Shown: positions 1-49,657 of the stretch, piece by piece
How the letters are laid out: each line of letters begins with the position of its first letter
Numbering within the stretch: the first letter of the stretch is position 1
Assembly (NCBI GenBank): GCA_051955775.1
Contig: JBQCGJ010000111.1
Location: forward strand, 1 to 49,657
DNA: 49,657 nt
Origin: Gaiellales bacterium
GTDB lineage: Bacteria > Actinomycetota > Thermoleophilia > Gaiellales > JAICJC01
Reading direction: 5' to 3'
Notes under the pieces: model-generated
Told to the model about the DNA's origin: nothing
Database searches by the model: none
What the model saw: the letters and a program-made list of their open reading frames with translations, nothing else
Position numbers and translations under genes: made by a program

Positions 1-161
1 CGACGGCCCGCGTCGATGCCGTGGACGTGCGCGTTCACACCGTCTACCTGCGCGGCGACCGAGGCCCCGACCGGCGCCCCGGGCCACTGGCCGAGCTGTG
101 GCAGCGACTGCGACGTGCGACCCCCGCGATCTCGCGCAACCAACTACCTGAGATCATCTAG
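1..161 (+). CDS. 3' end of an unidentified CDS entering from the left edge (partial)
   Basis: Reading frame 3 is open from the window edge to TAG at 159-161, with mostly G/C third positions (...VDAVDVRVHTVYLRGD...PLAELWQRL...). No family recognised. Its stop overlaps the stop of the convergent gene (CTAG at 158-161). Confidence 0.3.
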   Translation, partial: TARVDAVDVRVHTVYLRGDRGPDRRPGPLAELWQRLRRATPAISRNQLPEII

Positions 162-1363
162 TCCAGAGTCGCCAGCTCGGTGCGAATGCGTTCGCGGCTG
201 GCCGAGAACCGGATCGCCTCGTAGGCGATCAACGCCGACAGGATGCCGGCCAGCACGGCAACGCTGGCCAGCGACGGGATGTGATCGGCGAGCGGGATCA
301 ACGCGATCAGCAGGAACGCGCATGCGAGACGCTGGCGATTCAGGGTGTGCAGGTTGCGAAGCCGCATGATGACGTGCGACACCAGGTACACCGCCGCGCC
401 GCCGAACAGCGCGGCCGCCGCCACGACAGGCAGCGGATCGTCCACGTGGGCCAGCGTCTTCTTGAGGCCGAGCGCGATCAGCGCGATCCCCGCCACCATG
501 GGGAAGTGCAGATACGAGTAGGAGTCTCGGGCCATGCAGTTGCGTTCACGGCCGGGCGCCGCGCGCTCGAGCCTGTGCCTGACGACCAGCGCCACGACGT
601 CGAAGTACAGCCACCACACCGCCGCCGCCACCGCCACTCCGAGCATCGCGGTGACCACGACGCCGGTGCCGACTCCGGCCTCCGAGCCTACCCCGATGGC
701 GACGACCGACTCGCCCAGCGCGATGATCACGATCGCCTCGTGCCGCTCGGCGAAGTGCCCGGGCACCAGCCTCCAGCCCTCCGTGCCGAACAGGAACGGG
801 CCGCCCATGTCGAGCAGCAGCGCGAGCCCCCACAGCGACTCGCGCCACCATCCCGGTGCGTAGGCGGCGGCGATCAGAATGCCGACTCCGATGGCGGAGC
901 TGACCGCCAGCCCGCTCACCGAGTGGCGCAATGCGGGATCGTCGCTGGAGGCCAGCGTGAACAGCACCAGGTGCGCCACGCGCACCGCGGCGTAGGCAAC
1001 CGCGAACAGCAGCGCCGAGCCGCCGAACGCATTGGGCACGCACAGCGCCGCCACCAGCAGGCCTGCCATCGCACAGAACATCACGATCCGCACGGCGCCC
1101 GCCTCGGGATCGATGACGCTGGTCAGCCAGGCGTAGCCGCACCACGACCACCACAGCACCCCCAGCACCAACATGGCCCGCAACACGCCACGCCACGTCG
1201 TGTCCTGATCCATGTACGTCGTCGACTCCGTCAGCGCCAGCACGAACACGAGGTCAAAGAACAGCTCGAGCGGCGTCACGCGCGCGCCCTCGCGCATCGC
1301 CGGCGACATCCGGGGCAGGCGCCGGGGCGGTGGGGCGTCGATCGGCTGGCTGGCTTCGGCCAT
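158..1363 (-). CDS. Low-temperature-requirement A (LtrA)-family integral membrane protein
   Basis: 401-aa ORF with many hydrophobic segments. The N-terminal signature RVTPLELFFDLVFVLAL is typical of the LtrA family. Confidence 0.8.
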   Translation of the reverse strand: MAEASQPIDAPPPRRLPRMSPAMREGARVTPLELFFDLVFVLALTESTTYMDQDTTWRGVLRAMLVLGVLWWSWCGYAWLTSVIDPEAGAVRIVMFCAMAGLLVAALCVPNAFGGSALLFAVAYAAVRVAHLVLFTLASSDDPALRHSVSGLAVSSAIGVGILIAAAYAPGWWRESLWGLALLLDMGGPFLFGTEGWRLVPGHFAERHEAIVIIALGESVVAIGVGSEAGVGTGVVVTAMLGVAVAAAVWWLYFDVVALVVRHRLERAAPGRERNCMARDSYSYLHFPMVAGIALIALGLKKTLAHVDDPLPVVAAAALFGGAAVYLVSHVIMRLRNLHTLNRQRLACAFLLIALIPLADHIPSLASVAVLAGILSALIAYEAIRFSASRERIRTELATLD

Positions 1364-1510
1364 GGGCTCAGGGGTCGCGGCCCCGGTAGCATGGCAGCCG
1401 TGAGCGGATTCAGCTAGCTGTAGAGCCTCCAGGCCCGCCGCCCGCGCGGCCGTGCCCGTGCGCCTCCGGGCGTCGCCTGCTCAGCAGACGACGCAACGGA
1501 GGAGGACACA

Positions 1511-2236
1511 ATGGCACGGAAGGGCCGTGCGCGCCTGCGCGCGCTGACGGACGAGCTGGCCAGGGCGCACCCATCGCTGCCGGACCCGGCTGCGGCGATC
1601 GCCCGCGGCGAGGTGGCGGTCGACGGCATCGCCGTGCGCAATCCGGCCTCGCGGGTGCGGGCCGGCGCCAGGATCACACTGACGGGCCGGCGCCCGCTGC
1701 GAGGGCAGGCCAAGCTGGAGGCCGCACTGATTGCGTTCGGCGTCGACGCGCAGGGCCGCGTCGCGCTGGATGTCGGGGCGGCGGCCGGCGGCTTCACGCT
1801 CGCCCTGCTGGCGGCAGGGGTGGACCGCGTGTACGCCGTCGATACCGGGCATGGACAGCTCCTGGGGTCGCTGCGCCAGGACGCCCGGGTCGTCGTGCTC
1901 GAGCGCACGAACCTGGCCCGGCTGGATGGGACGGTGATCCCCGAGCCGGTCGAGATCCTGACCCTGGATCTCTCGTATCTCCCTCTGGCCAAGGCTGTCC
2001 CGCAGCTCACTCGGGTCGGCTTCGCCGGTGGCTGCCGGATGCTCGCGCTGGTCATGCCGCAGTACGAGCTGGGGCTGGGGGCGGCGCCGGCTGACGCCTC
2101 GACCCTGCGCGCCGCGGTCGCATCCGCCTCCAGCGGGATCGCCGGCGCGGGCTGGGTGGTGTGCGGCTCGATCCGCTCACGGCCTGCGGGTGCGCGTGGA
2201 GCGATCGAGTTTTTCGTCCACGCGCGGCGGTCATGA
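1511..2236 (+). CDS. tlyA: TlyA-family rRNA (cytidine-2'-O)-methyltransferase / hemolysin A-like
   Basis: S4-like N-terminus (GEVAVDGIAVRNPASRV) followed by an FtsJ-type SAM motif (LDVGAAAGGFTLALLAAGVDRVYAVDTGHGQL...LERTNLARL). GGAGGAGG Shine-Dalgarno at about 1499-1506 precedes the ATG at 1511. Confidence 0.85.
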   Translation: MARKGRARLRALTDELARAHPSLPDPAAAIARGEVAVDGIAVRNPASRVRAGARITLTGRRPLRGQAKLEAALIAFGVDAQGRVALDVGAAAGGFTLALLAAGVDRVYAVDTGHGQLLGSLRQDARVVVLERTNLARLDGTVIPEPVEILTLDLSYLPLAKAVPQLTRVGFAGGCRMLALVMPQYELGLGAAPADASTLRAAVASASSGIAGAGWVVCGSIRSRPAGARGAIEFFVHARRS

Positions 2237-3616
2237 CTCCAGGTCGCGGCGAATCGCCGAGGCCGCCCGGGCCGCCGTCTGGGCCGCGGTCTCGGTGTAC
2301 CACGATCCCAGGTAGTCGCCCACCAGGTGGATCGGCGCCAGCGGCGCGGCCAGCGCCCGCTGGAGCCGCGCCCGCCCGACGTGGGCATAGGGCAGGCCGC
2401 GCTCCCAGCGGCGCACCACCACCTCCCGCACGCGGCCCCGGGACGCGGGATACACGCGGGCAAGGTCGTCGGCGAAGCGGGCGGCGATCTGATCGTCTTC
2501 GAGCTCCAGCATGCGCCGGCCCTGATCCGCGCCTGCGTACATCATGAAGCTGCCCTGGCGGGGGTGGCCGAGGCCGCCGGCGGCGGCCGCGACGTTGCTC
2601 ATCGTGAACACCATGTTGAAGGAGCAGCCGGGGGTGGCCCGCGCGTAGATGTCGTCCCACGGCATCGGGCGGGGATCGTCCGTGAGGATCGCGGCCACGG
2701 CATACGGGCCGTACCGCACCTGCTCGAGCGCCATCGCCGTGGCCGCCGGCAGCCCCTCGACGTTGCTGCGGGCGACCGGCGCGGTCGTGGCCACGACCGC
2801 GGCCCGAGCCACCACCGCCCGCTCCTCCCCGGCGTGGGCGTACTCGACCAGCACGCCGTCGCCGGACGGGCGCACACGGCGCACGTGGGAGCAGGTGCGG
2901 ACGTGCTCCGGCAGGCCCGCCGCCAGCCGGTCGATCAGCACGCCCGGCCCGCCGACGATGCTCCGCGACAGCCCTCCCGACCGGTCCCACACGAGGTGGA
3001 AGTAGCCGACTCCGTACCCGGCGGCGAGATCCTCCGGCTCGCCAGACGAGCGGTTGAGCGTTGCCCTGTAGATCCCGTCCACATCGGCCGGCAGACGGCC
3101 GATGAACTCGCTGAACGACCGATCGCCCATGAACTCGAGCATGCGCAGCTGGCGGTCCGCCGGATCCTCGCCCGGCCGCGGCGCGGCGATCGTTGCGTAG
3201 CGGCGCACGGCCAGCCGCAACTGGAGTCCGCTGCGCATCAGCGCCACTCGCGAGCGCAGCCCCATCGGCAGCCTGAGCGGATACGTCTCCACCGCGCCGG
3301 TGACGATGCGGCCGTCCATGGCCACCGCCGCCAGCTTCCCCGGAACGCCGATCGCCCGCACCCCGGCCTCGTCGATCAGCCGGCCCGACGCGGAGTCGGG
3401 CCCGCTGAACACGTGCGCGCCGAAGTTGAGCCACACATCGCCGCGGGCCTCCGACATCAGCCGCCCGCCGATCCGCGAGCTCTCCTCGAGCACCACCACG
3501 TCGCGATCGCGCAGATGCCACGCGGCGGCCAGCCCGGCGATGCCGCCGCCGACCACCACCACGTCGCGCCGCTCGACCGGGGCTTCTCCGAGCTGTCCGG
3601 AGGGGCCGGCGGTCAC
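2231..3616 (-). CDS. FAD-dependent oxidoreductase (amine-oxidase / protoporphyrinogen-oxidase-like fold)
   Basis: Dinucleotide-binding motif VVVVGGGIAGLAAAWHL...VLEESSRIGGR near the N-terminus. I trimmed the track ORF (2231..3691) to the GTG at 3614-3616, which overlaps the TGA of the upstream VOC gene (GTGA overlap). Confidence 0.8.
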   Translation of the reverse strand: MTAGPSGQLGEAPVERRDVVVVGGGIAGLAAAWHLRDRDVVVLEESSRIGGRLMSEARGDVWLNFGAHVFSGPDSASGRLIDEAGVRAIGVPGKLAAVAMDGRIVTGAVETYPLRLPMGLRSRVALMRSGLQLRLAVRRYATIAAPRPGEDPADRQLRMLEFMGDRSFSEFIGRLPADVDGIYRATLNRSSGEPEDLAAGYGVGYFHLVWDRSGGLSRSIVGGPGVLIDRLAAGLPEHVRTCSHVRRVRPSGDGVLVEYAHAGEERAVVARAAVVATTAPVARSNVEGLPAATAMALEQVRYGPYAVAAILTDDPRPMPWDDIYARATPGCSFNMVFTMSNVAAAAGGLGHPRQGSFMMYAGADQGRRMLELEDDQIAARFADDLARVYPASRGRVREVVVRRWERGLPYAHVGRARLQRALAAPLAPIHLVGDYLGSWYTETAAQTAARAASAIRRDLES

Positions 3617-4023
3617 AGATCCGCCGACGGCGTGAACAGCGTCAGCTGAAGGCCGTCCGGGGCGCCGACGCGGGCGTTGTGGTCGCCCCACGGCGTGGTC
3701 ACGGGCGACGCCTCCCGCCGGGCGCCCGCGGCGATCAACCGCTCCGCGACCGCCTCCGAGTCGCCCACCTCGAGCGCCAGCCTGACCCTGCCCGATACGC
3801 GGCGCCCCACCTCCACGCTGTCGACCGTCCGGGCCTGCGCCTCGTCCAGCAGCTCGAGCGTCGCCCGGCCGGCCTCGAGCACGACCACCCGCCCCGACTC
3901 GGAGCTCCAGTCGGCGATCTGGGACAGCCCAAGCGCGTCCTTGTAGAAGGCCACTGCAGCGTCGAAATCCTCGACGGTGAGGGCGACTCGAAGCTCGGTG
4001 ACGGGAGGTTGTTCCATGCCCAT
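3613..4023 (-). CDS. VOC / glyoxalase-bleomycin-resistance family protein
   Basis: The sequence from MGMEQPPVTELRVALTVEDFDAAVAFYKDALGL... to ...TPWGDHNARVGAPDGLQLTLF is a typical single VOC domain. The start is set at the ATG at 4021-4023 because the longer track ORF N-terminus is Arg/Ser/Pro junk. Confidence 0.8.
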   Translation of the reverse strand: MGMEQPPVTELRVALTVEDFDAAVAFYKDALGLSQIADWSSESGRVVVLEAGRATLELLDEAQARTVDSVEVGRRVSGRVRLALEVGDSEAVAERLIAAGARREASPVTTPWGDHNARVGAPDGLQLTLFTPSADL

Positions 4024-4042
4024 GGCGTCCGCCGGAGCGTAG

Positions 4043-4327
4043 TCAGCGAGGGGCGCCGGTCGCGACCCGGCGGCGGGTGCACTCCAGCAGATGGGCGTTG
4101 ATGGCGACGCGCGCTGTCGTCCGCGCCTGGCCCTCCAGCCGCTCGAAGCCGGGCGCGAGGATGCAGGCGAACGCCGTGCACCGCGGATACAGGTTGAGGG
4201 CAGCGGCGATCGCGCCGTGCAGTCGGACTTGATCACCCTGCTCGGCCCCCCACACGATCCGGTCCTGAAGCGCACCCGGCGACAGGTCGGGGTCAACAAC
4301 CCGGTCCACCGCGTGGGAGGCTGTCAC
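4043..4327 (-). CDS. Hypothetical protein (no family recognised)
   Basis: 94-aa ORF with strong G/C third-position bias when read by eye. It is co-oriented with and 19 nt upstream of the VOC gene. No recognisable motif. Confidence 0.35.
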   Translation of the reverse strand: MTASHAVDRVVDPDLSPGALQDRIVWGAEQGDQVRLHGAIAAALNLYPRCTAFACILAPGFERLEGQARTTARVAINAHLLECTRRRVATGAPR

Positions 4328-4673
4328 CTTCGAGAACGGCTGACCATCCCCGAAATGCAGTAGCTGCTATCTCGGTGAAAACCGGCTGCTGCGGCGCCCC
4401 GAAGGCGTCCGCGGGCTGCGCGCCGCGCGCTCCCTCCCGCCCGTCGGCCGGGGCCCGGGGCGCGGCCGCCACCGCCAGCCGCCCGGCGGATCCTCACCGC
4501 CGCCGCCATGCCGGCCGAGCAGCTCGAACACCTTGGTCAGCAGGTACGTCAGCCCGAACGCCGCAGCCAGATCGCCCAGAAACAGGGCCACCCCGAACAT
4601 GCCGTGACCATAGCGCACAGCTACTGTGCCGAGGGGGAGGCAAACCACCGAGCATGCTTCACCGTCACAGAAG

Positions 4674-5417
4674 ATGATGCGAGTCCACAGCACACGGCCC
4701 ACCGGGCGCCTGGCCGTGCTGGCCGGCGTCGCCGCCGCGCTGCTGGCCGCCGGTTGCGGCAGCACCGTGTCGCAGCCGGAGAAGCCGTGGGGCCCGATCT
4801 CCACCTACAAGCAGCCGACCATCACCCCGGCCGTGCGCAGGCAGATCAACCACGCTCTGGATGTGTTCGTGGTGGACGGCGTGGAGCGGCACGCGCCCCT
4901 CAAGGCGCTGGCGGTGTCCTCGCCGATGATGCGCACCAACACAACGCACGCCGACTGGGCGAACGGCAACCTGCCGGTCGCGCCGTACCAGACCCATGGC
5001 ACGAAGTTCCACGGGTACACGGTGGTGGCCGCCTCGCCCACGCAGGTCAACCTGACCATGGTGCTGTCGCCGCGGCATCCGAAGACGCAGGGCGCGGTCG
5101 CCTACAACGCGCGCCTGTCGAAGGTCCAGGGCCGGTGGCTGATCGACTGGATGTATCCGACCGCCTTCTTCGCCGCCGCCAACAAGACGCCGAGCATCAC
5201 CGCCGAGCCCGACCTGGCGCCCAGCGCCGCCGGAAACACCCTGCAGCCGAAGAGCCACGGCCAGCTGATCTTCGAGATCGTGATGGCGGTGCTGCTGCTG
5301 CCGGCCGCGGCGGTGATCGCCTACATCGTCGTGCATGTCGTGCGCGACCGCCGGCGGCCGCGCGACGCGGAGGCCGACGAGCGCTGGCGGTCGGCCCTGC
5401 GGCCCTCCGAAGACTGA
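4674..5417 (+). CDS. Putative lipoprotein with C-terminal membrane anchor
   Basis: Signal peptide plus lipobox (RLAVLAGVAAALLAAGC-GS) and a C-terminal hydrophobic helix (LIFEIVMAVLLLPAAAVIAYIVVHVV). The start is taken at the ATGATG at 4674. The GTG at 4626 is an alternative. Confidence 0.6.
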   Translation: MMRVHSTRPTGRLAVLAGVAAALLAAGCGSTVSQPEKPWGPISTYKQPTITPAVRRQINHALDVFVVDGVERHAPLKALAVSSPMMRTNTTHADWANGNLPVAPYQTHGTKFHGYTVVAASPTQVNLTMVLSPRHPKTQGAVAYNARLSKVQGRWLIDWMYPTAFFAAANKTPSITAEPDLAPSAAGNTLQPKSHGQLIFEIVMAVLLLPAAAVIAYIVVHVVRDRRRPRDAEADERWRSALRPSED

Positions 5418-5418
5418 T

Positions 5419-6939
5419 CTATCTGAGCGCCGCGCCGGCCGGCGACGGCACGGGTCGCGGGGGCCGCGCAGCCCGCCGCCTGCGGGGCCGGTCAGGCGTC
5501 GCCTCGTACTGGGCGATACGCCGGTAGAGCAGCGCCGCCGCCGTGAACATGATGGGCGTCCGCTCGGTCAGCTCGTAGTACGGCGCCTGCACGCACGCGA
5601 CGAGCAGCGCCGTGTGAATCCAGAAGTTGAGTCTGGTGTCCCCGGCGCGGATCCGGCCCGACCGGAACACCGTGTACGCCAGCCACACGACGGCCAGGAA
5701 CAGTCCCGGCACCCCGTGCGAGTAGAGCAGCAGGAACACCTCGCTCTCGGTGCCCACCGATTTCTGCGTGTGCGTGACCTGAGTGGCCTGGTTGGGGGCG
5801 CCGTAGCCGAAGATCGGGTTGGCCGTGACCTGCGCCTGCGCCGCCACGTCGCGGGCCAGCCGGCTGGTGTCGCCCGTCTTGTGGGAGAACCGCCCGGACA
5901 CGAGGCCGCCCAGCGGGCTGACCACGATCACCACCGCGGCCAGACCGACCAGCGTGATGATCTCCAGGGCCATCTTGCGGTCGCCCCGCGCGCCGAGGCG
6001 GAAGAAGGCATACACGACGCCCACGCCCAGGCTCAGCCACATGCCGCGGTCAAGCGAGAACACGCCCGGCACAATCGCGGCCAGCAGGGTGACCTGGAGC
6101 ACGCGCCGCCACGCCAGCGAGCGGGCGGCGCTGATCGCCCCGATCGCAAACGGCGTGGTCATCGCGAAGGTCGACCCCCACGCGTTGGTGTACGCGAACA
6201 GGGCCTGCGGCCGGCCCTCGCGGAAGCCCAGGAAGTGCTGCACCTGGGCGAGCTGCAGATGCACGTGCGCGTAGAAGTACGTGTTGTGCAGCAGGCTGTG
6301 CGGGAACACGTGCTCCGCGGGGCTGGCCAGCGACACGGTGGGGAACAGCACGCCCAGCCAGCCACCCGCGACGATGCAGATCCAGAACACCGCGATCCCG
6401 TTCACGATCCGGCGTGTTGGAAGCTGCCGTTCTGACGAGTTGTAGATGAACAGGAACAGCACCGTGGCCGCGAAGTAAAAGGAGTCCCGCCACACGAACG
6501 CGAGCGCCCGCGAGCCCGAGTGCAGCTGCGTGGCCGACACCAGCGTCCAGGCGATGAACGCCAGCCACACGCCGAACCGCCGGGGCATCCGCAGCCGCCG
6601 GCCCAGCCGCACGAGCGGGTACACGAAGGGCAGCACGATCAGCGGCCACTGGAAGAACGACAGGCCGAGCGCCCACCACACGGGCAACGCGCCGAAGATC
6701 AGGTACGGCAGCCACCGGCGGGGCACGGTGTGTCCGGGCGGCAGAAGCTGGCGGCGAGCGGCCGCCCGGACACCTTCGGACCCGACCGCGACCGAGGGCC
6801 GCTCGGCGACCCCCTGCCGCCGATGGCGCTCCTCGACCGTGTTGTCCCCCCTGGCCAGCAGAAAGGCGACCAGGAGCGCGCACAGCACCACGCTCGCCGC
6901 CGGCAGCAACTGCAACGCGCTGGAAAGGGACGTGCCCAC
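5419..6939 (-). CDS. O-antigen ligase / Wzy_C-like polytopic membrane protein
   Basis: 506 aa and at least 10 hydrophobic segments. A central loop (SLDRGMWLSLGVGVVYAFF...) resembles the O-antigen ligase family. GTG start at 6937-6939. Confidence 0.7.
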   Translation of the reverse strand: MGTSLSSALQLLPAASVVLCALLVAFLLARGDNTVEERHRRQGVAERPSVAVGSEGVRAAARRQLLPPGHTVPRRWLPYLIFGALPVWWALGLSFFQWPLIVLPFVYPLVRLGRRLRMPRRFGVWLAFIAWTLVSATQLHSGSRALAFVWRDSFYFAATVLFLFIYNSSERQLPTRRIVNGIAVFWICIVAGGWLGVLFPTVSLASPAEHVFPHSLLHNTYFYAHVHLQLAQVQHFLGFREGRPQALFAYTNAWGSTFAMTTPFAIGAISAARSLAWRRVLQVTLLAAIVPGVFSLDRGMWLSLGVGVVYAFFRLGARGDRKMALEIITLVGLAAVVIVVSPLGGLVSGRFSHKTGDTSRLARDVAAQAQVTANPIFGYGAPNQATQVTHTQKSVGTESEVFLLLYSHGVPGLFLAVVWLAYTVFRSGRIRAGDTRLNFWIHTALLVACVQAPYYELTERTPIMFTAAALLYRRIAQYEATPDRPRRRRAARPPRPVPSPAGAALR

Positions 6940-7002
6940 ATTCCCACCATTGCCCAGGTGGATTGGACGGGTTTCATTGAAGACCGTCGATCAAGCGTGT
7001 GT

Positions 7003-7049
7003 GCGCCGGCGGCCCGCCAGAGGGGGGAGGGTGGGCGGGCCGCCGGCGC
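7003..7049 (-). terminator. GC-rich hairpin downstream of the NHL-propeller gene
   Basis: Perfect 16-bp inverted repeat: GCGCCGGCGGCCCGCC (7003-7018) and GGCGGGCCGCCGGCGC (7034-7049), with a 15-nt loop. It lies 27 nt past the stop of the 7076..8188 gene. There is no clear U-tract. Confidence 0.4.
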
Positions 7050-7075
7050 GGCGCGGCGCGGAATCAGGCTGGCAT

Positions 7076-8188
7076 CTAGTGATGCAGGAGGTTCAGCGTG
7101 TTGACCGCGTCATCGACGTAGTAGACGGCGCGGTGATCCGGCCGCACAGCGAGCCCGAACAGCGCGCCCGCGCCCGGCGGGGAGCCGGAGCGGTCGAGCC
7201 AGCGGACGGCGATCTGATGCCCGGACGGCGTCGTCTCGACCAGCCGCCCGTCGCCCGCGTTGACGGTCAGGATGTCGCCGTTTGGCGCGATGGTCAGACC
7301 CAGCGGCGTGTTGAGCGCGCCGCCACGGGTGACCACGTGCCCGGTCATCACCGGCGTCGTCCTGGTCATGGCATCCGGGATGTCGGTGATCCGGTTCGAT
7401 GCGCTGTCGGCGACGTACAGCGTGCCGCCCATTCCCAGGCCGAGCCCGGTCGGGCCGACCACCAGCGCTGCCGGGTCACTGTGCTCGCCGAAGCCGCTGG
7501 CCACCACGCGTGATGCCGTCATCATCGGCATCGGGTGGCCGGCCACCGCCAGCCGCAGCCGCAGCACCGTGCCGTGGTGCACGGTCATCCCGCCGGCGGC
7601 GACGGTGCCGTTGAGCACGTTGGAGACGAACAGCGTTGCGGTTGACCCGCCGTCGATGGTCGCCATATCCCACGGCCCGTTGATACCGCCGCCCGAGAAC
7701 GTCTCGACCGGCATGCCGTGCTTGTCGAGGACGATCAGGCAGCCCGCCTTGGCGGTGGCCGCGGATCCATCGGACGTGGGCAGGCTGCCCACGATCACCC
7801 AACCGCTGCGCAGGACACCCAGCGCGGTGGTGAGCCCGACGCCGCCCGGACATGCGCCCGGGAGCGTCATCGAATCCAGGTGCGCGAACACGGTTCGTCC
7901 GCCGCCCGGGCTGACCTGCACGATCGTGGTGCCGGTGCCCTGGAAGTTCGAGCTGGCGTTGAAGTTCGACACCAGCACGTCGCCCGCGACCAGCTTCCCG
8001 GTCGACCGCGGCACGACGGCGACGCCGTACGGGTTGATGTCGCCGTTCGCCGGAACCGTCGACGCCACCACGGAGTGGCGGGTCAGCGGGCCGACGAACG
8101 CGCGCGGCATCGCCGCTGCCGAACCGGCCCACACCGCACTCAGAACAACCGTCGCCAGAAGCACACTCCATCGTGTCTTCACGGTCAC
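7076..8188 (-). CDS. Secreted NHL-like / beta-propeller repeat protein
   Basis: Signal peptide VTVKTRWSVLLATVVLSAVWAGSAAA, then repeated propeller-like blades (GTLYVADSASNRI, APNGDILTVNAGDGRLV, AVYYVDDAVNTL). I trimmed the start from 8629 to the GTG at 8186-8188, which is preceded by GAGGGAAGGGGA. A second GTG at 8182 is also possible. Confidence 0.7.
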   Translation of the reverse strand: MTVKTRWSVLLATVVLSAVWAGSAAAMPRAFVGPLTRHSVVASTVPANGDINPYGVAVVPRSTGKLVAGDVLVSNFNASSNFQGTGTTIVQVSPGGGRTVFAHLDSMTLPGACPGGVGLTTALGVLRSGWVIVGSLPTSDGSAATAKAGCLIVLDKHGMPVETFSGGGINGPWDMATIDGGSTATLFVSNVLNGTVAAGGMTVHHGTVLRLRLAVAGHPMPMMTASRVVASGFGEHSDPAALVVGPTGLGLGMGGTLYVADSASNRITDIPDAMTRTTPVMTGHVVTRGGALNTPLGLTIAPNGDILTVNAGDGRLVETTPSGHQIAVRWLDRSGSPPGAGALFGLAVRPDHRAVYYVDDAVNTLNLLHH

Positions 8189-8437
8189 TCCCCTTCCCTC
8201 GGCGTTTGCGGATCTCGTCCCTTGCGCGCAGTCGCAAGGAGCGCCCACCGGCCTGACCTCCACTACGGATGACAGGCGGCGGCGGATCTCACGGCCCGGC
8301 CGGGGTGTAAGCCGGGTCACACCGCCGGCACCGGAAACCGCCTTCATCGCTTCATCCCGTCGGGGGGATGCCGGGCCGCATGCACACGGCCACACTGGCG
8401 CGTAGAGAACCACCGGGGCAGCCGGCCAGGGGGAGCG

Positions 8438-8800
8438 ATGAGCGATCCGACGCGTGACTTCTTCACGCGCATCGGCGAGCAGGGATTCGACGCGCGGTTG
8501 GGGCACGTCAAGGGCACCATCCGGTTCGAGGTGCAGCGGCAGCGGGACACGGAGTCGTGGCTGATTGCGCTCGATCACGGGGCCGTCCGGGTGAGCCGGG
8601 GCGAGGGGCCGGCGGACTGTGTCGTACATACCGACGCCGCCACATCCGACGGCATCGTCGAGGGACGGCTCAACGCCACCGCGACGCTCCTGCGGGGCCT
8701 CGTCTCCGTCGACGGGGAACTCGACCTGCTGCTCTACCTCCAGCGACTGTTCCCCGCCGCCCCCGAAGCGCCCGGCGCGTACGCCGGGGCGGCGCGATGA
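8438..8800 (+). CDS. SCP2 sterol-binding-domain protein
   Basis: 120 aa. ...IRFEVQRQRDTESWLIALDHGAVRV...GRLNATATLLRGLVSVDGELDLLLYLQRLF is the typical SCP2 C-terminal pattern. Its TGA overlaps the next ATG (ATGA at 8797-8800). Confidence 0.75.
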   Translation: MSDPTRDFFTRIGEQGFDARLGHVKGTIRFEVQRQRDTESWLIALDHGAVRVSRGEGPADCVVHTDAATSDGIVEGRLNATATLLRGLVSVDGELDLLLYLQRLFPAAPEAPGAYAGAAR

Positions 8801-10920
8801 GCGGCGGTCAGGTCAGCATCCTGGACGGAAACACCTTCGTCGTGTCCGACGACTGCGGCGACATCGACCCGTCGCCGGTCGACACCACGGGCCTGTTCGC
8901 ATGGGACACGCGGTTCCTCTCGGAGTGGGTGCTGACGGTCAACAGCGAGCGGCTGTCGAGCCTGTCCACCGACGCCCTGCAGTACTTCCAGACGCGGTTC
9001 TTCCTGGTCGCGGGGACCGGCACCGTGTACGTCGACGCCAAGCTTTCGGCGATCCGCACACGCTCGGTCGGCGACGGCTTCCACGAGGAGCTTTCGCTGA
9101 TCAACCACGCGGAGGAACCGGTGGACCTCGAGGTGCGGATCGACGCGGGCGCCGATTTCGCCGATCTGTTCGAGGTCAAGGACGCACTGGCCAAGCAGGG
9201 CACGTACGAATCCCGCGTGGAGGATGGACGGCTGGTGCTGGGCTACCGGCGCGAGGAGTTCCACCGGGAGACGGTGATCACACCCAGCCGGCCCGCCGAC
9301 ATCGACGAGCGCGGTTTCGCGTTTTCCGTGACCGTGCAGCCCAAGGAGGAGTGGTCGGTCGACATCGACGTGGTCGCCTCGGCCGCCGCCAGCGGTGGCG
9401 GCCCCGCCACGTCCAAGTACGCCACGGGCAGCCGCCGGGCGCGTCCCAACATGGAGAAGGACCTCGAGGCCTGGGTCGCCGACGCGCCCACGGTCGACTG
9501 CGACTGGGAGCCGCTCGAGAACACGTACTCGCGTAGCCTGGTCGACCTGGCGGCGCTTCGCTTCTCGCCGCTCAGCGCTCGGGGCCGCAGCCTGCCGGCG
9601 GCCGGACTGCCGTGGTTCATGACCATGTTCGGCCGCGACAGCATCTTGACCAGCCTGCAGTGCCTGCCGTTCACCCCCGAGCTGGCGGCCACCACGCTGC
9701 GCGAACTGGCGGCCCGGCAGGGGTCTCGGGTGGACGACTTCCGCGACGAGGATCCCGGGCGGATCCCGCATGAGCTGCGCTACGGCGAGCTGACGGCGTT
9801 CGAGGAGCGCCCGCACTCCCCGTATTACGGCGCTGCCGACTCGACGGCGCTGTTCGTCGTGCTGCTGGACGAGTACGAGCGCTGGAGCGGCGACCGCAAG
9901 CTGGTGCGCGAGCTGGAGTACGAGGCTCGGGCCGCGCTGCGCTGGATCGACGAGTACGCCGATCTGCTCGGCAACGGATACGTCTGGTACAAGCGCCGGA
10001 ACGAGAAGACGGGCCTCGAGAACCAGTGCTGGAAGGACTCATGGGACTCGATCTCGTATCGCGACGGGCGGCTGCCGGGGTTCCCCCGCGCCACCTGCGA
10101 GCTGCAGGGATATGCCTACGACGCGCGCATGCGCGGCGCCCGGCTGGCCCGCCTGGTGTGGAAGGACGCGGCCTTCGCGGCCGCCCTCGAGAAGCAGGCG
10201 GCCGACCTCAAGCGCCGGTTCAACAGGGACTACTGGGTCGAGGACGGCGAGTATTTCGCCGTTGCCCTGGACGCCGACGGCGCGCAGGTCGACTCGCTGA
10301 CGTCGAACATCGGCCATCTGCTGTGGAGCGGCATCGTCGAGAAATCGAAGGCGCGGGCGGTGGCCGCCCGGCTGATGGAGCCGCGGATGTTCTCGGGGTG
10401 GGGTGTGCGCACGCTGGCCGAGGGCGAGGGCCGGTTCAACCCGATCGGCTATCACGTTGGGACGGTGTGGCCGTTCGACAACTCGTTCATCGCCTGGGGG
10501 CTTCGGCGGTACGGCTTCCGCGACGAGGCGGCCCGCATCGCGGCGGGCATCCTGGACGCCGCCGAGTTCTTCGACGGCAGGTTGCCGGAGGCGTTCGGCG
10601 GCTACGAGCGGTCGATCACCCGGTACCCGGTGCAGTACCCAACCGCGTGCAGCCCGCAGGCGTGGTCGACCGGAGCGCCGCTGCTGTTCCTGCGCACCAT
10701 GCTGGGCCTGGAGCCGCTGGAGGATCACCTGATCGTCGATCCGGCGCTGCCGCAGGGCATCGGCCGCCTGGAGGTGCTCGACATCCCCGGCCGCTGGGGA
10801 CGCGTCGATGCCTTCGGGCGCGGCCGTGTGGACGTCGCGAAGCCCCTCGGGCTGCGTCCGCAACTCGGTGACGGCGAGCCCGCACCGCGCACCCGGGGGC
10901 GCCGGGCCGGCGTCGTCTGA
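8797..10920 (+). CDS. Amylo-alpha-1,6-glucosidase / glycogen-debranching-enzyme-like protein
   Basis: N-terminal GDE_N-like region (ILDGNTFVVSDDCGDI...LFAWDTRFLS) and a catalytic GDE_C-like region (LPWFMTMFGRDSILTS...GYHVGTVWPFDN...). The start is set at the ATG at 8797, coupled to the SCP2 gene. Confidence 0.85.
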   Translation: MSGGQVSILDGNTFVVSDDCGDIDPSPVDTTGLFAWDTRFLSEWVLTVNSERLSSLSTDALQYFQTRFFLVAGTGTVYVDAKLSAIRTRSVGDGFHEELSLINHAEEPVDLEVRIDAGADFADLFEVKDALAKQGTYESRVEDGRLVLGYRREEFHRETVITPSRPADIDERGFAFSVTVQPKEEWSVDIDVVASAAASGGGPATSKYATGSRRARPNMEKDLEAWVADAPTVDCDWEPLENTYSRSLVDLAALRFSPLSARGRSLPAAGLPWFMTMFGRDSILTSLQCLPFTPELAATTLRELAARQGSRVDDFRDEDPGRIPHELRYGELTAFEERPHSPYYGAADSTALFVVLLDEYERWSGDRKLVRELEYEARAALRWIDEYADLLGNGYVWYKRRNEKTGLENQCWKDSWDSISYRDGRLPGFPRATCELQGYAYDARMRGARLARLVWKDAAFAAALEKQAADLKRRFNRDYWVEDGEYFAVALDADGAQVDSLTSNIGHLLWSGIVEKSKARAVAARLMEPRMFSGWGVRTLAEGEGRFNPIGYHVGTVWPFDNSFIAWGLRRYGFRDEAARIAAGILDAAEFFDGRLPEAFGGYERSITRYPVQYPTACSPQAWSTGAPLLFLRTMLGLEPLEDHLIVDPALPQGIGRLEVLDIPGRWGRVDAFGRGRVDVAKPLGLRPQLGDGEPAPRTRGRRAGVV

Positions 10921-10925
10921 GAGGA

Positions 10926-11573
10926 CTACAGCGAGCGGTCGAGCAGCTCGCCGATCGACGCCACCGTGACGTCGGCCGGCGGATGGGCCGCCACCTGCTG
11001 AGGATCGAGCGCGTAGTGACCCTGGCGCGGGAAGACAGTGGTCACGCGGTCGCCCCAGGCCTGCTTCACGGCATCCAGGATGCGAAGCTTGTCGTCCACC
11101 AGCACGTACCGGTCAGCCGGATAGCGGCGCTGTACCTCGTCGAGCTCGCGCTCCTTGTGGATGTACACCAGGACGTGGCCGTCGAAGGCGGCCCACAGGC
11201 CGGAGCGGCGGATCTTGTGCGGCTGGAACACGACGTCGCCGTCGGACAGGATGACCGCGCGGCCGCTCCGTCCCAGGCGCGCGACGACCTCCAGGGCCGC
11301 GGGGTACAGGCGGTCGGCGAACGGGTAGCCGATCAGCCAGTCGGATATGCCGAGCAGCTGGGTGTCATGCGGATACGCGATCCGGAACCGCTGCAGCGCG
11401 CCCAGGTAGTCGGCGTAGCCAAGCTCGTCGCGCAGCCGTTCGAACTCGTCCCAGTAGCGCTGCTGGCGCTCGTCGCCGAACTCCTCGGTCAGATGCCCGC
11501 GCAGGTCCGCGGTCACCGCGTCGTTGTCGAGCAGCGTGTTGTCGACGTCGAAAAGGTAGACGGTGGCGTCCAT
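10926..11573 (-). CDS. HAD-superfamily hydrolase
   Basis: DxDxT motif at the N-terminus (VYLFDVDNTLLDN), a later SDGD motif and VLVDDK (motif IV). Confidence 0.8.
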   Translation of the reverse strand: MDATVYLFDVDNTLLDNDAVTADLRGHLTEEFGDERQQRYWDEFERLRDELGYADYLGALQRFRIAYPHDTQLLGISDWLIGYPFADRLYPAALEVVARLGRSGRAVILSDGDVVFQPHKIRRSGLWAAFDGHVLVYIHKERELDEVQRRYPADRYVLVDDKLRILDAVKQAWGDRVTTVFPRQGHYALDPQQVAAHPPADVTVASIGELLDRSL

Positions 11574-11607
11574 ACGCGAAGGCTCACCAGGTTAACACAC
11601 CTTTTTC

Positions 11608-11636
11608 TTGCGAGACGCGAACTCGCATGCTATGTT
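11608..11636 (+). promoter_or_regulatory. Candidate sigma-70-type promoter
   Basis: TTGCGA (11608-11613), then a 17-nt spacer, then TATGTT (11631-11636). It lies in a visibly lower-GC intergenic region, about 45 nt upstream of a GAAAGGAGG-led small ORF. Confidence 0.35.
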
Positions 11637-11682
11637 CGAGGCCAGCTTCTCGCAGCGCACCACGACCGAAAGGAGGCGACAG

Positions 11683-11775
11683 ATGGATATGACGTTTAGC
11701 CCGATCGTCGCCTCGTCGGTGTGGATCCGGCACCGAGCCGGCGCGCTGATGTGTAAGCCGGCCGCAACCGCGTAG
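11683..11775 (+). CDS. Small ORF, 30 aa (MDMTFSPIVASSVWIRHRAGALMCKPAATA)
   Basis: Not in the ORF track because it is below the size cutoff. GAAAGGAGG at about 11668-11676 lies 6 nt upstream of the ATG at 11683, and the stop is TAG at 11773-11775. No homology recognised. Confidence 0.3.
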   Translation: MDMTFSPIVASSVWIRHRAGALMCKPAATA

Positions 11776-11916
11776 CTCCCTCAGCGGAGCAGAACGCGTT
11801 CGAGGCGTCTCAGACGACGTTTCGTCACACGTCAGCCGCGATCTCGTGACTCGCGTTGTGTACGCGGGCGGCTGCGTGCGTTCACTACGACATCACGCTG
11901 AAAGGAGGTGACAACC

Positions 11917-12120
11917 GTGCTAATGGACTCGAACTCCCGCCTCACCGTCGGGCGCGAGCGCACAGAGAACCTGCGTCGGCGACACGAGACTGAAGAGTTG
12001 GTGAAGGCGGCCAGGAAGGCAGCCGTCGCAACGTATGTGCAGGCGACTCTCAGCAGGGCCAGAGTCAGGCGCCGGGCGCGTGATCGTGTTCAGAAACACG
12101 CCCAGCAGCATGGTACGTAA
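11917..12120 (+). CDS. Small basic helical protein, about 67 aa, unknown function
   Basis: The track ORF is 11908..12120. AAAGGAGG at 11901-11908 favours the GTG at 11917 (8-nt spacing) or the ATG at 11923. The protein is Arg/Lys-rich (RRRHETEELVKAARKAA...RARVRRRARDRVQKH). Third-position G/C bias is moderate. Confidence 0.35.
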   Translation: MLMDSNSRLTVGRERTENLRRRHETEELVKAARKAAVATYVQATLSRARVRRRARDRVQKHAQQHGT

Positions 12121-12156
12121 CGCTCGGATGCTTAACGGGCCAGGCGAAAGAAAGCG

Positions 12157-12196
12157 GTGTCAGACACCGTCACAAGTCCGTGACGGTGTCTGACAC
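12157..12196. terminator. Perfect 17-bp palindrome (bidirectional terminator-like hairpin; member of a repeat family)
   Basis: GTGTCAGACACCGTCAC (12157-12173), loop AAGTCC, GTGACGGTGTCTGACAC (12180-12196). It lies between two convergent 3' ends (12120 plus strand and 12218 minus strand). A diverged copy is at 46459-46498. Confidence 0.5.
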
Positions 12197-12214
12197 TGCG
12201 TAGGACACTGCGTA
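12192..12214. repeat. Tandem direct repeat GACACTGCGTA x2
   Basis: GACACTGCGTA occurs at 12192-12202 and again at 12204-12214 (period 12). The first copy overlaps the right arm of the palindrome. Confidence 0.6.
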
Positions 12215-12217
12215 AGC

Positions 12218-12538
12218 TCAGAGGGTGAAGATGCCGACCAGTTCGCGGAGGCCCTCGGCGGTCTCAGCGAGCTGGCGTGCCGTGGCTGCCAGCTCCTGCG
12301 TCGAGGCCGACGTCTGCTGAGTCGACGCCGACACCTCCTCGGCTGAGGCGGACGACTGCTCGGCGACGGACGCTACCTCCTGGGCCGCCGTGGCGATGTG
12401 CGAGATACGCCGGTTGATGTCGTCAACCGACTCGCCGATCTCGCTGAACGCGGCCCTGGCCGACGCGACCGTCTCGGTCGACGACACGGTGCGCTGCGCA
12501 CCCTGCTCGACGATCGCGACCGTGCGCAGCAGAACGTG
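12218..12538 (-). pseudogene. Methyl-accepting chemotaxis protein remnant (C-terminal signalling-domain fragment only)
   Basis: The frame opens right after a TAA at 12539-12541 and reads HVLLRTVAIVEQGAQRTVSSTETVASARAAFSEIGESVDDINRRISHIATAAQEVASVAEQSSASAEEVSASTQQTSASTQELAATARQLAETAEGLRELVGIFTL. This is the last roughly 105 aa of an MCP cytoplasmic hairpin. There is no HAMP, transmembrane or sensor part upstream. Confidence 0.6.
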
Positions 12539-12661
12539 TTAACCACATCGGGTCATCGGCCGGCGATTCTCCAGCTTGATGCAGCAAAACCAAGAGATTC
12601 TCCTGCAAGCTGCGCCTCCGGCAATCGGTCAAGCCCGACCGCCGGCGCGACCACGCTGTGC

Positions 12662-13327
12662 CTAGATCAGCCCCTCCCGCACCGCCTGCGCGACCGCCTG
12701 CGAGCGGGTGCGGGCGTCCATCTTGGTGACCACGTCGTGCAGCACGTTCTTGATCGTGCGCTCGCTGTAGGACAGCTGCACCGCCACCTCGCGGGTCGGA
12801 TGCCCGGCGGCCACAAGGCGCAGCACCTCCTGCTCGCGCTCGCTCAGGCGCGACAACGAGAGGCCGCGCGGCTCGAGCACATCCGAGGACAGTCGCGACA
12901 GGTTGCGCAGCAGCGCGCCCAGCAGATCCGGCGCCATCACGCCGGCGCCGTCGGCCGTCGCGCGCACGCAGCTGGCGAGCGCTTCGGAGGTCAGCGTGTC
13001 CTTGCGGAGGTAGCCGACCGCACCCGCCTGCACCGCGGCGATCACCTCGTGCTCCTCGGCCGAGGACGAGCACACAACCACCCTGGGCCGGCCGATCAAC
13101 GCCAGGCGCCGGATGAACTCCAGCGCGCCCGGCACTCGATCGTCCACGAGCAGCACGTCCGCCTGCGCCAGCTCGGGGTCGCGCTCGCCTGCCGCGACGT
13201 CGCCTGCATCGGACACGAGGTCCACGTCCTCGAGGCCGCTCAGGCACGCAACCAGCCCGCGACGATAGATCGAATGACCGTCGATGACGAAGAGCTTCAC
13301 TGAACCCGCCCGTCCAACCTCGCTCAA
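12662..13327 (-). CDS. NarL/LuxR-family response regulator (REC + LuxR HTH)
   Basis: REC domain (KLFVIDGHSIYR...ADVLLVDDRVPG...VVVCSSS...GAVGYLRKD) and a LuxR-type HTH (LSEREQEVLRLVAAGHPTREVAVQLSYSERTIKNVLHDVVTKM). TTG start at 13325-13327, with the GTG at 13298-13300 as an alternative. No histidine kinase gene is adjacent. Confidence 0.85.
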   Translation of the reverse strand: MSEVGRAGSVKLFVIDGHSIYRRGLVACLSGLEDVDLVSDAGDVAAGERDPELAQADVLLVDDRVPGALEFIRRLALIGRPRVVVCSSSAEEHEVIAAVQAGAVGYLRKDTLTSEALASCVRATADGAGVMAPDLLGALLRNLSRLSSDVLEPRGLSLSRLSEREQEVLRLVAAGHPTREVAVQLSYSERTIKNVLHDVVTKMDARTRSQAVAQAVREGLI

Positions 13328-13378
13328 CTTGTCCCCCGACCCGCGATACTACGTCATCATCCCCACGAGCGAAAGTCC

Positions 13379-13717
13379 ATGCCTGTAATCATCACCACCA
13401 ATGCCACGATCATGTGCAGCCACGGCGGCCGGGTCGTGCTGACACCGCACCAGATGCAGGTCACCGCGCAGGGCGGGAACATCCTGTGTGATCCCGACCT
13501 CGTTGGCGCGACGATCTCCGGATGCGCGCAGCCCTCGACGACCAGCAGCAAGCCGTGCATGACCGTCGTCTCGGTGCTCCCCGGCTCGACGTCGCTCAAG
13601 GTCACGGTCGGCGGCAAGCCCGCCTACACCTCGGCGCTGACCGGGATGACCGACGGCGTTCCGCCCGGCACGATCAGCGTGATCGATGCCGGCCAGACGG
13701 TCGCGACCGCCAGCTGA
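13379..13717 (+). CDS. DUF4280-like (PAAR-like) spike-tip protein
   Basis: 112 aa. ATIMCSHGGRVVL...GNILCDPD...ISGCAQP...KPCMTVVSV...VTVGGKPA matches the Cys-spaced beta-rich pattern of DUF4280 proteins found beside VgrG / phage-tail loci. It is convergent with the last CIS operon gene (3' ends 13 nt apart). Confidence 0.7.
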   Translation: MPVIITTNATIMCSHGGRVVLTPHQMQVTAQGGNILCDPDLVGATISGCAQPSTTSSKPCMTVVSVLPGSTSLKVTVGGKPAYTSALTGMTDGVPPGTISVIDAGQTVATAS

Positions 13718-13730
13718 GAGGCGGCAGACG

Positions 13731-15533
13731 TCAGGCCAGGAGCTGCCTGGCGGCTCCGAGCTGGAGCGCGTAGCGGCCGCGGTACATCGCCGCCGGTCGC
13801 TCGATGTCGGCCACCCATTCACCCCATGACGAGGGGTCGCGCCCGAATTCCGCGTCGCCGGCGGCGATGCGCTGCTGGCGCACCGCGACCGCCTGGTCGA
13901 TGAACCATCGCAACTGGAGATCCGGCCGGTGCGCGAAACCGGGGTACTGGGCACCCCATACCGACGCCCGCATCTGGAAGTACCCGAGCGAGTCGGCGTC
14001 GCCGTACTGGTCGTTGTGCAGCCCGGACTCGACCAGGGCGGCCATCACGGGCAGCTCGGGCGGCAGCCCGTGGCGACGCGCCGCCTGGGCCATCCACTCT
14101 GCGATCTGGTGCTTGGAGGCGCCGTCGCCCGGGTAGGCCATGTGCCCCATGGCCGAGACCTGATCCACGAACTGGCCGCCGCCGACGGAGGGCACCGGCT
14201 GGGTCATGGCGCCACCCGCGGGCGGGGCCGCCTGCACCGCCTGCACGGCTGGGGTTCCCGACAGCGTCTGCGGCCCCCCGGCTGCCGCCGGCATGCCGGG
14301 CGAGGCGGGCGTGGCCGGCGCGGAACCCTGCTCGAGCGGAACGACCCGCCGGGCGGCCACGAAGTGGCCCTTGAACACGTCCACGTCGGTGATGTGCACC
14401 GAGGCGCCGGTGTGCGGCGCCTCGATCACCTTGCCGTGGCCGATGTACATCACCACGTGCTCGGCGCTGGTGCCTCCGACCCAGTTCGAGAAGATCAGAT
14501 CGCCGGGCTGGAAGTGGCCCCACTGCACCGGGGTGCCCTCCGTGACCTGGTCGTACGTCACCCGTCCCAGGTGAACCCCGGCCTGTCCATAGGCCCACTC
14601 GACCAGCCCCGAGCAGTCGAACCCCTGCGCCGGCGTATCACCGCCCCACACGTACTCGGTGCCGAGCATCCGCTTGGCAGCCGCGATCGCGGCCAGCGCT
14701 TTGGGGTTGGCCATGGCGCCGCCCGTGGTGGAGTCCACGAACGCCGGGTCGACCGTGATCCGGTGCCGATGCGCGGCCTCCGACATGAACCCGGGCGATC
14801 CGATGTGCCACGGCGTGCCGACCGCGATCGGCCGCTGGCCCGGGGGCAGCTCTGACAGCGTCTGCACCAGGTCGCGGGCAGCGATGTTGTCCGGCCCCAC
14901 CGGCCTGCCGTCCACCTGTGTGATCTCGATCCCGGTCGGGTCGACCCGCCCGATGGTGACGCGGTGGCCACCCACGTGCGTCAGCAGAGCGGCCACCCGG
15001 TCGCCCATCCCGGGGTCGGCGAGGCCGGCACGAGCGTCGGGGGAGAAGCTGAACCGGGGGTCGTCGAGGGCTGACAGCGAGGCCGCGGCGTGTGCGGGAT
15101 CGGCTGTGCTTCCCATGGTCGCGGGAACGCCGGCGAGGGCCTGCGCAGGCTGGGCGGGCGGCTCGACGACCGGCGCGGCTGCCGGGTGCGGCGCGGGCAC
15201 CGCGGGCATGCCGAGGTGGGTGTGGGCGAGATGAACGGCCTGTGCGGCCTCGCCGTGCCAGCGGGCCAGCTCGTGCTCGAAGAAGTGGGCCACCCCGATG
15301 CCCTCCGCGGCCGCCGCCAGCACGACGCCGGCCAGGCTCGACCTCGACTCGCGCACCTCCTGGGTGTACATCGCCCGCTCGGGCGCGACCTCGAACTCGC
15401 GGGCCAGCGAGTCCAGGCCGAGCGTGCGGCAGGTACCCGCCTTGTCGCGGCGAAAGGCCTCGCGCAGCCCGGGGTCGACCAGCAGCCGCTCGATCAGCTC
15501 GGCGGCCCCGGTGGTCTCGTCAGGCGCCGACAC
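13731..15533 (-). CDS. Bifunctional peptidoglycan hydrolase: NlpC/P60 endopeptidase + SLT-like lytic transglycosylase domain, no signal peptide
   Basis: NlpC/P60 core (YVWGGDTPAQGFDCSGLVEWAY...HVVMYIGHGKVIEAPHTG). The C-terminal region has a transglycosylase-like ES...GYFQM pattern (MAALVESGLHND...DSLGYFQMRASVW). The N-terminus (MSAPDETTGAAELIERLLVDPGLREAF) is not a signal peptide. The GTG start at 15531-15533 overlaps the upstream gene by 14 nt. Confidence 0.8.
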   Translation of the reverse strand: MSAPDETTGAAELIERLLVDPGLREAFRRDKAGTCRTLGLDSLAREFEVAPERAMYTQEVRESRSSLAGVVLAAAAEGIGVAHFFEHELARWHGEAAQAVHLAHTHLGMPAVPAPHPAAAPVVEPPAQPAQALAGVPATMGSTADPAHAAASLSALDDPRFSFSPDARAGLADPGMGDRVAALLTHVGGHRVTIGRVDPTGIEITQVDGRPVGPDNIAARDLVQTLSELPPGQRPIAVGTPWHIGSPGFMSEAAHRHRITVDPAFVDSTTGGAMANPKALAAIAAAKRMLGTEYVWGGDTPAQGFDCSGLVEWAYGQAGVHLGRVTYDQVTEGTPVQWGHFQPGDLIFSNWVGGTSAEHVVMYIGHGKVIEAPHTGASVHITDVDVFKGHFVAARRVVPLEQGSAPATPASPGMPAAAGGPQTLSGTPAVQAVQAAPPAGGAMTQPVPSVGGGQFVDQVSAMGHMAYPGDGASKHQIAEWMAQAARRHGLPPELPVMAALVESGLHNDQYGDADSLGYFQMRASVWGAQYPGFAHRPDLQLRWFIDQAVAVRQQRIAAGDAEFGRDPSSWGEWVADIERPAAMYRGRYALQLGAARQLLA

Positions 15534-17181
15534 GGTCCACCTCCCTGCGCGGGCGGGCCCGGCGGATCAGGGGGGCGCCCAGCACGAACATCACGGGCAC
15601 CAGGACGAGCACATCGAATGTCGCCAGCACCGCCCACGCTAGCCGTGTGGAGTGTGTTGCGGACACCAGCAGGTCGTAGTACCGGCTGGACAGGAGCATG
15701 GCCAGGCCGGCGGCGACGATCAACCAGGCGATCCCGGCCACGGCGTACACCTCGAGCACCCGTGAGTCGGACGCCTCCACCGGCTGCCCGGCCAGCCGCC
15801 GGGCCAGCCTCTCCCGGGAGCGCTTGCGCAGCCCGGGCTGGCCGAGCGTGTCGACCAGGATGTGGTAGCCATCGCGGTCCAGGAACGGGTTGAGGTTGAA
15901 CAGGCCGCCCAGGTACGCGCCCAGCGCGAGCTGGAACGCCACCTCGGCGGTGACGCCGCTGGCGAACGCCGCGACCAGGGCGAATGCGCCGCCCACGGCC
16001 GCGTCCGACACCGGGCCGGCGGCGCCGATGGCGATGCGATGCCGGCGCGGTTCGAACCAGCCCTCCGAGGTGTCCACGAAGGCGTACGGGAACACCAGCA
16101 CGACCTTGAGGCCGGCACGGGGAACTCGCCGCCCGTACGAGGCCACGGTCAGCGCGTGCGCCAGCTCGTGCACCGCCACGATCAGAAACCGTCCCAGCAC
16201 AAACACCACCGAGCCGAGCCCCAGGCTTCCGGCGACCACCAGCGGCGTGACCGACCCATCGGCGATGGCCACCACGAATCCCAGGAAGCCGACAGCCGCC
16301 AGCCCGGTCACACCGGCCCGGCCGGCGCGCGTGAACAGCAGGAATCCGCCGTGCACGTAGAGCCACTCGACCCAGTTCCCGATCCCCGGCACGACCAGGT
16401 CGCGCGGCGTGAACATCCGAGCCAGCCGGCCGCGCGGCCCTGCGGCACGGCCGCCCTCGATTCCGGCCAGCATGCCGCGGTCGCCCAGCTCGGCCAGCAG
16501 CGTGGCCAGCCGGGCCGGCCCGTCGGCTCCCAGCCGTCGCTCGGCCTCCGCCACCAGCTCGGGCAGGGCCGTCGTCCCGTCCAGCATCAGGAGCAGCTCG
16601 GCCTCCTCCTCGCCCATCCGCATGAAGTCGTTGCCCTCGAGGTCGCGAACCACGTATCGCTGCGCGCCCTCCAGCTCGTCCAGCCGTTTCAGCGCCCAGC
16701 CGGAGCGCAGGCGCGGCCGCGGGCCAAGCTCGGCCGCGGGCCCGGCCAGCGTGAGCTGGGGCCGCACGAGGGTGCTTCCGGCGCGGACGAGGATGGTCTC
16801 TCCGGCCTCCCACTGCTCCCGGTGGCGGTCGACGCGAAGCTCCGTGTCGCCGATGCGGACGGTGGTTCCGGGCCGCAGCGGCCGCTCGCCCTGGATCTGG
16901 TTGCCGTCGAGGAAGGTGCCATAGCTCGACCCGGAGTCGCTGATGCTGGCGCGTCCGTCGTGCACGACGATCCGGGCGTGCCGGCGGGAGACGCTGCGAT
17001 CGTCGAGGCTGAGGTCGTTGTCCTCGGCGCGGCCGATGGTGAGCGAATCCTCCAGGGGGATCCGCCGGCCGTCGCCCAGCACCAGCTCCAGCTGCGGCGC
17101 CTCGCCCCACCTGGGGGCGCCGCAGGTCGGGCAGAACGGGTCGTCCCGCGAAACCTGGCGGTGGCAGGTGCGGCAGATCAC
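15520..17181 (-). CDS. Zinc-ribbon / FHA-domain / M50 (site-2-protease-like) polytopic membrane metalloprotease
   Basis: - N-terminal CxxC...CxxC zinc ribbon (VICRTCHRQVSRDDPFCPTCG).
- Canonical FHA domain (LTIGRAEDNDLSLDDRSVSRRHARIV...SSYGTFLDGNQI...RIGDTEL).
- Multi-TM region with HExxH (VAVHELAHAL) and the second M50 motif (FNLNPFLDRDGYH).
- I trimmed the track ORF (to 17940) to the GTG at 17179-17181, which overlaps the upstream TGA (GTGA). Confidence 0.8.
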   Translation of the reverse strand: MICRTCHRQVSRDDPFCPTCGAPRWGEAPQLELVLGDGRRIPLEDSLTIGRAEDNDLSLDDRSVSRRHARIVVHDGRASISDSGSSYGTFLDGNQIQGERPLRPGTTVRIGDTELRVDRHREQWEAGETILVRAGSTLVRPQLTLAGPAAELGPRPRLRSGWALKRLDELEGAQRYVVRDLEGNDFMRMGEEEAELLLMLDGTTALPELVAEAERRLGADGPARLATLLAELGDRGMLAGIEGGRAAGPRGRLARMFTPRDLVVPGIGNWVEWLYVHGGFLLFTRAGRAGVTGLAAVGFLGFVVAIADGSVTPLVVAGSLGLGSVVFVLGRFLIVAVHELAHALTVASYGRRVPRAGLKVVLVFPYAFVDTSEGWFEPRRHRIAIGAAGPVSDAAVGGAFALVAAFASGVTAEVAFQLALGAYLGGLFNLNPFLDRDGYHILVDTLGQPGLRKRSRERLARRLAGQPVEASDSRVLEVYAVAGIAWLIVAAGLAMLLSSRYYDLLVSATHSTRLAWAVLATFDVLVLVPVMFVLGAPLIRRARPRREVDRVGA

Positions 17182-19622
17182 GGCGTCGAGAAGAGCGTCG
17201 GCTGGGATGCAGGGTTGGAGGCGCCGTTGGCGGTGGTCGTCAGGGTCTGCACCGCCGGCGGTGAGACCGACGGTTCGACCAGCTCGAACCCGCCGGGACT
17301 GGTTGTACACGCCGAGCTGGGCGTGACGCCCGTCGGCACCAGACTGACGACCAGTTGACCGTCCGATCGCCAGGCGACGGTGCACGCCGGAGTGCTGGTC
17401 GGGAGCGAAACCGGGCTCCAGCTCGTGATCACGTCGCCGCTCGTCTTGCCCAGGTAGACCGCGCCGCCGACGACCGCCGCCGGCCCGAGCGGGCCCCACG
17501 CGACCGACCATACCGCGTTGCCCGCCTGAGGCTGCTGGACACCCGCCGTGACCGGGTGCCAGCTGGCCTGGTTGCCTGACGACGGGATGGTGCTCGTGTA
17601 CTCGACGAGCGTCCCACCGGAGATCGCGAGGATGGCCATCCCGTCCGGCGCCCAGGCAGGCCGGTCGATCATCCATGACGACATGAACACGCAGGACGGC
17701 GAACTGCTCGCTGTGGTCAGGGAGACATCGACGAAGCACAGCTCGCCGGTGGAGCCGGTGGCGTAGGACGCGTAGGCGATGACGGAGCTCTTCGGATCGG
17801 GAGCGAAGGCCGGGCGGTGCACCTGACTGGCGCCGGCGATCTGCGTCGGCGAATTGCGGGAGGACAGGCCGACCCAGTAGAGGTTGGTGTCCGGACTGGG
17901 CCCCGCGATGAAGGCGACCTTCCGCCCGTCCCCGCTCCATGCAGGCTCAGTCGCCTGGGCGACCCCTGGCGCAAGAGGCTTCGGCGTGCCGCCGAGCGCA
18001 GGCTGCGTGGAAAGCACACCGCCGGAGTCGTACGCCAGCAGCGGATTCCCGGCAGAGACCTGAAGCTCGACGACCTGGCCCTTGGGAACCGTGCCGGACG
18101 GCTGGATCTTGATGACCGTGTTCGGTTTCTTGTGGCTGAGAACAAGCGTTTCGTGGTACGGGATGCCCGCACTCGTCAGCGCGGCGATCGCCGCCGCGGC
18201 CGACGCCCCCGCTGCCGCCGCCGCCGGCACCTTCGCGCTTCCGCCGCTCCCGCCGCCGCCGCTGACCGTGGTCTTTCCAGCCAGGAAGGCGACGATGGTC
18301 GTGCCCTTCGGAACCTGCGTCCCGGGCGCCTGCTGCTGGCACTTGGTTGCACGGATCTTGTCCGTCGTGCTCGTTGCGGGCGGGTTGGTGGACAGCGTCA
18401 GCGTCGTGGGCAGCGCCTTGTTCGCCGCTGCGATGGTGTCGTTGCAGAGACTCGGGACGGCCACGGTGTTCGGGCTCGTGCGCACGTACAGCGTGACCTG
18501 GCTGCCGCTCTTGACCGAGGCGTTTCCCGCGGGATCGGTGCGGCGCACAGTGCCCGGCTGGCCGTGGCGAGACGGCTTGAGGTTGACGAGCGCGACCTTG
18601 AACCCCTTCTGCTGGAGCTGAGCCTGGGCGAGCTTCGCCTGCTCCCCGGCAACCGGCGGCACCGTCACGTAGCGCGGCCACAGCTTGTACCCGACGATGC
18701 CGAGCGCGATGGCGATCACGGCTGCCGCCGGCACCCAGGTCGGGATCCGCGGCCGCTGCCGGAAGGTGCCCTCCACCACCACCTCGCCGGTATCCGATCC
18801 GACGGGGGTGCCCACCAGCTCGAACCGGTGGTCGACAGGCTTGCCGAACCACGGCCGCTTGACGGCCCGCACGCGCACCACCGTCGTCGACTCCCGGCCC
18901 GGGCGGACGCCGGTGCGCTGCCGCTCGAACTTGAACCGGCACTGCTGGTTCTCGTCAGAGCCCTCCCATTCCACCTCCACGGGGGCGTTCCCGGTGTTCG
19001 TGGCGGCCGCGGCGAAGCGCGCGGAGCGCCGCCCCGAGGCCGTCTTCGGCCGCAGCTCGCCGGTCAGCTCGGAATACGGCGGCACGGTCAGCGTCAGCCG
19101 GGCGGAGGCGATGTCCTGCCCGCTGCTCTGGGAGCGGGCGACCACCGTCACCTCCCAGCTGCGCGACTCGCGTCCGTCCCGAGTGGGGTGGAACCGCACC
19201 TGCACGTCCTTCTCCCACCCCCCGACCGGAGCGCCGAACTGGAGCAGGTCGATCGCCTCCGGCGCCACCGTCGCCCAGCCCTCGGGCAGGCCCTGGACGC
19301 GCAGGTCATACCGGTCGACCTTGCCGCTCTGGTTGCGGATCGAGCAGATCAGCATGGCTTCGCCGCCCGGCTCGACCGTCACCTCCGGGTCGCCGGCGCC
19401 GACCTCCTCGTCATCCGGCTCGCGCAGCGTCATCAGCACCGGATCCGGCCGCCGCGTGGGCGGGGCGGGCATGACCCTCGTTCGCGTGCTTTCGTCCGCC
19501 GCCTGGCCCCGGCGAACGGCAGGCACTTCCCGTGTCGGATCCCACCGCAGGTACTCGTGGCAGTTCTCGCACGAGTCCCGGTCCTCCGGGTTCTGGTGCC
19601 CGCAGAACGGGCAGATCTTCAT
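17178..19622 (-). CDS. Zinc-ribbon / cytoplasmic Ig-like region / single TM / 3x PASTA / PD40 (TolB-like) beta-propeller membrane protein
   Basis: - Zinc ribbon: MKICPFCGHQNPEDRDSCENCHEYL.
- About 300 aa of cytoplasmic beta-rich region.
- TM helix: IPTWVPAAAVIAIALGIVGYKLW.
- Three PASTA-like units: VTVPPVAGEQAKLAQAQLQQKGFKV...VTLYV; VAVPSLCNDTIAAANKAL...; AAIAALTSAGIPYHETLV...VELQVS.
- WSPDG-type PD40 repeats: EPAWSGDGRKVAF, RPAWAPDGMAILAI, TVAWRSDGQLVV.
- The ATG overlaps the gpI-like stop (ATGA at 19619-19622). Confidence 0.8.
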   Translation of the reverse strand: MKICPFCGHQNPEDRDSCENCHEYLRWDPTREVPAVRRGQAADESTRTRVMPAPPTRRPDPVLMTLREPDDEEVGAGDPEVTVEPGGEAMLICSIRNQSGKVDRYDLRVQGLPEGWATVAPEAIDLLQFGAPVGGWEKDVQVRFHPTRDGRESRSWEVTVVARSQSSGQDIASARLTLTVPPYSELTGELRPKTASGRRSARFAAAATNTGNAPVEVEWEGSDENQQCRFKFERQRTGVRPGRESTTVVRVRAVKRPWFGKPVDHRFELVGTPVGSDTGEVVVEGTFRQRPRIPTWVPAAAVIAIALGIVGYKLWPRYVTVPPVAGEQAKLAQAQLQQKGFKVALVNLKPSRHGQPGTVRRTDPAGNASVKSGSQVTLYVRTSPNTVAVPSLCNDTIAAANKALPTTLTLSTNPPATSTTDKIRATKCQQQAPGTQVPKGTTIVAFLAGKTTVSGGGGSGGSAKVPAAAAAGASAAAAIAALTSAGIPYHETLVLSHKKPNTVIKIQPSGTVPKGQVVELQVSAGNPLLAYDSGGVLSTQPALGGTPKPLAPGVAQATEPAWSGDGRKVAFIAGPSPDTNLYWVGLSSRNSPTQIAGASQVHRPAFAPDPKSSVIAYASYATGSTGELCFVDVSLTTASSSPSCVFMSSWMIDRPAWAPDGMAILAISGGTLVEYTSTIPSSGNQASWHPVTAGVQQPQAGNAVWSVAWGPLGPAAVVGGAVYLGKTSGDVITSWSPVSLPTSTPACTVAWRSDGQLVVSLVPTGVTPSSACTTSPGGFELVEPSVSPPAVQTLTTTANGASNPASQPTLFSTP

Positions 19623-20287
19623 GTCGGGTCCTCGGCGGGCGCCGGCGGCTGCTTCACGCGCAGCTTGTAGGGCACACCCACCGGCTTCAGGCGATCGATG
19701 GTGTGCGCGACCTTCGCCTGTTCGGCCGTCGGCAGCGGGGCATCGCAGTAGACGATGAACTCACGCTTTGCCTTGCCGCGGCCCGCCGGGTCGCCGGCCC
19801 ACACCACGGCGCCGTTGTCGACCACACGCAGCGGCAGCTCGGGGTAAATCAACCGCAGCGCCAGCTCCATCCCCGCCCGCGTGCCCCGCCTGCGTGCCAG
19901 CTCCGGCGCGTTCCTGACCAGCTGCCGGCGGCGTTCGACCGGCCACGACTCGTCGACCTCCAGGCCGAGCCAGCGGGCTATCAGGCCCACCATTGCTGAC
20001 GGCGCCATCTCCGGCACGAGATGTGACGGCAGGCAGTCGAGCACCGCGACGACGGGGTCGAGCACCTCCTCCAGTCCACCCACCAGGGCCAGCCCGAACG
20101 CCGGGCCGCGTCCGCGCGCCGGCTGCACCCGGTCGGGGTCGGTGTACATCGAGGGCAGCCCTGCCCGCAGGTACCCGCGCGCGCTGGCGGTGGGCGGGCT
20201 CCAGCGCAGCTCGGGCTCGGGCGGCGCCTCCGGCGCGGCAGCCGCGATGGCCGCCACGGTCAGCACGGACGTCTGCGGCTCGTCCAC
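19619..20287 (-). CDS. Phage tail protein I-like baseplate wedge protein (Afp12 / gpI equivalent)
   Basis: LPSMYTDPD...LVGGLEEVLDPVVAVLDCLPSHLVPEMAPSAMVGLIARWLGLEVDESWPVERRRQLVRNAPELARRRGTRAGMELALRLIY matches the P2 gpI-family pattern. It sits directly after the gpJ-like gene. Confidence 0.8.
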   Translation of the reverse strand: MDEPQTSVLTVAAIAAAAPEAPPEPELRWSPPTASARGYLRAGLPSMYTDPDRVQPARGRGPAFGLALVGGLEEVLDPVVAVLDCLPSHLVPEMAPSAMVGLIARWLGLEVDESWPVERRRQLVRNAPELARRRGTRAGMELALRLIYPELPLRVVDNGAVVWAGDPAGRGKAKREFIVYCDAPLPTAEQAKVAHTIDRLKPVGVPYKLRVKQPPAPAEDPT

Positions 20288-20290
20288 AGC

Positions 20291-22288
20291 TCACTCGCCC
20301 CGCGACTCGACCCGCACGCGGTGCCTGCCGGACACGATCACCTCGTCGGGCGCCAGCTCCAGCAGCGCCTCGCGGGAGATCGGCTTCGGCTGCTCCAGCC
20401 CGGTCTCGAAGTCGGTCTCGTAGACGCGCAGGATGGTCACGAACTCCACTCCGGCGACCGCCCGCACGACGCCGTACAACTCGCCCTGATTGAGCGCGCG
20501 GCCGAACTCCCAGCCGCTGCCCCGGCCCGTCGGAGAGCCCCCGACCAGCGGGTTGAGGAAGCGATACAGGGCGGCTTCCACACGCTCGCTGAGACGCGCC
20601 GCGTCGGTGTCCGGGAGGGACTGCAGCGCCACCACCACGGTCACTGCCCGCAGGCCGACCGAGCCCAGCTCGACGGTGGTGCCGATCATCCGGCGCTCGT
20701 CGAGATACGTTTGCACATGCTGGCGGACATCGAGCGGAAGCCGCAGCTCGTGCGGTTCGATGTAGCGGTCTGCGTTCTCGATCTTGGGCAGCAGGCGGAC
20801 CGGGATGACCCCGTCCGCCGCGGGCTCCAGACACGCCGCGCGGGCGACCTTCTGCGACGCCTGGGTGCACAGGAACTCGTAGTCGGCGGCCGTCACCGCC
20901 CGGTGGCGGGTGCGCAGGTCGAACCCTGCCCGCTCGCGCGCGCTGTCCAGCGACTCGGGGTCGACGCCGCCCACCGCCGCCTCGGGATTGGTCACCGCCT
21001 CGATGCCGGGGATCGCGGACTTGAGTGTGCGCAGGGTGTCGGCGGCCACGTTGCCGCCCCGGCCACCGCCGTGCCGGTAGCGAGTGAAGCGCAGCGCCGC
21101 GCCGGGGCCCGGGACCGCCCCGAACTCACGCCAGTTCCCGTCCGGAAGCCGGATCGCGGGCCCGAACGAGATCTCGCCGGCCACTGCGTCCAGCCTGTAG
21201 TGGCGATCGTCAGGGGCGGACTCGACAAAGGACGGGCAGGGTGTCCAGTCGACCCATTCCGCCGCCTCGCGCTCGAGCACCTGCAGCCGCTCGCCGGGCT
21301 CCGGCGCCACCACCGGCGATCGCCGCAGACGGAACGTCTGCCCGCGCGATCCGTCGCTCTCGCCCAGCACCTCGGCGGTGACCAGCTCGGCGTTCATCGC
21401 AGGCAGCCGGGCGCCCACCGCGGCCACCTCGATGCCGTCGATCTCGGGTGGCTGCGAGTACGAGCCCTCGGCGCCCGACCGGGTGTGGGAGTCGAGCCGG
21501 CAGCGCAGCCAGTGCATTCGCGTTCCGCCCACCGACCCGGCGGCCGCGTTCGGCGGCAGCTCCAGCTCGATGGTGCCGGTGCCGTAGTTGAACCCGCCCG
21601 TGCGGTCGGCCAGCACGCTGACCTCCGCCCACTCGTCGTTCGTGGCCGACACCTCCCAGCGCAGCGGCGGGTCCTCCGGATCGACCCCGGCGCCGCGGGC
21701 CCGCGACCCCTCCACATACACCCGCACCAGCAGGCTGGCCAGTGGATCGTCGAACCCCAGGTACAGCGCGTCGCCCGCGGCCGGCGGCGAGCCGAAGGCC
21801 AGCCGGTCCTGGCCGACGGGGCGGGCCTGCCCGGCGGCCGCTCCGATGTCCTTCAGCTTCCCGGCGCGCTGCAGCTGGTAGCTGGCGAGGCGCAGCGCCG
21901 GGATGGTGAAGTCCGCCTGGGTCGAGAACACGATCGATTCCTCGCTGGGAGTCCGCCGTGTGCCCGCCTGCGCCTCGTGGGCGGGGATGCGGATCGGCTG
22001 GGCGGCGGGCGCGCCGAGCCGGAACCGCAGGTCGGTGGTGGCCGCGGTGGGCGGTCCCAGCTCGATCCCCAGCAGCTCCAGCAGCGCCACGTGGACCTTG
22101 TCGGGCACCCGGTTCAGGCGGTAGATCAGCATGTCTGTCATCCACGCGAACGCCTCCACCAGGGTGATCCCCGGGTCGGACACGTTGTGCTCCGTCCACT
22201 CGGGGCAGCGGGCGCCGATGCGCAGCCGGGCCTCGCTCACCAACTGCTGGAAGTCGCGGTCGTCCAGCACGATCTGCGGCAGCGTCAC
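20291..22288 (-). CDS. Baseplate J-like protein (Afp11 / gpJ / gp6 equivalent)
   Basis: N-terminus MTLPQIVLDDRDFQQLVSEARLRIGARCPEWTEHNVSDPGITLVEAFAWMTDMLIYRLNRVPDK is the hallmark of eCIS 'putative baseplate assembly protein'. 665 aa. The GTG start overlaps the gp25 stop (GTGA at 22285-22288). Confidence 0.9.
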   Translation of the reverse strand: MTLPQIVLDDRDFQQLVSEARLRIGARCPEWTEHNVSDPGITLVEAFAWMTDMLIYRLNRVPDKVHVALLELLGIELGPPTAATTDLRFRLGAPAAQPIRIPAHEAQAGTRRTPSEESIVFSTQADFTIPALRLASYQLQRAGKLKDIGAAAGQARPVGQDRLAFGSPPAAGDALYLGFDDPLASLLVRVYVEGSRARGAGVDPEDPPLRWEVSATNDEWAEVSVLADRTGGFNYGTGTIELELPPNAAAGSVGGTRMHWLRCRLDSHTRSGAEGSYSQPPEIDGIEVAAVGARLPAMNAELVTAEVLGESDGSRGQTFRLRRSPVVAPEPGERLQVLEREAAEWVDWTPCPSFVESAPDDRHYRLDAVAGEISFGPAIRLPDGNWREFGAVPGPGAALRFTRYRHGGGRGGNVAADTLRTLKSAIPGIEAVTNPEAAVGGVDPESLDSARERAGFDLRTRHRAVTAADYEFLCTQASQKVARAACLEPAADGVIPVRLLPKIENADRYIEPHELRLPLDVRQHVQTYLDERRMIGTTVELGSVGLRAVTVVVALQSLPDTDAARLSERVEAALYRFLNPLVGGSPTGRGSGWEFGRALNQGELYGVVRAVAGVEFVTILRVYETDFETGLEQPKPISREALLELAPDEVIVSGRHRVRVESRGE

Positions 22289-22689
22289 GCCAGCTCCTCC
22301 TCCGGGATCATGTAGAACGGAAACACGAGGTTCCGGGCGTCGTTGGTCGCTCGCAGCACGTAGCCGATATCGATCAGAAGACGCATTCCGGAGTCGCTGT
22401 CTTCATCGACCTCGAATTGGATGCCGGTGACGTCGATACGGGGCTCCCAGCGTTCCAGCGCGACCCTGATCTCGTGCTCGATCTGACCCACGGTGTAGCC
22501 GTCTATACCGCCGAACAGATGGTCGTGGATCCCGCAGCCGAACTCCGGCCGCATCGGCCGCTCGCCGCGGGCGGTGCCCAGGATCAAGGCGATCGCCTCC
22601 TGGACGTCCTCGTCGTCTCGCACCAGCTCGATCACGCCGCGGCGGTCGAGCCGAAGCGGGAATCCCAGGCCTGATCCGATGTGCTCCAC
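22285..22689 (-). CDS. GPW/gp25-family baseplate wedge protein (Afp9 equivalent)
   Basis: GSGLGFPLRLDRRG...EDVQEAIALILGTARGERPMRPEFGCGIHDHLF is the canonical gp25 / lysozyme-like motif. Confidence 0.9.
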   Translation of the reverse strand: MEHIGSGLGFPLRLDRRGVIELVRDDEDVQEAIALILGTARGERPMRPEFGCGIHDHLFGGIDGYTVGQIEHEIRVALERWEPRIDVTGIQFEVDEDSDSGMRLLIDIGYVLRATNDARNLVFPFYMIPEEELA

Positions 22690-22696
22690 GATCCTC

Positions 22697-24319
22697 CTAG
22701 CCGAGCGAGATCGACGATCCCTTGACCTGCACCTGGCCGCTGGCCTGGATGGTCAGGCTCTGCGCCTTGATGGTCAGGTCGCCGCTTGCCTCCAGCGTCA
22801 TCGAGCTGTTTGCCTTGACGCTCACCTGCTGTCCCTCGACGGACAGGTCGTCCTTCGCCTTGTGGCCGATCTTGCCGTCGGTCTCGACCGTCATGTCCTT
22901 TTCGCCCTTGACGGTGATCACGTCGCCGGCGCTCACCCACACCTGCTTGTCGTTTCGCATCGCCAGCGAGCCGTCGGTGTGCACCAGGTCGTCGCCGGGC
23001 TTGTCCTTGCCGTTCCACACCGATCCCAGCACGTAGGGCCGGCGCGGCTCGCCGTGCTCGAAGCCGACCACCACCTCGTCGCCCGGCTGCGGCAGCACCA
23101 GCATGCCGCGGTTCGAGCCCGCCGCCGGCATGGCCACCGGCGCCCACCAGCTCTCCGTGCCGTCGCCCAGCTCGGGGACGCTGACGCGCACCCGGCCGAG
23201 GCTGTCGGGATCGTCGTTCTGGCTGACGACGCCGATCACCAGCGACTTGCCCCACCCCCGCGGGGCAGCCGGCGTCATCAGGTCGACCAGGCTGCGCGGC
23301 GACCGGCCGCCGATGGTGAAGCGCGTCTCGTACCCCTGCCGTCCTCGGAACACGTGGGTGGTGGACGACAGCGTGTACGTCCCGCCGAACCGTGTGCCGA
23401 CCCCGTTCACCTGAACCGTCGCGCCGGCCACCAGGTTGGGATCGCCGCGGCAGGCTCCCTCGGCCTCGACGTAGGCGTTGGCAAGCCGCGCGGCCAGGCT
23501 CGAAGCCAGCCCGTCCGCCTCGCCGGACGTCATCACGGGCCGGTCCGCGACGGTCAGCGTGCCGCCGCCCGCCGCCGACACCACGTCATCGCGCTGCACG
23601 CCGATCTGCACGCCCAGCTTGTCGGCCTTCGCGCGGGACTCGATGACGTCCTTGCTGCCGGGATCCCAGCCGCGCACGACCACCTCGTTCACCTGCTGGA
23701 CGCCGGTCACCCGAGGCCGGAACCCGAGCAGGTTGTCGCCCCACTGCAGGGCGATCGGCGACCCGCCTGATGCCCCGGCGTGACGGAAGTGCAGCGTGCG
23801 GTCGCTGACCACCACCTCGAAGTCGATCCGCTGGGCCAGCCGCCACAGGAACTGCCAGTCGGTCTCGTTGCTCTGCTGCACGAAGTCGTACACCTCGCCG
23901 GAGCTGTCGATGGTTCCGGCCTGCAGCCCCGACCGCGCGACCACCTTGCGGGCGATGTCGTCGGCGGTCATGTTCTGATAGGTCTGGGTCAGGTGGGTGC
24001 GGTTGAGCGCGTGCGACTGGTCGTAGCCGCGGGCGGCGATGATCACGCCGTGCGTCCCGAACTCTGGCTCGACAGCGGCGATCTGCCCCTTCAGGACGCT
24101 GACCAGCGACGGGCTCGCGGGGTCGCCCAGGAGCACCTCGACGTCGGCGCCGAGGGGCAGCGGATCGTTGTCGATGGTGGCCATGGAGGGATCGCCGAGG
24201 CGGATGCAGAACGCGTCCGGCAGGAACAGGTTGTCCTCCACCCGCACGTCGACCAGGTTGGCCATCATGTCGCTGGACAGCGCCGTGCCGTTGATGCGGA
24301 TCTCGGCCCCGGCGTTCAT
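22697..24319 (-). CDS. VgrG-like spike (phage late-control gpD + gp5 OB-fold/beta-helix; Afp8 equivalent)
   Basis: gpD-like N-terminal half (TQTYQNMTADDIARKVVARSGL...ETDWQFLWRLAQRIDFEVVV), an OB-fold (GVVSQNDDPDSLGRVRVSVPELGDGTESWWAPVAMPAAGSNRGMLVLPQPGDEVVVGFEHGEPRRPYVLGSVWNG) and a C-terminal beta-helix repeat. I trimmed the start to the ATG at 24317-24319, which overlaps the upstream stop (ATGA). Confidence 0.9.
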   Translation of the reverse strand: MNAGAEIRINGTALSSDMMANLVDVRVEDNLFLPDAFCIRLGDPSMATIDNDPLPLGADVEVLLGDPASPSLVSVLKGQIAAVEPEFGTHGVIIAARGYDQSHALNRTHLTQTYQNMTADDIARKVVARSGLQAGTIDSSGEVYDFVQQSNETDWQFLWRLAQRIDFEVVVSDRTLHFRHAGASGGSPIALQWGDNLLGFRPRVTGVQQVNEVVVRGWDPGSKDVIESRAKADKLGVQIGVQRDDVVSAAGGGTLTVADRPVMTSGEADGLASSLAARLANAYVEAEGACRGDPNLVAGATVQVNGVGTRFGGTYTLSSTTHVFRGRQGYETRFTIGGRSPRSLVDLMTPAAPRGWGKSLVIGVVSQNDDPDSLGRVRVSVPELGDGTESWWAPVAMPAAGSNRGMLVLPQPGDEVVVGFEHGEPRRPYVLGSVWNGKDKPGDDLVHTDGSLAMRNDKQVWVSAGDVITVKGEKDMTVETDGKIGHKAKDDLSVEGQQVSVKANSSMTLEASGDLTIKAQSLTIQASGQVQVKGSSISLG

Positions 24320-25017
24320 GCCGGCCCCCGGGGCAGCGACAGCACCGCGCCGCGCTCCACGCGCATCGGGTCGTCGATGCCGTTCGCCTCGGCCACCAGC
24401 CGCCAGCAGGCAGGGTCTCCGTAGGCGTCGTAGGCGATGGACTGCAGGCTGTCCCCGTCGCGCACGGTCGCGCTGCGCACGCCCGCCGTCCCCGCCGTGG
24501 TCGGGTTCTGGCGGCGAGTTTGCGCGCCCACCTGCATCAGCTCGAGCTTGACATGCGCGCGGATTGGGCTGCCGTCGACGTCGAACAGCGTGAACTGGAG
24601 CGTCAACTGCTTGACCACGCCGGTGAACACCACGCCCTTCCAGCCGAACCGCACCGCCGGCGGCCGCCGCCGCGCCTGCTGGTTCTGATCTGACCCCGGC
24701 TGGTTGACCGTGGCGATCCCCATCAGCTGGTTGGCGATCCCCGACACATCCGGCTGGTTGGACTCGACGGCGTCGAACACCAGCTCCAGCGACAGGCTGG
24801 CCGGCGAGCCGCCGGTGAACTGCAGGGTGCCGTAGTCCTGCCCGTTGACCGGCTGGGCGTTCCAGTTGTTGCCCTTGGAGATGGTGTAGTCCTTGGGGTT
24901 GAACCAGCACTGGAGCGGGGGCTCCCACTCGAACTGGTCGATGTGCGCCCAGGACCGCGGGCGCGCGCCCGCCTCGATCTCCAGGTATGCGTGAGCGAAT
25001 CCGGTCGGCAGCGGCAC
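24316..25017 (-). CDS. Tube-like N-domain + LysM baseplate hub protein (Afp7 / gpX-like)
   Basis: N-terminal CIS tube-fold-like region (AHAYLEIE...FNPKDYTISKGNNW...LSLELVFD). C-terminal LysM (ATVRDGDSLQSIAYDAYGDPACWRLVAEANGIDDPMRVERGAVLSLP). Confidence 0.85.
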   Translation of the reverse strand: MPLPTGFAHAYLEIEAGARPRSWAHIDQFEWEPPLQCWFNPKDYTISKGNNWNAQPVNGQDYGTLQFTGGSPASLSLELVFDAVESNQPDVSGIANQLMGIATVNQPGSDQNQQARRRPPAVRFGWKGVVFTGVVKQLTLQFTLFDVDGSPIRAHVKLELMQVGAQTRRQNPTTAGTAGVRSATVRDGDSLQSIAYDAYGDPACWRLVAEANGIDDPMRVERGAVLSLPRGPA

Positions 25018-25018
25018 G

Positions 25019-25474
25019 TCAGCTCCCTGCGAACCCTTCGTGGGCGATCTCGAGTGTCTCCGAGGCGGCGTTGGAGGACGCGGCGTTCAGCGTCGGCCCC
25101 TGCCACTTGACGGGGAACGCGGCGTCGAACGACCACGACCGCACCGTCTGCCCGTCTGGCCCGTTGAGCGACACCGTCACCGTGCCGCGGCTGTCCGGCG
25201 CCTGCGAGGCGTTGAACCAGTCCAGCAGCGCGGTCTGGTGGGTCACACCGCGCTTCAGCACCAGGTTCGGGTAGGTCAGACGGCCCGGCAGCTTGCGCGT
25301 GAACGTGTTCAGGCCGCCCTCCTGGTAGGTCTCGACCTCCCGCTCCACCGAGATCCCGCTGCACTCCGAGAACAGGCCGATCGACCCCTGGATGCCGTCC
25401 GCCTGGACGAGGAAGGACAGCTCGCCGACGGGATCGGGCGACGCGCCGGCTATGGGATCACGGTCACTCGCCAT
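25019..25474 (-). CDS. Tail-tube-like protein (tube initiator, Afp5 equivalent)
   Basis: gp19/Afp1-like pattern: FLVQADGIQGSIGLFSECSGISVEREVETYQEGGLN...PNLVLKRGVT...FPVKWQGPTLNAASSNAASETLEIAHEG. The start is set at the ATG at 25472-25474, which is preceded by GGGGAGG. Confidence 0.85.
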   Translation of the reverse strand: MASDRDPIAGASPDPVGELSFLVQADGIQGSIGLFSECSGISVEREVETYQEGGLNTFTRKLPGRLTYPNLVLKRGVTHQTALLDWFNASQAPDSRGTVTVSLNGPDGQTVRSWSFDAAFPVKWQGPTLNAASSNAASETLEIAHEGFAGS

Positions 25475-25490
25475 CAGCTTTGCCTCCCCT

Positions 25491-27419
25491 TCACGGCAGG
25501 TCTCCCAGCAGGTCACCCATCCGCTCGCGCTCCGTCATCAGCTCACGGCGCAGGCGATCGACGACGCGCTCGTACAGCTCCTCGTCGTCGGCGGAGCCGC
25601 CGGCCGGAGCCGCCGCAGCCGGGGCCGGCGGAGCGGCAAGCTCGCGCTGGCCGGCCGGCGCCTGCCCGGCCGCCGGCGGCGTGTCCATCGCCGGGGCAGA
25701 CGCCGCCTCGGGCTGGCCGACCGCCCGGAAGAGCACCGTCGAGCGGCCGCCCTCGTGAATCGCCGTCGTGCCGGCGGCGTGCGCCAGCCCGGCACCGGTG
25801 GAACCCTGAAGCGCCGCCGGGCCGGGCTCGAACCATCCGGCATCGGCCGGCTGTGCGGCGGACGGCGCTGCGAACGACGACGCGGTCTCCGGGCCGGGCG
25901 CGTCCGGTCGCGTGACGGCGCGCGGACGCCGGGCGGTCTGCAGCATGACCGGCGGGCGTGCGGGCAGAACGGCGCGCGGCGCGCTCCCGGGCCGCGGCAT
26001 GCGGGAGCGGGCGGCCGCGGCTGGTGCCGTGGTGACGGCGGCCGGTGCCGTGGCGACGGCGGCAGGTGCCGTGGCGACCGCGGCGCCATCGCCGGGGACC
26101 GCGAACTGCACATCCGCGGGCTCGACGGCCGGGTGGCCGGGCACCGCCGGGTGACGCTGCAGCGCGACGTTGCCGGCCGGCAGATGCGGGGAGTCCGCGT
26201 CCGCCCCGGACGGCCGCAACACCGGAGCCAGCGCGGCCGGTGGGCCCGCATCACCTGGCCCGGCCGGCGGCGCTGCAGGCCCGCGCTCGGCCGCCGGCAC
26301 GGATCCGGCGGGCTCCGGCGACGGCGGCGGCGGCTGATCACGCCGCCCAGGCCGGGAGAGCACGCGGGAGAGCTGTCGTCCCAGCCCCCGCGACGGCCGG
26401 GGCTCCGCCTCGGCCGGGGCTTCGACAGGCGGCTCCCCGGGGAGCCGCGGCGACGAGAGGGGGGCGGCCGCAGGCGGCTCCTCGGTGGCACGGCGCACCG
26501 TCCGGGCGAGGGGCTGCGCATGCTCCCTGCGTCGATCCGCGGCCCTGCTCGAGCGTGTCAGGCGCAGGGGCGCGGGCCGTCCGGGGGCGCCGGGCGCGGC
26601 AGCATCCGGCGCCCCGGCCTCGGCGCCGGCGCGAGGCGAGGGGATGTCGGCCGGCTGCTCGGGCTCGGGAATGCCGGCGGCCTCGTCCGGCGGAGTGGCG
26701 GGCGGTGGCTCGACCGTTGGCTCAGCGGGCGACGATTCTGCCCGGCCCTCGTCCGCAGCGGGCGGGACGCTGACGGGCTCAGACGACGGCTCGGTCGCGA
26801 ACACGGGCGCCGGCCGCGCGTCCTCGTCGCCTGCATCGGGCGGCCCTGCCGGCGGCGCGGGCTCCCGGTCGGGCGCCGCAGCCGCAGGCACGCTGACGGA
26901 CTGCGCAGGCTCCGCCGGCGACGGCGTCTCGGCCGCCGAGCGGGCGACCCGCGCCGGCGCAGGCGGCGATCCCGGACGCCTGGCCGACAGCCGGTAGCGG
27001 CCGATCTCCTCGATCGGAGGCCGCGGCCCGGCCGTCCGCTCTGTGCGCTCCGGCGCCGGGGGCGGCGTCTCGGGCGGTGGTGGAGACAGAAACGACGGGC
27101 GCGACCGCTCGCCGCCCGTTTCGGCGTGCATCGCGGCGGCGGCGAACGGCAGCCCCTCGACCGGTCCATCGCCGAAGATCCAGCGCGCGGCGAAGTCGCT
27201 CATCCCCGGAGGCGCAGGCAGCTCCGGCGCCGCCGGGACGGCTTCCCGGCGCAGCGGCGCCAGCCGCACGGACCCCGCCAGCAGCTTCGGCCGCCGCCGC
27301 TCATGGATCGCGCCGGCCAGTCTGGCCACGCCGAGCCTCCCCGGGCGGGTGCGGCGGTCGATCAACCGCACCCCCAACGGGATCCGTGATGCAGAGGCTG
27401 GGTGGTCGTGCTCGGTCAT
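25491..27419 (-). CDS. Pro/Ala-rich tape-measure-position protein (tail length determinator candidate)
   Basis: 642-aa ORF in the slot between the chaperone-like genes and the tube initiator. It has structured N- and C-termini (C-terminus DDEELYERVVDRLRRELMTERERMGDLLGDLP) around a long low-complexity P/A/E/R core. The ATG overlaps the upstream stop (ATGA at 27416-27419). Confidence 0.6.
   Translation of the reverse strand: MTEHDHPASASRIPLGVRLIDRRTRPGRLGVARLAGAIHERRRPKLLAGSVRLAPLRREAVPAAPELPAPPGMSDFAARWIFGDGPVEGLPFAAAAMHAETGGERSRPSFLSPPPPETPPPAPERTERTAGPRPPIEEIGRYRLSARRPGSPPAPARVARSAAETPSPAEPAQSVSVPAAAAPDREPAPPAGPPDAGDEDARPAPVFATEPSSEPVSVPPAADEGRAESSPAEPTVEPPPATPPDEAAGIPEPEQPADIPSPRAGAEAGAPDAAAPGAPGRPAPLRLTRSSRAADRRREHAQPLARTVRRATEEPPAAAPLSSPRLPGEPPVEAPAEAEPRPSRGLGRQLSRVLSRPGRRDQPPPPSPEPAGSVPAAERGPAAPPAGPGDAGPPAALAPVLRPSGADADSPHLPAGNVALQRHPAVPGHPAVEPADVQFAVPGDGAAVATAPAAVATAPAAVTTAPAAAARSRMPRPGSAPRAVLPARPPVMLQTARRPRAVTRPDAPGPETASSFAAPSAAQPADAGWFEPGPAALQGSTGAGLAHAAGTTAIHEGGRSTVLFRAVGQPEAASAPAMDTPPAAGQAPAGQRELAAPPAPAAAAPAGGSADDEELYERVVDRLRRELMTERERMGDLLGDLP
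26023..26085. repeat. 3 x 21-bp in-frame tandem repeat inside the tape-measure-position gene
   Basis: GGTGCCGTGGTGACGGCGGCC / GGTGCCGTGGCGACGGCGGCA / GGTGCCGTGGCGACCGCGGCG. On the minus strand these encode AAVATAP-AAVATAP-AAVTTAP. Confidence 0.7.
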
Positions 27420-27577
27420 TCCGTGGGCGCCCGAAGGGCGGACAGGTTGGTGGTGTGCGCCAGAAACCGGCGCCGGTCAGCGTGCTGGAGGTCGAGGATC
27501 GATTCCAGCGGCCAGTGCAGGTGATACGCCAGGACGGCCGTCTCCTCGAACAGCTCATCGAGGGACGGCCGCGTCAT
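27416..27577 (-). CDS. Small conserved CIS-associated protein (about 53 aa; DUF6760-like)
   Basis: MTRPSLDELFEETAVLAYHLHWPLESILDLQHADRRRFLAHTTNLSALRAPTE. The ATG at 27575-27577 overlaps the upstream TGA (ATGA). The family name is from memory of small proteins in actinobacterial tail-like clusters and is tentative. Confidence 0.5.
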   Translation of the reverse strand: MTRPSLDELFEETAVLAYHLHWPLESILDLQHADRRRFLAHTTNLSALRAPTE

Positions 27578-27963
27578 TCCCCCAGGCCACCGTCCTCGAT
27601 CTCGGCCAGGTCGACCTCGAAGTGGTGGCCGCAGGACGGGCAACTGACCGCCCCGACCGTATCCGTGTCGGCGTTCAGCCGCTCGTACATGCGCTGAAGG
27701 TGATCGAAGTCGGCGGCGTACATGTCCTCCACGACCCGGGGCGTGATGTCGGTCAGCGTGCCCAGCCGAGTGAGGACGCGGGACAGCAGCAGCACCGTCA
27801 GATATGCCTCGTTCTGGCGCACCGCCGGATCGCGCATGGGCTCGATTTCGTCGCGGGCCGTGGCCAGCCTCATCGTGCCCTCCCGGTGCAGCTCGCCGCG
27901 GGCGTCCACATAGCCGTGGGGCAGGGTGAACGCATACTCGGTGCGGATCGTCGCGGTCGTCAT
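27574..27963 (-). CDS. Tail-assembly-chaperone-position protein with C-terminal CxxC...zinc-ribbon-like motif
   Basis: 129 aa, located between tube and tape measure, which is the gpG/gpE position in phage tails. EYAFTLPHGYVDARGELHREGTMRLATARDEIEP...VSCPSCGHHFEVDL. No named family asserted. Confidence 0.6.
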   Translation of the reverse strand: MTTATIRTEYAFTLPHGYVDARGELHREGTMRLATARDEIEPMRDPAVRQNEAYLTVLLLSRVLTRLGTLTDITPRVVEDMYAADFDHLQRMYERLNADTDTVGAVSCPSCGHHFEVDLAEIEDGGLGE

Positions 27964-27974
27964 CGTCCCCCCAC

Positions 27975-28415
27975 CTACATCCGGGTCAGGCCCTCGTGGC
28001 AGATCTGCACCTCTTCGACTGCCACCTCATTGCCCGACGCGTTCAGCGAGGCGCCCGTGTACTTGATCGGCCACCCCTGGTCGAACGCCCACGTGGCGAT
28101 CACCGAGCCGGTGTAGTCGATCAGGGCGACGCTGCCGTCGACCCGGGCGCTGTCCGGGCCCTCGTTGATCACGACCTCGCGCCACTTCCACACGTCGAGC
28201 GACTCGTCCACTCCGCGCTTCAGCGTGATGTTCGACCACTTTGTCGCGCCCGGCACCTTGCGGATGGTCTGGCGACCGTTCTCGTCCACCGAGTGCTGCT
28301 CGATCACGGTCGTCTCGGAGTCCAGCCCCGAGCACTCCCGGAACATGCCGACGCCCTCGTGACCCTGAAGGTCGAGGCGGAAGTGGATGGACGGCCGCGG
28401 CTGCTTGGTTGGCAT
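27975..28415 (-). CDS. Tail tube protein (Afp1 / T4 gp19-like)
   Basis: FRLDLQGHEGVGMFRECSGLDSETTVIEQHSV...KWSNITLKRGVDESLDVWKW...GWPIKYTGASLNASGNEVAVEEVQICHEG is the canonical eCIS tube pattern. An AAGGAG Shine-Dalgarno sequence lies upstream. Confidence 0.9.
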   Translation of the reverse strand: MPTKQPRPSIHFRLDLQGHEGVGMFRECSGLDSETTVIEQHSVDENGRQTIRKVPGATKWSNITLKRGVDESLDVWKWREVVINEGPDSARVDGSVALIDYTGSVIATWAFDQGWPIKYTGASLNASGNEVAVEEVQICHEGLTRM

Positions 28416-28443
28416 CTATGCGCTCCTTTCGGTCAACGGCGGG

Positions 28444-30021
28444 TCAGGACACCTCGGAGGCGCCCGCCGCGAACTGGCTGATCCGGAAGATCACGAACTC
28501 CGCCGGCTTGACCGGCGCGATCCCGATCTCCATCACGACCTGCCCGGCCTCGATCACGTCCGTTGGGTTGGTCTCGGCATCGCACTTGACGTAGAACGCC
28601 TGCTCGGGCGTGGCCCCGAACAGGGCGCCACCCCGCCATGTGCGGGTGAGGAAGCTGCCCACGGCGATCCGCAGGCGGATCCACAGGCGCTCGTCGTTGG
28701 GCTCGAACACGGCCCATTGCGTGCCCTCGAGGATCGACTCCGAGATGTAGTTGAACAGCCGGCGCACGTTCAGGTAGCGCCACTCGGGGTCGCTCGACAG
28801 GGTGCGCGCGCCCCACACACGGATGCCGCGCCCGCGGAACGCGCGGATGCAATTGATGCCGGCCGTGTTGAGGCTGCCCTGCTCCTCGTGGGTGACCTGG
28901 AAGCCCAGGCCGATGGGGCCCATCACGACCTCGTTGGCCGGCGCCTTGTGCACGCCCCGGGTGTCGTCGCTGCGCGCCCACACGCCCGCCATGTGACCGG
29001 ACGGGGGCACCATCATCGGATCGCCGGTGAGCGGGTCCATGACCTCCAGCCACGGGTAGTAGAGGGTGGCGAACTTGGAGTCCAGCGGGCCGCTCTGGCG
29101 CCACTCCAGCACCTCCTGAGGGCTCAGCCCAGGCGGCGGGTCGAGGATCGCGACCCGGTCCTTGGCCGCCTCGCAGTGGCTGATCATCTTGCCCTGCAGG
29201 TCGCGCAGCTGCGCATCCGCCTTGCCGCCGCCGTTGCCGGCCGCGAGCAGGGTCATGAGATCGGGAGCGCACAGCATCGTGATCTCGTCCACGGCGGCCA
29301 GGCTGCCCAGGCCCTCGCGGCGCGCCACGTCCCCCTCGAACTCGCCCGCCTCCACCTCCTCGGGTACGGCCGGCGGCGCCGTCAGGGTGTACGACCCCGG
29401 CCGCGGCCGCAGCTCCGGGAGCGACGACGAGGTGTCCTCAATCGTGATCAGCTTGGAGGCCGCGTTGACCTTGGTGACGATGTTCGAGCGTCCCTTCTTG
29501 AGCGACAGGCCGTCGAACTCCTCGCGCTGCGCGCCGCAGCTGACGACCATGCGATAGGTCGGGGTGGGCGGCTCGCCGCCGTCCCCGCCGCCCTCGCCGT
29601 CGCCCTCCTCCTCCTGGAGCTCGACGGTCACCGCGCCCTCCACGCCCGTCTGGGCAACGGCCCGCAGGGCCTCGTCGGCGCCGTCGCCGGCCGCGGCCGG
29701 CAGCACGGCCCTGGGTGGCACCGGCTCGCCTCCGCCGCCCACACGCACCACGTAACACAGGCCGCCGCCGTTCTGGAAGTAGCCGTACACGGCGTGCGCC
29801 AGGTAGGCGCCGGACATGAACGGCCCATGCTCCGGGTCGTCGGGATGGGAGAAGGTGCGGACGAACTGCGTCCAGTTCGGGATCATGACCGGCTTGTTGA
29901 CCGGCCCGTAGGGCGCCAGCCCGATGAACGCGGCGGTGGACGTGCCCACGCCCTCGATCGGCTTGGACTGCGATGGGACCTCCTCGACGTATACGCCGGG
30001 AGTCAGGTATGAGGTTGCCAT
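28444..30021 (-). CDS. Contractile tail sheath protein (Afp2-4 / Cis2 equivalent)
   Basis: MATSYLTPGVYVEEVPS...GVGTSTAAFIG is the hallmark sheath N-terminus. The C-terminal domain reads NCIRAFRGRGIRVWGARTLS...WRYLNVRRLFNYI. Confidence 0.95.
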   Translation of the reverse strand: MATSYLTPGVYVEEVPSQSKPIEGVGTSTAAFIGLAPYGPVNKPVMIPNWTQFVRTFSHPDDPEHGPFMSGAYLAHAVYGYFQNGGGLCYVVRVGGGGEPVPPRAVLPAAAGDGADEALRAVAQTGVEGAVTVELQEEEGDGEGGGDGGEPPTPTYRMVVSCGAQREEFDGLSLKKGRSNIVTKVNAASKLITIEDTSSSLPELRPRPGSYTLTAPPAVPEEVEAGEFEGDVARREGLGSLAAVDEITMLCAPDLMTLLAAGNGGGKADAQLRDLQGKMISHCEAAKDRVAILDPPPGLSPQEVLEWRQSGPLDSKFATLYYPWLEVMDPLTGDPMMVPPSGHMAGVWARSDDTRGVHKAPANEVVMGPIGLGFQVTHEEQGSLNTAGINCIRAFRGRGIRVWGARTLSSDPEWRYLNVRRLFNYISESILEGTQWAVFEPNDERLWIRLRIAVGSFLTRTWRGGALFGATPEQAFYVKCDAETNPTDVIEAGQVVMEIGIAPVKPAEFVIFRISQFAAGASEVS

Positions 30022-30022
30022 G

Positions 30023-30397
30023 TCACGCTCCCTTGAGACTTTTCGGTTGCAGCTCGTCGAGCAGCGCGTCGCGCCCTCCCGAGCGGACGGTCCGCGGCCA
30101 CGCGGCCCCCTGGTCGAACACGCGCATCTCGCTCTCGTCAGGCGCCAGCAGGATCAGCTTGGTGTCCGGCGCGGCCTGCCTGACGAGGCCGCTGAGTTGA
30201 TGCGTGGAGCCGCTCAGGCCGAGCACGACCGCGTCCGGCCCCAACGCGCGCACATGCTCGACGATCGCGCTCTGCTGACCGTCGGTCGTGACCACGTCCA
30301 CGCCCTGCTCGACCAGCACCTTGGACATCCCCAGCGAGAGCAGAGGCCCGAGGTTGCCGAGCAGGACGCATCGTGCACGCTCGTCACGACCCATCAT
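30023..30397 (-). CDS. Small hypothetical protein, receiver-fold-like but lacking acceptor residues (tentative)
   Basis: About 124 aa from the ATGATG at 30397. The alternating beta/alpha pattern (RCVLLGNLGPLLSLGMSKVLVEQGVDVVTTDGQQSAIVEHVRALGPDAVVLGLSGS...TKLILLAPDE) resembles a CheY-like fold, with Gly where the acceptor Asp would be. Its stop is 1 nt from the sheath start. The longer track ORF (to 30835) overlaps the cap gene and was rejected. Confidence 0.45.
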   Translation of the reverse strand: MMGRDERARCVLLGNLGPLLSLGMSKVLVEQGVDVVTTDGQQSAIVEHVRALGPDAVVLGLSGSTHQLSGLVRQAAPDTKLILLAPDESEMRVFDQGAAWPRTVRSGGRDALLDELQPKSLKGA

Positions 30398-30480
30398 CGC
30401 GCAGCAGTCTGCGACCCCCGGGGCGTGCGCCGCCAGGTCTCCGGGACAGCCGTTTGGGAGAATCGGGATGCCCGAATCGT

Positions 30481-31368
30481 TCAGCCGCGCGACCGCGGCC
30501 GGCGGGCGGCGGCGGCCAGCACCAGGTCGATCCCCGCGCCCGGCACCTCGAGCGGGGCCTCGGCGGAGGTGCCGTCCACCCCCCTGGCCTGGCAGCGATG
30601 GCGGCCGGGCGGCACATTGGGGAAGCGGAACCGGCCGTCGGCGCCGGTGACCGCCACCAGCCCGAGCTCGGGCAGGGCGACCCATGCCCCGGCGGCCGGA
30701 CTTCCGTCGCCGGCGGCAACGGTGCCGCCCACACCGTGCGACTCCTCGATGGTGGAGCGGACATCCCGGTCGCGGATGCGAGCAGTCCGCGTGCGCACCT
30801 GCGGGCCGCGCGCGATCTCGCCGCCGGCGGCGCACGTCAGCGTCACCACGTAGTCCAGCGATGCCTTGTACTGGCCGCCCACAGCGGACCAGAAATCAGC
30901 CTTGCCGTCGGCCCGGCGCTGGGCGACGCGGCCGGTCACGGGGAACGGCTGGGAGCCGTTTCGAAGCGTCCCGGCCAGCATCGCCTGCGGCAGCTCGGCG
31001 TGCGCGTACAGCACACCCAGCACCTGAGACAGCAGCCGGTGCTCGTCCTCCACCGCCCGCGTCCAGGCGGTCACGGCGTAGCAGGCGTCCAGCCGCAGCG
31101 GCGGGCGCACCTCGTGCACCCGCCCATCGCGCACGAAGGCGTCCCACTCGACCACCCGCTGATCCTCGGCCTCGTGCACATCGAACAGGAAGATGTTCAC
31201 GGTGGGCGTGGACAGCGAGGCCGCCCAGTCCTTGGTGGGGGCGTCGAACACGATGTCCACACCGTCGAATCCATGCGCCGACAGCTCCCCGCGCAGCAGT
31301 CCCCGCAGCGACTCGTCGAGGTCGGCGAGCATGGTGTTCAGCGGCACCGAGATGACGGTGGTGGCCAT
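30481..31368 (-). CDS. DUF4255 / Pvc16_N-type tail terminator (cap; Afp16 equivalent) with C-terminal carboxypeptidase-regulatory-like beta domain
   Basis: MATTVISVPLNTMLADLDESLRGLLRGEL...VDIVFDAPTKDW...PTVNIFLFDVHE...LDACYAVTAW matches the DUF4255 pattern. The C-terminus GTVAAGDGSPAAGAWVALPELGLVAVTGADGRFRFPNVPPGRH is CarboxypepD_reg-like. The start is set at the ATG at 31366-31368. Confidence 0.85.
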   Translation of the reverse strand: MATTVISVPLNTMLADLDESLRGLLRGELSAHGFDGVDIVFDAPTKDWAASLSTPTVNIFLFDVHEAEDQRVVEWDAFVRDGRVHEVRPPLRLDACYAVTAWTRAVEDEHRLLSQVLGVLYAHAELPQAMLAGTLRNGSQPFPVTGRVAQRRADGKADFWSAVGGQYKASLDYVVTLTCAAGGEIARGPQVRTRTARIRDRDVRSTIEESHGVGGTVAAGDGSPAAGAWVALPELGLVAVTGADGRFRFPNVPPGRHRCQARGVDGTSAEAPLEVPGAGIDLVLAAAARRPRSRG

Positions 31369-31447
31369 GTGCCCGATTATCACCGCGGCTGCACGGGGCG
31401 AAACAGGCAGACAACCGGGCAACGTGGTTGCCCGAACAGCCGAGGGC

Positions 31448-33463
31448 TCAGGCGCCTGCGCCGTCCGCCGGCGGGCGGATGGAGGCGTGGAACTGCTCGA
31501 ACTCCGTCTCCAGGGTGAGCCGGCCCAGCTTTCCGTACTCGAGCGCGACGCCGCGCACCAGGTGGCGCATCGCGATCGGCGCCTGCTCCTCGGCGGCCAT
31601 GAACGCTGCGGCCACCGCGGCGTTGCGGATCCCGCCGCCCGCCAGCTTGAACTGCCCGGCCAGGAACCCCAGATCGACGTCGTCCGCGACCGGCGCCTCG
31701 GACGGCAGCACGCGGCGCCAGATGCGCCCCCGGTGCTCCTCCTCGGGAAACGGGAAGTCGATCACGAAGTCGAGCCGGCGCAGGAAGGCGTCGTCCAGGT
31801 TCTGGCGGAAGTTGGTGGCCAGGATCACCGCGCCGGCGTACCCCTCCATCTTCTGCAGCAGGTAGGCGACCTCGATGTTGGCGTACCGGTCGTGCGAGTC
31901 CCGGACCTCGCTGCGTTTGCCGAACAGGACGTCCGCCTCGTCGAAGAACAGGATGGCGTTGGAGCCCTCGGCGGCGCCGAAGATGCGGTCGAGGTTCTTC
32001 TCGGTCTCCCCGATGTACTTGGACACGATGGTGGCCAGGTCGACCCGGAACAGGTCGAGCCCCAGCTCGCGCGCGAGCACCTGGGCCGCCATCGTCTTGC
32101 CGGTGCCCGACTCGCCGGCGAACAGCACCTTGAGACCCTGGTCGGGGGACACCGTGCGGTCATAGCCCCACGCCGACAGCACCAGGTCGCGGTGGCGCAG
32201 GTACGAGGAGATGGATCCCAGCACGGCGCGCTGCCGCGCCGGCAGCACGAGGTCGTCCCAGGAGTAGGCCGGCTCGAGATGCGCGGCCAGCTCGCCCAGC
32301 CGCCCGCTGGATGCCCGCCGGGCGCCCAGGTCGAGGTCGAGCGCGGACGGCGCCTCGGCTCCCCGCGCCCGTGCCTCCAGCACCGCCACCTCCGCGCCCT
32401 GCGCGATCTGCTCCAGCGACAGCCGGAACTTGGCGGCCACGTCGCCGGCGTCGGCCGCGCCGGTCAGCGACTCCCAGGCCCGGCGCCGCTGATCGACCGA
32501 CGGCAGGCTCGTCTCGACGGTCAGCAGCGTGCCGTCGGAGAGTGTCGCGGACAGGACGCGGTCGGCCGTGCACACGACGGGCCGTTCGACCCGTTCGGCC
32601 ACCCTGCGGAAGGCCCGCCGGCGGTCGCCGGGGTCGGCGATGTGCTCGAACCCCTCGAACGCGAGCAGGCGGTCATCCAGCGCTGCCCACAGGATCAGGT
32701 CCGACAACTGCGTCCCGTCCGCGGCCTGGTCGGCGCGGGCCAGGAGCAGCGGGCGGCCGGCCGCGACAGCCGTCAGCGGGGCGGCGTCCGGGCCGGCCAC
32801 CACCAGCGGCAGCGCCCGCGCCGAGACCAGCAGCGAGCCGATCCGAGCCACCGTGTCGGGGCGGTCGTCGGGGGCCGCCGAGGCCGTGACCACGCGTGCC
32901 GCGCGGTCGGCCCCCGGGTTGTGCAGCGGCCCGCCGACCAGCCGTGAGGCCAGCCGGTCCGCCACCTTCACCGGCCTGTCGGCGAGCGGGGTCGTGTCGG
33001 CGCCCAGCAGGTCGATCGCGCCCCGCCGCCGCAGCGCGGCATCGTGCGCGAAGCGGGCCATGACCAGATCCATGCCGCCGTCGCCGTCGCCGTCGGCGAG
33101 CAGGCGGGCGGCCAGCCGAGGGCTGATCAGGGTACGCGTGACGTCGTCGTGCAGATACGCGATCAGCCGCCCCAGCCGGGGTGAAAGCTCGGGTGCGGCG
33201 CACAACGCCAGCACGTCCGTGTCCAGGTCGTCGAGCCCCAGCGCGCCGGCGGCCGCGGCGATGCGCGCATCCTCACCGCCGCCGAGCGGAGTCTGGCCGG
33301 CCCAGGAGCGCGCCTGGTCGTCCGTGATGTAGAGGCCCCGGAAGGGATCGACCGGGTTGGGGTCGGTGCGGGCCACCCCTTCCACCACCTCGCGGACGCG
33401 GGCCTGCAGCCGCCCGTACACCCCGGGCGGTACCGCGGACACGAGGTCAGCCGGAGAGCTCAT
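31448..33463 (-). CDS. CIS AAA+ ATPase (Afp15 equivalent)
   Basis: The C-terminal AAA+ module has Walker A (GESGTGKTMAAQVLA), Walker B (ILFFDEAD), sensor/arginine regions (ILATNFRQNLDDAFLRRLDFVIDFPFP) and a long N-terminal domain, as in eCIS ATPases. Confidence 0.9.
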   Translation of the reverse strand: MSSPADLVSAVPPGVYGRLQARVREVVEGVARTDPNPVDPFRGLYITDDQARSWAGQTPLGGGEDARIAAAAGALGLDDLDTDVLALCAAPELSPRLGRLIAYLHDDVTRTLISPRLAARLLADGDGDGGMDLVMARFAHDAALRRRGAIDLLGADTTPLADRPVKVADRLASRLVGGPLHNPGADRAARVVTASAAPDDRPDTVARIGSLLVSARALPLVVAGPDAAPLTAVAAGRPLLLARADQAADGTQLSDLILWAALDDRLLAFEGFEHIADPGDRRRAFRRVAERVERPVVCTADRVLSATLSDGTLLTVETSLPSVDQRRRAWESLTGAADAGDVAAKFRLSLEQIAQGAEVAVLEARARGAEAPSALDLDLGARRASSGRLGELAAHLEPAYSWDDLVLPARQRAVLGSISSYLRHRDLVLSAWGYDRTVSPDQGLKVLFAGESGTGKTMAAQVLARELGLDLFRVDLATIVSKYIGETEKNLDRIFGAAEGSNAILFFDEADVLFGKRSEVRDSHDRYANIEVAYLLQKMEGYAGAVILATNFRQNLDDAFLRRLDFVIDFPFPEEEHRGRIWRRVLPSEAPVADDVDLGFLAGQFKLAGGGIRNAAVAAAFMAAEEQAPIAMRHLVRGVALEYGKLGRLTLETEFEQFHASIRPPADGAGA

Positions 33464-33974
33464 CCGCGGCGTGCTCCGCCTCGAGCTCCAGCGCGTCGCC
33501 CGGCTGCGAGGCGGTCAGCGGCTCGGACGGCGCCGCCCCTCGCTGCTGCACCACGTGGGCGGCCTCGTGGGCGATCAGGCGATCGCCCTCGGCGGTGCCG
33601 GGGCGGTACTCACCGTGCGCGAAGTACATGTCGCTGCCGACGGTGAACGCCCGTGCGGAGACCGACCTGGCGAGCTGGTCGGCGCCGTCTCCGGTGTGCA
33701 CTCGGGCATCGTCGAGCGGGTCTCCCAGCCCGTCCGCGAGCGACCCGCGCAGCCGCGGCTGCAGCGGCGACCCGCCACCCCGCGTGGCCGCGTTCATCGA
33801 GGCCACGCCCGGGTGCACCACGCCGCTGGGGAGCAGGCCGGCGCCGTCCGCCAGCCAACCGGCGAACGCACGGTTGCCGGCGGCGGACGCCACATCCGCC
33901 ACACCGGCCGCATCCTCCACCACCGGCTCGGCCGGCGCGTGCTCCTGCAGTCGCTCCCGATCGAACTCCGGCAT
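33447..33974 (-). CDS. DUF4157-domain protein (HExxH zincin-like), stand-alone
   Basis: LQPRLRGSLADGLGDPLDDARVHTGDGADQLARSVSARAFTVGSDMYFAHGEY...GDRLIAHEAAHVVQQ is the DUF4157 core. The start is set at the ATG at 33972-33974, preceded by GGAGGG. Its 3' end overlaps the ATPase start by 17 nt. Confidence 0.75.
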   Translation of the reverse strand: MPEFDRERLQEHAPAEPVVEDAAGVADVASAAGNRAFAGWLADGAGLLPSGVVHPGVASMNAATRGGGSPLQPRLRGSLADGLGDPLDDARVHTGDGADQLARSVSARAFTVGSDMYFAHGEYRPGTAEGDRLIAHEAAHVVQQRGAAPSEPLTASQPGDALELEAEHAADELSG

Positions 33975-34084
33975 GTGCCCTCCGGTTGCTCGCGCGGGCA
34001 GCATACTATCGTGCGTTGTGCGTTGCCCTCGACGGGGCCCCAGGAGGCGTGCACGACAGTGATCCTCGACACGTTCCCAGTTCG

Positions 34085-36268
34085 GTGAGTCAGCCCGCCC
34101 GGCAGATCGGCCGCTACGTCGTCGTGCGCGAGATCGGACGGGGCGGGATGGCGGCCGTGTACCTCGCCCGCCAGGTCGACCTCGACCGGGACGTGGCGCT
34201 CAAGGAGCTGAACGCGTTCCACGCCGCCGACCCGGCGTTCGCCGAGCGGTTCGTGCGCGAGTCGCGGATGGCGGGCTCGATGAACCACCCGAACATCGTC
34301 ACGGTGTACGAGTTCCTGACCGAGGGCAGCGTGCCGTACATCGCCATGGAGTACCTGGAACGGGGATCGCTGCGGCCGTACGTCGGGGGCACGACTCTGG
34401 CCCAGACGATCGGCGTCCTGGAGGGTGCGCTGGCGGGCCTGGCCCAGGCGGAGCGGCGCGAGATCGTGCACCGCGACATCAAGCCCGAGAACCTGATGGT
34501 GACGATGGACGGCGAGGTCAAGATCGCCGACTTCGGGATCGCCAAGGCGCTCACCGAGGCGGGTGGGCCCAACCTGACGGCGACCGGCAGCACCGTCGGC
34601 ACTCCCGCGTACATGGCCCCGGAGCAGGCCACGGCCGGGGAGGTGGGGCCGTGGACGGACCTGTACTCGATCGGCATCATGGCCTACGAGATGACGGTCG
34701 GCCGGGTGCCGTTCCACGAGGCCGAGACGCCGGTGACGGTGATGCTGCGCCACGTGAACGACGAGATCCCGCCCGCGGCGTCGGTCGACCCGAGCGTCGA
34801 TGGACGGCTCTCGGACTGGATCGACCGGTTGCTGGTGAAAGATCCGCGGGGCAGGACGCAGAACGCACGCGCGGCGTGGTACGAGCTCGAGGAGATCGCG
34901 GTGGCCGTGCTGGGGCCGCTGTGGCGGCGGGCTGCCAGGCTGGACGTGGCCGGAGCCGGAAGCGCTGCCGCGCCGCTGACACCGGCCCCGTTCGGCGGCG
35001 ACACGCCGCCCACGGAGCCGGCGGCGGCTGAATACCTGACCTACGCGGGCCGATCCCGCGAGGCGACCCCGCCGCCGCCGGTACCTTCGCCCACCCCGCC
35101 ACCGGCACCACCAGCCCCAACTCCACCGCCCGTCGAGGCCCCGGTACCGCCGGCCAGGCCAGCCGAGGCTCCTGAGGTGGCGACCGGCCCCGAGCGCACG
35201 GTGGCGCCGGCCGTCCCGGTCTCGATCGAGACCTTCGAGTCTGAGGGCGCGGGCGGCCGCGGACGCGGACTGGCGATCGGCGCGGCGCTGCTCGTGGTGG
35301 CGCTGGTGGCCGGCCTGGGGGTGTGGATCGCCGGGCGCGGTTCGGGGAAGACCACCAACCCTCCGCCACCGCCCCCGCCGGCCATGCCCAAGGTGACCGC
35401 CCAGCCGTCGCGGATCCACCAGGGCTTCGTTGGCAGCGTGGCGCCCTACCAGGGGCATGCCTGGGGCATCCGCATGGGGGGCAAGGAGATCGTGGACGTG
35501 GACCAGCCGTCCCGCAAGCCGATCCCGGTGGGGACGAACACGGTCGGGCTGGCGGACGCCGGCGGCGCGCTATGGGCGTCGAGCGGCACCTCGGGCCACG
35601 GTCAGGTGCGCAGGGTGACGCCGGGCCGGTCGCCCGAGACGGGCAGCCCGATCCCGTTCACCGGCGTGCCGGCGCATCTGCGGGCGGTGGTGGCGGACGG
35701 GACGATCTGGCAGCCGATCAAGAATGGCCTGCTGAAGATCCCCGAGCAGGGCGGACAGGCGGTGCCGGTGAGCGGCATCACGTTCACGCCGAGGTCGCTT
35801 GAGTTCATCGCCGGCGCTATCTGGGTGACCGACGGGAAGGCCACGCTGTTCCGGGTGCCGGTCACCGGAGCGCCCACGGCGAAGCCCTATCCCGTTCCCG
35901 GCGCGGGGTGGATCACCGGCAGCGCGAAGGCGCTGTACATCACGACCACGACCGGCGTCTCGACGATGGACCCGCGGCATCCCTCACCTCCGAAGCCCGT
36001 GCCGTTCCTGCAACCGGCGCCGACCCGCATCGCCCTGATCGGGGACATCCTGTGGATGACCTTCTACACACCGAGCGGCACGTCGATGGCGGGCAGCCTG
36101 GTCGGCATCGACCTGAAGAATCAGCGCCGGACGACGCCGGCCACGTTCAAGGCCCCCGCCGGCGGCTACCCGACCAAGCTGGTGGACGTGAACAACACGT
36201 TCTGGATGACCGTGCTCACCGCGGACAACAAGCCCGGCCTGGAGCCGTTCCGGATCACGGGCGGGTAG
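34085..36268 (+). CDS. Hanks-type Ser/Thr protein kinase, single TM, large extracytoplasmic repeat (propeller-like) domain
   Basis: - Kinase motifs: G-loop EIGRGGMAAVY, VALKEL, HRDIKPENLM, DFGIAK, GTPAYMAPE.
- A Pro-rich linker.
- TM helix: LAIGAALLVVALVAGLGVWIAG.
- About 330 aa extracellular.
- Start uncertain: GTG at 34085 or the in-frame GTG at 34049 (AGGAGG lies only 1 nt upstream of the latter). Confidence 0.85.
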   Translation: MSQPARQIGRYVVVREIGRGGMAAVYLARQVDLDRDVALKELNAFHAADPAFAERFVRESRMAGSMNHPNIVTVYEFLTEGSVPYIAMEYLERGSLRPYVGGTTLAQTIGVLEGALAGLAQAERREIVHRDIKPENLMVTMDGEVKIADFGIAKALTEAGGPNLTATGSTVGTPAYMAPEQATAGEVGPWTDLYSIGIMAYEMTVGRVPFHEAETPVTVMLRHVNDEIPPAASVDPSVDGRLSDWIDRLLVKDPRGRTQNARAAWYELEEIAVAVLGPLWRRAARLDVAGAGSAAAPLTPAPFGGDTPPTEPAAAEYLTYAGRSREATPPPPVPSPTPPPAPPAPTPPPVEAPVPPARPAEAPEVATGPERTVAPAVPVSIETFESEGAGGRGRGLAIGAALLVVALVAGLGVWIAGRGSGKTTNPPPPPPPAMPKVTAQPSRIHQGFVGSVAPYQGHAWGIRMGGKEIVDVDQPSRKPIPVGTNTVGLADAGGALWASSGTSGHGQVRRVTPGRSPETGSPIPFTGVPAHLRAVVADGTIWQPIKNGLLKIPEQGGQAVPVSGITFTPRSLEFIAGAIWVTDGKATLFRVPVTGAPTAKPYPVPGAGWITGSAKALYITTTTGVSTMDPRHPSPPKPVPFLQPAPTRIALIGDILWMTFYTPSGTSMAGSLVGIDLKNQRRTTPATFKAPAGGYPTKLVDVNNTFWMTVLTADNKPGLEPFRITGG

Positions 36269-36285
36269 TCGGCACAGGGGGCGTC

Positions 36286-38544
36286 ATGGGCATGCAGCCC
36301 CGGCTCGAAGATCGGTTCACCGATATCGTCGAGATCCCCCACCGGGGGATGGCCGAGGTCTTCCGCGCAACGCACCTCAAGCTCGATCGCCAGGTGGTCC
36401 TCAAGCGGCTCGCGCTCGACCGCGCCGACCCCGGACTGGCAGAACGCTTCCTGGCCGAGGCCAGGATCGTCAGCAACCTGAAACACCTGCACATCGTCGA
36501 GGTGTACGACTACTTCGAACTCGACGGGTACGCCTACATCAGCATGGAGTACCTGGAGCACGGCACGCTGCGCCCGTGGGTCGGCAGGCTCAGCGTCGCG
36601 CAATTCTGCGGGGTGTTCGAGGCCGTTCTGTCCGGCCTCAACGTCGCCTGGGGTGACCACATCGTGCATCGCGACCTCAAACCGGACAACCTCATGCTGA
36701 CGGCCAAGGACGATCTCAAGATCGTCGACTTCGGGATCGCCAAGTTGCTGAACGACCCGTCGGCCAGGGGGTACCGCACGGTTGAGGGCACGACGATCGG
36801 CACCCCGGAGTACATGGCGCCCGAGCAGGCCGGCGCCGAGGACGTCGGCTGCTGGACAGACCTGTATTCGGCCGGCATCGTGGCCTGGGAGCTGATGGTC
36901 GGGCGGGTGCCGTTCACCGGCGACTCCCACATGGCGATCATGCGGCAGCACATCGACCGGGAGGTCCCGCCGGCCCGCTCGGTCAACCCGGGGGTCGATC
37001 CGGACATCTCGCGGTGGATCGATCAGATGACCGCGAAGCAGCCGCCCCAGCGGTGGTCGTTCTGCGCGCGGGCCTGGGAGGAGCTCGAGGGCATCGCGGT
37101 CGAGCGGCTCGGGCCCGACTGGCGGTCGGCGGCGCGGCTGTCGCCACACGGCGCGCCGGCGGAGGGAGCCGCCCCGCTGGAGAAGGCATCGTTCGCCGTG
37201 GACGGGACGAGGGACTGGTCGAGGCCGCCCTCCATCGAGATCCCCAAGACCCGCCGCTGGCCGGCGCTGGCCGGTGTGCTGCTCGGCGGACTGGCGGTGA
37301 TCGGCGGGGCCGTCGGCTACCTCGAGCTCACGGGCAGCTCGACACCGGCGCCCGCCGTGCCGACCGATGTCCCACGAGCCCAGAACTGGCTGCGCGCGCA
37401 GGCCGCCGGCGATGGGTCCCTGTGGATCGCCGACCCTCGCGGCCGCATCCAGGGGCTGGCTGCGAAATCACCGAGCTACGACCTGCCCGACCCGGAAGGG
37501 CCGGTGGCAGCCGTGCCGACGGCCGGCGGCACCTGGATCGCCGATCGCGCGGGCGTGAACTTCCTGCCTCACCACGGTCGCCCCATCCCCTTCGTCGACC
37601 AGAACATGCTGCTGCTCGCCCAGGCAGGGCCTGACGACGTTGTCGCGGTGGACGCGCGCAGGAAGCTGTGCCTGTACCGGGACGGGGTACGAACCGCGAA
37701 ATGCGGGGGTCTTCCGTACCCCGTGCTGGGACTCGGCGCAACCGCCAACACGGCGTTCGTGGCCATGCAGACCGCACCGGGGCAGGACGTCGTCGATACC
37801 TACTCACTCCAGAGCGACCTCACGACTCCCACCGGGCAGATCCGGCTGGCCCAGCTCGTGCCCCCGGGATCGACACTGGTGCCGGCCGGCGGCGCGTTGT
37901 ACGTGCCGGTGGCACACGGTGTCGCCGTAGCCGCCCTGCGCTCGGACAGCGAGACCGGCGTCGTGCAACTGGCGCACACGCCGACCAGCCTGGCGATCGC
38001 ATCTGGCACGGTGTACGCCGCGGTGTATGCCTCGGGAGAGGTGGCGTGGTGGAATCCCGGAGCGCGGAAACCGATCACCGCGAGGGCGACCCGGCCCGTC
38101 GCACTGGCGGCCTCGAACGCCGGGATCGAGGTGGTCAGCGCCGACCGCACCCTGGGCCTGCTCGATACAGGTTCACGGCGTGTAGTCCACTCGGGATCCA
38201 TCGGCGTGGCGGATGGCACGCGTGTCCGGGCTGTGCGATTCAGGAGCCACATCGTGCCGACGCAGTCACCCGCTGGACTCCCCGGCGCGGTGATCTATCT
38301 CGCCACCGGCAAACTGACCGCGGCCGGCTATGTCGGCGGGCACACGTACTGGCAGCCGGGGCTGGTGAAACCGGCCGCGCCGCTCACGAGCGATGTGAAC
38401 GATCTGATGGTGACAGTCCGGGGGACCCCGCACAGGGGGTTCCCAGGAGTCACCGTGAGCGCTGTCTACCGATCATCAGCAGCCGGAACGCCGGTGGCGC
38501 GGCTCACGCGCGACGGGCGCTCGATCGTGATCACGACCAGCTGA
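36286..38544 (+). CDS. Hanks-type Ser/Thr protein kinase paralogue with degenerate glycine-rich loop, single TM, extracytoplasmic repeat domain
   Basis: VVLKRL, HRDLKPDNLM, DFGIAK and GTPEYMAPE are present, but the G-loop reads EIPHRGMAEVF. TM helix WPALAGVLLGGLAVIGGAVGYL. ATG at 36286, 17 nt after the kinase-1 stop. Confidence 0.85.
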   Translation: MGMQPRLEDRFTDIVEIPHRGMAEVFRATHLKLDRQVVLKRLALDRADPGLAERFLAEARIVSNLKHLHIVEVYDYFELDGYAYISMEYLEHGTLRPWVGRLSVAQFCGVFEAVLSGLNVAWGDHIVHRDLKPDNLMLTAKDDLKIVDFGIAKLLNDPSARGYRTVEGTTIGTPEYMAPEQAGAEDVGCWTDLYSAGIVAWELMVGRVPFTGDSHMAIMRQHIDREVPPARSVNPGVDPDISRWIDQMTAKQPPQRWSFCARAWEELEGIAVERLGPDWRSAARLSPHGAPAEGAAPLEKASFAVDGTRDWSRPPSIEIPKTRRWPALAGVLLGGLAVIGGAVGYLELTGSSTPAPAVPTDVPRAQNWLRAQAAGDGSLWIADPRGRIQGLAAKSPSYDLPDPEGPVAAVPTAGGTWIADRAGVNFLPHHGRPIPFVDQNMLLLAQAGPDDVVAVDARRKLCLYRDGVRTAKCGGLPYPVLGLGATANTAFVAMQTAPGQDVVDTYSLQSDLTTPTGQIRLAQLVPPGSTLVPAGGALYVPVAHGVAVAALRSDSETGVVQLAHTPTSLAIASGTVYAAVYASGEVAWWNPGARKPITARATRPVALAASNAGIEVVSADRTLGLLDTGSRRVVHSGSIGVADGTRVRAVRFRSHIVPTQSPAGLPGAVIYLATGKLTAAGYVGGHTYWQPGLVKPAAPLTSDVNDLMVTVRGTPHRGFPGVTVSAVYRSSAAGTPVARLTRDGRSIVITTS

Positions 38545-38625
38545 GTGCCAACTGGCACAAGGTGCGGAAGATCCGGGCCTCCCGAATCGTCGTTGGGTCA
38601 GGGCAACGGGCGAAAGGACCGGGTC

Positions 38626-41124
38626 ATGGAACCACCGCAGGGTTTCGACGACGACCATCCCCTCACGGATGGCTACCGCACCTACGCAGGCAGCGGGTCG
38701 CCGGTGGACACGGGGCCGCCGGCAGAGCCGGCGCAGCCCTCGCCCGTGCTGATCGAGGAGGCGGTCGAGGAGACGACCGGCACCGCGGTCCCGGCCCACC
38801 AGATCGACGACTTCCGGGGCGCGGAGACCGTACCCCCGCAGGCGCCTCCGCCGTGGACGCGACTGACGGGCTACCTCACCGATCCTGGCCGGCAACCGGC
38901 GCTGCTCCGCATTCTGATCGGCGCGGCGCTCATTCTGCTGCTCGCCGTCGGCGCGCTGATCGGCAGCACGATCCGCTCGACGAGCAAGGCGGTGGGTGCC
39001 ATCCTGCCGGCGTCGATCGCGACCCAGGGCATCACCGTCACGCCGACCACGGCCGTGGTGACCGACGGCCCCGGGCACATCATCAGCGTCCGTCTGTCCA
39101 ACCTGTCGACCATCTCCAGCATCACGGACCCGGAGCAGCCCACGGGGCTGTTTGACGACGGCTCACAGGTGATCGTGTTCGACCACACCAGCATCGAGGG
39201 CCTCAACCGCAGAACGCTGCAGCGGCTGTGGGGCACCGCCGGGCATGGTCGCTTCGTCGCGGTCGCCGGGGGACACGGCCATCCGATCGTCGTGGTCGGG
39301 CGACACGGCCGCCACGGCACCATGTGCCTGCTGGTCCATCACCAGCTGGCGCACTGCCACGAGCTCGCCTTCGCGCCGTCAGGCGTGGGAGTCGACCGAA
39401 ACGGCAACGTGTACGTGGTTGACGGCAAGCACGGCCGCATCCTCCGCTACCGACTCCACCACGGACGGTTCAAGCGGCACGGCAAGCCGATCACGCTGCC
39501 GCCGGGCCACAACCTGCGAAATCCCATTGTGATCTCCGGCAACAACATCATCATCGCCGACGACAGCTCGGTGTACGTGATCAACTCCACCACCGGCCGC
39601 CAGGAGAGCTCGATGGAGTTCGACAGCGCGATCGCCGACATGTGGGTATCGCCGGCCGGCCAGGTGTTCGTCGCCGAGTACCTGACCAATGAGGTGCAGT
39701 GGGCGTCGCTGAGCGCTCCTGATCAGCTGCACACGGTGCACATCGACAAGCCCGTTGCACTGGACGGCAACGCGAACGGCGTGTTCGTGCTCACCGAGGG
39801 TGACATGGTGGCGCAGATCAATCCCGCGACCGGCCGCATCGTGCAGTCGAGGCAGCTTGCCGTATCGGCCGCCGCGGTCGTGCCGCCGGTGACCGGGGCC
39901 ATCGACATCACCAGGATCCCGCTGGGCTATGACGTCACCGTCGCCCTCAGCCGGGGGCGGCTGATGCCACAGAGCCTGACCTCGACCGACAATCACATCG
40001 CTGACCGGCACGGCGCCGTGCAGGTATGGGAGAGCGGCATCACCGCGACCCAAACGACCGCCAGCAGGTATGGCCTGGTGGTCTCGATGAAGGGGGCGGC
40101 GGGTGACGTCATGAACGTCGACATCGCCAACCGCGGGCCGAGCAAGCTCGCGTCGATGGACGAGCACGAGAACCAGAGTCATACCGCCGTTGTGATCACC
40201 CTCGGCACGCGTGCACTGCCAAAGCTGGAGCACGTGCCGATGGTCGTCGGGCTGCCCAAAGCGCAGGCCGAGCAGAAGATCACATCCGCGGGGCTTACGG
40301 TGGGCCTGATCGTGCTGGCGCACTCGTCGAGCGTGCCCAGGGGCGACGTGATCTCCTCCTCGCCCGTCGCGAACACCCCTCTACGGCACGGCCAGCCGGT
40401 CGCCCTGACGGTGTCGGTGGGAGCCGGTACGGGGCCGATCACGACCCGCGTGCCATCGGTCGTGGGCAGGTCACAATCAGCCGCCGAGTCGGCGATCACA
40501 GGCGCCCACCTCCACGTGGGCACCGTGACGACCGAGAACAGCACCACCGTCCCGCGCGGCGACGTGATGAGGAGCTCGCCGGCCGCAGGCGTCGTCGTCA
40601 AGCAGGGCTCGCCGGTGAACCTGGTGGTGTCGAAAGGCCCGGCCACCGTATCGGTGCCGTGTCTGACCGGCCACATGGAGACCACCGAGATGGCCGCCCT
40701 GCGGGCCGCAGGGCTCAACCTCGGAGTGGTGACGATGCAGTACGACAGAAGCCACCCGGGCGTGCTGCTCGGATGCAGCCCGACTGGCTCGCAGCCGATC
40801 GGGGCGAAGATCGGCCTGACGGTCTCCGCGGGTTTCCCGCCGGCGCCGTCGATCGACTCGATCTCGACCGACCCGAACAAGATCACGGCGACCGTGTGGT
40901 TCTCGGAGAAGGACACTCACGCGACCGTGTGGTGCGAGCTCTTGAACTCGGCCGGAGCAGCGGACTCGGGGCCCGCCGCCTGCAGCAGTCCGTGGACCGT
41001 CCCGGTCGACACCTCCGGCGAGGTCAACTGCACCGTGAGCAAGACGTTCGTTCTGTGGGCGACCGATGCCGGGCTCACGACGAACCAGACGAGCCAGGAG
41101 TTCCGGTTCACCTGGCCGTGCTGA
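38626..41124 (+). CDS. Membrane protein: cytoplasmic N-tail / TM / His-rich + NHL-like propeller / 3x PASTA / C-terminal Ig-like domain (no kinase domain)
   Basis: - TM helix: ALLRILIGAALILLLAVGALIGS.
- NHL-like blades: GVGVDRNGNVYVVDGKHGRILRY; NNIIIADDSSVYVIN; GQVFVAEYLTNEV.
- PASTA units: VPMVVGLPKAQAEQKITSAGLTVG...; VPSVVGRSQSAAESAITGAHLHVG...; VPCLTGHMETTEMAALRAAGLNLG...
- ATG at 38626, preceded by GAAAGGA. Confidence 0.75.
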   Translation: MEPPQGFDDDHPLTDGYRTYAGSGSPVDTGPPAEPAQPSPVLIEEAVEETTGTAVPAHQIDDFRGAETVPPQAPPPWTRLTGYLTDPGRQPALLRILIGAALILLLAVGALIGSTIRSTSKAVGAILPASIATQGITVTPTTAVVTDGPGHIISVRLSNLSTISSITDPEQPTGLFDDGSQVIVFDHTSIEGLNRRTLQRLWGTAGHGRFVAVAGGHGHPIVVVGRHGRHGTMCLLVHHQLAHCHELAFAPSGVGVDRNGNVYVVDGKHGRILRYRLHHGRFKRHGKPITLPPGHNLRNPIVISGNNIIIADDSSVYVINSTTGRQESSMEFDSAIADMWVSPAGQVFVAEYLTNEVQWASLSAPDQLHTVHIDKPVALDGNANGVFVLTEGDMVAQINPATGRIVQSRQLAVSAAAVVPPVTGAIDITRIPLGYDVTVALSRGRLMPQSLTSTDNHIADRHGAVQVWESGITATQTTASRYGLVVSMKGAAGDVMNVDIANRGPSKLASMDEHENQSHTAVVITLGTRALPKLEHVPMVVGLPKAQAEQKITSAGLTVGLIVLAHSSSVPRGDVISSSPVANTPLRHGQPVALTVSVGAGTGPITTRVPSVVGRSQSAAESAITGAHLHVGTVTTENSTTVPRGDVMRSSPAAGVVVKQGSPVNLVVSKGPATVSVPCLTGHMETTEMAALRAAGLNLGVVTMQYDRSHPGVLLGCSPTGSQPIGAKIGLTVSAGFPPAPSIDSISTDPNKITATVWFSEKDTHATVWCELLNSAGAADSGPAACSSPWTVPVDTSGEVNCTVSKTFVLWATDAGLTTNQTSQEFRFTWPC

Positions 41125-41172
41125 GGTGATCCAGATGCGGGTGGGGTACGGCCGACCCCGTGGCCCCACCCG

Positions 41173-42048
41173 CTACGCGTTGTCCAGAACCACGAGCTCG
41201 AGACCCGACAGCACGTCCGGGTCGGCAATCAGGTCGACGGCGGTGATGCGGTCGCCGCTCGTGCTGAACCGGTAGACGACGCGCAACTGGCCGTCCTGCA
41301 CCCACACGGCTGCGGCCGCCCCGGCCAGCAGGGCGGGTTTCGCTCCGCGGGCATACCGCAGGAATCCACCCACAGCCTCCGCCCCCCGGGTCTCGACGGC
41401 CGCCCCCAGCTCCACGGCCCGCCGGTCGGCCCGCAGCACCACATCGGGATCGAGCAGCGCGAGCAGCGCCTCGAAGTCGCCGTTGCGAGCAGCCACCAGG
41501 AAGGCGTCGACCAGCTCGGCCTGACGCACCCGGTCGGGCTCACCGGCGGCGTCGTGGTGCTGCACGCGCGCACGTGCGCGGCTCGCCAGCTGCCGGGTCG
41601 CCGGCGTGCTGCGATCGACGATCGGGGCGATCTCGTCGAACGGCACCGCGAACACGTCGTGCAGCACGAACGCGACCCGCTCGGCGGGGGTCAGGCTGTC
41701 CAGCACGACCATCAGCGCCAGGCCGACCGAATCGGCCAGCACCGCCTGGTACTGGGGATCGGCGTCGGCCTCCTCCGCCGCCTGCTCGGGTGCGGGCTCG
41801 CCGACCGTCTGCGGCCGTGACCGGCGGGCCTGCAGCATGTTCAGGCACACGCGCGAGACGACCGTGGTCAGCCATCCGGCAAGGTTGTCCACATCGCTGG
41901 TGTCCGCACGGCTGAAGCGAAGCCAGGCGTCCTGCACCGCATCCTCCGCCTCGCCGGGCGAGCCGAGAATCCGAGCCGCGATCGCCGTCAGACGCTGCCG
42001 GTGTTCCTCGAACCGCTCGGCCGGCCAGCTGGAATCGTTCGTGGCCAC
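41173..42048 (-). CDS. ECF sigma factor, SigJ/ECF41-like (sigma-70 r2 + r4 + C-terminal SnoaL-like extension)
   Basis: Region 2 (GEAEDAVQDAWLRF), region 4 (LTPAERVAFVLHDVFAVPFDEIAPIVDRSTPATRQLASRAR) and a C-terminal NTF2/SnoaL-like part (FLVAARNGDFEALLALLDPDVVL). No adjacent anti-sigma gene. Confidence 0.85.
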   Translation of the reverse strand: MATNDSSWPAERFEEHRQRLTAIAARILGSPGEAEDAVQDAWLRFSRADTSDVDNLAGWLTTVVSRVCLNMLQARRSRPQTVGEPAPEQAAEEADADPQYQAVLADSVGLALMVVLDSLTPAERVAFVLHDVFAVPFDEIAPIVDRSTPATRQLASRARARVQHHDAAGEPDRVRQAELVDAFLVAARNGDFEALLALLDPDVVLRADRRAVELGAAVETRGAEAVGGFLRYARGAKPALLAGAAAAVWVQDGQLRVVYRFSTSGDRITAVDLIADPDVLSGLELVVLDNA

Positions 42049-42132
42049 GCTCTCCTCCCTTCGTGGTCACCACGATGACCGCTCACACAGCCGAAGTGTG
42101 ACGGAGATAGCGACTGGACCGGCCAGGCGCCG

Positions 42133-42150
42133 GAATCGGGGCCAGGCCCC
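42133..42150. repeat. Copy of 18-nt intergenic repeat GAATCGGGGCCAGGCCCC
   Basis: An identical 18-mer occurs in inverted orientation at 46511-46528, and its GGGGCCAGGCCCC core also occurs at 46423-46435. Confidence 0.6.
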
Positions 42151-42195
42151 CGGGGCCCGGCCCTGAGGAGCGCCCGGTAGGCGCAGCGGCGCTGC

Positions 42196-42603
42196 TCAGG
42201 CGGCGGACAGCAGGTTGAGCTGCCAGGACACTCCGAAGCGATCGTTCAGCCACGCGAACCGCGGGCTGAAGTCGTACTCCTGAAGCGGCATCAGGATCGC
42301 CCCGCCGTCGGCCAGCAGCGCGAAGGCCCGGTCGAGCTCGCCGGCGTCGTCGAAGTCGACGGTCAGCGAGATCGCCGGGGTGAACGTGAAGCGGTGGTCC
42401 GCCGCGCTGTCCATGGCCACCAGGTCGCGGCCGGCCACGGTGAACCACGCCCGCCTGACGCCGCGCTCCTGGGCGTCCGGCGCGAACCGCTCGATCTCCA
42501 CGATGCGGGCGTCGTCGAACGCCGACACGTACAGCTCCATCGCCTCCTCGGCCCTCCCGCACTGGTCGCCCACGAACATCAGACAGGTGGCGATGCGCTG
42601 CAC
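42196..42603 (-). CDS. VOC-superfamily protein (PhnB / 3-demethylubiquinone-9 3-methyltransferase-domain-like)
   Basis: MQRIATCLMFVGDQCGRAEEAMELYVSAF...DRFGVSWQLNL is typical of this small family. Confidence 0.8.
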   Translation of the reverse strand: MQRIATCLMFVGDQCGRAEEAMELYVSAFDDARIVEIERFAPDAQERGVRRAWFTVAGRDLVAMDSAADHRFTFTPAISLTVDFDDAGELDRAFALLADGGAILMPLQEYDFSPRFAWLNDRFGVSWQLNLLSAA

Positions 42604-42673
42604 GGCTCGTCCTCCTTCGTCACATTCCTCCGCCGCGGTGGGTCATGGGACCACACGCGAAAAGGAGGACACG

Positions 42674-43645
42674 ATGAGAGTGTTCGTCGCCGGAGCGAGC
42701 GGGGCCATCGGCTCCACGCTCGTCCCGCAACTCATCCAGCATGGTCACGATGTGACCGGAACATACAGGTCGCCGGGAAATCGGGAACGGGTCGCGGCCA
42801 TGGGCGCGAGGCCGGTCGCGCTCGACCTGCTCGACACGCGGGCAGTCCGCGAGGCGGTGCTCGAGGCGCGCCCCGAGGCGATCGTGCATCAGGCCACCGC
42901 ACTCGCGAACATGAAGTGGTCGAGGAAGCTCGACCGCGCGTTTGCCGCCACCAACCGGCTGCGCACGGAGGGCACCGACGCGCTGCTGGCTGCGGCCAAG
43001 GAGGCGGGGGTGCGGCGGTTCGTCGCGCAGAGCTTCGCCAGCCTGCGGTACATCCGCGACGGCGGCCCGGTGAAGACCGAGGACGACCCGCTCGACCCCA
43101 ACCCGCCGCGCGGGTCGGAGCAGAGCAACGCAGCCATGCGCCACCTCGAGGACGCCGTGACGACCGCGAACGGTGTCGCCCTCCGGTACGGCGGCTTCTA
43201 CGGCGCCGACAGCGACGCCCTGCCGGCGATGATCCGCAAGCGGCAGTTCCCGATCGTCGGCAACGGCGGCGGCGTGTGGTCGTTCATTCACCTCGAGGAC
43301 GCCGCGGCCGCGACCGTGCTCGCGCTGGAGCGCAGCGCCGAGGGCATCTACAACATCGTGGACGACGAGCCCGCCCCGGTGCGGGACTGGCTGCCGTATG
43401 CATCGGACATCCTCGGCGCCAAGCCGCCGCGACACTTCCCGCTGTGGATCGCACGGCTGGCGGCAGGCGAGGGTGCGGCGATCATGGGCGTCGAGGCGCG
43501 CGGCGCGTCGAACGCCAAGGCCAAGCGCGAGCTCGGCTGGACGCTGCGCTATCCGAGCTGGCGGGAGGGCTTCCGGGCGGTGTACGGGACGAGTACCGAC
43601 GCCGGACGGCCGCTGCCGAGATTGAGCCGGTCGCCGGCCGGGTAG
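42674..43645 (+). CDS. NAD(P)-dependent epimerase/dehydratase (extended SDR)
   Basis: MRVFVAGASGAIGSTLVPQL Rossmann motif. An AAAGGAGG Shine-Dalgarno sequence precedes the ATG at 42674. The track ORF N-terminal extension was rejected. Confidence 0.85.
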   Translation: MRVFVAGASGAIGSTLVPQLIQHGHDVTGTYRSPGNRERVAAMGARPVALDLLDTRAVREAVLEARPEAIVHQATALANMKWSRKLDRAFAATNRLRTEGTDALLAAAKEAGVRRFVAQSFASLRYIRDGGPVKTEDDPLDPNPPRGSEQSNAAMRHLEDAVTTANGVALRYGGFYGADSDALPAMIRKRQFPIVGNGGGVWSFIHLEDAAAATVLALERSAEGIYNIVDDEPAPVRDWLPYASDILGAKPPRHFPLWIARLAAGEGAAIMGVEARGASNAKAKRELGWTLRYPSWREGFRAVYGTSTDAGRPLPRLSRSPAG

Positions 43646-43685
43646 CCAGTGGGCACTCGACGTCCCGCCAGAAGGAGGAACCGCC

Positions 43686-44198
43686 ATGCCGGCCAAGGTC
43701 AGCGATCCCCATGAACTGTTCGTCCATGAACTTCGGACGGCGTTGGGCATGGAGCGACAGATCATCGCCATGCTGCCCACGATGAAGCGAGAGGTGCACG
43801 ATCCCGAGCTGAGCCAGGCCATCGAGCGTCACCTGGCAGAGACTCGCACGCACGCCGAGCGCCTGGAGCAGGCGCTCCAGCAGCTCGGCGAGCCTGGCGG
43901 CGCCACTCCCTCCAAGGCCCTCGAGGGACTGGAACTCGATCACAAGACGTTTGCTGGCCAGGCAGCGGACGACATCACGACGGATGTGCTCGACCTGGAG
44001 GCGATCGGCGCCGCGGGCCGCGTCGAGCATCTCGAGATCGCGGCCTACGAGTCGCTGATCAGCCTGTCCGAGGCCGTCGGTCAGGCACAACTCGTGCCGC
44101 TTCTGCGGAGCACGCTGCGCGAGGAGGAGCGGATGCTCGCCACCGGCGCGAAGATCAGCGAGCGGATCGGCCGGGCGCCCGCCGGATCCACGCGATAG
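43686..44198 (+). CDS. DUF892 / YciE-YciF ferritin-like protein
   Basis: ELFVHELRTALGMERQIIAMLPTM...HLAETRTHAERLEQAL...HLEIAAYESLISL pattern. Confidence 0.85.
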   Translation: MPAKVSDPHELFVHELRTALGMERQIIAMLPTMKREVHDPELSQAIERHLAETRTHAERLEQALQQLGEPGGATPSKALEGLELDHKTFAGQAADDITTDVLDLEAIGAAGRVEHLEIAAYESLISLSEAVGQAQLVPLLRSTLREEERMLATGAKISERIGRAPAGSTR

Positions 44199-44220
44199 AC
44201 GGGCAGGAGCCCTTCCCAGG

Positions 44221-44778
44221 ATGCCGCGCGACGCTCTGCTCCTGATCGACCTGTTCACGGACTTCGATCCGTCAGGCGCAGGGCGTCTCGCGGAGAGCCT
44301 GGTCGACGCGGCGCCGCACATCCGCCGTGCGATCGACCACGCGCACACCCATCGGCTGCCGGTGATCTACGTGAGCGACGCCGGCGGCGACTGGAGCGGC
44401 GAGCGTTCGGCGTTCGTCGAACGGGCCATGCACAGCGCACCGGCCGCCCTGGCCGACCTGGTGCCCACGCCGGGCGACGCGTTCCTGTACAAGCCCGGCT
44501 ACTCCGCGTTCCGGTACACCGCCCTCGAGATGGTGCTCAGCGAGGGTGGCGTCGAGCGGGTGATGCTGGCCGGTGCCGCCACGGAGATGTGCATCACGCA
44601 GAGTGCCATCGATGCCCGGGAGACGGGGCTGAAGGTGACCGTCCTGCGCGACGCGTGCGCGCATCAGGACCCCGACCTCGCGGAGATCAGCCTGCGCTAT
44701 CTGAGCGAGATCGCCGGGGCGTTCGTCTCGGACGTCGAGGAGTGGCTGGCCGAGAGCCTGACCGGCACGCGCCGGTAG
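44221..44778 (+). CDS. Isochorismatase-family cysteine hydrolase
   Basis: ALLLIDLFTDF..., KPGYSAFRYTALEMVL..., LAGAATEMCITQSAIDA (catalytic Cys context). Confidence 0.85.
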   Translation: MPRDALLLIDLFTDFDPSGAGRLAESLVDAAPHIRRAIDHAHTHRLPVIYVSDAGGDWSGERSAFVERAMHSAPAALADLVPTPGDAFLYKPGYSAFRYTALEMVLSEGGVERVMLAGAATEMCITQSAIDARETGLKVTVLRDACAHQDPDLAEISLRYLSEIAGAFVSDVEEWLAESLTGTRR

Positions 44779-44799
44779 GGCGGCGCCCCCGCCCGGCTG

Positions 44800-45036
44800 T
44801 CATGCCCACCACAGGCCACCGGCCAGCACCATCACCCACACCACGACGCCGACCACGGGCCACGCGGCCGAGGGAACCCGCCGATGCGCATCCGCCGGCG
44901 CCTCGATCTGGTGGACGTGGACATCCGCGAGATGCGGCGGCGCGTCCGTGAACTCCACGCCGCCGCAGATCGGGCACCGCGCCGGCGTCCAGCCGGTCGT
45001 CCGAAACTCCCCGCACCGCCTGCAAACCCGATCCAC
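44800..45036 (-). CDS. Small zinc-ribbon + C-terminal TM protein
   Basis: CRRCGEF...CPICGG zinc ribbon, then WPVVGVVVWVMVLAGGLWWA. The GTG start at 45034-45036 is preceded by the purine-rich GGGAGGGTAGGGGGG. Confidence 0.5.
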   Translation of the reverse strand: MDRVCRRCGEFRTTGWTPARCPICGGVEFTDAPPHLADVHVHQIEAPADAHRRVPSAAWPVVGVVVWVMVLAGGLWWA

Positions 45037-45144
45037 GCCCCCTACCCTCCCGTCGCTCGATCACGTCAATCGTACGAGCCGATGGAAGACCCACAAGATG
45101 CGGTCCTGAAGATCTCTGCGTTGCAGGGCGATCGGCACCATGAT

Positions 45145-45189
45145 AGGGTGTCAGACATCAGACATTCGCCACCGAGAGGGTGTCAGACA
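45145..45189. promoter_or_regulatory. Direct repeat AGGGTGTCAGACA x2 (operator candidate) in divergent promoter region
   Basis: An identical 13-mer occurs at 45145-45157 and 45177-45189 (32-nt period), 15-30 nt upstream of the STAS gene start. It shares the GGTGTCAGACA core with the palindrome at 12156-12196. Confidence 0.4.
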
Positions 45190-45203
45190 GACCCTAGATT
45201 GGG

Positions 45204-45551
45204 ATGGGACGGGCCGAAATGAACACGCGGTACTCGAACAACCCCTTGTTCCAGGCGGTGCCCCTCCAGCGGGGGCGCGGCCTTCGACTGGTTGGAGAGC
45301 TCGATCTGTCCACGGTGGGCGATCTGCGCGGGATGCTGGCCACGCTACCCCACGGCGCCGACGTGGTCACGCTCGACCTCGCTGACCTCTCTTTCATGGA
45401 CTCGAGCGGGCTGCGCGCAGTCGTGGAATACGCGGGAACGCTGAACGGCGCGGGACCGCTCGTGCTGGACAACGTGCCTGGACACATCCGCCGGCTGCTG
45501 GCGCTCACCGGCGTCGACGGAACACCCCACATCGAGGTTCGCGAGGCCTGA
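45204..45551 (+). CDS. STAS-domain anti-sigma-factor antagonist
   Basis: LRLVGELDLSTVGDLRGML...VVTLDLADLSFMDSSGLRAVV is the STAS/SpoIIAA pattern with the conserved Ser in DSSG. The ATG at 45219 is an alternative start. Confidence 0.8.
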   Translation: MGRAEMNTRYSNNPLFQAVPLQRGRGLRLVGELDLSTVGDLRGMLATLPHGADVVTLDLADLSFMDSSGLRAVVEYAGTLNGAGPLVLDNVPGHIRRLLALTGVDGTPHIEVREA

Positions 45552-45553
45552 GA

Positions 45554-46387
45554 GTGGCTGAGGTGGTCTCCCTTGGGGATCGGCTGAAGCAGCGCCGAGC
45601 GGAACTCGGGCTGAGCCAGGCGCAGGCCGCGCGGGAGCTTGACGTCGCGCGCACCGCCTATCGGTTGTGGGAGATGGAGGTCGCGAGGCCGGCCCCCGAT
45701 CGCTGGCGGCTGCTGTCTCGATGGCTCGGCATCTCGGTCACCACGATGCTGCTCGCGGATGAGCTGATCTCGGAAGCGGAGGCCGCGGCGAGCGGGATCA
45801 CCGAGGCGCGGTTCGGCAGCACAGGACGGGACTGGGACACGGTTGGCGCCGCCGGTCAGGGCGACTTCTTCCAGCAGGGTCGTGCACTGATCGAGGACGG
45901 CGTCGGCTCCGGGTCGATCAGCCCTGCACAGGCGGACGAGCTGCGCGTCGTGCTCGCACGGCTGGAGGCCGAGCGCCGGCGCGTCGCTACCGTGGAGTGG
46001 GCGGCGGGTGAGCTGCGAAAGGCATTCCCGGCGAATCAGCGGACGCCCAGCGCTGCCCGCGAGGCCGTCCTGCTGATCGCGGCCGACATCCCCATCGACG
46101 CACTCGAAACCGCCCGCCTGCTCACCAGCGAGCTCGTCACCAACAGCGTCAAGTACGGCCCGCCCGCGCCGGCGAGCATCGACCTCTTCATCCAGGTCTC
46201 GCGCGACCGCATCCGCGTCGAGGTCTCGGATGCGGCGGACGCAACGCCGCAGCTGCGACAGCCCGACAACAACGGCGGCTATGGCCTCACGCTGGTCGAG
46301 GCGCTCTCCACCCGATGGGCCACCATCCGAGAGCACGATCACAACCTCACCTGGTTCGAGCTCGATCTCCCATCACCCGGCGCGTAA
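45554..46387 (+). CDS. Fusion protein: XRE-type HTH + RsbW/SpoIIAB-like HATPase (anti-sigma serine kinase-like) domain
   Basis: N-terminus LGDRLKQRRAELGLSQAQAARELDVARTAYRLWEME (Cro/C1 HTH). C-terminus ARLLTSELVTNSVKYG...RIRVEVSD...GGYGLTLVEALSTRW (HATPase_c_2-like). GTG start 2 nt after the STAS stop. Confidence 0.8.
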   Translation: MAEVVSLGDRLKQRRAELGLSQAQAARELDVARTAYRLWEMEVARPAPDRWRLLSRWLGISVTTMLLADELISEAEAAASGITEARFGSTGRDWDTVGAAGQGDFFQQGRALIEDGVGSGSISPAQADELRVVLARLEAERRRVATVEWAAGELRKAFPANQRTPSAAREAVLLIAADIPIDALETARLLTSELVTNSVKYGPPAPASIDLFIQVSRDRIRVEVSDAADATPQLRQPDNNGGYGLTLVEALSTRWATIREHDHNLTWFELDLPSPGA

Positions 46388-46422
46388 CGATCCCGGAACG
46401 CTCGCCGGCCGCGGGCCCACCC

Positions 46423-46528
46423 AGGGGCCAGGCCCCGGTTCTTCGGCGTCCAAAAAGCGGTGTCAGGCACCGTCACAAACCCCGTGACGGATGCCAGACA
46501 CTTCCGCAACGGGGCCTGGCCCCGATTC
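46423..46528. repeat. Nested palindromic intergenic element (REP/MITE-like)
   Basis: The outer 13-bp inverted repeat is GGGGCCAGGCCCC (46423-46435) and GGGGCCTGGCCCC (46511-46523). The inner imperfect palindrome is GTGTCAGGCACCGTCAC...GTGACGGATGCCAGACAC (about 46459-46498), homologous to 12157-12196 including the AAAGCGGTGTCAG lead-in. Confidence 0.55.
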
Positions 46529-46557
46529 GCGGCGGCTGACCGGCAGCGGCTGGCAGA

Positions 46558-47139
46558 ATGTCGCCGGTGGCGAAGACGCAGTACTTCACGGCGACCAGCA
46601 TGGACGGGTTCATCGCCGACCAGCAGAACTCGCTCGACTGGCTGTTCGAGGTCGAGCGCGACGAGTCGGCGGCCGACACCTCCTTCTCCGGTTTCTTCGC
46701 GGGCCTCGGTGCGATGGCGATGGGCCGCACGACGTACGAATGGGTGCTGGAGCATGAGCAACTGCTCGAGAATCCAGACAAGTGGCGCGGCTACTACGGC
46801 GACACCCCGTGCTGGGTGTTCACGCACCGAGACCTGCCGCCCATTCCCGGGGTGAGCGTGTCGTTCGTGCACGGCGACGTGGCCCCGGTGCACGAGGAGA
46901 TGACGCGGGCCGCGGGCGGGAAGAACATCTGGCTGGCCGGCGGCGGCGACCTGGTCGGGCAGTTCGCGGATGCGGGCCTGCTGGACGAGATCCTGCTCCA
47001 CCTCGCGCCGGTCACTCTGGGAGGCGGCGCGCCGCTGCTGCCCCGGCGGCTGACCTCGTCACGGCTAGAGCTGACCGACGTCGCGCGCGACCGGCAGTTC
47101 GTGCGGATCACCTACAGCGTCCGCCGCAGCGCGGGCTGA
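46558..47139 (+). CDS. Dihydrofolate-reductase-family (RibD C-terminal domain) protein
   Basis: TQYFTATSMDGFIAD...MGRTTYEW...IWLAGGGDLVGQF...LDEILLHLAPVTLGGG pattern. Confidence 0.85.
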   Translation: MSPVAKTQYFTATSMDGFIADQQNSLDWLFEVERDESAADTSFSGFFAGLGAMAMGRTTYEWVLEHEQLLENPDKWRGYYGDTPCWVFTHRDLPPIPGVSVSFVHGDVAPVHEEMTRAAGGKNIWLAGGGDLVGQFADAGLLDEILLHLAPVTLGGGAPLLPRRLTSSRLELTDVARDRQFVRITYSVRRSAG

Positions 47140-47150
47140 GGGACGCGAGA

Positions 47151-47627
47151 GTGAACGTCCCAGCCGACGGTGGCTGCTCATGCGGCGAGATCCGCTACCG
47201 GCTCACCTCCGAGCCTCTGGTCGTGCACTGCTGCCACTGCCTCAACTGCCAGCGCCAGACCGGCAGTGCATTCGTCATCAACGTGCTGATCGAGACCGAC
47301 CGCGTGGAGCTCCTGTCAGGCGAGCCGCGCCCGGTCGACGTCCCGCGCGACGACGGCACAGCGCAGAAGATCTACCGGTGCCCAACCTGCCAGATCGCGG
47401 TCTACAGCGACTACGGGCGGCCGGACGTCCGGTTCGTCCGGGCCGGCACGCTGGACGACCCGTCGCAGGTGACGCCGGACGTCCACATCTTCACCCGCTC
47501 GAAGCTCCCCTGGATCACGCTGCCCGAGCCGGCACCCGCGTTCGAGGTGTATTACGACCGCAACGCCGTGTGGACGCGCGAGAGCCTCGACCGTATCGAA
47601 GCAGTCGAGCGCGCGGCCCGAGGCTGA
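47151..47627 (+). CDS. GFA-family (glutathione-dependent formaldehyde-activating / CENP-V-like) protein
   Basis: CSCGEIRY...CHCLNCQRQTGSAF...CPTCQ zinc-binding Cys pattern. GTG at 47151. The track ORF extension back to 46782 overlaps the DHFR-like gene and was rejected. Confidence 0.85.
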   Translation: MNVPADGGCSCGEIRYRLTSEPLVVHCCHCLNCQRQTGSAFVINVLIETDRVELLSGEPRPVDVPRDDGTAQKIYRCPTCQIAVYSDYGRPDVRFVRAGTLDDPSQVTPDVHIFTRSKLPWITLPEPAPAFEVYYDRNAVWTRESLDRIEAVERAARG

Positions 47628-49322
47628 CTACCTGCTCCGCTGGTCGAGCTCGGCCAGGCGGACGTGCGCGAGCTGGACGGCGATGCTGCCGGAGCCGACT
47701 GCCGAGGCCACCCGCTTCACGGCTCCGTGGCGGACGTCGCCGGCGGCGAACACGCCCGGCAGGCTGGTCTCCTGGAGCATGGGCGGCCGCTGCAGGGCCC
47801 AGCTGCCGTCGCGCCCGGCGATGTCGGCGCCGGTCAGCACGTATCCCAGCTCGTCGCGGGCCACCGCGCAGTGCAGCCAGTCCGTGTGCGGATCCGCTCC
47901 GATCATCACGTACAGCGCATCCGCCTCGACCTGCTCGGTCGAGCCGGCGGCGTTGTCGCGCAGGGTCAGCCCTGTCAGCCGTGTGTGGCCGGCCACCCCG
48001 ATCACCTCGGTGCGCAGGCACAGGCGGATGTTCGGGATGTCCTCCAGCGCGCGCACGAGATAGTCCGACATGCTCGTCCCGAGCCGGTCACCGCGGACGA
48101 GCAGCGTCACGTCGGCCCCGGACTCGGCAAGGTGGACGGCGGCCTGACCGGCGGAGTTCCCGGCGCCCACGACGAAAGCCCGCGTCCCCGGGGCGGTGCC
48201 GGCGTCGGCCAGCGCGGCGCCGTAGAAGACGCCCGCCCCGACCAGATCATCGAGCGACGGGATGTCCAGCCGGCGCCAGGTGACGCCGGTGGCGACGATC
48301 ACGGTGCGGGCCCTGATCGCCTCCCCGCCGTCCAGCGTGAGCACATGCTGGCCGAACTCGGACGACAGACCGGTCGCACGCCGCGAGAGCACGAACCTGG
48401 CGCCGAAGAACCATGCCTGCTCCAGCGCGCGGCTGGTCAGGTCGCGGCCGGACAGCCCGGTCGGGAAGCCGAGGTAGTTGCGGATGCGTGAGCTCGTGCC
48501 GGCCTGGCCGCCGGGAAGCCCCTCGTCGATGACGACGGTCGCCAGCCCCTCCGACGCGCCGTACACGGCCGCCGCCAGCCCCGCCGGCCCACCGCCGACG
48601 ATCGCCAGGTCCCAGTCCATCGCCTCCGGCTCGGTCGAGAACCCGAGCGACTGCATGATCCGCGCCGGGGATGGGTCGGAGAGCACGGTACCGCTGGTCT
48701 GGAACTCGACGATGGGCAGGCTGGAGTCCGACAGGCCCTCGCGCAGCATCAGATCCCGCCCCTCGGCGGACGCCGGCGAGTAGATCCCGAGCGGGATCCC
48801 GACCTGCGTGAACAGCCGGCGCAGCTCGTGCGCGCGGCGCTCCCACTCGTCGCCCACGATCCGCACCACCTCCGCGGCCGGGCGCTGGGAGGCCTCCCAG
48901 TCGGACAGCACCTCCACCACCGGCAGGTACAGCCAGCGCTCCCGGGGGCCCCAGGGCACGAACAGGTACGACTCGGCCTGCCCGGTGCGCATCGCCTCCA
49001 CCGCCGGGTGGGCGTTTCGCCACTCGCCGCGTCCGAGCAGCACGATCCGCCTCGCATGCGGATGCAGGTCGCGCACCGCGCTGCGAAACTCCGCGCCGCC
49101 GCAGGCCTCGGTGTCCGCGCTGAACACTACGGCCACCGGGTTGCCGGCCTGCTGGTGGCCTTCGAGAGCGCGAAGCGCCCCCGGCGCGGCGGCGTGCGCC
49201 TCGAGCTCGTAGTGCGCCCCGAAACGCTCGCCCAGGTCGCGCTCGAGACGGCCCCGGACGTCCGCGTCGTCATGCACGATGCTGAGGATCGGCTTGGCTG
49301 GCGTGACGCTGATCCTAGCCAA
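47628..49322 (-). CDS. Thioredoxin-reductase-like FAD/NAD(P) oxidoreductase with about 230-aa N-terminal extra domain; no CxxC redox motif seen
   Basis: DLAIVGGGPAGLAAAVYGASEGL (FAD), FVVGAGNSAGQAAVHLA (NADPH), GVFAAGDVRHG (FAD 2). Where TrxR carries CATCDG, this protein reads FYGAALADAG. TTG start at 49320-49322. Confidence 0.8.
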   Translation of the reverse strand: MARISVTPAKPILSIVHDDADVRGRLERDLGERFGAHYELEAHAAAPGALRALEGHQQAGNPVAVVFSADTEACGGAEFRSAVRDLHPHARRIVLLGRGEWRNAHPAVEAMRTGQAESYLFVPWGPRERWLYLPVVEVLSDWEASQRPAAEVVRIVGDEWERRAHELRRLFTQVGIPLGIYSPASAEGRDLMLREGLSDSSLPIVEFQTSGTVLSDPSPARIMQSLGFSTEPEAMDWDLAIVGGGPAGLAAAVYGASEGLATVVIDEGLPGGQAGTSSRIRNYLGFPTGLSGRDLTSRALEQAWFFGARFVLSRRATGLSSEFGQHVLTLDGGEAIRARTVIVATGVTWRRLDIPSLDDLVGAGVFYGAALADAGTAPGTRAFVVGAGNSAGQAAVHLAESGADVTLLVRGDRLGTSMSDYLVRALEDIPNIRLCLRTEVIGVAGHTRLTGLTLRDNAAGSTEQVEADALYVMIGADPHTDWLHCAVARDELGYVLTGADIAGRDGSWALQRPPMLQETSLPGVFAAGDVRHGAVKRVASAVGSGSIAVQLAHVRLAELDQRSR

Positions 49323-49435
49323 GGTCGCGGAGCGGTTAGGCCGCCCTCAGTGCGCAGCCCGGGCCGGCGCGGCCGACCACGCTGGTCGCGGACCGCTGAT
49401 CTCACCAGACGATGACCGCGCCGGTCACGGCGCGG

Positions 49436-49657
49436 TCATCGCCAGCGTGCGGACGCCGCTGCCTGGGCGGGGTCGGGCGAAGTCGCGGCGCCGGTGATCA
49501 GCCGCTCGCGGTCGAACAGCTGCGACACGACCTTCCACGCGCCGATGTCGATGGCCAGCAGCGCCACCGCGATGCCGGCCACCAGCGGCACGCTGGGGGT
49601 GATGACCTGGAACGAGATCAGCGAGGTGAACCCGAGCAGCGGCAGCCCGGCCAGCGT
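49436..49657 (-). CDS. 3' end of an ABC-2-type transporter permease-like gene (partial; 5' end beyond window)
   Basis: The minus-strand frame is open from the window edge to TGA at 49436-49438. It reads TLAGLPLLGFTSLISFQVITPSVPLVAGIAVALLAIDIGAWKVVSQLFDRERLIT..., which has the hydrophobic C-terminal helices and the F-x-RE-x-LIT ending typical of ABC-2 permeases. It is not in the ORF track because there is no start in the window. Confidence 0.45.
   Translation of the reverse strand, partial: TLAGLPLLGFTSLISFQVITPSVPLVAGIAVALLAIDIGAWKVVSQLFDRERLITGAATSPDPAQAAASARWR

Follow-up and report, generated by a model that had tools for sequence, protein, structure and literature searches.

The contig analysed here (the window, 49,657 bp) encodes what is almost certainly a complete subtype-IId contractile injection system (CIS) of the Streptomyces CIS-Sc lineage, in which three genes following the baseplate gene gpI stand in place of CisA. 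They encode a bitopic membrane protein, a predicted intramembrane metalloprotease (FHA-M50) and a predicted peptidoglycan hydrolase. Streptomyces cytoplasmic CIS are phage-tail-like injectors that kill their own cell, and the replacement of their usual membrane partner by a sensor-protease-hydrolase triad hints at how CIS are triggered and how they kill.

The window is an entire contig of a metagenome-assembled Gaiellales genome (Thermoleophilia, Actinomycetota). The source organism is an uncultured soil actinobacterium. Frame-specific GC3 analysis and the ORF listing place 18 co-directional minus-strand genes in one operon at 13731-33974 (Table 1), 15 of which make up the complete CIS. The original prediction of a CIS operon of about 20 kb was borne out by Pfam, NCBIfam and PHROG matches and by matches to solved structures; its gene list and order hold in Pfam, and profile HMMs gave significant matches for the sheath, tube, gp25, gpJ and VgrG families. 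All eight overlaps put forward as translational coupling are exact in the sequence. ATGA overlaps lie on either side of the DUF6760 gene (27574-27577 and 27416-27419) and at 24316-24319, and GTGA at 22285-22288; the bitopic gene is coupled to gpI upstream by ATGA (19619-19622) and to the FHA-M50 gene downstream by GTGA (17178-17181). A 14-nt overlap (15520-15533) joins the FHA-M50 and hydrolase genes and a 17-nt overlap (33447-33463) the DUF4157 gene and the ATPase start, and the remaining gaps are 1-83 nt. The in-window flanks (13.7 kb and 15.7 kb) contain cellular genes only. In the window, Pfam scans that covered the called genes and the leftover candidate ORFs turned up no domain of a capsid, portal, terminase or integrase, which argues against a prophage within this contig, as the original prediction did. 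They likewise gave no PAAR and no TssB/C, TssM/L/J or ClpV, the last three absences excluding a type VI secretion system.

Table 1. Genes of the CIS operon in transcription order, followed by flanking genes discussed in the text.
Feature	Coordinates	Strand	Basis
DUF4157/eCIS-core protein, 175 aa, HExxH-like AHEAAH; first operon gene	33447..33974	-	Pfam eCIS_core E 5e-26
AAA+ ATPase, N-terminal winged helix, Afp15/Cis15-type assembly ATPase	31448..33463	-	Pfam AAA 8e-26, WHD 7e-18
Cap/tail terminator, Pvc16_N = DUF4255, Cis16	30481..31368	-	Pfam 3e-33
124-aa protein, no assigned function	30023..30397	-	Conserved only in Thermoleophilia-type loci
Contractile sheath, Cis2	28444..30021	-	Pfam Phage_sheath_1 + 1C, 2e-19 and 4e-17
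Inner tube, gp19 family, Cis1a	27975..28415	-	Pfam Phage_T4_gp19 1e-33
Tail-assembly-chaperone-like protein, 129 aa	27574..27963	-	PHROG 508 tail assembly chaperone, 8e-11
DUF6760 small protein, 53 aa	27416..27577	-	Pfam DUF6760 5e-6
P/A-rich protein, 642 aa, tape-measure position	25491..27419	-	Position + C-terminal motif
Tube initiator, second gp19-family protein, Cis1b/Afp5	25019..25474	-	Pfam Phage_T4_gp19 5e-36
Spike hub/tube initiator, C-terminal LysM, Cis7/Afp7	24316..25017	-	Pfam CIS_tube 1e-24
VgrG-like spike, gpD + gp5 OB + beta-helix, Cis8	22697..24319	-	Pfam Phage_GPD 5e-10, Phage_base_V 9e-26
gp25 sheath initiator, Cis9	22285..22689	-	Pfam GPW_gp25 2e-25
Baseplate wedge gpJ, Cis11	20291..22288	-	Pfam Baseplate_J 2e-15; NCBIfam TIGR02243 8e-126
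Baseplate wedge gpI, Cis12	19619..20287	-	Pfam Tail_P2_I 4e-10
Bitopic membrane protein, fibre/CisA slot	17178..19622	-	Pfam PASTA 1e-16, PD40 1e-4, DZR
Zn-ribbon-FHA-M50 intramembrane metalloprotease (predicted), ~5 TM helices	15520..17181	-	Pfam FHA 4e-18, Peptidase_M50 6e-5
Peptidoglycan hydrolase (predicted), without signal peptide; last operon gene	13731..15533	-	Pfam NlpC_P60 5e-22
LuxR-type response regulator, co-directional, 400 bp downstream of operon	12662..13327	-	Pfam GerE 3e-13, Response_reg 1e-7
Membrane Ser/Thr kinase 1: kinase, TM, ~310-aa ectodomain; divergent from operon	34091..36268	+	Pfam Pkinase 3e-46
Membrane Ser/Thr kinase 2, paralogue of kinase 1	36283..38544	+	Pfam Pkinase 4e-44
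Bitopic TM-NHL-propeller-PASTA protein, last gene of kinase operon	38545..41124	+	Pfam PASTA 1e-30 (two stretches), NHL

Five components (sheath, cap, spike, gpJ and gpI) were compared with solved structures, and for all five the best match was a CIS of S. coelicolor or S. venezuelae. The sheath matched Streptomyces sheaths 8bky/8bl4 over its full length (E 1e-165), gpJ matched Cis11 of 9gtp over residues 1-660 (E 2e-134, 41% identity in the alignment), gpI chain E of 9gtp (2e-13), the spike 9gtr (E 3e-49) and the cap Cis16 of 9gts over residues 13-200 only (E 1e-32). Afp, PVC and AlgoCIS chains scored far lower than Streptomyces chains. The Streptomyces-type class, first proposed from layout, is thus backed by sequence as well. 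Moreover, the absences at this locus are those listed for CIS-Sc, which lacks an Afp13 fibre, a typical Afp14 tape measure and ClpV, PAAR being found among Streptomyces CIS in S. venezuelae only (Casu, 2023; PMC10066040). Relatedness to the Streptomyces systems makes a cytoplasmic CIS most likely.

Several of the assembly genes are shared with related loci. DUF4157 homologues adjoin the ATPase in L011, L019, L021, L022 and L026, and the ATPase of the P0002 contig has the same AAA and winged-helix architecture. The identities first given to the cap and the small protein beside it stood, with coordinates refined to those in Table 1 and an extra C-terminal CarboxypepD_reg Ig-like domain (Pfam 9e-9) added to the cap. 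The 124-aa protein had no family match beyond a B12-binding-like trace (E 0.05) and is 41-47% identical by tblastn to counterparts in eight loci (L002, L003, L006, L010, L013, L018, L023, L025). The chaperone-like protein, which carries a C-terminal CxxC Zn-ribbon-like motif, is 51-72% identical across all IId loci, Streptomyces included, and the DUF6760 gene is also kept across them. No family match was found in Pfam, PHROG or NCBIfam for the P/A-rich protein; it has a conserved C-terminal helix motif (…YERVVDRLRRELMTERERMGDLLGDLP), and counterparts of 465-1399 aa ending …RLRxEL..[DE]RER.G.. occur at this position in most of the approximately 50 loci compared, including Streptomyces. The LysM match of the hub protein is weak (E 0.017, residues 184-229); LysM is called in relatives too.

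The locus had been described as fibre-less, with three non-canonical genes after gpI. No tail-fibre gene, Afp13-type or other, was found in the 49,657-bp window, and the three genes are present; the fibre slot, however, is occupied by one of them, a membrane protein that the original prediction left uninterpreted. Its cytoplasmic side comprises a Zn ribbon (aa 3-26), a disordered linker and two Ig-like domains (aa ~60-292), and a TM helix (296-314) leads to extracellular PASTA repeats and a PD40/TolB-like beta-propeller (NCBIfam PknB_PASTA_kin 2e-20 over aa 300-523; TolB propeller 7e-6). Its AF2 model (pLDDT 84) matched ASH/CEP192-type Ig tandems in Foldseek, and it aligned with a family of CIS-linked bitopic proteins (hhalign E 1e-40). 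The match to CisA was limited to 23 columns of the Zn ribbon (hhalign E 9e-7). Zn ribbons are common domains; this one is the sole part in common, and no CisA homologue was found at the window locus. Architecture and gene position nevertheless parallel those of Streptomyces CisA, whose gene comes directly after cis12 and which is needed for firing; CisA is N-in, carries Zn ribbon(s), crosses the membrane with a TM helix at ~aa 285-310 and has an ectodomain of carbohydrate-binding type (PMC12237407; PMC10020575). By this analogy, a role of the bitopic protein in membrane docking and sensing is somewhat favoured.

Conservation was surveyed with local HMMs on 84 loci and by contig look-ups. Some 20 related Thermoleophilia loci have the full triad after gpI. 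The Ig-domain bitopic protein occupies this position in 23 Thermoleophilia-type loci, of which 20 have FHA-M50 and 19 the hydrolase N-domain; all three are also found in L082-84. FHA-M50 homologues picked solely for long contigs were all in CIS loci, including that of the isolate Miltoncostaea oceani (CP064356). The CisA C-domain was detected by local HMMs in none of the 23 Thermoleophilia-type loci or L082-84. Among the remaining loci it was present in ~40, and no Streptomyces locus whose sequence extends far enough past gpI lacked it. Streptomyces loci have CisA and lack the triad. Two Anaerolineae (Chloroflexota) IId loci, L031 and L066, encode a kinase-FHA-2xIg-TM fusion directly after gpI, and L057 encodes an FHA-2xIg-TM protein. 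Given their translational coupling to the baseplate genes and their joint conservation with those genes in Thermoleophilia, the last three operon genes are very probably a functional part of the CIS.

The second triad protein has intact motifs: across 30 homologues, four Cys, the FHA GR/SR.H residues and the M50 catalytic residues, in H338-E-x-x-H342 and N429-x-N-P-x3-R-D-G438, are invariant. The protease matches fall below cut-off (Pfam M50 22.8 bits against a gathering cut-off of 27.2; NCBIfam daptide_HExxH intramembrane metalloprotease, 4e-36, 125 bits against 300), and its FHA domain is of the TagH/FhaB type in NCBIfam. The AF2 model (pLDDT 82) confirmed the FHA fold; Foldseek recovered no S2P structure for the membrane part. 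A candidate signalling partner is kinase 1, whose orthologues (kinase-domain identity 54-92%; 60% over the full length in L018) adjoin at least eight related loci (L010, L011, L015, L017, L018, L025, L083/84). A kinase also adjoins the P0002 locus. Within the limited flanks covered, such adjacency is seen in a minority of loci and at variable positions.

The hydrolase consists of a conserved leader-like N-domain of ~85 aa, an NlpC/P60 endopeptidase (aa 291-395; PDB matches down to 4e-20) and a C-terminal module, likewise conserved (aa ~466-600), that bears the motif ES…GYFQM and was placed in no family by PDB and family searches; residues 496-529 match a PHROG TMP family. The N-domain has weak, sub-threshold matches to RiPP leaders (NHLP Os1348 E 0.002; Frankia_peptide 4e-4) and is found 25 times among related loci, its fusion partner being NlpC/P60, CHAP or M23. 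At the sequence level, a constant N-domain with varying catalytic domains is the pattern of polymorphic effectors. Nothing was found at the window locus in the position of the Sco4256-4258/Sle1 effector slot of Streptomyces clusters. The hydrolase could be the lethal effector, delivered or activated, at a likelihood just short of even.

The probable reading is that this CIS is cytoplasmic, that cell-wall sensing and phospho-signalling gate its firing, and that it kills through autolysis. As in Streptomyces and Roseiflexus, the particles would form as free cytoplasmic assemblies. The bitopic protein would fill the role of CisA, its Zn ribbon and Ig-like domains docking the baseplate at the membrane while the PknB-like PASTA repeats and the beta-propeller would signal the condition of the wall. 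More tentatively, the neighbouring membrane kinase(s) might phosphorylate a threonine that is read by FHA, gating the protease. The protease, which resembles RiPP leader peptidases, could then cut the N-in/C-out anchor or, the favoured option, the hydrophobic, leader-like N-domain of the hydrolase whose gene comes next. Firing against or through the membrane would let this signal-less enzyme reach the wall and lyse the producer, giving regulated cell death after envelope damage. An earlier proposal has lysis brought about by effectors that target the envelope and are set free by contraction (Casu, 2023; PMC10066040). The altruistic cell-death rationale of Streptomyces is less obvious here, since Gaiellales and Solirubrobacterales are not known as filamentous or multicellular groups.

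The kinase operon also encodes kinase 2 (in its trimmed form, with a TM at aa ~330) and the TM-NHL-propeller-PASTA protein (TM at aa 121-139); Pfam scans of called genes and leftover ORFs found no PP2C phosphatase in the window. On the other side, orthologues of the LuxR-type response regulator (48-58% identity) adjoin CIS loci L010, L018 and L025, making it a candidate regulator of the locus.

The locus is a contractile injection system (CIS) of the eCIS (Afp/PVC) superfamily. Genes were called from third-position GC and start-codon context in a window with a G+C content of ~71%, and 18 of them form a minus-strand operon. The sheath, tube, gp25, gpJ/gp6-like wedge and VgrG spike are encoded together, with all Pfam matches above the gathering scores, and the eCIS-specific accessory genes for an Afp15-type AAA+ ATPase, an Afp16/Pvc16 cap and a DUF4157 protein are present as well (Pfam). 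The original prediction had read these genes from their translations as a complete, fibre-less operon ending in three non-canonical genes. Profile searches of Pfam, NCBIfam and PHROG bore out its gene identities one by one, and its junctions are exact when read from the sequence: six overlaps of 4 nt, one of 14 nt and one of 17 nt. The other gaps in the operon span 1-83 nt. The predicted lack of fibre and PAAR genes was confirmed, as neither domain was detected by Pfam or PHROG in the operon products or the other window ORFs; the same holds for ClpV. Since the gaps are at most 83 nt, there is no room for a hidden fibre, PAAR or ClpV gene. Neither end of the operon gave an informative result when scanned for promoters and terminators, and an exact-sequence look-up of the sheath protein gave no match.

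Features of the CIS locus and its surroundings
Feature	Coordinates	Strand	Size (aa)	Assignment or remark
CIS operon, 18 genes	33974 down to 13731	minus
1 DUF4157/eCIS-core protein		minus		start of operon; Pfam eCIS_core
2 AAA+ ATPase with winged-helix domain		minus		Pfam AAA + WHD
3 Pvc16_N cap with extra CarboxypepD_reg domain	30481-31368	minus		Pfam
4 Protein between cap and sheath	30023-30397	minus	124	no family assignment
5 Sheath		minus		Pfam; single sheath gene in locus
6 gp19 tube		minus		Pfam
7 Tail-assembly-chaperone-like protein	27574-27963	minus	129	PHROG
8 DUF6760 protein		minus	53	Pfam
9 P/A-rich protein	25491-27419	minus	642	tape-measure position; no family match
10 Second gp19 protein		minus		Pfam
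11 CIS_tube protein		minus		Pfam; weak LysM match
12 gpD/gp5 spike		minus		Pfam
13 gp25		minus		Pfam
14 gpJ		minus		Pfam; NCBIfam TIGR02243, 421 bits (cut-off 156)
15 gpI		minus		Pfam
16 Bitopic membrane protein	17178-19622	minus	814
17 Zn-ribbon-FHA-M50 protein	15520-17181	minus	553
18 Peptidoglycan hydrolase	13731-15533	minus	600
Divergent kinase operon	34091-41124	plus		117 bp upstream of CIS operon
Kinase 1	34091-36268	plus
Kinase 2	36283-38544	plus
ECF-type sigma factor	41173-42048	minus		next after kinase operon
LuxR response regulator	12662-13327	minus		400 bp downstream of CIS operon, co-directional
Terminator-like hairpin	12605-12591			after LuxR gene
Left-flank genes	5419-8629; 8557-10920	minus; plus		Wzy_C/O-antigen-ligase-like membrane protein, NHL-repeat protein, GDE-type glycoside hydrolase
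STAS-domain protein, then HTH + HATPase_c_2 protein	45204-46387	plus		partner-switching, anti-sigma-type pair by look

By PDB top matches and gpJ identity, the structural proteins appear closest to the Streptomyces/Chloroflexota IId lineage, whose type example is CIS-Sc of S. coelicolor (PMC12237407). Five components were searched against all PDB chains, and the top match of each was a Streptomyces CIS. The sheath matched 8bky/8bl4 over its full length (E 1e-165, 555 bits), whereas Afp and Pvc sheaths reached only ~1e-47 to 1e-53 and the sheaths of Afp, PVC and AlgoCIS scored ~165-185 bits. The top matches of the others were 9gtp Cis11 for gpJ (E 2e-134, residues 1-660, 41% identity), 9gts (Cis16) for the cap (E 1e-32), 9gtr (Cis8) for the spike (E 3e-49) and 9gtp (Cis12) for gpI (E 2e-13). 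Scanning GTDB genomes by means of a gpJ alignment retrieved 80 loci. Those of Solirubrobacterales, Miltoncostaeaceae and other Thermoleophilia-type carriers share 47-58% gpJ identity with the window, and those of Streptomyces, Micromonospora, Pseudonocardiales, Acidimicrobiia, Chloroflexota and Dormibacterota 38-43%; the core synteny is kept throughout the compared loci. CIS-Sc has been described as lacking Afp13, a typical Afp14 and ClpV, with PAAR present in S. venezuelae only (Casu 2023; PMC10066040). The earlier placement in the Streptomyces class is therefore supported by sequence, through the top PDB matches and the absences shared with CIS-Sc. IId CIS and their cytoplasmic mode are already known, and the core of the window is an ordinary, well-conserved member.

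CIS-Sc (SCO4242-4260, IId; PMC10066040, PMC10020575, PMC12237407) and SLP of S. lividans share the gene order of the window from the DUF4157/ATPase genes to Cis12, passing through cap, sheath, tube, chaperones, a long P/A-rich protein, Cis1b, Cis7, Cis8, Cis9 and Cis11. CIS-Sc and the window both lack an Afp13 fibre and ClpV, place an N-in bitopic Zn-ribbon membrane protein in the fibre slot, and have in common a C-terminal motif of the protein in tape-measure position. They differ in that CisA has an F5/8-type-C/NADase_transloc-like ectodomain, in contrast to the PASTA repeats and beta-propeller of the window protein, whose cytoplasmic part also gains two Ig-like domains not found in Streptomyces loci. 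The window further adds an FHA-M50 protease and an N-domain peptidoglycan hydrolase, its cap has an extra Ig-like domain, and its host belongs to a non-filamentous Thermoleophilia lineage. Judged by position, a 124-aa protein stands between cap and sheath in place of the Sco4256-4258/Sle1-type genes. This single gene encodes neither a TM helix nor a coiled coil, and the DUF4157 gene lies at the start of the operon. An effector pair of the Sle1/Sle2 type was set aside as improbable, as no coiled-coil gene adjoins the DUF4157 gene and the synteny differs. With Afp, PVC and AlgoCIS the window shares core parts equivalent to Afp1-9, 11, 12 and 14-16; its sheath is much less similar, its sheath gene is single, and it has no Afp13, PAAR or Afp17/18-type toxin.

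Some core proteins have features of their own. The P/A-rich protein varies from 465 to 1399 aa across loci L001-L081 of the comparison set and, in the majority of ~50 IId loci compared, Streptomyces included, closes with a conserved motif of ~30 aa (…RLRxEL..[DE]RER.G…). The shared motif argues that it is a genuine conserved component, despite the reported absence of a typical tape measure from Streptomyces. It has neither a helical TMP signature nor a family match, so it was rejected as a proven tape measure and the name is positional only. The 124-aa protein shows a flavodoxin/receiver-like sequence pattern and is kept, at 41-47% identity, only in Thermoleophilia-type loci. The additional cap domain is a transthyretin-like CarboxypepD_reg domain, which is missing from the solved S. 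coelicolor Cis16 (225 aa) and is also found in the related loci P0002 and L001. The chaperone-like protein ends in a CxxC motif.

The bitopic membrane protein is encoded in the tail-fibre slot, by a gene overlapping gpI by 4 nt. It begins with a Zn ribbon bearing the conserved signature CGEYLRW[DE]PT, followed by a disordered linker, two Ig-like beta-sandwiches (AF2 mean pLDDT 84, >88 for aa 60-292) and a single TM helix (aa 296-314). Foldseek matches of the Ig-like pair were ASH/CEP192-type tandems. The ectodomain aligns to the TM-plus-PASTA region of the PknB/Stk1 kinases (aa 300-523, E 2e-20) and continues into a TolB/PD40-like propeller; unlike those kinases, the window protein has no kinase domain. 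In S. coelicolor the slot after cis12 is filled by CisA, an N-in, bitopic protein with Cys-rich Zn-binding segments (PMC12237407). Its ectodomain is of carbohydrate-binding type, and it is needed for in-situ contraction and stress-induced death (PMC12237407; PMC10020575). Profile-profile comparison aligned the two proteins over the Zn ribbon only (23 columns, E 9e-7), and true homology was rejected, this being the sole shared part. Moreover, the CisA C-domain HMM had no match in the window or in any Thermoleophilia-type locus. The CisA slot is thus filled in the window by an analogous bitopic protein rather than a CisA homologue. As a word-indexed search with the N-terminal 315 aa gave 6 matches only, profiles were built from fetched loci. 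By profile comparison, the Ig-plus-TM region is homologous (E 1e-40) to a bitopic family in IId loci of Pseudonocardiales, Mycobacteriales, Dormibacterota and Chloroflexota. The bitopic and FHA-M50 proteins both start with the same type of Zn ribbon (C-x2-C-x10-12-C-x2-C…RW), and Streptomyces CisA proteins carry one or two ribbons of this type, which may be a shared docking handle.

The FHA-M50 protein consists of a Zn ribbon, an FHA domain, a linker and a membrane domain of about five helices. Four Cys are invariant in 30 homologues, as are the phosphothreonine-binding residues of the FHA domain (G50 R51, S65 R66 x H68), the HExxH motif (H338, E339, H342) and N429-x-N-P-x3-R-D-G438 (N429, N431, P432, D437, G438). 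The protein retains both motifs of Peptidase M50/site-2 proteases, which lie in separate TM helices of such enzymes: HExxH and the NxxPxxxxDG that supplies the third Zn ligand. Its Pfam M50 score is 22.8 bits, under the gathering cut-off of 27.2, and PF02163 is precomputed for most homologues. The membrane part (aa 173-506) is best matched by a daptide RiPP intramembrane metalloprotease model (E 4e-36). Because the PASTA and daptide-protease scores fall under curated cut-offs, the bitopic and FHA-M50 proteins are not taken as members of those named families. Site-2 and RiPP leader metalloproteases (daptide MpaP-type, YydH/LiaK) share the HExxH and NxxPxxxxDG motifs; the window protease adds to these its N-terminal Zn ribbon and FHA domain. 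The latter matches NCBIfam VI_FHA/TagH (2e-10), and its fold was confirmed by Foldseek on an AF2 model (pLDDT 82), for which Foldseek retrieved FHA domains only.

No signal peptide was found in the hydrolase. Its centre is an NlpC/P60 endopeptidase (Pfam, PDB), preceded by a conserved N-domain of ~85 aa (LIERLLVDPxFRxxFRRDPxxAC…TLExRESKSSLAGVxMAAAxEG) and followed by a conserved C-terminal module (aa ~466-600); neither flanking part was assigned to a family in Pfam and PDB searches. The N-domain was located 25 times across related loci, almost always in the gene directly after FHA-M50, where it is joined to NlpC/P60, CHAP, M23 or unassigned domains. A second N-domain gene lies further downstream in each of L022 and L026. 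Sub-threshold matches of the N-domain were to RiPP-leader families (NHLP Os1348, E 0.002; Frankia_peptide, E 4e-4). The hydrolase behind FHA-M50 in L083 (11637-16562) and L084 reaches 1641 aa and combines the N-domain, CHAP, NlpC/P60 and three C-terminal modules. The C-terminal module was rejected as a proven lytic transglycosylase, since nothing beyond an ES…GYFQM motif and a PHROG TMP match of short length points that way.

Local HMMs were run on 84 loci and the window; three of these loci (L082-84) had been fetched via FHA-M50 homologues.

Distribution of accessory features among the compared CIS loci
Loci	Two-Ig bitopic	FHA-M50	Hydrolase N-domain	CisA C-domain
Thermoleophilia-type (GTDB scan)	23	20	19	0
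L082-84	3/3	3/3	3/3	0
Streptomyces	0	0	0	every locus with enough sequence downstream of gpI
Other Actinomycetota and Dormibacterota	separate gene, 10 loci	0	0	same 10 and others
Chloroflexota	present	FHA domain only, some loci	0	0

The 10 loci that carry both two-Ig and CisA genes are L030, L040, L047, L053, L055, L059, L062, L072, L079 and L081. In these loci, from non-Streptomyces actinomycetes and Dormibacterota, the CisA-type gene follows cis12 and the two-Ig gene, with a variable ectodomain, lies a few kb away. FHA-M50 homologues picked for long contigs alone came from a 4.1-Mb MAG contig, a 2.5-Mb contig and the chromosome of Miltoncostaea oceani (CP064356, locus L082); in each case the gene immediately follows that of the PASTA protein in a CIS locus. 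In Anaerolineae, the gene after gpI in L031 (13087-16245) and L066 (12994-15981) encodes a single kinase-FHA-2xIg-TM-ectodomain protein, and L057 (9988-11421) has an FHA-2xIg-TM-SH3 form. Through such fusions, signalling by kinase and FHA is linked to the Ig-domain membrane module. The Anaerolineae fusion proteins lie in or beside the fibre slot and have variable ectodomains (TSP3, PLAT, SH3); another Chloroflexota locus, L034, carries three tandem two-Ig bitopic paralogues. The CIS of Roseiflexus, one of the Chloroflexota-Deinococcota systems, is also of the IId lineage, with intracellular, unanchored particles and no close cisA homologue (PMC12998442). The Chloroflexota loci of the set share with the window the two-Ig bitopic module; they differ in that their gpJ is only 38-41% identical and Anaerolineae fuse the module to kinase and FHA, with no M50 protease or N-domain hydrolase. 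More than 1,800 gpJ clusters and more than 1,400 FHA-M50 clusters were found in soil metagenomes, where the lineage is common, and at least one carrier, M. oceani, is cultured.

The divergent operon upstream encodes two membrane Hanks Ser/Thr kinases and a TM-NHL-propeller-PASTA protein. Orthologues of kinase 1 adjoin the CIS loci L010, L011, L015, L017, L018, L025 and L083/84, with kinase domains 54-92% identical to kinase 1 and 41-58% to kinase 2. An ECF sigma gene also recurs beside the CIS locus in L083/84. Orthologues of the LuxR regulator flank L010, L018 and L025; in other phyla, more distant relatives lie beside IId loci.

Given the kinship to CIS-Sc and the Roseiflexus CIS, cytoplasmic assembly is assumed by default. 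As the best candidate for the CisA role, the bitopic protein would touch the baseplate with its Zn ribbon and Ig domains, and its PASTA and propeller ectodomain may signal the condition of the wall. An FHA domain points to phospho-threonine as the input, for which the conserved kinase next to the operon is the simplest source. The protease, predicted to be intact, would belong to a class that cuts TM or leader segments of N-in substrates, and the genes flanking it encode two candidate substrates: on one side the bitopic anchor, on the other the hydrolase, whose N-domain is leader-like and partly hydrophobic. Without an export signal the hydrolase needs a route to the wall, which CIS firing at the membrane would supply. 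A hydrolase reaching the wall in this way would fit the proposal that envelope-targeting effectors cause CIS-Sc-dependent lysis (Casu 2023; PMC10066040). We infer this cytoplasmic sensing and autolysis mechanism in preference to three alternatives: a tailocin freed with the help of an endolysin, a T6SS-like weapon that fires outwards, and an unrelated neighbouring cell-wall module. A more tentative reading is that abundant, unicellular soil Thermoleophilia may possess a self-directed (or T6SS-like) injector whose trigger can be read from the genome. A PknB-type PASTA/propeller sensor in the tail-fibre slot, a Hanks kinase acting on an FHA-gated intramembrane protease and polymorphic, leader-bearing peptidoglycan hydrolases would then link wall damage, by way of phosphorylation and regulated proteolysis, to firing and autolysis.

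The released tailocin would be a conventional extracellular CIS freed by lysis, with the hydrolase as an endolysin analogue and the two membrane proteins timing lysis rather than serving docking or triggering. Most members of the core's own superfamily, eCIS, are extracellular; like endolysins, the hydrolase has no signal peptide; and PHROG matches place NlpC/P60 domains of this kind among the tail and lysis proteins of phages. However, no fibre or receptor-binding protein was detected (Pfam, PHROG), which leaves a released particle with no evident means to bind a target, and no holin-like small membrane protein was found. The nearest relatives with in-situ data, Streptomyces and Roseiflexus, act from the cytoplasm (PMC10066040; PMC12998442), and the bitopic gene, which overlaps gpI, takes the slot of a protein that Streptomyces needs for contraction. 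An extracellular particle is considered unlikely.

About equally unlikely is a membrane-anchored, outward-firing machine resembling a monoderm T6SS, in which the bitopic and FHA-M50 proteins form the dock, kinase and FHA license assembly or firing, and peptidoglycan hydrolases are shot into neighbours. In the H1-T6SS of Pseudomonas aeruginosa, the threonine-phosphorylation pathway comprises PpkA, PppA and Fha1/TagH, and PpkA-Fha1 phosphorylation licenses the system; peptidoglycan hydrolases are classic T6SS effectors. The window mirrors this pathway with a membrane Ser/Thr kinase and a TagH-type FHA protein encoded beside a contractile machine, and its effector family is polymorphic, joining a constant N-domain to variable hydrolase domains, with two copies in L022 and L026. 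Of the pathway's components, Hanks kinases and an FHA domain are encoded in the window and no PP2C domain was found there by Pfam; the fusion of FHA to an intramembrane protease has no T6SS counterpart. Against this, the original prediction had excluded a T6SS, and indeed the Pfam families of TssB/TssC, TssJ/L/M, TssK and ClpV are absent from every gene of the contig, leaving neither a TssJLM-like trans-envelope complex nor a recycling ATPase. No immunity-like gene is evident beside the hydrolase, the sheath and baseplate are orthologous to those of the free-floating CIS-Sc, and a thick Gram-positive wall would stand in the way of a particle of ~100-250 nm.

It is rather improbable that the triad and the kinases serve cell-wall homeostasis as a separate module and are no more than neighbours of the CIS. 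PASTA, FHA, Ser/Thr kinase and NlpC/P60 domains are the standard actinobacterial toolkit of cell-wall growth (PknB, FhaA/FhaB, RipA), and kinase positions differ among loci. Nevertheless, start and stop codons overlap between gpI and the triad and within the triad, the order after gpI is kept from 78% down to ~47% gpJ identity, and each FHA-M50 homologue of inspected context sits in a CIS locus; the Ig module, too, recurs in IId loci of four phyla and is fused to FHA/kinase in Chloroflexota. A decaying myovirus prophage tail module is effectively ruled out: the core genes are all of phage-tail ancestry, but Pfam scans found capsid, portal, terminase and integrase nowhere in the 49,657-bp contig, as had been predicted, and no lysis cassette or repressor. 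The locus does have the eCIS-specific genes, every ORF is intact, the junctions are coupled, and hundreds of metagenomic relatives keep it.

For cytoplasmic (IId) CIS, interest centres on the signal that fires them and on what kills the cell. In Streptomyces, CisA is needed for firing and its partner is only predicted (PMC12237407), with the interface placed at the exposed face of Cis11; the effectors are small membrane proteins (PMC12237407, PMC10066040). Vladimirov 2023 and Casu 2023/2025 (PMC10020575, PMC10066040, PMC12237407) treat only CisA/Sco4242 and Sco4256-4258. Searches of open-access papers and preprints yielded nothing relevant linking CIS with FHA, PASTA, M50, kinase or Thermoleophilia, and no description of the accessory genes of Thermoleophilia as a set or, singly, of the two-Ig module, the protease with its FHA domain or the N-domain of the hydrolase; NCBI names are generic ('putative baseplate assembly protein', 'FHA domain-containing protein'). 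Two uncharacterised CIS-associated modules are defined here, a cytoplasmic two-Ig membrane module, found in IId loci of Actinomycetota, Chloroflexota and Dormibacterota, and the ~85-aa hydrolase N-domain. PASTA repeats sense muropeptides or lipid II in PknB-type kinases, and Hanks kinases with FHA domains mediate phospho-threonine signalling. In the Thermoleophilia variant these domains, with an intramembrane metalloprotease and peptidoglycan hydrolases, occupy the same slots with known ligands or chemistry, which makes the trigger and kill steps of a cytoplasmic CIS experimentally testable. If wall damage does lead to firing, such a signal pathway would be the first to be defined for any cytoplasmic CIS. 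It would also give non-filamentous bacteria a contractile-machine equivalent of abortive/altruistic lysis.

The wider flanks of the operon encode cellular genes, among them LtrA, oxidoreductases, a GDE-like glycosidase, kinases, the sigma factor and similar. The STAS/HATPase_c_2 pair on the right has no evident link to the CIS. On the left, the membrane protein, NHL-repeat protein and glycoside hydrolase listed in the table were also observed.

Follow-up and report, generated by a model that had tools for sequence, protein, structure and literature searches.

Results

A coupled gene pair follows the baseplate genes of a CIS operon

Within the window (the whole 49,657-nucleotide stretch of DNA analysed here), the ORF list holds two adjoining minus-strand genes encoding an 814-aa protein, P814 (17178–19622), and a 553-aa protease (15520–17181). 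On the 5' side of P814 lie genes for a gpI-like baseplate wedge protein (Tail_P2_I, Pfam 40 bits; 19619–20287, minus strand) and a gpJ-like one (Baseplate_J, Pfam 57.3 bits; 20291–22288, minus strand), all within a complete CIS operon. The overlaps described in an earlier sequence-only reading are present: ATGA joins the gpI-like gene to P814 and GTGA joins P814 to the protease gene. GC3 of both ORFs is 0.90–0.92, as usual for true genes, on a contig of 71% GC.

The same reading had linked the pair to the baseplate, and this linkage is conserved. Among 68 related Thermoleophilia loci that extend 7 kb or more upstream, 60 have the order VgrG-gp25-gpJ-gpI-P814-FHA/M50 protease, and in loci L001 and L002 the P814 homologue likewise overlaps gpI by 4 nt. 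The placement of the pair beside CIS baseplate genes is not a chance neighbourhood.

P814, a predicted bitopic membrane protein

P814 consists of a zinc ribbon, a linker, a tandem Ig module, a TM helix, three PASTA-like units and a PD40 propeller (ORF, Pfam/NCBIfam and relatives; 17178–19622, minus strand), an architecture common to 20 relatives whose genes always lie directly after gpI. The N-terminal zinc ribbon (CPFC...CENC, then YLRWDPT; 19545–19613, minus strand) scores 18.7 bits against DZR, below cut-off, and its C4, C7, C18 and C21 are nearly invariant among the 20 relatives. The NCBI-annotated start of P814 leaves out this ribbon.

The AlphaFold2 model (pLDDT 84.9) contains two beta-sandwich domains (residues 62–289) followed by a TM helix (296–314). 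The sandwiches form a cytoplasmic tandem Ig-like (PapD/ASH-like) module with an invariant RNQSG-VD-Y...G-P-W motif (AlphaFold2, Foldseek, HMMER and BLASTP; 18756–19439, minus strand), modelled at pLDDT above 90 and matched by Foldseek to tandem Ig/ASH/intimin-like folds. Members of the module family have a TM helix ~5–15 residues after it; in P814 this is the single TM helix (Kyte-Doolittle 1.99; 18681–18746, minus strand). The N-in/C-out bitopic topology previously proposed for P814 is supported.

Three PASTA-like units follow (residues 319–380, 381–456 and 457–526; Pfam, NCBIfam; 18045–18668, minus strand). Unit 1, right after the TM helix (293–314), scores 60.8 bits against a PF03793 cut-off of 23.2; units 2 (12.7 bits, E 0.13) and 3 (21.4 bits, E 2.5e-4) are both below it. 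NCBIfam PknB_PASTA_kin spans residues 300–523 as a single array (E 2.3e-20), and the relatives have two to three significant units each. The PD40/TolB-like beta-propeller region (TolB propeller E 7e-6; 17181–18044, minus strand) is marginal for PD40 in P814 itself (PF07676, 22.3 bits versus a cut-off of 20.9), while relatives match PD40 (38–59 bits, top 58.8) and Tricorn_N strongly.

Exhaustive HMMER searching with the N-terminal module returned 407 representatives at E≤1e-30, and all five sets of genomic contexts examined were CIS loci. By BLASTP, the module matches (E 5e-19) a 452-aa Streptomyces plasmid 'hydrolytic protein' encoded beside a CIS cluster and having the domain order of P814 (module-TM-C-domain). 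Because of this homology, P814 appears to represent a novel form of an already established family of CIS membrane proteins, occupying the slot of CisA (SCO4242), the membrane adaptor required for Streptomyces coelicolor CIS firing (PMC12237407; PMC10020575). Shared annotation and architecture suggest that the Streptomyces 'hydrolytic protein' is of the Sco4256 type. A likeness of P814 to CisA had been suggested before; slot and bitopic layout bear it out, but the relation is not merely conceptual as then supposed, the N-module being homologous to a protein of a Streptomyces CIS cluster. A Herpetosiphonaceae CIS locus encodes an FHA domain fused to gpI and then a protein with three FHA domains and the tandem-Ig module, a link between FHA and the baseplate in another phylum (Chloroflexota).

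The protease combines FHA, RRE and M50 domains

The 553-aa product is a zinc ribbon-FHA-RRE-M50 intramembrane metalloprotease (ORF, GTGA overlap and Pfam/NCBIfam; 15520–17181, minus strand) with 1454 relatives at E≤1e-5, spanning 238 GTDB species. Its N-terminal zinc ribbon (Zn_Ribbon_1 20.5 bits, below cut-off; 17113–17175, minus strand) has nearly invariant Cys residues; 60 of 62 CIS-linked copies carry it, against 2 of 8 unlinked ones (Fisher p 5.7e-6, uncorrected for phylogeny). The FHA domain (residues 48–111, Pfam PF00498 65.9 bits; 16849–17040, minus strand) gives PDB profile matches to Rv1747, GarA and EmbR at ~1e-11 to 1e-10. Its G50, R51, S65, R66 and H68 are invariant, and the usual 'NG'-turn Asn is replaced by His or Tyr.

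Between the FHA domain and the M50 core, immediately N-terminal to the latter, AlphaFold2 and Foldseek place an RRE/PqqD-like winged-helix domain (residues ~159–235; 16477–16707, minus strand). Foldseek matches it to the lasso-peptide RREs TbiB1 (5v1v) and 6jx3 with target-normalised TM-scores of 0.72–0.74, rmsd of 2.5–2.7 A and probability ~1. The polytopic M50/S2P core (motifs, Foldseek and daptide_HExxH; 15547–16329, minus strand) carries HELAH (residues 338–342; 16156–16170, minus strand) and NLNPFLDRDG (residues 429–438; 15868–15897, minus strand), both checked in the sequence; in both sets of relatives compared (11 and 47), H338, E339, H342, N429, P432, D437 and G438 do not vary. The window protease scores 22.8 bits against Peptidase_M50 (PF02163), below the 27.2 cut-off; the relative at L060 scores 30.5, and most protease relatives have a precomputed match. 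The AlphaFold2 model (pLDDT 87.2, pTM 0.83) matches the MjS2P and SpoIVFB folds in Foldseek (3b4r, E 2.5e-3, probability 1.0; 8vjl, probability 1.0), and a PDB profile search gave the core E values of 0.012 and 0.096. The zinc ribbon, PASTA, PD40, FHA and M50 assignments of the sequence-only reading are therefore real, with zinc ribbons, PASTA units 2 and 3 and M50 below cut-off here.

Residues 173–506, a span that takes in the RRE region, match the daptide_HExxH model (NF041824) with 125.1 bits (E 3.6e-36), below its 300-bit equivalog cut-off, so that the protease is a relative and not a daptide protease; the YydH/LiaK model also matches (E 2.9e-8). These similarities place the 553-aa protein among the RRE-fused site-2 proteases akin to RiPP leader peptidases (daptide MpaP-like); its FHA domain and zinc ribbon are additions. 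The daptide RRE-S2P match over residues 173–506 and the RRE fold argue against reading it as a site-2 protease of the generic kind that waits for a tether. Both the RRE/PqqD-like domain and a third coupled gene, which encodes a hydrolase, had been overlooked previously.

A hydrolase with a leader-like N-terminus is the better candidate substrate

This third gene (13731–15533, minus strand) overlaps the protease gene by 14 nt and encodes a 600-aa NlpC/P60 peptidoglycan hydrolase with a putative NHLP-type leader (NlpC/P60 78.4 bits), which we propose as the protease substrate. In most loci, including non-CIS loci, its start lies no more than 30 nt from the end of the protease gene. The NHLP-clan leader-like domain (residues 10–45; NF038399, TIGR04509 and Frankia_peptide; 15399–15506, minus strand) is matched, with NHLP-model hits counted at E≤0.01, by NF038399 in every one of the 41 orthologues (best E 1.5e-11) and by TIGR04509 in 40 of 41 (best E 1.8e-11), and by Pfam Frankia_peptide in 37 of 41; the copy in the window reaches 18–21 bits against an NHLP cut-off of 40.

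After the leader-like domain comes a 22-residue junction block, T57-x-[DE]-hydrophobic-R-E-S-[KR]-S-S-L-A-G-x-x-x-A-A-A-x-E-G (15300–15365, minus strand), that column counts show to be almost entirely invariant in the 41 orthologues. Many FHA domains prefer pT-x-x-I/L/V, and the context of T57 fits, the +3 residue being aliphatic in 37 of the 41. The block may hold both a phospho-site and the helix that is cleaved. In the hydrolase, the hydrophobic segment scores poorly (Kyte-Doolittle about 1.4–1.9) and includes a Glu, making membrane insertion uncertain; a signal peptide is absent from the protein. Its NlpC/P60 catalytic domain (residues 291–395, Pfam, with RipC and RipA-type NCBIfam matches; 14349–14663, minus strand) is most similar, among PHROGs, to phage tail lysins.

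In the sequence-only reading, the FHA-M50 protein could cleave P814 as a tether, or another bitopic protein. P814 does have features that would suit such a role: it is a type-II (N-in) bitopic protein encoded right before the protease with the GTGA overlap, its TM helix has a Pro and a Gly with a conserved W-x-P-x-W at the cytoplasmic edge, and its N-terminal zinc ribbon is similar to that of the protease, which in turn tracks CIS linkage. However, P814 offers the RRE no leader-like element to bind, and the residues invariant among its relatives include no conserved Thr in the cytoplasmic part. Classical S2P substrates with a large folded ectodomain need a site-1 cut first; the P814 ectodomain is both large and folded, and no site-1 protease candidate is present at the locus. 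Moreover, loci without P814 and CIS genes retain the protease along with a hydrolase and a kinase. The RRE, together with the leader-like domain in 41 of 41 hydrolase orthologues, shifts the balance, and because of this NHLP-like element we regard the hydrolase as a better candidate substrate than P814.

Kinases and other genes of the locus

The phospho-Thr source on which the earlier reading depended is plausible, as the window encodes two PknB-like bitopic Ser/Thr kinases, the first divergent from the CIS operon (Pkinase 158 bits, TM 397–415; 34085–36268, plus strand) and the second next to the first (Pkinase 151.5 bits, TM 328–346; 36286–38544, plus strand). At least 50 of 57 related loci have an orthologous kinase domain (60–87% identity) no farther than 10 kb from the protease gene. 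No PP2C phosphatase was found in the window, and, as regards daptide tailoring, no aminotransferase, alcohol dehydrogenase or DUF-RRE genes in the CIS island; the only methyltransferase-type matches in the window, FtsJ-like (1511–2236) and 3-dmu-9_3-mt (42196–42603), are both outside the island. The adjacent ECF-like sigma factor (41173–41892) comes with a SnoaL extension and not with an anti-sigma partner, and no anti-sigma factor substrate for the protease is evident at the locus.

In 8 of the 68 loci the protease gene occurs without upstream CIS genes. Neighbours were scanned in three of these eight (L051, L060 and L080), and in each the genes for protease, hydrolase and PknB-like kinase are neighbours of UPF0182, and CIS genes are absent up to 10 kb away. 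The protease-hydrolase-kinase module is partly separable from CIS.

Discussion

We put at roughly 50% the probability that the P814-protease pair is part of a conserved accessory cassette of Thermoleophilia CIS in which the protease acts on the hydrolase to open the wall. The combination had been thought undescribed for CIS and we found no paper on it, nor any description in the literature of a kinase/FHA/RRE-S2P/leader-hydrolase cassette on a CIS. The cassette would run from gpI through P814 and the protease to the hydrolase, with the PknB-like kinases at the same locus. Given the observed domains, homologies and synteny, we would propose the following for topology, phospho-site, substrate and outcome. 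Inside the cell, the zinc ribbon and tandem Ig module of P814 presumably touch the CIS; outside, its PASTA units and PD40 propeller presumably bind peptidoglycan or its precursors, and the two parts would join the machine to the envelope. A kinase of the locus would phosphorylate itself in the juxtamembrane region or, in the hydrolase, the invariant Thr just upstream of RES-K-SSLAG, and the FHA domain of the protease would dock onto the phospho-Thr. The RRE would then bind the NHLP-like leader and the M50 core would cleave in or beside the Ala/Gly-rich helix. The NlpC/P60 hydrolase, thus freed or activated, might open the wall for CIS firing or lyse the cell.

The strongest competing explanation, which we nonetheless judge unlikely, is that P814 is itself a cargo or effector, loaded through its N-module, delivered into a membrane and targeted to the wall by its PASTA units and propeller. 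It would then resemble Sco4256-4258, CIS-associated membrane proteins that have been called 'putative effectors' or cargo (PMC10066040; PMC10020575). The N-module homology and shared domain order with the Streptomyces 'hydrolytic protein' fit this view, SCO4256 being likewise annotated as a 'hydrolytic protein' (PMC2000904). Deletion of sco4256-4258 leaves the tube lumen empty and phenocopies CIS loss (PMC10066040), and Sco4256 was detected in purified particles (PMC10020575). Yet the tube lumen is a poor fit for 814 aa with Ig domains and a propeller, and the P814 gene sits in the post-gpI slot, translationally coupled to gpI, like those for fibres and CisA. SCO4256 has also turned up among membrane glycoproteins (PMC6593405), in keeping with a protein that resides in the membrane, and membership of the L088 protein in the Sco4256 family is itself a reading of annotation and architecture.

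Distinctly improbable is a general Thermoleophilia module for wall remodelling or division that lies beside CIS without a CIS role. The loci that keep protease, hydrolase and kinase near UPF0182 without CIS genes mean that the cassette may serve general wall remodelling, and PknB/FHA/NlpC-P60 circuits govern wall growth in other actinobacteria (e.g. RipA, CwlM and FhaA). Such a role would leave unaccounted for the position of the module right after gpI-P814 with intergenic gaps near zero in 60 of 68 loci, the bias of the protease zinc ribbon towards CIS-linked copies, the closeness of the hydrolase domain to phage tail lysins, and the FHA domain fused to gpI itself in the Chloroflexota CIS. 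About as improbable is that P814 tethers the baseplate to the membrane and that the FHA-M50 protein, recruited by phospho-Thr, cuts its TM helix to license or trigger firing, since the leader/RRE match favours the hydrolase as the partner of the protease.

If the accessory-cassette reading is extended, one may picture, tentatively and with less than even odds, a membrane-docked CIS with a phospho-Thr firing checkpoint in Thermoleophilia and, in a different form, in Chloroflexota. A wall-sensing kinase would signal to the FHA-RRE-S2P protein, the hydrolase leader would be removed, and the wall would be opened where the PASTA adaptor holds the baseplate. Were this true, it would amount to a Gram-positive equivalent of the logic behind the T6SS membrane complex, TPP and TagX, and the first case of leader/RRE recognition controlling an enzyme rather than making a peptide natural product. 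The gene pair of these soil actinobacteria suggests how phage-tail-like injection machines couple to the Gram-positive envelope.

Comparison with known systems

CisA and P814 are both encoded directly 3' of baseplate wedge genes, and both are bitopic N-in/C-out proteins with a TM helix near residue 290–310, a putative zinc-binding element on the cytoplasmic side and an extracytoplasmic sugar- or wall-related domain; an envelope sensor and anchor role has been proposed for each. The CisA N-terminus has been described as mostly unstructured, in contrast to the two Ig domains of P814, whose folds are predicted with confidence, and the C-terminal domain of CisA (~150 aa, solute-binding/carbohydrate-like) contrasts with the ~495-aa P814 ectodomain of three PASTA units and a propeller. 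No CisA-like proteins were recognised among the profile-search matches of P814. With Sco4256-4258, P814 shares a conserved PapD/Ig-like N-domain, a TM helix and a variable C-domain (carbohydrate-binding in Sco4256-4258), and the type, like P814, is confined to CIS loci of class IId type in Actinobacteria, Chloroflexi and Cyanobacteria. Unlike them, P814 has an extra N-terminal zinc ribbon, the post-gpI slot, a PASTA/PD40 ectodomain (a ricin domain or none in Sco4256-4258) and coupling to a protease/hydrolase pair, which the Streptomyces plasmid CIS loci lack.

The likeness to the T6SS threonine-phosphorylation pathway (TPP; PpkA/TagE-Fha1/TagH) is one of analogy only. In both, genes for a Hanks-type kinase and an FHA protein accompany those of a contractile machine (PMC13584744), and the T6SS wall accessories TagL, TagX and MltE likewise pair a peptidoglycan-binding membrane protein with a dedicated membrane-associated hydrolase (PMC13584744). 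The protease FHA domain matches the TagH FHA model weakly (41 bits), and there is no homology beyond the FHA and kinase folds. Here, moreover, the FHA domain is part of a protease, the host is monoderm, and the locus is without a PppA-type phosphatase and TssJLM.

RseP, SpoIVFB and Rip1 share with this protease HExxH and NxxPxxxxDG in a polytopic core, but their accessory domains are PDZ or CBS rather than FHA and RRE. Closer in layout are the RiPP leader peptidases. Daptide clusters were found through an RRE fused N-terminally to a site-2 protease that removes the leader (10.1101/2023.03.08.531785), and daptide MpaP, YydH/EpeP of the epipeptides (PMC10885120) and the protease described here all have an RRE N-terminal to the M50 core. 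As in the MpaP and YydH systems, the gene adjoining the protease opens with a leader-like domain and then encodes a hydrophobic stretch. The presumed substrate here, in contrast to those of MpaP and YydH, is a 490–1990-aa peptidoglycan hydrolase rather than a short peptide, and, unlike MpaP and YydH, this protease has gained an FHA domain and a zinc ribbon.

A complete CIS operon and the genes that follow gpI

The window (68-76% GC) is a complete 49,657-bp contig of a Gaiellales metagenome-assembled genome and encodes a full CIS in a minus-strand operon that runs from ~33.9 kb down to 13.7 kb. Its genes encode eCIS_core/DUF4157, an AAA ATPase, Pvc16_N, the sheath, two gp19-type tube proteins, a tail-assembly-chaperone-like protein, CIS_tube, VgrG, gp25, Baseplate_J and Tail_P2_I (gpI). 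Three coupled genes on the same strand follow: the gene for the 814-aa bitopic membrane protein P814 (17178-19622) has an ATGA overlap with gpI, that for the 553-aa FHA-M50 protease (15520-17181) has a GTGA overlap with the P814 gene, and that for an NlpC/P60 hydrolase (13731-15533) shares 14 nt with the protease gene. The sequence-only reading had described the first two with their overlaps, as we confirmed, and their third-position GC of 0.90-0.92 indicates that both are real genes. The NCBI start of the P814 gene lies 50 codons downstream (764 aa) and drops 19473-19622 (minus strand), and with it both the ribbon, a conserved zinc-binding element, and the ATGA overlap with gpI.

The chaperone-like protein (PHROG 508; 27574-27963, minus strand) has a CxxC zinc-ribbon-like C-terminal end with weak matches to DUF7575, a weak family also matched by the N-terminus of the P814 relative P0003; a 'zinc-ribbon domain-containing protein' occupies the equivalent position in the Streptomyces plasmid CIS. 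The tape-measure slot holds a 642-aa Pro/Ala-rich ORF (25491-27419, minus strand) with no family match in Pfam, NCBIfam or PHROGs, in a stretch where gene calls vary among related loci. At one end of the island is a LuxR-type response regulator (12662-13327, minus strand) that is kept in related loci; a LuxR gene likewise flanks a Streptomyces plasmid CIS (L088), and the LuxR-family SCO4263 controls the CIS operon of S. coelicolor (PMC2000904). Between the LuxR and hydrolase genes lies a 112-aa ORF (13379-13717, plus strand), found at 56-64% identity in many related loci adjoining the LuxR regulator, that may be the CIS spike tip; we do not claim it as DUF4280/PAAR-like, DUF4280 scoring only 15.1 bits (Pfam). 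The other island edge carries an ECF-like sigma factor (41173-41892, minus strand) extended at its C-terminus by a SnoaL-like region. In view of that extension and the lack of a partner anti-sigma gene nearby, we rejected an anti-sigma factor as the M50 substrate.

P814 and the Sco4256-4258 family

The domain assignments made from sequence proved right, with several scores below cut-off in the window copy. One PASTA unit of P814 is strong (60.8 bits) and the other two fall below cut-off (21.4 and 12.7 bits); the PknB PASTA-array model spans residues 300-523 (E 2.3e-20, NCBIfam), and relatives have 2-3 significant units each. PD40 is marginal in the window copy (22.3 vs a cut-off of 20.9 bits) and strong in relatives. 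The N-terminal zinc ribbon scores under cut-off, and its cysteines, together with a downstream YLRWDPT motif, are nearly invariant (20 relatives). In an AlphaFold2 model of residues 1-320 (pLDDT 84.9), a disordered linker leads into two beta-sandwich domains at 62-289, and a TM helix follows at 296-314; Foldseek returned only generic tandem Ig/ASH/PapD-like folds.

P814 has ~20 full-length relatives (26-55% identity) in a word-indexed database, and exhaustive HMMER searching with the tandem-Ig module revealed a much wider family of 5,500 cluster representatives at E<=1e-3, of which 407 reach E<=1e-30. In these proteins a TM helix nearly always follows the module within a few residues, and the remaining parts differ, with a zinc ribbon and four-TM tail, three FHA domains and a beta-helix, or polytopic tails. 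Every context that we looked up was a CIS locus. Tblastn against plasmids located the module on megaplasmids of Streptomyces, Streptantibioticus and Kitasatospora; on a plasmid of Streptomyces sp. NBC_01324 the match is a 452-aa 'hydrolytic protein' adjoining a LuxR gene and a CIS cluster, 31% identical to the P814 module over 191 residues (E 5e-19) and with the same order of module, TM helix and C-domain. SCO4256, also annotated 'hydrolytic protein' (PMC2000904), is a single-TM membrane glycoprotein (PMC6593405). Sco4256-4258 are described as alike at the N-terminus, each with a single TM helix and with sugar-binding C-domains that vary; their N-domain is likened to PapD, and its homologues occur in CIS loci of Actinobacteria, Cyanobacteria and Chloroflexi (PMC10066040; PMC10020575).

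We infer membership of the Sco4256-4258 family for P814, as a new architectural variant in the slot that in Streptomyces belongs to CisA, the membrane adaptor needed for firing. The tether half of the sequence-only reading therefore has clear known relatives. CisA itself differs from P814 in having an unstructured N-terminus and a small C-terminal domain, and no CisA-like protein appeared in the word-indexed profile search with the P814 module, which listed only the same family (many matches being frameshift fragments from nanopore MAGs), or was named in the exhaustive HMMER search. The family relationship also raises the possibility that P814 is cargo, as put forward for Sco4256-4258. That role would be compatible with the action of the protease on the hydrolase that we propose below, and we regard it as somewhat unlikely for a protein in the CisA slot; we prefer to see P814 as a link between machine and envelope.

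In a Chloroflexota CIS locus (L086, 6920-13004; Herpetosiphonaceae MAG GCA_026003835.1) an FHA domain is fused to gpI (Tail_P2_I), and the product of the gene that follows combines three FHA domains with the tandem-Ig module, a TM helix and a beta-helix. At this locus the baseplate itself appears to contain a phospho-Thr reader.

The protease resembles RRE-fused leader peptidases

The FHA domain of the protease is strong (65.9 bits, Pfam). Peptidase_M50 scores under cut-off in the window copy (22.8 vs 27.2 bits); the protein carries HELAH and NLNPFLDRDG, with the key residues of both invariant among relatives, and an AlphaFold2 model of residues 120-553 (pLDDT 87.2, pTM 0.83) matches MjS2P and SpoIVFB in Foldseek. 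Between FHA and M50, residues ~159-235 form a small beta-beta-beta-alpha-alpha domain whose closest structural matches are the lasso-peptide RiPP recognition elements (RREs) TbiB1 and 6jx3 (Foldseek; target-normalised TM-scores 0.72-0.74, rmsd 2.5-2.7 A). Among NCBIfam models the best match, over residues 173-506 (E 3.6e-36), is to the intramembrane metalloprotease of daptide biosynthesis, and the YydH/LiaK epipeptide protease model also matches. Daptide clusters came to light through site-2 proteases with an N-terminal RRE, which remove the leader (bioRxiv 10.1101/2023.03.08.531785); EpeP/YydH is an M50 enzyme thought to cleave, and perhaps export, its own peptide (PMC10885120). Because the score is below the daptide equivalog cut-off and there are no daptide tailoring genes at the locus, we place the protease outside the daptide pathway, as a relative whose predicted activity is that of the daptide/YydH-type proteases.

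When plasmids were searched for FHA-M50 relatives, the M50 core alone (residues 337-450) was matched, at 38% identity to E. coli and Citrobacter plasmid genes annotated as HlyD-family adaptor subunits, which suggests M50-HlyD fusions of the peptide-export type. The same search found the cassette of P814, protease, hydrolase and kinases on no Streptomyces CIS plasmid.

A hydrolase with a leader-like N-terminus as the likely substrate

The 600-aa product of the third gene has an NlpC/P60 catalytic domain most like those of phage tail lysins (PHROGs), and in most related loci its gene starts within 30 nt of the protease gene. Orthologues range from 490 to 1,990 aa, and the first ~100 residues are conserved. 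This N-terminus matches leader models of the NHLP-clan RiPPs: NF038399 in all 41 orthologues, TIGR04509 in 40 and Pfam Frankia_peptide in 37, with best E-values of 1.5e-11 to 2.9e-8 and a weak match (18-21 bits) in the window copy. After this leader-like region comes an almost wholly invariant 22-residue block, T-L-[DE]-[ILVM]-R-E-S-[KR]-S-S-L-A-G-x-x-M-A-A-A-x-E-G, the second half of which is a weakly hydrophobic Ala/Gly-rich helix. RiPP leader peptidases work by just such pairings, of an RRE with a leader and of a membrane-embedded active site with a hydrophobic segment, and the hydrolase is likely the substrate of the protease. FHA domains commonly prefer pT-x-x-I/L/V, a preference that the invariant Thr of the block, with its aliphatic +3 residue, would fit as a candidate phospho-site.

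Residues ~470-600 of the hydrolase (13734-14126, minus strand) contain an ES...GYFQM pattern reminiscent, by eye, of SLT-like lytic transglycosylases. This region has no Pfam match at E<=10 and none in a PDB sequence search; the sole database support is a phage tape-measure PHROG that matches over a short stretch.

Kinases are at hand. Adjoining the head of the CIS operon and divergent from it are genes for two PknB-like bitopic Ser/Thr kinases, followed by one for a third bitopic protein (34085-41124, plus strand; 727, 752 and 806 aa). Of 57 related loci, at least 50 encode a kinase domain that shares 60-87% identity with that of the first kinase and lies <=10 kb downstream of the protease gene. 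The 806-aa protein carries 2-3 PASTA units and NHL repeats, so that P814 is not the only membrane protein of the island to bear PASTA units. The window encodes no PP2C phosphatase that would complete a TPP-like circuit.

The cassette is conserved and partly separable from the CIS

The protease has >1,400 relatives in the word-indexed database. When each GTDB species was represented by one genome, relatives turned up in 238 species, the best 80 of which are all Thermoleophilia, cultured Solirubrobacter strains included; a protein search added a relative in cultured Miltoncostaea oceani. Among the 68 loci with >=7 kb upstream of the protease gene, 60 have the order VgrG-gp25-gpJ-gpI-P814-protease and eight are without upstream CIS genes. 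Even two distant P814 relatives (L001, L002) are encoded after gpI with a 4-nt overlap, followed by an FHA-M50 gene. The association with CIS is therefore real, and the link between gene pair and baseplate that the sequence-only reading had drawn is not a chance neighbourhood; the refuting condition named there, CIS loci of relatives that never have the pair, does not hold.

Could the cassette nevertheless be a wall-remodelling module unrelated to the CIS and parked beside it? Three non-CIS loci from Thermoleophilaceae and Solirubrobacteraceae MAGs (L051, L060, L080), with no CIS genes within 10 kb, have the protease, an NlpC/P60 gene and a Ser/Thr kinase adjoining UPF0182. The leader block recurs in the gene downstream of the protease at the non-CIS loci L051, L060 and L075, and also at L082, where the upstream flank is too short for judging CIS linkage. 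The N-terminal zinc ribbon of the protease follows CIS linkage: 60 linked proteases have it and 2 do not, and 2 unlinked ones have it and 6 do not (Fisher p 5.7e-6, a statistic that ignores phylogeny). With 60 of 68 loci showing the shared gene order, we think mere parking improbable. The presence of protease, hydrolase and kinase at non-CIS loci, and the absence of the ribbon from most unlinked proteases, make the set look like a self-standing module that has been built into the CIS operon in most Thermoleophilia, and the zinc ribbon common to the protease and P814 is, from its distribution, a candidate CIS-docking element.

Proposed mechanism

Starting from the domains, homologies and synteny, we propose contacts, a phospho-site, a cleavage, a hydrolase topology and an outcome that together form one chain, to which we assign a probability of about 0.5. 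P814 would couple machine and envelope: in the cytoplasm its zinc ribbon and Ig module would face the CIS, and outside its PASTA/propeller part would bind wall material. On an envelope signal, a kinase of the locus would make a phospho-Thr mark on which the protease FHA domain could dock as the RRE holds the hydrolase leader. The M50 core would then cut at the Ala/Gly helix, freeing or activating a phage-type wall hydrolase that might open the wall for firing or lysis. The sequence-only reading suggested that the protease could cut P814 itself, or another bitopic protein; the PASTA array, FHA and M50 motifs on which it drew stand, but cleavage of P814 is improbable, the leader/RRE logic being that of the protease and hydrolase.

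Relation to known systems

Several elements are already known: a bitopic CIS-associated protein in the slot of P814 (CisA), the Sco4256-type N-domain family and RRE-fused site-2 proteases. In the T6SS, kinase/FHA control and dedicated wall hydrolases are known (PMC13584744). We found no description of the cassette in literature on CIS together with FHA, PASTA, site-2 protease, Solirubrobacter, Thermoleophilia or Chloroflexi. What appears to be undescribed is a CIS membrane protein with a PASTA/PD40 ectodomain, the pairing of an FHA-RRE-S2P protease with a peptidoglycan hydrolase that has a putative leader, and the conserved integration of these parts and kinases into the CIS operon across a bacterial class. 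RiPP-type leader/RRE recognition may thus serve outside natural-product biosynthesis, and in at least two phyla CIS baseplates may be directly connected to FHA signalling.

Cultured strains (Solirubrobacter soli, S. pratensis, S. phytolaccae, S. deserti and Miltoncostaea oceani) carry the cassette, which is conserved and specific and can be tested directly in them. It bears on how Gram-positive cytoplasmic, eCIS-like machines make contact with the membrane, get across or through a thick wall and time their firing, for which CisA is, to our knowledge, so far the sole adaptor with experimental support. The parts at this locus are conserved, open to test and richer than CisA alone. They comprise a putative wall-binding membrane protein whose cytoplasmic module recurs in Streptomyces CIS proteins, locus-borne Ser/Thr kinases, a putative FHA-gated intramembrane protease and a hydrolase that resembles phage lysins and has a candidate leader.
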